From positions 1-38,505 of the forward strand of contig RBNJ01000161.1 of assembly GCA_003990765.1 (NCBI GenBank): a stretch of DNA of 38,505 nt. The letters are read 5' to 3'. Position 1 is the stretch's first letter, and the number at the start of each line of letters is the position of its first letter. Below the pieces are notes generated by a model, which worked only from the letters and a program-made list of their open reading frames with translations, ran no database searches and was not told the origin of the DNA. Shown here piece by piece: positions 1-38,505 of the stretch. The DNA comes from Jimgerdemannia flammicorona. Taxonomy: Eukaryota. A program made the translations under genes and the position numbers.

Positions 1-1358
1 ATTTTTTTTTTTTTTTTTGTTGCAATCAAAGCTGTATGCGAAGGAGAACACTGCAGACTTGCTATTATCTCTCTTTCCTTGGGTACCCGCTACTTCAAAC
101 CCCACAAAGGTTGTCTGCACATAACGCGATGCATGTCATATTCACAAATTCTCTTCCCAACATTTGCCTGGCCCAATCCCGAACTAAAACTAGTCACTAA
201 TTCCGACCCGAGACATGTCTGAGAAATCTCCACCTCTCTGTATCATAGTTCGTTGTCATGCTTGTGCTTTAAGTGCCCATCGTACGTGCTTCGTCCGCTT
301 CTGGTTCGCCGAGGCTAGTTTTTCACAGTCAAATCCGGGTTGGACAATGCCGATTCCAAAAAATGGTTTTGACTGAGGTGGACGATACGCACATGGCTCG
401 ATATTCACGGAGGTCAGGAGGGAAACTTGGAAGCTCTTCTCGACAGTTCAGCATAATACGCCATAAGACGGTGATCATGAACATGGAAGGCAAGTGATAC
501 AATGAAAATCCCATCGTCGGGGATTATCGTCGTATACCGAAATCCATCTCTACAATAGTCGCGACAACACAAAGATGGGCTTACGGACGGAAACAGGCAA
601 ATCAGTGTCCATTTTGGTACGGGTTTGTTTTGTTTTTTCATTCTCATTTCATATTCATATTCATATTTTTTATATTGGTACAACGGCATATGTAATCCTT
701 TTTCTACAGTCTGGAAAATGTATCGGAGCAAAATTTAAGTTGGTGTAGCAAGTATATATATATATACTAAAAGCAAAATTTAAGTTGTACTAGAGGAAGG
801 ACTGATTAGTTTCCGACCGATATTCCTTCCCCTTTATATCCCCCCTCTATTTACCTCGCTCAACCTGAGGCATGTTACTCGGTTGTATGGTCTTTTTTAT
901 AGATTCAGCCTCTATCGTAGCTCGCGCCCTTTTCCGAGTGTTGGGACTGGCATCGTAGCACTCATCGTGAGTTTGGTGGAGAAATTGAAATTCAATTCGA
1001 ACACAACTGTCCTTAGCTTACTAGAAATATTAAAGAGTTCAGAAACCCCTGGCGAAAGGAGGTACGCACATCATATGCTTGGTGTTCTCCAAGCGCGGAG
1101 GTCCGCGTTTTTCTTTTCTTTTCTTTTCTTTTCTTTCTTTGTTCTTTCTTTCTTTCTTTCTTTTTTTCTTCCGAAATCTATCTTGCGTATCAGCTCTTGG
1201 ATCTTACGTTTCGGTGCACGTGATCTTGGAGTCTTTTTGATGACAACGACGTAGGGTAGGCGAATTTCTTTGGGCAGCCTTGAGTCGACATCCACAACCG
1301 CCCACCTTCCCCAACCTCGGCATAATGAAATCTATAATTTTTTTAAGACATCCGTCCG

Positions 1359-1811
1359 TCATAAAATATTCTCTGAGTCCTGTTGAATGTTCTGACACTG
1401 GAATTGGAGGTGCCGTACTTGTGCTTGACGCTGTACTGGCTTGAAATAGTTCATTTGGTCGTCCTTAAACTTATCCATCTCGGCTGTCTGCATTGTGAAC
1501 TGCTCGATCTTGTAGCGAGGGTGACTGTCGCCATATTCCTGCGAACCTGCGGAACGGGCGGGAGGTTGGTTGCAGCGTGCGTAAATTATTGAGGCAAGAC
1601 ACAACACATAGAAATAAGGACCTAAGAAAACATTGTCTTGTTCAGGTCGATAGTTATACCTTTCGGCCATCATATCGACAATGTTCGTGGACTTACGGAA
1701 GGCGGCAGCTGCGGTGGCATTCTTAATAAAAGGTTTGTCTATGCTTTCGCAAATTTCACGTCGCCAACATGCATCAGGAAATTTTTTCGTTGTCCAGAGC
1801 CAGTTCGTCAT
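1359..1811 (-). CDS. Possible ORF or exon of unknown function in the CpG-normal region
   Basis: 150-aa ORF in the track; no recognisable motif. Neighbouring minus-strand ORFs and GTAAG/YAG sites suggest a spliced or decayed gene, but I could not build a convincing model. Confidence 0.15.
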   Translation of the reverse strand: MTNWLWTTKKFPDACWRREICESIDKPFIKNATAAAAFRKSTNIVDMMAERYNYRPEQDNVFLGPYFYVLCLASIIYARCNQPPARSAGSQEYGDSHPRYKIEQFTMQTAEMDKFKDDQMNYFKPVQRQAQVRHLQFQCQNIQQDSENIL

Positions 1812-2450
1812 GAGTTCGTCGCCCAGCCGGACCCGGACCCGGGCGCCTACTCTCTAACTACGGACTGCACGAACCAGAACTGTCTCGGACCTGGAGCTAA
1901 CTCTCTCACCACGGACAGCCCGGACCCAAACTTCTCCAGATCTGGACTGCATTGACCTGGATCAGGACAATGTGAATCGGAACCAGGACAATGCAAATCG
2001 GAACCAGGATCAGAACCTCAAATGTATTACTTTATTAGATTACTATATAATTACTAATATAAAATGTTCAGAATAATGCCGGAAGTACAGAAATAATGCT
2101 GGGACTGCATAAAACGCATATACATCAAAGGAATTGTATGTGTGAGTGTTTTTCAAGTGAAGTGCCGGATTTGCGAAGCAAGATTAGCCGTTGAAAGATC
2201 CATCAAGCTCATAATCTGAATCCACAAGGGTCAATGGCACGTCTGGAGCAACAATACTATGCTCCTCTTCATCCTCAGCTCCCTCCAACCCAATCATACT
2301 TGCATCCTTCTCAATGGTCAACAGGTCGATGTGCGCCTTCGTTTTCATGACCATACTGACCCACTTCATATACATTGGTTTGTGCATCTTCTCACTGAAG
2401 GTGGAGAGAGTTTGTTTGGGTGTCATGATAATCTCCAGCTAAAACATATG
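1795..2450 (-). mobile_element. Possible end of a hAT-like DNA transposon (C-terminal remnant plus subterminal repeats)
   Basis: The minus frame ending at 2184 reads LEIIMTPKQTLSTFSEKMHKPMYMKW followed by an acidic tail, loosely like the end of the hAT dimerisation domain. Short repeats (CCGGAC, AATCGGAACCAGGA x2) lie at 1827-2017, and CAGAGC at 1795 is a candidate terminus. No second terminus seen. Confidence 0.25.
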
Positions 2451-2487
2451 AATGAAATATGGATTAGCTCCTGGAAGCTGTTCCAAA

Positions 2488-2490
<3 letters not shown>

Positions 2491-2519
<29 letters not shown>
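2491..2519. repeat. (AT)n microsatellite
   Basis: Uninterrupted AT dinucleotide run. Confidence 0.95.
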
Positions 2520-2523
<4 letters not shown>

Positions 2524-2726
2524 TATAAGATGCTTACAAAAGTATAAACAACAATGAGGGTATTTAGCATGATGTATCTGTTAGAGTCAAGAACATTTGC
2601 AAATCAAGGGTTTTGCTTAAGGATCAAATAATAAAGTGAGTGTTGGATGCATTTGCCTGCAAAAGACTTAATGAGTTCTCCAGTAGTTGGGTTATATAAG
2701 TATAGAAATTTGTTTTTTTTTTTTTG

Positions 2727-3000
2727 CAAGATATTGAACCAATGCCCTTGATCTGACAGGTTGCATAGGCAGAGGTCTTGTAATTGTCTTCACTCTCTTC
2801 TCCAGAGTCTTCTTGAACATTATTGGCCTCAGTTATCTTCCAACCTTGGTCCTTGGCTGTCTTGATAAGTCTAAATCTTATTTGTTGTCTAAATGTGGAG
2901 ATTTCTACCAGTTGGCCAAAGGTTGCATTGACTTTTTGTTAGCTGAAATCCTTGAAGATATCATACTTGAAAAACTTGGTCTTACAAAGCTTCTTCTCTC

Positions 3001-3041
<41 letters not shown>

Positions 3042-5330
3042 GACTCAATATCTCATAGATTTTTATTAGAAGGGAACCAAAACCCTCCCCCATCACCCAT
3101 CAAGCACTGCCCCCCCATTAACCTAGGCTAGCTATTGTCCAGCAGCTTGACCATGCCAGATGCAGCAGGGCCTATATTGGCCTGTACCTCATTCTGTACA
3201 CCATGCTCTCCCTACCACCAGGGGGAACCCAGCCATATGCTAATGATCAAAAGTACATGCCCAAGACCCCAACATATGTACAAGGCCATACCTGAGTCAA
3301 ATAGAATAGCCCCTGCCACCTCAAGAAGAATGACAGGTAAAGAAAAACTCTCATCAAAGTATATTACAGTGGATAGGGCCTGGTTCTTTCAGTTGAGATA
3401 AATAAAGGACTTATATGTGAGGCAAGAGGAGACCCCCAATACCCCACTACTCAAGCCTGCAGGCCTTGATCACATTGTTATGTCAGCTCCCAGTTTCAGT
3501 TGAGTGCAGCCAAGACATCTGAAATGAGTAGCCTTGGACCCCCCAACCCCTCTCAATGACTGGGGCCCAACCTGCCAAATCACCAAAAGAAGCTGAGAGT
3601 GATACCTACCACCTAACTGCTCCACACCAATCAAAAGGCCCCACCAAAGCAGTACCCACCCCAGCCTCAATGACTGCCCCTAGCCTGGCACCCTACTGGT
3701 TCACCATAATCACCCTTTCTCCTATCTGTGATGGTCATCTCCCCTCCTATCCTGACATTATCTGAAAAACAGTCACCTATGCCAGAACTGTGCTCACCGA
3801 AAAGCTTGCCAAAGCCAGAGGGCCCCACAGGTACTGAGGACCTGTAGATAATCTATACTAAACACTTGATGCCCAAGGTTGGCCGACTCCCTACATAACC
3901 CATGATGTACCAAGACAACACCTTGTTGGCGATAGCAAAAGGAAGAAAGTGTTATACCAAAATAGATATACTCCAGATGTAGCTGAAGATACCAGAAACT
4001 GCAAAAAAGTGGAGAAGACACTAATTGGACACCAATAAAGAGGCAACTCATCACCATTGTCTTCCCCCTACTGCCCTGCAATAGATACAGCAAACCAACC
4101 TAAGGTAGAGGGAGTAATAATTGTGAAAAGTAGACTTAGAAGATTGCCTACCAAACTATTATAATCAGTAAGATAGTAGAGAAAGAGGCATTCTTCTCCC
4201 CCTCTCTCTTACTAGCTAGAGTAGTTCCTCAGATGATATCTTCAACTGCTTGCTCAAGCTTTATATCTTAGTCTATTTGTTTAGTATTGATTTCACTTTC
4301 TGTAATTACCTTTATTTTTTTTTCTACTGAATTCTTCTTGGTCCTTTCTGATGAGGCTTCTTGTGGACATCTTTCTTAGTGATCTTAGTAGAGTAGACTT
4401 TCTATTTTTCTTTATCAGACTTTTCAATTTCTTCAAAGATAATAGTATTGGTCTGTTCTTTATTTTAGGTAGCATTTCTTGACTGAACTTTGTACTTACT
4501 TTCACTCATACATTCATAAGAGTAGTGGTCTTCCTCTCTACAGCTATAGTAGATATCTCTCTTCTTATTTGAGATAGTAGTAAACTTCTAAACTAGACAA
4601 TGATCTCTTTCTCTAATTTTCCTTATCACATCTCCTAGATGGGCAGTTATTTCAGCAAACTTCTTAGTGAGTTCCTCTATAGAGTCACTGTTTTTCTATT
4701 ACTTAATAGTTCTTAGTTGAGATATATTTTGATTGATCATATAGCAGAGATCATACTAGTTATCATAGATGCTTTAATTCTAACTCTAGTGACTCTTTCT
4801 ATTATGTGGTCTTATAAATGTATAGCTATTTAGTATTATTAAACATAGATGATCTTCTGTAGTAGATTCAGAATTACTAATAATGAGCAGATAGCTATAG
4901 CTATCTCTGGATGGATTTCTTTCATAAAGATTACTTTAGCTATTTGGTCTTAGATAGCATCAGTATAATTAGTGAGAATTATCTAATATCAGATTCTAGT
5001 ATAGAATATATTTAGATCTTCACTTATTTCTTGACATATTATATTGAGCTGATCCTTTAAAGCTTACTTAATCTTATCTATATAGTATGTAGTTTAGAGC
5101 TAGGTCTTTTATGCTGCTAGCATAGTATCATTATCTGCTCTTATATAAGTTATAGTTATAATTACTACTCTTACTGAGTCTTGAAGACTAAAGAGTATGA
5201 GAGCTACTTACTATCTTGATATCAGAGTTCTTATAGTAGTATATTGCTCAAAATTATCAATGAAAGTAATGATTGATTTATCTGAAGTATATCTATAGAA
5301 TACTAGTACTATAGACTATTATGTTGCTAA
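2727..5330 (-). mobile_element. Degenerate Ty3/gypsy gag remnant (gypsy-D), interrupted at 3006-4190
   Basis: Minus strand gives gag-like LVFYRY..TFIDNFEQY, IFMKEIHPEIA and DSIEELTKKFAEITAHL, and a decayed CCHC knuckle IYYSCREEDHYSYEC (~4510-4555). Removing the insert rejoins the frame as TLASKREGEKKLCKTKFFKYDIFKDFS*QKVNATFGQLVEIS...TSAYATCQIKG, stopping before any protease active site. Confidence 0.8.
3006..4190 (-). mobile_element. 1.2-kb polyA-tailed retroposon with a 15-bp TSD (probably non-autonomous)
   Basis: T-run 3006-3037 with AATAAA shortly upstream on the minus strand. TSD TTCTTCTCTCCCTCT (2991-3005) / TTCTTCTCCCCCTCT (4191-4205). Excision restores the host gag frame. Confidence 0.85.
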
Positions 5331-5569
5331 TTGAAAAGATATTTTTTCCTATCTTTAGAGTATATAGTATATCTTAAAAAATATCAGTAGACTCTATAAT
5401 ATTCTCATAGAGATATATATTGATATTTTCTCTTCCTTGAGTATATATAATATTATTATTACTTATTTTGATTGATATCAGATACTCAAAGAACTCATAT
5501 ATAAAGAACTATTTTTAGTAAACTGTTATATATTATATAATATTTAAATCCATAAGCTATACATTATTA

Positions 5570-5808
5570 TTATTAGCTACATATCTCAACTCAGGTCTCT
5601 GTCTGTTTTCAAATTAGACAAAATGGATTAAGTATATTTAAGCTTTCAATACCAAGATTATCTATAAGCTAGATAAGATAAATATAATAGCTAATATCTT
5701 ATCAAGAAGACCTAATCTTAGTATCATCAAGATGACTCCAGATAAGACTCTTTTGGATAAACTAAAAGAAGGATACTACCAGGATCTAGTTACAAAAAAA
5801 ATCCTTAC
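5570..5808 (+). pseudogene. Ty3/gypsy pol fragment, RNase H C-terminus (gypsy-B)
   Basis: Reads TKWIKYI*AFNTKIIYKLDKINIIANILSRRPNL...LLDKLKEGYYQDLV, a decayed form of the ARWxExLxxFxxxIxYKPGKxNxxADxLSRRPD motif. Confidence 0.8.
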
Positions 5809-6189
5809 TAGTGCTCTCAATGAATTGAATCAAAGGTCCAATTCAATTAAATTTAAATCAAATCAAAGACTAATTCAATTCAAGGTCTCATTTGATTCCT
5901 ATTTTTTGAAATATAATAACTTGACTAATATATATCTAAATTCAATAATCTTTAGCTTATTAGATTCCTCTTATATAGAAGAATCTAACAAGTTAAAGAT
6001 CATTGAATTTGGATATATATTCATCAACTTATTATATTTCAAAAAATAGGATTCAAATCAGACTCTTAATTTAATTTGAATTTGATTCAATTTGAACTTG
6101 ATTTGAATTGAAAATTCCCCATTTAATTCAATTTGAATGACCCTTAATTTGATTTGATTTGAATTGATTCAATTTGTTTAAGAGCACTA
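5809..6189. mobile_element. MITE (381 bp) with terminal inverted repeats
   Basis: Left end TAGTGCTCTCAATGAATTGAATCAA; right end reverse-complements to TAGTGCTCTTAAACAAATTGAATCAA. Many ATTCAA/TTGAAT/TTTGA subterminal motifs. Flanks are CTTAC and CTTAA, so the TSD is ambiguous. Confidence 0.8.
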
Positions 6190-6365
6190 CTTAAGATATA
6201 AATATTACTATATTTAGTAACAGAATAATTCAGAAACTCTCTAAAATTTGTAAAAATATACTCCTACAACTAAGAGACTATATTATAAAGCAGACCTTTC
6301 ACATTGTATATCTTCTAAAATACAATCTTATTCTTAAAAAATTCTAACTTATATAAGAGAATCTC

Positions 6366-6367
<2 letters not shown>
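6190..6367 (+). pseudogene. Gypsy-A aspartic protease, C-terminal part
   Basis: IFSNRIIQKLSKICKNILLQLRDY...KYNLILKKF*LI*ENL continues across the LINE TSD as YIN**INII, a decayed YDLILGxPWLxxxNPxIDW motif. Confidence 0.75.
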
Positions 6368-6414
<47 letters not shown>

Positions 6415-6469
6415 GTTATTTGGACTTCCACTTTTATTACCAATTACTATCCAATCTATATTATATTAA

Positions 6470-9400
6470 TATAAAGATACTAATATACCTTTTACCTAAT
6501 CCTATATGGACCCCTCATCTCTCCTCTCTTTCTTTCTCTTCTGAGAGTTACTAACCCCCCAGCAACCCCAACTCTCCCTCTGCTCTTCTTGTAAATATAT
6601 TTCACAAGTCTCCTATGGTTTCCTCCACCAGGTCTCCACCCCCACCACCACCCATTCAGGATGTCCAGTAATAATCACTCTTATTTTGTAACTCTTACTC
6701 CAACTGCTAATTGTTGACAATCCTCAAATATATAGAGCCAATATCTAGTAATTTCAACCCAAATAGCTAGAGCCTACTCCAAAGTCAACCACTTATTCCC
6801 AACTCCTCCCACTAACCTATGCTAAAGATCACTCCACCTCTCTCTCTTCCCTCTCCCCCTCTCCTCTCCCCAAAGTGCACAGCCCCAGTCAGTCCTCAAT
6901 AATCTGTCAGTAGTCTCTCAGAACCTCACACTCCCCAAGCCAATACTCAGAGATCTACACTATGCCCCCCATCTGCTCAACATTCAGACACTCCTCATAC
7001 TCCACAATATCCCCTTCTACTAAGTATCCTGACTAGTAGTTTAGCATTATGTTGTATCTTAAAATCCATCACCATATCACCTAGAACTTGGAGGGGAGCC
7101 ATCTTGCCACTTGCTTGTACCAAGACCAGACACTATTCCAGTTCCACTCTTTACCAATCCCCACCCCCTGCCATACTTCTGACCACAAATCCTTTCTATA
7201 CTCCCACAGATATTCCATACTATCTTCTAGCTGAAAATCCTCCACCAGTATGTCTCCTAATAGTAGGCAGTCTCATCTTTATATCTGTAGTCTTCATTTC
7301 TCCTCCCCCTTATCACCCCTCCACTAAAGACCAATGCAGTGGGCACCACCCACCACTCCTCACCAGAATTCTCTATAATATATCTTTCTACTCTCTTTGA
7401 GAGTCACTAGAGAGAACAGGTCACCAGTCATATTTTGAGGAGAGCACCATACTTCCCACACCCTCTGCATAAGGGGCACTCACTCTCAACCCCACAATTT
7501 GCTCACTCATCTCAGCCACCATACCCTCAAGTAGTGCAGATACTTGGTGAAGTCTACTAGACTAAGTCCATCTCTGTCTACTGGTAATATCAATACCTCC
7601 TAGCTGATCTGGCTTCTCTGCTCTGCCCAAATCTATGATCTGACAATCTTCAACAGTCTCTTGACTACTCACACTAGAAAGTCTAAGTGATATCTAATAT
7701 CTTATAGCTTCAGCAGCCAGTATACATTCAGTACCATCACTCTCTCTACCAGAGAGATATATTGACCTCTCTATCCTAAGAGTATATTCCCCCAAGCTAG
7801 CAGCTGCTGCTCCCACTAGTTACAAGGCAGCAGAGAACTATACATCAAAAAATAAATCCCTAAGTAGCAGACTGCCTCACTAGCTGGGACCACCATTCCA
7901 ATCACATCACCTTCAACTATTTCTCCACCTAGAGCCAGTATCTTGCACTTATGCCAATTGAGCCTAGTACCCAAACACCTCTCATACCATTCTACTGCAC
8001 TCCTCAGTGCTGCTACATCCTTCACTGAGCTCAGCTCTACTACTATATTGTCAGCAAAAAGCCCCAACCTTCCAAAATATTCAAACCCCCAACTCTATGC
8101 TGAATCCTATCCAGCAAAGGCTCTAATGAGAGGGCATAGAGAATCAGTAACAGTGGATCTCCTTGTGGCACTTCTCTGCCAAGGGGAAAGAACTCTCCCC
8201 TATGCTTATTTACTATAATAGCTGCCCAACTCTCCTCTAGCAGATAAATCAATAATCTTCTGAACCCTTGTGGGACTCTCATTCACTTCAACACCTCTAG
8301 CCATATATGCTGAACCCTGTCATACACCTTCTCTTGATCTAGAAAGACTAGTCAGTCATTAACTCCAGCTGTGCAAATAGTCTCAATAATACCATGGACC
8401 CATGCCATTCTATCTCAAATCAACCAACTACTGACAAAGCCCCTTTGCTCAGCCCCTAGCACTTGCTGAGCCACTCTTTGCAATCTGACCATTAAAATAT
8501 TTATCATTAATTTGCAATCTATATCCAGAAGCATGATCAGTCTCCAGTTCTTCCAATCCTCTCTTCTCCCCTTGTTCTTATATAACAGAGCTACAAGCTC
8601 CAGGCACTGTCTCCCAATCTAGAACTTGGAGCTGATGACCTCATTACACATCTATACCATCTCCTCTAACACAACCTCAATACCAGCTATCTTCTTTCAA
8701 AAATCTCAAGACAGCTCATCCTCTCCAGGGGCCATCTCCATACTTATTATTGCCAAGACCTGACATATCTCCTCTTTACTCACTGAGCCTTCAAGTTTGC
8801 CCAGGCCTACAGCTGGGTCTGGGTACCAATTCTCTAGCTGCCTTTCAATGTCTTGGACATTCTCTCTCCCCTCCTCCTCACTCTACAGCTGCCTCTAGTA
8901 AGACTAAAATAGGCCTAAGATCTCTGGTGTCCTAGTCATTATCTCTCCTGTCTCATCCAATACTCCTTTCCACCACTGCCTTATCCTCCTCACCTATAGC
9001 AGCCTTGAAAATAATTTAGTAGGCCACTTCTTCTCCTCCACACTCTACCACCTCAGCTGAGCCACCAGCCCTTTCACCTGCAGTTCTTTCTTCTGTCTAA
9101 ACAGCCTCTTCAGTTCTTCCACCTCTTGCTGGATCTGCTGAATCCTCCAATCTCCTACCCCATAGTTCTCCAATGATCCAGCTCATCTTCTCAGTAGGTT
9201 TGTCAGTCTCTGTGAAACCCACCTAACACACTGCCTCTGCTGGGCCCCCCTCCCTCTCTCTGCCTCACCTCAATACTACTGAGCATCAGATTTCAACTAC
9301 TGCTAATAGTCCCCAATCTCCAACCCCTGTACCCTCCAGTCAACTACCTTAGTGCTAATATCTACCACCCATTCTCTCCACAAGATACTATCTCCCAGTA

Positions 9401-10154
9401 ATGTGGTATTTAGACACCAATGTTCAGGCCCATCCCTACTACTTCCAAACCTCTCTCTGCCCAGCAACCCCCAGTGATCTGACTAAGGACACCAGACTGT
9501 CTCAATCTCACTCTAGATATCTGCACCCCAGTACTCTACTGTTAATATCCAGTCTATCTGAGATCTCAGTCCTACCACTCAGTAAGTATAGACCCTATGA
9601 TCTGCCCATCTAAGTCACTCAGAATCTACTAAAGAACTCATTCTCTCAATATTCTCCCAGTCCTCTATCCCACCACTCCTGTCTGCTATACTTCTCTCTC
9701 CATTGGTCCTATCTAACTCACTATTGTGTATTATATTAAAGTCACCCCCCAGACAGTTGATCTCTGCCTCTGTCAGAACACCTGCCTCCTGCAGACCCCA
9801 GACTCAATCCACTCACTCCTCTCTTTCTGCTAGATAATAGTATAATCCTATAGTTAGGGGACTCCAACCTGGCCTCCTCTATACTCCCTATACCAATTGG
9901 CTCCCCCAATGTCCAATATCTCCAATATCCTCCACCCTCTTTCTGACCAGAATGTCCACCCAACTCTGCCATACTGCTGTACTGCTCCATTCTCTTGTCC
10001 AGTCTAGTAAGTCTAAGTCCATATTATAACTTATGTCCTGTAATAAAAAAAGATCCACATCTAGCCCCTTTAACTAGCTAAAGATATTCTGTTATCTCAT
10101 TGCATCCCTCAGTCTATTGACATTTAAAGAGAAGATTCTAGTTATACTGTTTAT
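6470..10154 (-). pseudogene. L1-a ORF2 (APE endonuclease + reverse transcriptase), many stops
   Basis: IFSLNVNRL, FLLQD, GGDFN, GREVPQGDPLLLILY, LFADNIVV, GTRLNWHKC and YLGIYF motifs. End coordinate approximate. Confidence 0.88.
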
Positions 10155-10188
10155 ATTAAAAAATGTTTTTTGAGAGAAAGTGTCCACC

Positions 10189-12097
10189 CTACAGTTTGAT
10201 ACTCATCTCATCACCCACAAGATCTAAGTTTCTTTCTGCTGCAATCTTGTCTGCCTCCACCTACTGAGTATCCAGTGCTGCCAAGATCTTCTGACAGTCT
10301 ACTCCATCCACAGTCTCCATCTCCAACTAGTATTCCTCACACACTACCCACTACTTATCTAGCTCCTTTCTCAGTCTCCACATATAGGCTGTATGATTAT
10401 TCACAATCACTCTAAGTACTGCCTCTCTGTTATCATCCACTTGATAGGCCTTGGTCTCTAGCAGTACTACTATGATCTCATCATAGATTTTTCTTGGCAC
10501 CTCCTCACCATATAGAATTTTACCCCAGTATCTCTCACTTAGTACTCAAAAGTCCTCCCTCCCCAGTTCCTCTATCACTATATTTTTCAATATCTTCTAC
10601 AGCTACTTCTCTTTATTCACAGCCTCCTCAACTCTCTTAGCCATCTCCTTCACCCTCTCCTCTTGCTCTCTCTCAGTATTCCATCTCACTAACTCATTCC
10701 AATCCTCCTCCAGTACATTCTGTAGTTCCTCCTCTCCAGTAGCCCCACCTGGCACTCCATACTAAGGGTGCTCCCCCTCAATCATCTTTACATCTTCCAT
10801 GACTACACTTAACCCAGAGCCACCTCCTGCTCTCTGGAGCACCTCTGGAGTCACCCCCTTCTCCTTTGCTCAGGCACTTACTCATAAATCAGTATCTTCA
10901 GCTAAGGTCCCCCCTGATGTCCCTCCTTTCAACTTCACCAACAGCTCCTTCTGAATCTGCCTCCTCTGTGCCTACTCCCAGGCTGCTCAATTCAGCTGCA
11001 CTCTCTTACCATTGATAATCTCTACAACTGTCTTAGCCTCATACTTCTTCTAGGCCAATCTCCTCCTCTCCATAGCCTCAGCTAGGTCCTCTAATGTCTC
11101 TAGCAGGGCCTCTTCTTCTTCTAGCATCCCCTTTATCCACAAAACCTTACATTCTACAGAGCCCTACTTTAGGACTGTCAGCTAGTTCCTCACCTTTCCC
11201 ATATTCTTCTTATCCACTAGCTGCACCCTGACATCCATATCTCCAGTCCTGAACTCAGTGCTCTCTCAGACCCTAAACTCAATATCTATAATCTCCCAAT
11301 ACTTCTTGACTACCTCTACAATCAACCCTCTGGCTATTTTCTTTGATATAGTCAGCACATCTAGTACAATCAACTATACTACTCAGGGATTCCAGTGCAA
11401 GTACTATATCATAGAGATTGCTACCCCCCCCATCATCACTCTCTTCTCCATTGCCTCCAATAGCATCTCCTCCTACTTGAAGCCAACCTCCACTCCTTCC
11501 TATCTCTTCAAAAACTTTACTAAGGTAGCCCCCTTCACCTCCTGAGCCAGAAGCTCTAGAATTATTCTTACCATAACCACTAAGCCTCAGAAGCACAATA
11601 TGATGGCAAATTCAGACCCTGATTTCTTGAGTAATAGTGCTGCCACCAGTTCTATCACACCATCTACCAGATCTCCAGGCCTCATGCCCACCTCCTGTCT
11701 AGATCTACTATCAACTGTCACATCTAGATTTTTTCTAAATTAGCAGTTCCCTCTCCATCAGCAGTCTTACTCTTTCTAGCCACTACTTCCTCAGCTCTAT
11801 TGTTCTCACCTTCACAGGCTGCTCCCTCAGAACCTTCAGTTCTCTCTGCCTCCTTGCCCTTCCTCAGCCAGCCCTTCAGCTCAGTTGTTATTGTTGGTCA
11901 CCCTTTTTTCATCTTATCAGTAAAGCTCATCCTCCCAGACCCCTGTCCTCTAATACTACCATATCTCCTTCTATATCCTACTACTGGCAAGCCCCTCATG
12001 CTTTCCCCTAAGCCATGGCTCCTTCTCACATACTACCAGTCAAATGTACTGGGCCACCCTGCCCAGTATACACCTCAGAATGCTCAACAGTTACCAT
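10189..12097 (-). pseudogene. L1-a ORF1
   Basis: ATG at 12097 and stop at 10189-10191 lie at the same relative positions as in L1-b; colinear with L1-b ORF1. Confidence 0.8.
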
Positions 12098-12193
12098 GTT
12101 ATAGTGTCTTTTCTCTAAAAATAATATCTTGAGAGTTGCTTAAAGTTTGTATAATCTGAATATTACTGAAGAAAGAGTGCAAGAGAATCTCTA

Positions 12194-13861
12194 CATTAAC
12201 TGATGAATCAATATAATCTCCCTAGAATATATTAAGCTACAGCCAGAATAGGTTAAGAAAAAAGTGAAATCTATCAAATAAAGAAGCTAATTCAGAAATC
12301 AGAGTAGTATATATATATGTATACCATCAAGGAACTATCAGTAGAAGATAATGATAATAATGATTTTTTTGAACTATTGAATGATGAAGATGATGAAGAA
12401 GAAAGTCTCTAAGAACTACTCAAGAACTATAAAGATATTTCTCAAGAGCTCTAAGAACTACCACCCATCTGAGCAGTAGAACATAGCATTAAAAAACTAC
12501 TTTAGAAGCAGATACTCTTTACTGTAGAATCTACTGACTAGCTCAGCCTAAGCTAGAAACTCTTAAGGAACAGCTAGCAGATCTATCAAACAAAGGTCTC
12601 ATATGTCCATCAATATTACTATATAGTATATATATCAATTCTTTTTATCTATAAAAAGAATAGAAGTCTTCATATATATTAATTACTGAGTACTCAATAA
12701 GATATCTGTTAAGAATCAATAAACTACTCAACTAAGTATATAATACTAAGATCTTTTTACTCATAGATCTTATATCTAGATATTATCAAAGAAAAAGACA
12801 TCTCAAGTCAATATTTTAAACAAGATTTAGATACTATAAATTCTGTGTAATACTATTCAGTCTCACCAATACTCTAATAATCTTTCAAATACTAATGAAT
12901 GATATATTTTGAAAATATCTTAGAGTATTTGTCCTAGTATACCTAGACAACATCTTAGTATACAGTATAAGCAATATTATCTACCAATAATATCTAAAAA
13001 TAGTCTTCAATATACTTTATAAAAATAAGCTTTCAGTAAAAGAGAAGAAATGATATTTCTTTTAAAAGAAAATTAAATATTTAGAATATATTATTTCAGT
13101 AAATAATATTACTGTCAATCTAAAAAAGACTGAAGTAATCTGTAATTAGCCTATTCCAAAGACCCTCAAGTCTCTATAGAATTCAATAGATTAGCTAGAT
13201 ATTATTGAGGATTTATTCAAGAATTCTCAATAATTATCTCTCTACTTATAAACCTCTCTAAGAAGAGAACTAATATCAAAAAAGAATAGATAGAATAATA
13301 TACTATAGCAATAAATATTCTTAAGAGAATGCTGACTAATATACTAATTCTGATCAGCTCTGATTATACAAAACTCTTTACTATTACTACAGATATCTCA
13401 AATATCACTATTAGAGCTATACTGATCCAGTATGAATACCTAGTTGCACACTTATTCCAGAAGCTAAATAAGTATAAAAAGAACTATATAATATAAGATA
13501 AGAAACTTCTTATTATTATCTGATCTCTATAAATATAGTAATATTTTCTCCTTAGTAAGAAATTTACCTTATGAATAGACTATTAAGCTCTCTAATATAT
13601 TTAGATACAACTAATTCTTACTAAAAGACAGGTATAATAAATGTAATCCTTATATTCTTTGATATCAAATCAAGTATATTGCTGGTAATAAAATGAAGTA
13701 AGTGATATACTTTTCTAAAGTACATAGAAAGGTAATCTTATAGTAATCAGTAATTTATCATTAGTCTATTTAAAGAAGTTAAGAAGAAATATACCAAGAA
13801 TGCTAATATATATATAAGTAAATTTTCAAAGAAGAAAGTAATATCATAAAGTAGATATATA
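12194..13861 (+). pseudogene. Gypsy-A reverse transcriptase and RNase H
   Basis: ELPPI*AVEHSI, LETLKEQLADL, ILFSLTNTL..FQILMNDIF, VYLDNILVYS (~12937-12966, YLDD decayed by G>A), FTITTDISNITIRAILIQ. Confidence 0.9.
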
Positions 13862-14610
13862 TATATATATATATATATTATAGTCACTTAGACTCTCTCA
13901 TATATTACCAAACTAATCTATACCTATATAATACAATAGTAAGACCTGACCCCTTACCCAATCCTTCCACAGAGCCTACTACTAACCTCTTCTCTATAGA
14001 AATCAACTATCTCCATAATTATCTGAATTCTTCTCCTACTCTTTACATAGATCTGCTCTATTAACTCTCAGTATAAATTACCTCTAAAGTCCCACTTAGC
14101 TCATTATCCATTCAAAAATTCTATTAATAACTACTCTTATCTTATCACTCTCACTCTCAGTGATGGCTAATGTCTAAAAAGACTGACTTATACTGCAAGA
14201 GTCCAACTTATAGAAAACTACTCATTACTAATCTCTTTTACTAGTTATAACTAAAGAATACCCCACTGCTCTCCATCTATATATGTATTCCATCTGATGG
14301 CCATATCTCCAGCCAGTTCTCAATAGCCAACCAGAAGTTCAACAGTATCTTATACTCCTCCAGTCAATGTTCTGAGATCTGTATCACCCTACTCTTTTGC
14401 CTAATATTGAAGCAATTCTATATTTGAATAATCTTCTATTTATCAAATAACCTGACCTAAAGTTCAGTATTATATTCTGTTATAAGAGTCACTACTATAT
14501 CATTCAGAACTTAGGTGAGAGCTACTAGCATCTTTCTTCAGTACTATTCAGGTTACACAACCTTTAGAAAGTACTTATAATATCATTCTTAGAGGAAAGA
14601 GACTAGTAAC

Positions 14611-16632
14611 ATGGTGACTGACAGGCAATCTGAGGTATATACTGGGTAGGGTGGCCTAAGCACATTTGACTGGCAGTATGTGGGAAGAGGCTCTGGTCTG
14701 GGGGGTAGTATGAGGGGGCTGCTGGTGGGAGGACACAGAAGAGAAGGAAGCAGCAGTAGAGGACAGGAGTCTGAAAGGATGAGTTTTGCAGAGATAGTGA
14801 AGGAGAGATAGCAGGCATTTGGGCTGGAGAGATGGCTGAGGAAAGGCAAGAAGATGGGGAAGGTAGCAGTACATGGGGGAGTAGCCCTTGGTGGTGGGGG
14901 CAGTAGAGCTAAGGATATAGTGACTGGGGTGAGCATAATGGCTGATGGTAATGGGACTGCCAATCTGGAAAAAAATCCAGATATGACTGCTGATGGCAAG
15001 GCTGAGTGGCTGGGGCTTAGAAGGCAGGGGGATTTGGCAGATAGTGTGATGGGCCTGGCAGTGGCTCTGTTACTCAAAAAGTTGATTTTGGTGTTTGTAG
15101 TTATGCTGTGCTTCCAGGGCCTAGCAGTGACAGCAAAAATGGTACTGAGGCTTATCACTAAGCAGGTGACTGGAGTAGTATCAGTAAAGTTTCTGAAGGG
15201 ATTAGAGAGAGTGGAGGTGGGCTTTAAGGAGGCTGGGCCTTTAGAGGAGGTGCTGAAGGTTGGATTGACTGTTGGGGAGGTGTGTATTCCAATGATACAT
15301 TGCCTGAGATGAGATCCTAGAGTGGTATAACTGCTGGTGAAAGGAGTGCCCATGACAGTGGTGGAAATGAGGAGGAGAGTCAAGGAAGTCATGGCTGAGT
15401 ATAGAGAGATGGTAGATATCAGATTCAGAGTCTGGGAAGGGACCTCACTCAGGACTGGGGATGTTGATGTGAGGATTCAGCTGGCAGAGAAGGAAGCTAC
15501 TGGGAAGACAAGAGACTGGCCTTCAGTAATGGTCTGGAGGGCAATCTTGTGTAAGGTGATGAGAGTGAAGTAGAGTGAGGAGGAGGAAGAAGACTTATTA
15601 AAAGCACTGAAAGAGCTGAGTGGTGCTGTGGAGTAGTAGGTGAAGGCTTGAAAGGCTTTTGTGGAGTTAACACATTTGGAGATAGTAGATGGGAAGTGGA
15701 TTCGAGTAGACAAGGGGTAGTGGGAAAGAGCTCAGAAATGTAAGAGGCAGAAGGAGCTACTGGCTAAGTTAGAGAGCAGACCACAAAAGGATGTGGGTAG
15801 AATGGTGGAGGTGAGAGGTGCCAAAGTGAGTGTCTGGGCTGATGAGGGTGGAGAGAGTGCAGGGAAGGAGACAGGAGAGGACAGAGAGGTGACTGGCAAT
15901 GACTCATATGCTGATGGTATGTTTGAGATCTAGGAGGAGATCTGGGAGGACTCACCTATCCCTACTCCTCTTATTAGGTGAGGTCTGGCTTCTTGAAGCA
16001 GAGTGGTAGAGGATGTGCTAATGCAAGGGGCCCAGCAAGTGCAATTTGGAGTTTCAGAGGTGGCAAATGGGAGACAAGTGGTGGCAGTTGGAGAGGAGAA
16101 ACTGGTGGATGTTCTGGAGGTGTGGAATGAGTCTGCAAGTACCAGGGCCAACACCATAATGCTGGATGGAGGGAGGCCAGCGACTCCTGGAGAGAAGGAG
16201 GTGGAGAACCTACTTTAGATGTGTAGGATGATAAATAACTTGGCAGCTGAAGAGTTGGGAGAGGTGGATCTGAGAGTAATGAGCAATGAGCATTGGGTGC
16301 AGATCCTGTAGAGGAATGGAGTGGTGATGGCATTGAAGGTGGAAATCCTTGCAGTATATCTAGAGGAGGAAAGGTATGAGGTAGATAAGGAGCAGGAGGT
16401 GGAGCTGGCAGGTATTGCTGGTGAGAGAGCCATATACTGCTGGACCAAATGTCATGGATTGCAGCTCTGGCAGGAGGCCTGCCTGGAGTACTAGGAGGAG
16501 TTTGAGGAGAAGGTGGATGGGGAGATAAATGAGCTGTTGGCTGGATTGAAGGCTAAGAGGGCTGAAGAGGAGGAGGTAACTGTGGAATATAATCTAGACA
16601 TAGTGCAGAAAGAGATGAACATGGAGCAGTAG
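14611..16632 (+). pseudogene. L1-b ORF1 (RRM-like nucleic-acid-binding protein)
   Basis: ATG at 14611 in frame with track ORFs 14854 and 15337; SFAEIV motif; Tx1-type LLVKGVP...EYREMVDIRFRVWEGTSLRTGD; stop position shared with L1-a and L1-f. Confidence 0.82.
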
Positions 16633-16664
16633 AGGATGAACTTGATAATACACTATATTTCATT

Positions 16665-19600
16665 ATAAATAGTACAACCAATATTTTTTCTTTGAACATA
16701 AATGAGTTGTGGGATACTTCTCAACATAGGAACATTTTTACTTAGCTGAAGGGATTGGAGGCCAATCTCTTCCTCTTGCAGGATATCAGGTGTGAGGATG
16801 ATTTGGATAGGCTGAAATGGACAAAGGAATGGAGAGGTGAAGCAGTATAGAAGAGCAAGGTTGGGATTCTGGTCCAGAGAGGCAGAGGAGAGATATGTGA
16901 TATGAGGAGCTGGGGAGATAGATTGGTCTGGGGAGAGTGGACATGTACAGGTTGGGAGCCAGTCACAGTGGGCTCCTATTACTGCTCTGCTATATGGGAT
17001 GAGTATGTGGATTAGGTGAAGGGTCTCCAGGAGAGTGGGGTCCTTGCAGAGGCTGGGGTGGATATGCTTGGTGGAGACTTCAATATGGTCTAAGATGTAC
17101 TGGTGGATAGAACTGATAGAGGATGGAGAGCTGAGAGTAGGAGTAGAGAGCTGGTGGTATGAGAGAAAGTGGAATAGCTAAGTGCTCTGATAGATACTGG
17201 TAGGGAGTGTTGGAGGAATAGGAGGGTGTATATGCATTGGGCAGGGGGCCTGGGGACAAGGATTGACTGGATTTTGACAGCCAGCTGCTGGGGCTTGGAT
17301 ATGTGGAAATTACTGAAGGTGGAGTGGTATCCATGGTCAGATCATTGGGGGCTGTTAGGACAGGGGTATTTTGGAGGGAGTGGGGATGGGCCTAGACATT
17401 AGTGCCTCAATTCCTCTTAATTAGATGATAGGATCTGGTAGGATAAGTGGACTGAAGACATTCAACTGAGGGTGGAGAGCTGGAGGCAGAAAGGTGCCCC
17501 GGTTGGTGTTCAGTAGATGAGGATGAAAGAGATGACCAGGGTCTACTGGAGTGAGGCTGGCAAGGAGGCTGGGAAGCAGAGGAGGTGATGGATGATATGG
17601 GCTTCTGTTAGACTGACTAGACTCTTGGAAGATTGGATAGGACTAGTGACATTGGAGGGGAGAGAGGATTGGAGATTAATGAGAGCAAAAATGGAGGTTA
17701 GAGAATTACAACAGGTGTTGAGAGAAGAGGAAGAGGCAAGAGTGCAGAGCTTGGAAGCATGACTTCATTGGCAGGGTTTGGAGGAAGGGGAGAGGCCCTC
17801 AAAGTATCTCACAAGAGCTCTTCAGGTGAGAAGGATACAGCAAAGGTGGGAGGGGATGCTTGACTCTGACGGTATACTGGTGCATAGTATACAAGACATT
17901 TTTGGATTATTAAAGAAGCAATAGAGTAGATTATGGAGTGAGAAGGAGGGTGGGGCTGATGCTGCTGCCATTGATCAGGTATTGGAGGATTGGCACCCCC
18001 TACAAGCAGACAGGCTGGGGGACTTAGTATTGCCCATATAAGAGGAAGAGATCTACCAGATTCTTGCTACGACAATACCAGGTATGGTACCTGGAGAGGA
18101 TGGTCTGCCCTGGGATTTCTGGAAGAAGATGGTGGGAGTTTCAGGAGTACTAGATGAGATGACAGCATTGTGTGATTTTATACTATAGTTAGAGAGATGG
18201 GTGGGAGAGCAGAATCTGGGGCTGGTGATGTTGCTTTACAAGAACAAAGGAAGGTGAGAAGACTGGAAGAACTGGTGACCAATTATGCTGCTGGACATAG
18301 ACAGAAAGTTAGTAACTAAGGTGGTGGTCGCAAGGCTACAGAAGGTGACCCAGCAAGTCTTGGGTATTGAGCAGAGGGGCTTTGTAGGAGGCCAGCTCAT
18401 TAGGGATGGTACAGCCTGAGTACATGGAGTTATTGAAGGGGTGTGAGCTTGTGGACTGGATGGGTGATTGGTCTTCTTGGACCAGGAGAAGGCTTATGAC
18501 CAGGTGCAGTGAGTCTGGCTGGCAAAAGTATTGGATAGGACTGGGGTACTGTACCAGTTCAGGTCAGCAATGATCAGCCTACTGGATGGGAGTCAGGCTG
18601 TGCTCATGTGTAATGGACATAGAGAGGTGTTGTTTCCCCTAGGTAGGAGTGTGCCCCAGGGGGACCCACTATCCCCCATTCTGTATACTCTTTCTCTGGA
18701 ACCTCTAATAGATAGAATCAGACAGAAGATAGTGGGGCTCTCCATCTTTGGAATTGGGTGGAAAGTTGGGGCCTTTGCAGATGACATAGTAGTTGGTCTG
18801 GAATCAATCACTGATGTTGAGGAACTCAAGAAGACAGTGAAGTGGTATGAGGAGAACTCAGGGGCTAAACTCAATTGGCACAAGTGTGAAACAATGGTGT
18901 TAGGCAATGGTCTGGTGAGAGGGGATGTTATTGGAACAATCTTCTCTACTGGAGAGGTAGTGCAGTACTTGGGTATTTATTTATCAGTATATGGGTTGGT
19001 CCTATCCAGACTTTGGTGGGAGCAGAGGGTTGGAATCTAGGGGGAGACCCTGTAGAGCTAGGGGGGTCACCACTTGTCTCTAGCAGGGTGTGTCTTGATT
19101 TTGAATATCTATTGGCTGCCAAAGTTGTGGTATCTGGCTTATTATCTGGACTTCCCAGTCTGGGTGGTGAAGAGACTAATGAAGCTGGCCAAGAGGTGGA
19201 TCTGGGCTGGAAGAAAGAGTCAGATCAGTTGGGAGGTCTTATCCTTATTGGTGGCAAGAGGAGGACTTGGGCTAGTTGACTTTCTGAAGAGGCTATACTG
19301 CTTGAGAGCATGGTGGTTAAAGAGAGCAGTGGAGTTGAGAGGGGGCGACTGAGTCTCCCATTGCAGAAGGTCTGGAAGATGAGATCCTCACCAAAAGACT
19401 CAACAGGTGATCTCCTATCATTGGTTGGGCTTCAGAACACTAGACAATTGAGATACAAAGGCTTCTGGTGGGGGGTAGTAGAGGGGGTGCACTGTATTGA
19501 AATTTGTTGGCAGAAAAATGAAGGGAAGATAGCTTGGGACCCAATAATGTAGAGATGGGACCAAGTATTTCTGAGAGGTATTCTCTTAATTGAGTTCAAT

Positions 19601-20341
19601 ATTAGTGATGAGATAGAATGCCAAAGGGGACTAGGCCAGGATCTGTGGCCTAGTGGATGATAGAAAGTGGGTATTGGAGAAGAGTGGAACTGGTATGGCA
19701 TTTGAACCTAAAGTACTGAGGTGAGGAGGTGGATGCTGCCAAAGTACTGGGTGGTCTGGTAGCATATACTGAGGAGGAATATAATGCTCAACTTCCACTT
19801 GGGTCACCTTATCAAGGAGAGTTACTTTGACTGTAAGGAGTGCCACAATGTAGGACAGAAAGAGAGATATGTGCAGATGTCTGAACATTGGCTAGGAGAG
19901 TGTAAGGTACTTAGTGACTTTTAGCAGGCTGTTGGAGATTGTTTGGGAGTAGTGTATAGGAGAGATGGCACATGGAGTTGGTGGGAGGATTTGAGGGATA
20001 GACTGGTGGGGGGGGGGGTGGGGAAGGAGTGGCTCACTTTAGGCTGAGTTTTGGTGATTTGGGTGGGGCTGGCCAGTTACTGGTTATCTGTTTTTGAGAA
20101 TATGAGGAGACTGAGCTTAGAAGACCAGCTGTTGTATTGGCATAGACTTATGGAAGACACTTTGATGGGCTGGTGGCTTGGTTGGGGGTTGTAGGGTGGT
20201 CAAAGGCATTGCTTAGTGGAGAATGTCTGTGGGCAGAGTGGGGAGAGAGTTAGAGTAGTGAGTGAGAAGGTGGTCTTTATTTGTGATGATGTGGGGAGAG
20301 GCTCTTCTATGGAGATTGAGTAGTGGGAGGTGATACTGTAA
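16665..20341 (+). pseudogene. L1-b ORF2 (APE endonuclease, reverse transcriptase, C-terminal CCHC)
   Basis: IFSLNINEL, LLQD, LGGDFN, TRIDWI, PWSDH, FLDQEKAYD, GRSVPQGDPLSPILY, AFADDIVV, GAKLNWHKC, YLGI, GGLGL and CKECHN...EHWLGEC. Presumed start codon decayed to ATA. Confidence 0.92.
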
Positions 20342-20589
20342 CCTTATTAATAGAGTAATAAATGGTGAAGTCTAAGTAACTATAAAAAAAAAAAAATAGG
20401 TGGGAGCTACCTCACTATTTTCTCACCTTATGATCAGATGTCTGCCTAGTCCTAAGCTTTACTAATTTCTACCTCTTGCCAACTCTTGGACCACAGGTCC
20501 TGACCCTATTCTCACTAATACTCTATACTATCTTTTAGCCAATAGTCAATCACCAGAGAACCCCCTAACAGAAGACAATCCTATCTTTG

Positions 20590-21959
20590 TTTTTTTTTTT
20601 TTTTTTTTTTTTTTTTCACTCAGACATTGCCATTTATTACCCATCTATCACATATTAATACAATATCCCCTCATACTACCCAATACCCCTAGGAAGTCCT
20701 CTCCCCATACTCTCATACTTAAAAACCACCTTACTATCCTCTATACCAATCTTCCTCTCACTCTGCCTACAGATTTTCTTTACTAAATAGTACTACCAAC
20801 CTCTCTGCAGACTCCATCCCAGCCACCATCCCATCAAGATGTCCTCCATCAACCCTTCCCACCTTGTCAACTGCTCCCCTAAACTCAAATACTTTCCTTC
20901 TTCAAATACAAAAAGCCAGTGACCTACTAGTCCTACCTATACTGCTAATACCCAACCTAATGTCAGTCACTCCCTCCCCACCCCCCCCCACCAATCTATC
21001 TCTCAGATCTTCCCATTGTCCCCACTTGCTATTCCCTCTGCATACAATACTCAACCTATTTCCAACTGCTAACCAAAAGTCTCTAAGTACCTCACACTCT
21101 TCCAGCCAATATTCTAGCATCTATACAAACCCCCCTTTCTGTCCTACATTATAACACTCCTCATAATCAAAGTTCCCTTTCTCCACAAGGTGTCCTGAGT
21201 GAAAGTTGAGCATAATATTCCTCCATAGCATGTACCACCAAACCACCTAGTACTTGGGTGGCAACTATCATCTTATCTCTATACTCTAGGCCCAGACTCT
21301 ATTCCAGTCCCACTCCTCTCCAATTCCTGCCACCTGCCAGCCATGAGGTCATACATTCTGTCCCATTTCTCTCTGGCACTCTATCCCATCACTAATATCA
21401 AAGTCTATGAGGGGGGCACCTCCCAGTAACACTCAATCCCATCTTCACATTACTGATTCCCATAGTGCCTCTCTCTTATCTCTCTGCCAGCGAATCCTGA
21501 TATAGTGAGCCCTATCCACTACCCCCTACCAAAAGTCCCTATATCTCATATGCCCACTATTTGGAAGCTCAACCAAGGACAGCAAGTCACCAGTAGCTCC
21601 TCTTGGTGAGCACTATATCTCTCAGACCTTCTTTATTAGGGGAACTCAACTACTACTTCTCAGCTCCACTGCTCTCTTCAGCCACTATGCTTGCAGACAA
21701 TATAGCCTCTTTAGGAAGTCAACCAGCCCAAGGCCTCCTCTAGTTACTAGCAATGACAAGATTTTTCAGCTTATCTGACTCCTGCACCCAGCCCAGATCT
21801 AACCCTTTACTAGCTTCAATAACCTCTTCACCACCCAGGCTAGAAAGTTCAGATGATATATCAAATACCACAACTTCAGTAGCTAGTAGACATTCAAAAT
21901 TACAATGTACCTCACCAAAGATAAGTGGTGATCTCCCCAACCTCTTAGGACCTCTCCCC
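20590..21959 (-). mobile_element. 5'-truncated LINE (L1-d)
   Basis: T-run 20590-20616; 18-bp TSD AAGACAATCCTATCTTTG (20572-20589) / AAGATAATTCTATCTCTA (21960-21977) with 4 transitions; peptide EYWLEECEVLRDFWLAVG matches L1-b from ~19040 onward. Confidence 0.85.
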
Positions 21960-22014
21960 AAGATAATTCTATCTCTACAACTCTGGTCCCCAGACCACAT
22001 AAAGTAGATATATA

Positions 22015-22424
22015 AGTATGTTTCTGTTCAAAACAGATATATATATAAGACTTTAGATTTCTGACACCTCTATCTATCTGTAAATTTTATAAAAATTATA
22101 TAATATATCTACAGCTGGCTATATAGAATTTAACAAGATATATCAACTTATTATCTGAGATTTCTACTGGTCCAAGATGACTGCTAATATTAAAAACTAT
22201 ATTATATCTTATAATATTTATCAAAAATATAAATTCAGCAATCAAGCTCTAGCTGGAACACTATAGTCACTACAAGTTTCCATCTGAAATTGAGACTATA
22301 TTGGAATAGATGTTATTATTCAGTTGCTAAAAACTAAGAAGGGAAGAGATGTGATCATTGTCTTTATTAATTGTCTCAGCAAGCAGACCTATTTCATTGT
22401 CTATATCTCAATAGTCTCTTCTAC
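22015..22424 (+). pseudogene. Gypsy-A integrase N-terminal part
   Basis: Decayed HHCC region AGYIEFNKIY...DFYWSKMTANIKNYIISY, then IGIDVIIQLLKTKKGRDVIIVFINCLSKQTYF; breaks off at ~22424. Confidence 0.85.
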
Positions 22425-22562
22425 AGTAAGAGCAGCAGCTGATGAGTAAATTGTATCTAATAGATACTATTATACTTCTATCTAAATATCTCTCTACTAT
22501 TAGTTAGTATGTTAATACTATATTAATATATAAGAACAAGTAGTCAGATTATCTATCTTATA
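22425..22562 (+). repeat. Candidate short 5' LTR of gypsy-C
   Basis: Starts AGTAAG exactly where the gypsy-A integrase stops and ends CTTATA, resembling a decayed TGTAAG...CTTACA. No second copy found in the window. Confidence 0.3.
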
Positions 22563-25500
22563 CCCCTGAATAAGGAGCAGACCTATCTATTTAACCAGAA
22601 TCTGATATTCTTTTTGAAGAACCTAGTTAGTACAAAAATACACCATCTCATCAGAGAAGGAAGTCAGATGCATATTCAGTAGGATATCAGTCTAATGATA
22701 GCTATGTAATAAGAAATAGTAGACTTAGAAATTTACTAAGATCTTATAGACTAAGAGGATCAGACCCACCAGACTCCAGAACTAACTCAGGTATCTATAT
22801 AGTAGTTTGGTTTACCCACTCTTACAGAACTCTTTGATCTGATCTCTAGGAATCAAGTAACTCTAAGTCACTCTATACCATAACTATATTAGGCTAAATA
22901 GTCTTTAGGAGAATCTACTCCTACAGACCTACTACTAGTAAATTAATATAATATTAGATACAAATATTCTGGCCCTAACTACCCAGCTAGCCACTCTAGT
23001 AAGAATAGTTAGATAAATTACTAAACAGAACAAACTCATCAAGATCTTGAGAGTTCCTACTTTTAGTAGAAAATCAATGTAGTAGATATAGGATACTGAG
23101 TTAATCAATAAAATAATGACTAAGTATCTATAAGAATACTTATCAATAATATTAACAGTACTCTCTAACAGTTGTTTATTACATCAGTAGTCTAAGTGGA
23201 AACAGTGGCAACATTCTTTACTAGAATAGTAGCTGAGTTCTGATATACTCTAGAAGAATACTTAGTAATCTAAAAAGACTGCCCTCAAGTCAATAGGCAG
23301 ATGGCTGGCCAAAACAGACCAAGTCCAGAACTCAAGGCCTTATTGTTGAATAAATTCTGAAATATAGCCTATATATAGGAAACTTAGAACAAACTAGCTT
23401 AGATGAAGTTCTATAAGAATAGTAAGGAGAATTTAAAAACTTTTACTATCAGAATAGATACCTACCTTAAACCATGAGACTTATCTACCAGGAAAACAAT
23501 CTTGCCATCAATGGTACCAGGACTAATTATCTCTTTGCTACTCTACCAGACTGGCTTACTCAGAAGATTAAGAAATAAGACCTCTTCTAAGAATATCCAT
23601 ACTATTTATAGTACTTTGCTCAAGTACAAAGAAGGGCTTATAAAATTCTTACTACTCAGGCTCTATAAAATTCAAAATATAAAAGAGATAACTAAGACAA
23701 AAAGAGTTCCTTCAGGAGAAATGATCAAAAAGACCAGAGAAATCAGCAAAATTCCAGAAGACCCAAATCTCTCAATAAAGATAAGAAGAAACAGCTTTAT
23801 AAAAAAAAAAAATTATACTTCATTTATAAGAAAACAAGATACATCTCCTTCAGATATCCTGAGAAGAGAAGCAAAAACTTATCAGATAAATCTAGTAACC
23901 AGAATATTACTATGATTAGAGAAGGATCAGAAAAGAAGAATTCTGAGAATATCATAAGACTATTATCCTCACTAAGGCCTATCCTATTAATGCTAGATAT
24001 AATCTCTATAGTAGTCAAAATCTCACTATTCTACTAAGTACTAATGCTATAGTATATATTATAATTACAATATAAGCTCTCAAGAGAATATATATCTGTC
24101 TTGCTGAATGAAGCAGTCTGACCAAAGAATTCAATATTGATCTAGAAGGAGGAGTAGTTGACTAAGATTTTACTGGTGAAATCTATATCATCTTATAAAA
24201 TTTTGAAGATACATTATTTGAAATCAAAATAGGCTAAAGAATTATCTAAGCAATTATCAAAGAAATTTATTAAGATCTTACTATCAAAGAAGTTTCTGAG
24301 CTCTTCCAGACAGATCATAGTAAGAAAGAGTTTGAATCAACTAATAAACCCCTTAGTTAAAAGGTTATTACTATAAAGAAAGATGATAAAAACTAGTATA
24401 AGAGAATTACAGATATTTATATACTATATAAATAATACCTTCATTCTATCCAAATATACTATATAGAATATATTAATAAATACTATATATATCTCTCTAA
24501 GGTTGTCAAAATCTAATTTAAGAGATATCAAGTCTAACAGACTGAGAAATCTAAACTAGACCACTCTCTTTATAAAGAATAGAGAGAGACTGACTTCAAG
24601 GAGACTGATAGTAATTGGAACAATTGAAGCAATAATAATGAAGAGCTCAATACTATTAAGAAGGAAGACAGTTGCATCAAGTTTACAGATCAAGTTCATA
24701 GGTAAGATATCAATATCTTATTAGACAATAGTACTACTAGAAACTATATTAGTATTAAGACTGCTAAGAAGATTAGAGCCCAAACTAAGCCAATCACTAA
24801 GAAGAGAAGTATTATTTTTGATAATAGCAAGACTATACCTTTGACTAAAATCTGATAAGACTTATTACTCAAGATTGACAAATACTAAGAAAAGTTAGAC
24901 TTTAGTATTATAGATCTCTCAGAATAAGATATTATCCTAGGAAAAGCCTGGTTGACCCAGTATAACTCAGATATCAACTAGAGGATTAATAAGGTTAATC
25001 TAACTTATAAAGATAGAAAGATCACTCTGATACCTCAGAAGAGTACCAATTACTAAGAAATCAAGATCATCTCTATTATTCAGATGAAAAAGACTCACTT
25101 ATAAAAAGGAGAACACATACTTTATCTATATCATGTAAAAAGTCTTTAAAGCTCCAAGTAGTTCAGTCTTACCAGAAGCTTAAAAACTATTCAAGGAACT
25201 CCAAAATATATTATAGAAACTCAAAGGACTTTTACACTAAATTCAATATGAGATTGACCTTATCTCAGGATCTAAACCCTCTATATAAGAGTATCTACTA
25301 GCTAGTCCAACCTGAACTTAAGATCCTTAAGGATGAGTTAACCAAACTATTGGCCCAAGGATATATTGAATCTAGCCATTCTCTATTTGGAGCCTCCATT
25401 CTGTTTATTAAGAAAAAGAATGGCTCTCTATAAATATGTATTAACTATAGGACTCTCAATAAGATTACCATTAAGAACTAGTATACCTTATCTAAGATTG

Positions 25501-27870
25501 ATCCATTATTATATCAAATCTTCAAGATCAAGACCTTTTCTCTACTAGATTTATAAAATGATTACCACTAGATCTTCATTAATGAAAAGAATATTAAAAA
25601 GACACTTTCTGAATATGTTTTAGATACTACTAGTTCCAGATCATACCTTTTGGCTTAACTAATATACTAGCAATATTCCAATATCTAATGAATAATATCT
25701 TTAGATCACTGCTCAATATTTGTATTCTTATATATATTAATAATATACTAATCTACAGTAAAATAGTAGAACTATACTATACCACCTCAGATAGACACTG
25801 ACTCTATTGTAAGAATACTAACTCTATACTAAGATAAGTAAATACAAATTCTATTAAGACTAAATTAAATATCTAGGACATATCATCTCTGCTGAAAAAA
25901 TCAATATAAACTCTCAAAAGATATCTACTCTCTAGGATATTTCCATTCCCACTACTCTCAAGCTACTTTAGTACTTCCTGGGTATTGCAGAATACTACTG
26001 AAGATTTATTTAGAGATATTCTGCTATTATAGTCTCACTGATCAGTCTGATCTATAAAAGAGTAAACATTAAGACTAAATAGATTTCTGAGTATACCCAG
26101 ACTATAGATTACCTCAAGAGGCTCCTTACTGAGGCTCCTGTACTAATTGCATCTAATCCCACTAGACTATTTATCTTGACCATAGATGTTATTGATATTG
26201 TCATTGGAGCAGTACTTAGCCAAGATGATCATTTAGTAATCTATCTCTCTCAGAAGCTCAAGCTAGCTAAGACTCAGTATACTACTCATAAGAAGAAACT
26301 TCTAGCCATTATTACTGCACTCCAGAAATAATATCATTTTCTCCTAGGATAACTATTTACTATAGTCTATACTAATCACTATACCCTATAATATATTCAT
26401 ATATAGCCTATACTGACTCATAGACAAGCTTATTGAATGGAATTATTGCTCTCTTTGATATAAAAATTAAGTATATCCCAGGCAAAACCAACTGTGTTAC
26501 TGATGGCTTCTCCAGATATATAGAAGATGAACTTATCTTTATAGTCAAGATAATTAGTAATCTTACTTAGATTATCAAGGATGGCTATCAACAAGACAGT
26601 CTTCTGTTGAAATTCCTTCAACTTAGCTAAGACCCTGAGGCTAAAGTCTCAGAACTCATAGAAAGAATGGCCAAAAGATTTACTTACCATGATGGACTCA
26701 TCTATAAGGACTATGATAGAGTAGTAGTATCTAAAGATAATACTCTACAACTTAAGATAATATAGGAACTCTATAATACTTCTATAGCAGAATACTTTGA
26801 TTTCAAGAAAACCTATAATCTTTTAAGAAATTTCTACTGATCAAGAATAACTAAGGACATTAAAGCCTTTATAGCTTCATATAAAATGTGCCAAAGATTT
26901 AAGAGTATATAGTAATAAGCTACCAGTAGAACTTCTATAACTCCTGCTCATCTCTAGCTATAACTGAGACCAGATTACTATAGACTTCATTATCTAGCTC
27001 CTTAAGACTAAGACAGGATGAGATGTCATTATAGTATTTATAGACTGCCTGAATAAACAAGCCTATTTTGTATCTACTAAGACCACTACTACAGCCTCTG
27101 AGATTATCAAAATCTTTTTTAATTAAGTATTTAGACTATATAACATATCTAGTACTATTATATCTGACTAAGATACTAAGTTTATAAATAACTTCTGAAA
27201 GATATTCTTCTCTCTCTATGATATCAAACTGAAGTTCTCTACAGCTTACTACCTCTAGACAGATGGTCAGACTGAGTGTACTAACAGGACTCTCAAGCAG
27301 ATGCTCAGTATCTTTTATTATTATAAATAAAATAATTAGAACAAATACCTGGCCTATGCTGAGTTTGCCTACAATAATAGTTAGCAAATTTCTATAAAGA
27401 AGACCCCATTCTTCCTAAATTATGGTCAATACTCAAGGACCCCAAGTACAATAGTAAAATCAGCAGTTCCAGTAGTCCAGAACTTAGCTAAGACTATTTC
27501 AGATCTTATATGAATGATAAGAGATATTTTTATAGAAGCACAGAACTACTAGACTAAGTATACCAACTTAAAGTAAAGAAAAGTCTTCTATAATATTAGT
27601 AATATGGTCATGCTTAGAACAGATCATCTCTATCCAGATATCTTGGTATAGCAATTATCCAAGAAGTTCTATAAGAGAAGAATTAGACCATATAATATTG
27701 TGGAAAAGTCAGTAAAGTTAACTACAAGCTGCAACTCTCTCATAATATTTGAGTTCATCTAGTATTCCATATCAGTCAATTAATAGACTACTATATGAAC
27801 TCATTCTCTAAGTATAAGCATACAACCTCTAAGCCACCAAAATCATATATTATCCTCAGAATAAATCTAG
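22425..27870 (+). mobile_element. Near-complete degenerate Ty3/gypsy element (gypsy-C): gag-PR-RT-RH-INT
   Basis: Gag ELKALLLNKF (~23330); protease LLDNSTTRNYI (~24718); [12 protein letters not shown] (~25730); RNase H FILTIDVIDIVIGAVLSQ; integrase TAYYL*TDGQTECTNRTLKQML (27241-27306) and VFHISQL. Domain order is gypsy-type. Ends approximate. Confidence 0.9.
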
Positions 27871-28629
27871 AAATTATATGCAAGATTATGAAGCTGAGTC
27901 AAACCAAAGTCATAGAGTACAAAGCTAAGTTAACTTGAAGTCATGGAACATAATTTACACAAATAGAATCTTACCAATCAGGACTAAAAGTATATATACT
28001 GAAAATATAGATATATCAAAACAGAGAATTATAACAAACCAAACAAATAACTACAACTCTTAAATATATATATAAATATGATTACTGAGATCTACAACTG
28101 TATCTATGTTGACATTTAGAATATCATTGTCAACTAAGTCACACCTTGCCTGCCCCTTATAAATATCCATAGTCTGGTACCTCTCTATGTTATATAGGCT
28201 CAATGAAATGCTCTAAACATACTCAGTAAAGTCTATCAAATCAGACAAATCTCAAGCTACTATTAGATCAGCTATCTTCTAGAAGATATGGTTGAATACT
28301 GCCATAATACAGATATTATCTAAATGTCCCAACACTAGAAATTTATTACTCACAAATACTGAGAACTCTTTTATAAGTATAGTATCTTTATTTCCCACCT
28401 CTGAGTTACTACTGCTGTAATGGTTGCTACTCTATCTTATAGCTAAATTGATGATATGATATAAAAACTCAACCATAAGTATATTGAGTATGTTCAAACC
28501 ACAGACAGAATCTTCCTATATCTCAATGACCACATCCTGTAAATACCCCAAGTTGGATATACTATAAAGGATATTTTTTTTTTTTTTTTTTTTTTTTATA
28601 GTCACTTGGACTTCTTTATTACCCAAATC

Positions 28630-31600
28630 TCTAATACAACAATGACACCATTTGATAACTACTATATATCCAATATACAGAGCAGGGCCCATCAGTCCAC
28701 ACTTTCTCTCTACCATATCCCTCTATCATCTAGCACCAGGTACCTGCAACTCCTCTGTACAATGTCCTATATCTTTCTCATGGCTCCTAACTAGTGCCTC
28801 TTCCCCTAAAACCACTACCCTTATACTACTTCCAGAAGTAACCATCTCCACCACTCCACCAATTTACCAATTCCCATCCAGGAATCTCTCTCAAATACCT
28901 ATCTCCAGTACACCACCATTAGGACCCAGACACCAAAGATACAGCCCAAGCTCCCCCACATATCCCCAGTCTCTCCCACCAGTCACTACTTGATCACCAG
29001 ACCAGTGGGGCCCCCTGGTCACCTACCCTCATGACCCCAATATTCTTCCAATATCTGCCAATACCCTTCAACCCCTGGACATATTACCAATATATGTTCT
29101 GGTATCTATACTACACCACCATCTACCTCACAACACCACTCACATTCCCTTATACCTTCTATCACTATCCATCCTGTCCAGTACCCCAATATTATATTCC
29201 TCCTCAAGAATCTCCACTATACTACCCAAAACTTTGGTAGAACTACCTTGAGCAAGGAGTCCCCCCATTACCATATCTGACCCCACTTCCAATCTTCACC
29301 AAACCCAGCCTTCTGCCAACCAACTGGCCACCTCTCTAGTGGGCCTGTCCTGATCTATTCTATTGCTCCAGATAGAGAGTATTCTACCAACCAGTGATCA
29401 CCAATATGAAGGTTTCCTAGTCACCACTATTTCTGCTCCAGGTCTTTCTTGTCACCTGGCTCTGAACTATTAAGTCCCATTGTCAGCCAGGCCTCTATAA
29501 TACCCCACCAGAACCCCTTGTAACACAATCTGCTGATCCTTCCCACCTGAAGCAAACCCCATATATCCTTCCTTACCTTACCACAGAGACAGAACCTGAC
29601 CTCCCAATTGTCCATAGCCAGTCTGCCCCAACCCTCTACACCTAATTCTGTCAATTGACAACCCCACCAGCCTCAAAGCATCTTCAACTGTCTCCAAAAG
29701 TCCACTAGCCCCAGACTACCATTCAATGTCTGCATCACTACCATCTCCTAACTAATCTGTGGTCTTCTTCCTAACTATAGCCATCCTTTCACTATCTTCT
29801 TCAGATGCTATATCACCTAACCAGAGAAGTCCAAATGGTACTCTAGATATCACAGCTTAGGCAACCAGTATACATTCAGCACTACAACCCTTCTGACTAA
29901 GGAGAAGCCCCTCCCTGACCATCCTGTCAAGGTACTCTCCCACTTCTGTATCATACCATACCACCACTCCTTTGGCAGTACCATACTATATACTGAAAAC
30001 CAGATACCCAAGTATTGGACTACCTCTCCAGTACCAACTGTTTGTCCAAACTATCTATTCTCTCTAAGCCCAGCCCCAAGTTCTATGGTCTCACACTTGC
30101 CCCAATTCAATTTTGCCCCTGTCTGTCTCTCATATTGTCCAACCCCTTCTTGCAGACTTTTGACATTCTCTATACAGCCTAACCCAACTACTATATTATC
30201 TACAAAAGCCCCCAACTTCCAGACCATATCCCCCATCTGCAATTCAGTCAGCCTCCCCTTCAGCCAAGCCAATAAAGGCTCCAAGGATAAAATATATAAC
30301 AGGGGTGAAAGAGAATCCCCCTGTGGTACACCTCTCTCTAAGGCAAATCTGGGCCACACTACCCATTCATCAGTACTACTGCTCAACACCCTCACACCAG
30401 GCCCATCAAGTTTCGAGCCTCTACCATACTGAACCCTACTTTCTGTAGTACTGCCTCCAAGTAGTCCCACCTTACTCTATCATATGTCTTTTCTTAATTC
30501 AGAAAGACCATCTGCCCATCTATTTGTCGACTTCTACAGCCCTCTAAAATGTTTTGCACCCAGGCAGTACTGTCCCAAATCTGTCTCCCCTTAATGAAAC
30601 CTTACTGGTCCTCACCCACCAATTGGCCAATCCACCACTGTATCCTTCTTGCCAAAATTTTGGATACCAACTTTCTGTCCACATTCAGTAACATAATTGA
30701 CCACCAGTTTCTCCATACACATCAGTCTCCTTTCTCATTATATAACAGAGATACCAACTCTAAAGAACCATTACCAATCCAGCAACCTTCTCTCAATATG
30801 AAGTTTGCCATTTCAACTAGCCATTTATCAAACTCAGCCCAGAATTCCCTGCAGAACTCCTAAGGCAGTCCATCCTCCCCTAGCAATGAGCCAGCCTACA
30901 CATTTCTCAGCACCTCCAATACCTCTTCAAGGGCCACCATGCCCATCACTGCTCTATCTATCTCAGGCACCACTACCACTGGCCAGCTGTCAACTAAGTC
31001 ATCATTAACCCCCTGTAATACCTTGCTCTCTACTGGCCCTCCTTCATCCTGCCAGAGGGCATGCCATTGGTCAGATATCTCATCAAGCATATCAGTAATG
31101 TCAGTAACCTCAATTCTATCCTCCTGCAATACTGATGCCCAGCTGTGCCACACTCTCTTGGCTTTCAAGATTTCTGATAAATATTTAGTGGGCCACTCTC
31201 CTTCCTCCAAGTGCCTTGCCTACAATCTTGCCAACAGGCCATCTATCACCCTATCTTCAGCTGCCCTCAAATTCAATTTTAACTCAGCCACCTCCTTGGC
31301 CAACTGGCAGCATCACTCTCCTGATAATTTCTCTCCTTCCAATAGCCTCAGCCACTATTGGAGTCCCTGCTCCACTCTCCTCTCTCTATTCTTCTGCTCT
31401 CTCCCAGCTATCTCCCCAACATCATGCCAGTAAGTACCTGCCAAATGTTTAAATTTATCCCACCACTGCTCTATTGGCTGTCCACTGCTCTTTCACTACA
31501 ATACTTCCTGCCTCGCAATTGCCACAAACTGTTCTCACTCTGTCTGCCTTTTGAGTAGCCACATTAAGTCTCCAGTGACCTCCACCTCTGCCTGTTACCC

Positions 31601-32321
31601 AAAATTTCCCCTGCACCTCAACTCCCCAGTGGTCTGACCAAGGATACCACTGTACCTCTGCTGAATCCAGCACATTATCCCAACATTCTGTTACTAGAAT
31701 CCAATCAATCCTTGTTCCCACCAAGTTCTCACCAACTGAATACCACCTAGTAAAGAGCCCCAGTCTCTCTCCTTGATGTTGCCATACCCCATCAACTAAT
31801 CTCATATCCCACTCAACCTGAAGCTATTGCAAGAGTCTGGCTGACACAGCTACACCCACTCTACCATCAGATCTATCTAGTGTCCTGTCATACACTATAT
31901 TAAAATCTCTCCCCAGAATGTCCAGCCCAATCCCTTCTCAGCCTCCCCAAGCCAGCCAGTCCTCCACCTATTGGTTTCACTCTCTGCCAACTGCTGGTAA
32001 GTAAGCAGAGCCTACTATAAGCCCATTACCAGCTCCTCCTTTTAATCTTCTCCAAACCAATCAATCACCATAGACTGCAATCTCTACCAGCTCATCTCTC
32101 CCCAAACCAATCAAGATCCCCACCTGCTCATTCCACCCTACACTGCCATACCATTCTTTGCTCTATTCCAAATAATCCTACTCACCATAGGCTTGAATAT
32201 CTTGAAGAAATACCACATCATACCTCCTGACCTTTAGCCAATGAAATAGATGCCTCCACTTCACTCCATCATATAGACCATTGACATTTAGTAATAATAT
32301 ATGCAGATTGTTCATCATCAT
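28630..32321 (-). pseudogene. L1-e ORF2 (APE endonuclease + reverse transcriptase)
   Basis: MMMNNLHILLLNVNGL, VVFLQDIQ, GTRIDWIL, YPWSDHW, GHWRLN, RGVPQGDSLSPLLY, AFVDNIVV, GAKLNWGKC. End coordinate approximate. Confidence 0.88.
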
Positions 32322-32334
32322 TGAGAAGAATGTT

Positions 32335-34140
32335 TAAAGCTCCACCAGAATTACCACCACCTTTTCAGCTCAACCAAGGATTATTTCCTTTTATTCTTCA
32401 CAGATGGCTCTCTAGATATGGGCACCATTCATACCACTGCAGAAGATATCTACCCTCTCAGATGCTACTTTCCTGATATCAGCCATCTAGGCCTCATCTA
32501 CCTCATATCTTTCATCATCCAGAAGTGCTACCACCATTACTGTCACCAGTTTTGGCCCCTACAATACAATATTGAGAAATCCTTCCCAAGCCTCCTGAGA
32601 TCCATTGAATATGTCCACTTCCTTAATATCCTCCTCTACCAGCTCTTCAAGTACTGCCTGATACCAATTATCTGTAGTGATCACCAGAGGTCCAGGGGTG
32701 GTAGGCCTTGGGGTCCTACTCAGCTCCTATAGCATCTCTCTGTCTGCTGACACATCAGAGGTCATGTCTACCAGATCATCCTTCTCAGCATCCTTCTCCA
32801 GCCATACTACCTCACCTGTCTCTAGACATTCCCAATGAATATTTGCTGCTCCTGCCATGTGAACATCCTCTAACTGGGTCTCAGGTACTATCTCAACAAT
32901 ATCCTCAAAGCCCCCTTCACCTATCTCCTCCTTATCAGCCTACTTCTCCTTTACTGGTATATGAGCTGAGTTCTCCACACCTCCCAGTTGTAAAAAGGAC
33001 ACCTCAGTTGTCTCTATCTCCTCCATCTGACTCTTGGTCATTTCCACTCACACTTCCTTCTCTATTTTCACACCTTGGAGGACTGTTTGCAGGTGCTCTC
33101 AGTTTGTCTTCCACCACCTCTTTCTCCTCCTCTCTGTCAGAATCCAGATCCAGTCCTTGGCAAACTCCTCTCATCTCCTCTTATGCAGTTCCTTTGTGGC
33201 CTTTCTCTCCTCCAGAGCAAGTAGTAATTTCTCCTCCTCCTGTTCAGATCCTTTCCTTCTCCACACCTTGCACTCCTGCCCTCCAATATGAATCACCTCT
33301 GGCCAGTCTCTTTCTAGCCCTGTGGTCTCCTTGCCCTCCAGCCTCACTATGATCTCACAGTTGCCATTTCTCAGCTTAGTCCCCTCCCAGAACATAAATC
33401 CAAAGTCAACCATCTCACCAAAGCCTGCCAGTGTCTTTGCCACTATCTCCTTCATCTCCTGTCTCCCAAGAGTTAGCAGCCCTTCTACCATCAGATGTAC
33501 TATATGTAGATCTCACCTCAGATACCTCACTATTTCAATCTTGATGCTCTTGACTACCAACCCTTTCTCTAGGACCTTCACCATCTCCTTCTTCTCCACA
33601 AAGCCAATCTCCACTGCCTCTACTGACAGAATAAACTTCAAGAACTCTGTGCCTGCAATCTCCTCTCCCACTAGCCACAACACCTCTCTGGCAGACAAAC
33701 CCAGTCTCAGAAAATTCATTGAGATCACCCATATTGATACCGATTTGTAGAAAAAAGGACACACCACTAGTTCTCCAGAGCCAGCTACTATTATCACCTT
33801 CCTCTTACTTTCCAAGATACCAACAGTCACCCCACTAGCCCCAGGAAGCTCACCAGCAGTTTCACTCCCAGCCACTGGCCCAGCCACTGGCCCAGCCCCA
33901 GGAATACCAGTCTCAGCTATCCCACCTCCTGACCTCTGTCCCCTGGCAGTCACCTGACCTGCCATCTGACCAGTCACCTGACTCTCTCTCCTGTCAATAC
34001 TACATCTCCCCTGCCCTACTCCCATGGACCTAGCAGTAGCCCTCCTGTCCTCCATCACTATATGCCAGCCCTCAATACTAGCTGACCTCTGCTGACCACC
34101 TGTCCCCTCAGCAGCAGCACCAGTCCCTACCACTACCACA
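32335..34140 (-). pseudogene. L1-e ORF1
   Basis: MVEGLLTL...AGFGEMVDFGFMFWEGTKLRNGNCEIIVRLEGKETTGLERDWPEV is homologous to the L1-b ORF1 core. Both ends approximate. Confidence 0.75.
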
Positions 34141-34439
34141 AAACTCTTAAGGAGGCCCAGGCCAGATCTTCTTCTCTCTAAGCATCCAGAGCTTGATGAG
34201 TCTTAGGTTGCCATTTGATGAAAACCCAATGGATCCAGATGAACCTTACTGTGAATTGTTGCCAGACTTCTGCTATACCTAGTACACCAGTATAGATAAA
34301 GTGAAAACTTGAAAACATATTGCTTTTCACAAAAAGATGTATGTGTGGCTTAGCTCACTCTGAGTGGTTTGAGTAAAAGAAGTCACCATGAAGGATATCT
34401 ATAATATAATCTAGTTCAATAATGATGAAGCAGAAGATA

Positions 34440-37026
34440 ACTATATTATACCAACTTCAAGCAATACTTTTCAACATAACTCAGAGAAAAGGTACTAGTA
34501 AAATATCATTAAGTAAGAGTTTTGATAAGTATACTGAGTCAGATAGATCTGGGGCATTTAGCTGACAGTATGTAGAGAGAGATTATGACCTAAGGATAGG
34601 TGCTTTTAGAGGGACAAATGATGGAGAGAGCTCTGGAGAAACTAGTATTTGGTGGAAATGGGGGTAGATCTGAGTTTCCAAGCTTTATAGATAAGATGAA
34701 GGAGGGTAGATGGTCAGTTGGAACTAGGGCTGAAGTTGCTGAGAGAAAGAACAAGGCTAGTATAGGAAGAGAGAGGCCCTCAGTTTGGAGAAGTGAGTAT
34801 AGATACTGGAAGTACTGTGGCTGAGAGCAGAAGAGTGACTGCTGATAGCAGTGTGACAGTAGATCTAGAAAAAAAAAGAGATATGATGGCTGATGGAAGG
34901 ACTAAGCAGGGGATCCAAAAGAGGTAGGGGGATTTGGCTGATAGTATAACAGACCTGGCAGTGGCCCTATTACTTAAGAAGTCAATTTTAGAGTTTGCTG
35001 TCACTTTGTATTTTTGAGGGCTAGCTATGATAGTAAAGATAGTATTGGAGCTCATATTGAAGCAGATGGCAGGAGTAGTTTTAGTAAAGTTCCTGAGGGA
35101 TATGAAGAGGGTAGAGGTGGGCTTTGAGGAGGTAGGACCACTGGAGAAGGCATTGAAGGCTGGGCTGGCTATTGAAGAAGTGGCAGTACCTATGGCATAG
35201 TGCTTGAGATAGGACTCAAGAGTGGTCTAGCTCTTGGTAAAAGAGGTACTCATAGTAATGATAGTTGAGATGAGGTGTAGAGTTGAGGAGGTTATAGCAG
35301 AGTATAGAGAAGTAGTTGATATTGGATTCTAGATATAGGAAGAGACTACTTTTCAAACTGAGATATAGATATCAGGATTCAGCTGGCTGGGAGGGAGGCC
35401 ACTGGAAAGCCTTGGGACTAGCCTTCAGTAATGCTGTAGAGAGCCTTTATCTGTAAGATATCAAGGATGAAGGAGAGTGAGGAGGAGGAGGAGGACCTAC
35501 TGGAGGCCCTGGAAGAACTTGGTAGAGCTGTAGAATATAGAGCAAAGGTATGAAATACCTATGTAGATTTGATATATTTGGAGATAGTAGATGGAAAGTA
35601 TATCTGAGTAGACAAAGGATAATGGGAGAGAGCACAGAAAAGGAAGAAATAGAGAGAGCTATTGGTGAGTCTAAAGGAGAAGGCAGTCATGGGATTGGGT
35701 GAATTAGAGACTACTGAGGGGGCATAGACAAGTGTTTGGGCCAGTGGAGGAGGGGAGCAGAAGATGGCAGATGATCAAACAAGTAAGGTGACTAGGGATT
35801 AGGTGCTGTATGATGATAGCATTCTAGAGGTCTAGGAGGAGGAGAAGGTGAGCAGAGTGCAGGCTGCCATTGGGAGGATACAAGCTGGTGAGGATATAGA
35901 GATAAGAGATATACACAGGGTTCAGTTTGGAGTACCAGATGTAGAGATGGGGGGGTAGGTGATAGGAACTAAGGAAGATGAGTTGGTTAATGTCTCTGAG
36001 GAGGAGTGGGAAGAATATGCCAGTGCTGGTGTAGATACTTCAATACTGAGTGAGGGGAGACTAGATACTCCTGGAGATAAGGACATTGGGGACTTACAGT
36101 GGATGTGTCACATAATATATAACTTGGTGACAGAGGAATTAAGAGATATAGATCTGCAAGTTGTCAGTGAGAAGTATTGGGAGAGGGTACTCTATGGCAA
36201 TGGTGTGGTGGAGGCTCTTAAGGTCAAGGTATTGGCCATCTTTATAGAGGAGGAGGGATATGAGGTTGATAAAGCAAGAGAGAAAAAACTGGTAGTAATA
36301 GTAGGGGAACAGGTAGCTTTCTGGTGAGAGCAGAGGCAGGGACTTCAACTTTGGCAGAGAGTATACCAGGAGTATCAGGACATGATAGAGGAGAAGAAGA
36401 ATGTAGAATTGGCTGATCTTCTGACTGGATTTGAGGCTAAAAGGATGAAGAATGTGGAGATTACTGTAGAGCATAAATTTGACCTAGTAAGAGAGGAGAT
36501 GAGTGTAGAGTTGTAAAAGGAACATTCTTCTTTTAACATTATTTCCAATAAACAGTAAAACCAAAATCTTTTCTTTGAATGTAAATAGGCTATAGGGCTC
36601 TGGCAGATGGCATAATATTTTCACTTAGCTTAAGAGATTGGAGACTGATCTCTTTCTGTTGCAAGATATACAATATGAGGATGATGTAGATTAAGTGGAG
36701 TGGATAAGAGAATGGGGGGGTACTGCAGTGTGGAAGGGCAAGATGGCAATTCTGATGAGAAATGATAGAGGAGAAATAGGTGGAGTTAGGAGTTGGGGTG
36801 ACCAGTTGGTGTGGGGGGAATGGATTCAGCTGAGCTGGGTACTAGTGGTGATTGGTTCTTGCTACTATCTAGCTATCAGGGGTGAGCATATGCATAAATT
36901 AATAGACTATTGGAAAGGGGCATTCTTGTAGAGGATGGGGTTGATATTCTGACAGAGAACTTCAATATAATCAGAAATCTTCAGTTGGACAGGACTGATA
37001 GAGAAAGGAGTGCTAGAGGAAGGAGC
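34440..37026 (+). mobile_element. LINE 5' half (L1-f): ORF1 ~34503-36516 and start of ORF2 from ~36548, cut inside the endonuclease
   Basis: Colinear with L1-b from near its 5' end to ~17140; KIFSLNVNRL, DLFLLQDIQ and a decayed GDFN motif (ENFN); homology stops at the tandem array. Confidence 0.88.
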
Positions 37027-38028
37027 CGGGCAACACGGGTAAGATGGGCAAGACAGGCAAGACGGCAAGACGGGCGACATGGGCAAGACGGGCAAAACCG
37101 GCAAAACGACACAGGCAAGACGGGCAAGACAGGCAAGATGGGCAAGACGGGCAAGACAGGCAAAACGGGCAAAACGGGCAAGATGGGCAACACGGGTAAG
37201 ATGGCAAGACGGGTGACATGGGCAAGATGGGCAACATGGGCAAGATGGGCAAAACGGGCAAAATGACACGGGCAAGACCGGCAAAACGGGCAAGATGGGC
37301 AACACGGGCAAGACGGCAAGACGGGCGACATGGGCAAGATGGGCAAAACAGACAAAACGACAGGGCAAGACCGGCAAAGCGGGCAAGATGGGCAACACGG
37401 GCAAGACAAGATGGGCGACATGGGCAAGACGGGCAAAACAGGCAAAACGACAGGCAAGACAGGCAAGACGGGCAAGACGGGCGAGATGGGCAAGACGGGC
37501 AAGATGGGCAAGACGGGTAACATGGGCAAGACGAGCAAGACGGGCAAGACGGCAAGATGGGTGACATGGGCAAGATGGGCAAAACGGGCAAAACGACATG
37601 GACAAGACGGGCAAAACGGGCAAAACGGGCAAGACGGCAAGATGGGCGACATGGGCAAGACGGGCAAAACGGGCAAAACGATATGGGCAAGACCAGCAAA
37701 ACAGGCAAGATGGGCAACACAGGCAAGACAAGATGGGCGACATGGGCAAGACGGGCAAAACGGGCAAAACGACAGGCAAGATGGGCAAGACGGGCAAGAT
37801 GGGCAAGGCGGGTAACATGGGCATGACGGGCAAGACGGGCAAGACGGCAAGTCAGGCGACATGGGCAAGATGGGCAAAATGGGCAAAACGACATGGGCAA
37901 GACGCGGGTAACACAGGCAAGATGGGCAAGACGGGCAAGATGGCAAGATGGGCGATATGAGCAAGATGGGCAAAATGGGAAAAATGACATGGGCAACCAG
38001 GCAAGATGGGCAAGATGGGCAAGATGGG
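37027..38028. repeat. Minisatellite of 8-9-bp GGGCAA(G/A/C)A(C/T) units with higher-order blocks
   Basis: About 1 kb of GGGCAAGAC/GGGCAAGAT/GGGCAAAAC/GGGCAACAC variants; a GGG(C/T)GACAT-type variant recurs nine times. Confidence 0.97.
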
Positions 38029-38037
38029 GAGGCACTA

Positions 38038-38302
38038 ATAGGGGTAGGCCAGGTGCACTAGATGCCAAGTACTTGAGGTGGTTGGGGCTTACAACCCATA
38101 CCCACTTTTGGGTGGGGCAGGCTGGGTAGGAGGATCTAGTTACTCAGGCAGTGAGGTCGTAACTCACATCCTAAAGGTGCTTAGATTGTTATTGGTTTGG
38201 AAATTGTAGTGTGAGAGTAGGGTGGGGTGAGATGCAGAATATGGCTGCTGGTATGGCATGAGGATTTTAGATAGTTAATAAATGGGGCTCTGGCCTATAG
38301 AG

Positions 38303-38332
<30 letters not shown>
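38038..38332 (+). mobile_element. 3' remnant of a polyA-tailed non-LTR element
   Basis: G-rich, CpG-poor segment ending in AATAAA (~38277) and a ~30-nt A-run from 38303. The 3' end differs from the main LINE motif; no TSD found. Confidence 0.5.
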
Positions 38333-38333
<1 letters not shown>

Positions 38334-38505
38334 TCTCCGAAAAGGCAAACATCATCCAATTTAGACAAATGTATGTCCAAATTTCTCATAGTGTCTTCAA
38401 ATTGATTATTGTCTTTATGTGCACAATGTGCAATGTAATATTTACAAAATATTATCCATTTATTCTAGAAATGACAATGCATGAATCAGTGGCTATTGAG
38501 GTGGA

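Follow-up and report, generated by a model that had tools for sequence, protein, structure and literature searches.

Organization of the locus

The window, i.e. the whole stretch of 38,505 bp that was analysed, contains a CpG-poor domain in which five copies of a single L1/Tx1-like LINE family are nested within older AT-rich Ty3/Gypsy remains. The features are, by coordinates and strand (o/e, observed to expected ratio; RT, reverse transcriptase; TSD, target-site duplication; L001, an intact LINE relative from a metagenome locus; P0023, a Gypsy polyprotein):

1..2341, no strand: CpG-normal flank, 112 CpG, o/e 0.99, GC 42-47%
2342..3004, no strand: first CpG-free stretch, unclassified, 0 CpG in 663 bp; left domain boundary at 2340/2342
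3005..4190, minus: poly(A)-tailed retroposon fragment, T33 on the plus strand, 3 of the 15 CpG of the domain; TSD 2991-3004 and 4191-4204 (14 bp, one T/C mismatch)
4205..6351, plus: AT-rich block AT1, Gypsy remnant (5624-5830, tblastn to P0023 residues 1224-1293) and palindrome, GC 26%, CpG 0
6368..12177, minus: LINE copy A, ORF1 and ORF2 (endonuclease, RT), tblastn to L001 ORF1 and ORF2, RVT_1 fragment, T44 tail; TSD 6352-6367 and 12178-12193 (two transition mismatches)
12194..14511, plus: AT-rich block AT2, Gypsy RT and RNase H remnant (12514-13631, tblastn to P0023 residues 837-1221), RT_RNaseH_2 match, YLDN
14527..20396, plus: LINE copy B, the least decayed, RVT_1 E 1.2e-16, 7 of the 15 CpG; TSD 14512-14526 and 20397-20411 (two transition mismatches)
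20589..21959, minus: LINE copy C, 3' fragment, T31 tail, 70% identity to the 3' part of copy B over 1377 columns; TSD 20572-20588 and 21960-21976 (three transition mismatches)
21977..28560, plus: AT-rich block AT3, integrase fragment (22060-22383) and near-complete Gypsy interior (23992-27857)
28575..34384, minus: LINE copy D, the most diverged, tblastn to L001, RVT_1 E 1.3e-8, T24 tail; TSD 28561-28574 and 34385-34398 (two transition mismatches)
34835..37026, plus: LINE copy E, 5' part only, ORF1 and ORF2 residues 4-170 (tblastn), CpG 0
37027..38028, no strand: 9-bp minisatellite, ~110 units, higher-order period ~219 bp (TRF), 62 CpG retained
38029..38331, plus: CpG-poor 3' end of a poly(A)-tailed element, AATAAA and A29, read directly

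Copies A, B, D and E are collinear with L001 (tblastn), whose ORF2 carries the Exo_endo_phos and RVT_1 domains of the L1/Tx1 group; the nearest named LINE proteins reach only 21-36% identity. The family shares with this group an ORF2 encoding APE endonuclease and RT, poly(A) tails (T24 to T44) and target-site duplications (14-17 bp). Pairwise identity among the copies in the window is 62-73%. Decay proceeded by substitution and not by indels, leaving up to 768 codons in one frame: positions 16659-18956 of copy B align with ORF2 residues 9-776 of L001 at 56.6% identity (tblastn). Copy E is 70% identical to 14941-15763 of copy B and is truncated by the minisatellite. The element end at 38029..38331 had no blastn match elsewhere in the window at E<=0.01 and is possibly the 3' end of copy E.

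The Gypsy interior of AT3 encodes dUTPase, protease, RT, RNase H, integrase and SH3 in this order (tblastn to P0023), the Gypsy order with a dUTPase in addition. Profile searches with stops read as X detected dUTPase (E 1e-14) and RVP_2 (E 2.4e-8), and RT_RNaseH_2 matched with E 3.6e-19; at the C-terminus, SH3_Tf2-1 scored 23.9 bits, under the cut-off of 30, and Chromo gave no match. A search for an LTR pair within the window found none. The cited passages describe dUTPase-bearing Gypsy elements from basidiomycetes and Tuber, and from rotifers with a differing domain order; dUTPase upstream of the protease is shared with one Postia placenta family (PMC2864245, PMC5408684). This element was the only lead to the taxon of the host, and no support emerged for the early-diverging fungus considered in the earlier note. 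The arms of the AT1 palindrome (5839-6110, 272 bp) differ by 13 transitions and 9 transversions.

No gene or transposon was recognisable in the flank: ORFs of at least 60 amino acids gave no Pfam match at E<=0.01 and nothing convincing at a relaxed E<=5. The flank contains tandem repeats, and one 21-bp tandem pair differs by TG versus CA, so CpG transitions occur there too. In 2342..3004, the three plus frames read through stops revealed no Pfam family, and no repeat partner was found within the window except poly-T and (AT)n. These CpG-free 663 bp at the left edge, lacking a transposon match, are a point against decay of methylated transposons as the explanation.

CpG depletion and the edges of the domain

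Between 2342 and 37025 only 15 CpG are present, exactly the number that the earlier note had estimated by eye for ~34.7 kb, whereas 1171.3 are predicted from the local C and G content. The lowest count among 200 shuffles within 500 bp was 1107, and GpC, taken as control, occurs a normal 1102 times. The o/e is thus far below 1 in the transposons and about 1 in the adjoining DNA (0.013 versus 0.99). In the flank, CpG sites are spaced 20.7 bp apart on average and by no more than 90 bp; the last is located at 2340 and the next at 3798, hence none in 1458 bp versus one per 21 bp before. The step is less than 100 bp wide. Past the minisatellite, 38029-38505 is CpG-poor again (2 CpG, o/e 0.12), which places the right end of the domain outside the window. 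Of the sharp bounds reported before, the left one was confirmed; 37025, taken as the right one, is the start of the minisatellite, and the domain does not stop there.

That bisulfite conversion or miscalls in the assembly produced this pattern is virtually impossible. No supporting point was found, C>T and G>A changes occur both on one strand, bisulfite would spare methylated CpG and not remove them, CpG are retained elsewhere on this molecule, in the flank and in the minisatellite, and neither the target-site duplications nor the poly(A) tails are disrupted. Decay of very old elements in a host whose whole genome is biased towards G:C>A:T and whose CpG are hypermutable would require no targeting, provided that the flank has a function or that selection or biased gene conversion maintains its high GC. 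Spontaneous spectra biased towards G:C>A:T are widespread among eukaryotes, the copies are old judging from their pairwise identity, and the tandem pair documents a CpG transition in the flank as well. Nevertheless, we consider this explanation very unlikely: the flank holds its o/e over 2.3 kb including tandem repeats and without recognisable coding sequence, selection on every CpG of such non-coding DNA is hardly to be expected, and the switch to a CpG-free stretch is too abrupt.

The CpG position of the minisatellite reads ACGGG in 33, ATGGG in 41 and ACAGG in 12 cases. Between adjoining 219-bp blocks, 35 transitions at CpG, 25 transitions elsewhere and 22 transversions were counted, from which a ratio of CpG to non-CpG transitions of only ~8 was estimated. 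With 62 CpG kept inside the domain and this low ratio, an explanation by methylation has to assume in addition that the repeat is hypomethylated or was recently homogenised.

Mutation spectrum after insertion

Polarised comparisons of the LINE copies A, B and E relied on codon position to separate changes before from changes after insertion. G:C>A:T transitions at non-CpG sites reached 0.174, 0.215 and 0.219 per G/C site in codon positions 1, 2 and 3, respectively; the corresponding values per site were 0.039, 0.029 and 0.201 for A:T>G:C transitions and 0.051, 0.039 and 0.13 for transversions. The latter two classes are low at positions 1 and 2 and rise only at position 3; G/C sites of position 2 alone show 82 transitions versus 17 transversions. 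Post-insertion change is therefore almost entirely G:C>A:T transitions, and the earlier statement that decay is not limited to CpG holds at all codon positions. The target-site duplications, aligned with any mismatch type allowed, agree: all ten internal mismatches in five pairs are transitions (C/T or G/A). Six pairs with nine mismatches had been listed before; the counts were revised, the exclusive occurrence of transitions was not.

CpG apart, a preference for dinucleotides does not exist. The non-CpG rate is flat with respect to the 3' neighbour (A 0.189, C 0.200, T 0.242), to CHG (6/41) versus CHH (47/243) and to the strand, both strands being affected; a search for CpA, CHG or TpC preference among non-CpG sites was negative. 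Loss of CpG was faster than that of other cytosines by a factor of at least 17, as is the case in deamination driven by methylation. At 394 copy-sites with CG in L001, the window copies have CA 63 times, TG 62 times and TA 44 times; the six commonest outcomes do not include CG, while control dinucleotides were kept at 20-42%. The symmetry of TG and CA is the expected outcome of symmetric CpG methylation. TpG/CpA o/e in the LINE blocks is 1.0-1.48.

The coding sequences reflect the same process. In-frame stops coincide with Trp, Arg or Gln in the intact relative in 88 of 125 cases in the LINEs (4512 codons), with TGG>TAG or TGG>TGA accounting for 44 of the 125, and in 37 of 75 cases in the Gypsy remains (1585 codons). 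Replacements of the G:C>A:T type versus the reverse number 807:262 in the LINEs and 387:45 in the Gypsy remains, so the older Gypsy layer exhibits the same types more strongly, and more stops. The conversion of Trp, Gln and Arg codons into stops and the motif changes YLDD>YLDN and YIDD>YINN, which the earlier note had described, were all recovered, YLDN at 12940-12951 and YINN at 25733-25744; FADN is present at 8047-8058 on the minus strand and an intact FADD at 18774-18785.

The GC skew of ±0.5 within the domain is not mutational, but the native composition of the LINE family, because the sense strand of the intact relative has 39% G and 15% C; this composition sets the family apart from known L1/Tx1 LINEs. 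The earlier note had not recognised this origin of the skew. Copy A, devoid of CpG, has 32.6% G and 11.7% C on its sense strand. A skew resembling strand-specific editing can thus be plain native LINE composition, which calls for caution.

Comparison with repeat-induced point mutation

Canonical RIP of Neurospora and other Pezizomycotina, described in the cited passages as RID-dependent and, in Neurospora, CpA-preferring (PMC4165359, PMC4014442), shares with this locus the dominance of G:C>A:T, the nonsense codons at Trp, Gln and Arg, and the AT-rich relics. The RIP indices proposed as a check gave a split outcome: the AT-rich blocks pass, as in canonical RIP (TpA/ApT 1.06-1.2; (CpA+TpG)/(ApC+GpT) 0.81-1.09), but the LINE blocks fail (index 1.2-1.8). 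CpG is here the overwhelmingly favoured target. Canonical RIP was rejected for the lack of a CpA or any other non-CpG dinucleotide preference. Clustering of strand-coherent C>T versus G>A changes was not detected in runs tests on four copies (P 0.06-0.94), a test of low power as sense-strand C is rare. With flat non-CpG contexts, no such clustering at this power and failing LINE blocks, the RIP-like signature claimed previously could not be upheld.

A premeiotic, repeat-triggered hypermutation by a RID/Masc1/Dnmt1-type enzyme with strong CpG preference and weaker activity elsewhere is a real though minor possibility. The near-pure G:C>A:T spectrum, the sharp boundary and the AT-rich blocks that pass the indices are in its favour, CpG-directed RIP-like patterns are in print (PMC3318451, PMC4352252, PMC4165359), and the loss of CpG appears more complete than a rate ratio of ~8-15 would give at the measured non-CpG decay. 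However, the non-CpG sites lack dinucleotide and trinucleotide preference, strand-coherent clusters were not seen in the low-power test, the LINE blocks do not pass the indices, CpG persist in the minisatellite, which as a tandem array is repeated DNA too, and with copies only 62-73% identical any homology trigger acted long ago.

Methylation and deamination as probable cause

Judged from the sequence, the locus is probably an old nested retrotransposon cluster kept as cytosine-methylated silent chromatin, which would have lost its CpG by deamination and undergone a slower context-independent C>T flux. Ty3/Gypsy elements would have come in first, followed by five insertions of one L1/Tx1-like LINE family. 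Within methylated silent chromatin, deamination of 5-methylcytosine may have removed essentially all CpG, while the slower flux would have converted ~20% of what G/C was left in the LINEs and about double that share in the older Gypsy layer, bringing the latter to 25-31% GC. In this reading, methylation would be the cause and would be aimed at transposons. The non-CpG flux may be due to methylation outside CpG or to deamination of plain cytosine that is left unrepaired in silent chromatin; methylation restricted to CpG is by itself not sufficient to account for the excess at non-CpG sites.

The measured rates imply an equilibrium GC of ~17-25%, whereas the adjoining flank has 44% GC with full CpG. 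Thus the non-CpG flux also looks domain-specific, and a directed mutator would explain this as well. Such a domain-restricted mutator acting on cytosines in all contexts and hitting CpG at least 17 times harder would be a RIP-like defence lacking the dinucleotide signature of known RIP, in a lineage without earlier description; we regard it as quite unlikely. The host may be poorly sampled, given that its nearest named LINE relatives share only 21-36% identity. If true, the CpG-rich minisatellite would mark DNA spared by that system.

If the host is a fungus with CpG-only methylation, the locus is a clean, unusually complete case of a known process and little more. The codon-position approach isolated a near-pure, context-free G:C>A:T flux of ~0.2 per site beside total CpG loss; CpG methylation alone cannot produce this flux, which seems restricted to the domain. 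The step of less than 100 bp and the CpG-retaining minisatellite are natural internal controls for methylome work.

Relation to known systems

The pattern matches the methylation-and-deamination decay of transposons known from rust and other fungi and not canonical RIP. According to the cited passages, ageing transposons of Austropuccinia psidii, for the most part Gypsy, become depleted in CpG and GC, large transposon nests separate the genes, the cause is given as 5mC deamination with imperfect repair and RIP indices are not diagnostic (PMC8063080). Loss of CpG and GC in Gypsy-rich nests and undiagnostic indices are common to both; here, CpG loss is essentially total (o/e 0.013) and a separate context-free non-CpG C>T component was quantified, for which those passages give no figures.

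CpG-directed RIP-like systems, as far as described in the passages cited, comprise hypermutation at TpCpG in Pucciniomycotina (PMC3318451), dinucleotide (CpG) signatures linked to Dnmt1 subfamilies (PMC4352252) and Uncinocarpus reesii, 'predicted to be RIP'd at CG' (PMC4165359). CpG as main target and decay confined to repeated elements are shared with our locus. In contrast, a clear non-CpG component is present here as well, and all CpG are gone whatever the 5' base, so that a TpCpG preference is no longer readable. For Ascobolus and Tuber, part of PMC4165359 reports MIP and reversible, transposon-specific methylation with secondary spontaneous deamination, an enrichment of C>T SNPs in highly methylated transposons and, for Tuber repeats, no significant CG>TG enrichment score. 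Methylation of transposons followed by deamination would be common to these fungi and to the present locus, where, unlike in the Tuber repeats so described, the depletion of CpG is complete.

Extent of the CpG-depleted domain

The CpG desert was confirmed: the earlier note had counted about 15 CpG by eye, and positions 2342-37025 hold exactly 15, where 1171.3 are predicted from local base composition and 200 shuffles within 500 bp never gave fewer than 1107. GpC occurs 1102 times in the same interval, thus the deficit is CpG-specific. In a per-kilobase scan the CpG o/e was 1.04 in the first two kilobases and 0.00-0.06 over 3001-37000. The left flank of 2341 bp has 112 CpG, spaced 20.7 bp apart on average and never more than 90 bp; its last CpG lies at 2340 and the next one at 3798, hence the left step is sharper than about 100 bp. 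Sharp bounds had been proposed on both sides, but only the left one holds, as position 37025 marks the beginning of a minisatellite with a 9-bp unit (about 110 units, 62 CpG kept) and not the end of the domain. The 477 bp past the array are CpG-poor again (2 CpG, o/e 0.12), so that no right end of the domain is reached within the window. An artefact of bisulfite conversion or of assembly was rejected as the source of the desert. The observation of the earlier note is real and well described.

In the CpG-normal flank, two 21-bp tandem copies (1963-2004) differ solely by TG versus CA, both products of one former CpG. The tandem repeats of the flank, considered as unique-DNA control, presented 5 transitions and 4 transversions in one case and 2 and 0 in the other, a sample too small for use. 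Two protein-like open frames of 84 and 104 aa (2184-2938, minus strand), with an (AT)n-containing gap between them, straddle the CpG boundary; both were without a match in Pfam. They may represent the end of a host gene or an element that was not recognised.

Composition and layering of the transposon nest

The composition was obtained from Pfam scans and a self-comparison of the window. The scans covered 181 of 194 stop-to-stop ORFs of at least 60 aa, the other 13 being located in a TTTTC repeat (2) and in the minisatellite (11). Five copies of one L1/Tx1-like LINE family, with pairwise identities of 62-73 %, were identified.

LINE copies in the window
6368-12177, minus strand, LINE copy A
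14527-20396, plus strand, LINE copy B
20589-21959, minus strand, LINE copy C
28575-34384, minus strand, LINE copy D
34835-37026, plus strand, LINE copy E

The hosting AT-rich blocks (GC 25-31 %) contain remains of Ty3/Gypsy reverse transcriptase (RT), RNase H and integrase. Target-site duplications of 14-17 bp, with any mismatch type allowed, were found for copies A, B, C and D and for a poly(A)-tailed fragment at 3005-4190; a search at copy E revealed none. The duplications fix the order of events: Gypsy elements came first, LINEs later. Copies A and B are arranged head to head, their 5' ends (11908-12176 and 14531-14801) 2.3 kb apart with a Gypsy RT/RNase H remnant between. Each has its own duplication, thus two independent insertions hit one small target. 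An AT-rich Gypsy remnant contains a 272-bp near-perfect palindrome (5839-6110), whose arms are about 83 % complementary and separated by a 5-nt spacer.

Read with stops as X, the Gypsy interior at 23992-27857 comprises dUTPase (E 1e-14), protease (E 2.4e-8), RT, RNase H, integrase and SH3 domains; a chromodomain was not detected in this interior. The dUTPase domain (23992-24400) is located upstream of the protease. Excerpts of two papers describe dUTPase as rare in retrotransposons (PMC2864245, PMC5408684). The excerpt of the first reports such Gypsy elements from Postia, Phanerochaete and Tuber, among them one Postia family with the dUTPase at the Pol N-terminus, as here; in the bdelloid rotifer elements of the second excerpt, unlike in the window element, the dUTPase is placed between protease and RT. 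This element is the sole taxonomic lead of the window and makes a fungal host likely; no feature was seen that speaks for the early-diverging fungi of which the earlier note was reminded.

The window yielded no LTR pairs, from which a clean spectrum of post-insertion change could have been read. The one candidate pair, 22088-22533/26761-27191, was rejected, since each member is an integrase fragment and the two stem from different copies (65 transitions, 96 transversions). No classification was obtained for 2342-3004 (663 bp, at the left edge) and 4205-5650, and Rfam and tRNA scans of the window gave no matches.

An intact relative and the GC skew of the LINE family

When the RT of copy B was used as protein query, a related protein of 75 % identity (P0001) was obtained, and a metagenome scan with this protein revealed one locus, L001 (1-4546), with an intact ORF1 of 712 aa and an ORF2 of 776 aa, open to the contig end, for endonuclease and RT. 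The other LINE protein matches were metagenome relatives and L1-like proteins of fish and plants, the nearest named ones being 21-36 % identical. In the LINE blocks the GC skew amounts to ±0.45-0.5, with 31-35 % G and 10.5-12.8 % C on the sense strand. A strand-specific editing signature was ruled out as explanation: the intact L001 is equally skewed (39.2 % G, 14.7 % C on the sense strand; CpG o/e 0.37-0.72), therefore the skew is a trait of the family. Sense C (48/201) and sense G (231/1226) were mutated at similar rates in the window copies. As a result of the native G-rich, C-poor sense strand, the proteins are rich in Trp, Gly, Arg and Val, and the antisense strand carries long open frames.

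Mutation spectrum of the LINE copies

At 50-59 % nucleotide identity, L001 is too distant from the window copies to be taken as their direct ancestor, hence private changes were counted, in which a single copy departs from a state shared by three or more of the remaining sequences (L001 among them); the count involved no reconstructed sequence. Copy D was omitted from the headline figures on context and codon position due to its poor alignment.

Private changes in the LINE copies
All four copies (D included), changed/sites, rate
C>T, 74/306, 0.242
G>A, 339/1671, 0.203
A>G, 100/1043, 0.096
T>C, 45/1306, 0.034
Copies A, B and E, rate at codon positions 1/2/3
G:C>A:T transitions per G/C site, 0.174/0.215/0.219
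A:T>G:C transitions per A/T site, 0.039/0.029/0.201
Transversions per site, 0.051/0.039/0.13

The four-copy totals (558 transitions, 380 transversions) mix in changes from source lineages under selection; the split by codon position separates the phases. The G:C>A:T rate is blind to codon position and thus post-insertion, the other classes fall mostly on the third position and are thus largely pre-insertion. G/C sites at codon position 2 presented 82 transitions versus 17 transversions. The internal mismatches of five target-site duplications were transitions in 10 of 10 cases; the earlier claim of transitions only is upheld, but its count of nine in six pairs is not. The arms of the palindrome, with 13 transitions and 9 transversions, stand against a pure-transition picture. 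Decay of Trp, Gln and Arg codons to stops was observed as previously described: of the 125 LINE stops, 88 fall on Trp, Arg or Gln, residues that account for 15 % of the aligned positions, and 44 are TGG>TAG or TGG>TGA. The reading frame was kept in the LINE copies over up to 768 codons.

Decay at CpG and at other cytosines

At 394 copy-sites with CG in L001, the outcomes in the window copies include CA (63), TG (62), TA (44) and AG (74); CG is absent from the six commonest outcomes, whereas control dinucleotides were retained at 20-42 %. L001 has 130 CpG in 4546 bp, the window LINE blocks have 12 in 21.6 kb. Assuming ancestors similar to L001, the loss would comprise at least 98 % of the CpG versus about 20 % of the other G/C; the corresponding rate ratio, 17 or more, is a lower bound. 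Six residual CpG of copy B are mappable, and one coincides with a CpG of L001.

The rate at non-CpG cytosines was flat across sequence contexts: with a 3' neighbour A it was 36/190, with C 43/215 and with T 45/186, and for the 5' neighbours 22/92 (A), 56/214 (C), 11/72 (G) and 41/255 (T), while CHG had 6/41 and CHH 47/243. Among non-CpG cytosines there was no preference for CpA (Neurospora-type RIP), CHG (plant CMT type) or TpC (APOBEC type). Runs tests of low power (P 0.06-0.94) revealed no strand-coherent clustering.

The change in the older Gypsy remains is of the same kind as in the LINEs and further advanced, with 75 stops in 1585 aligned codons versus 125 in 4512. Replacements of the G:C>A:T type and the reverse stand at 387:45, e.g., D>N 32:3, P>L 24:1, H>Y 20:1 and T>I 29:1, and the motif decay of YLDD to YLDN and YIDD to YINN, already noted earlier, was recovered here. 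The dinucleotide o/e values of this layer (CpG 0, CpA/TpG about 0.8, TpA 1.04-1.19, CpT/ApG 1.5-1.75) are explained by context-free C>T change after CpG loss; a special target is not needed. The measured rates suggest an equilibrium GC of about 17-25 %, which the oldest blocks (GC 25-31 %) would be nearing. The Gypsy family may also have been AT-rich from the start.

The minisatellite

The array at 37027-38028 has a 9-bp unit in about 110 units, a 219-bp higher order and 62 CpG in an otherwise CpG-free domain; it takes the place of LINE copy E beyond ORF2 residue 170. The CpG position reads ACGGG in 33, ATGGG in 41 and ACAGG in 12 cases, TG variants thus outnumbering CA variants. Over 711 aligned ungapped positions, 35 transitions at CpG, 25 further transitions and 22 transversions separate neighbouring 219-bp blocks, hence the array is not young. 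As a rough estimate, CpG decay here is about 8-fold that at other sites, weaker than in the retrotransposons. Candidate causes of this weaker decay are a partial escape from methylation or array homogenisation. A collagen-like coding reading (Collagen match E 1.3e-4, below cut-off) was dismissed, since 10 % indels break all frames.

Interpretation and comparison with known systems

The reading that needs the fewest assumptions is a transposon nest silenced long ago and methylated at its cytosines, in which CpG would have been erased by deamination while a slower, context-free C>T flux ran beside it. This simple model does not account for the non-CpG flux, which appears restricted to the domain, because GC is still 44 % and CpG undiminished in the flank. 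Such a flux would require methylation outside CpG, a directed mutator or, in silent chromatin, poor repair of deaminated cytosines. The mutator option corresponds to the RIP-like, repeat-targeted mutation in all cytosine contexts put forward in the earlier note. That interpretation is half right: decay beyond CpG is present, but its rate is flat across contexts and lacks RIP character. We regard a directed, RIP-like mutator as rather unlikely. That a directed, domain-restricted mutator acts here as a RIP-like defence devoid of the dinucleotide signature of RIP, in a lineage not described for it, is more doubtful still.

The phenomenon in the window belongs to an already known kind, the methylated nest being our preferred reading. 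CpG-directed "RIP-like" patterns are reported for Pucciniomycotina (PMC3318451), for Uncinocarpus reesii (PMC4165359) and for several fungi, there in association with Dnmt1 subfamilies (PMC4352252). The preferred reading corresponds to what an excerpt of PMC8063080 reports for the rust fungus Austropuccinia psidii, in which CpG depletion and AT-enrichment rise with transposon age without the classic RIP indices.
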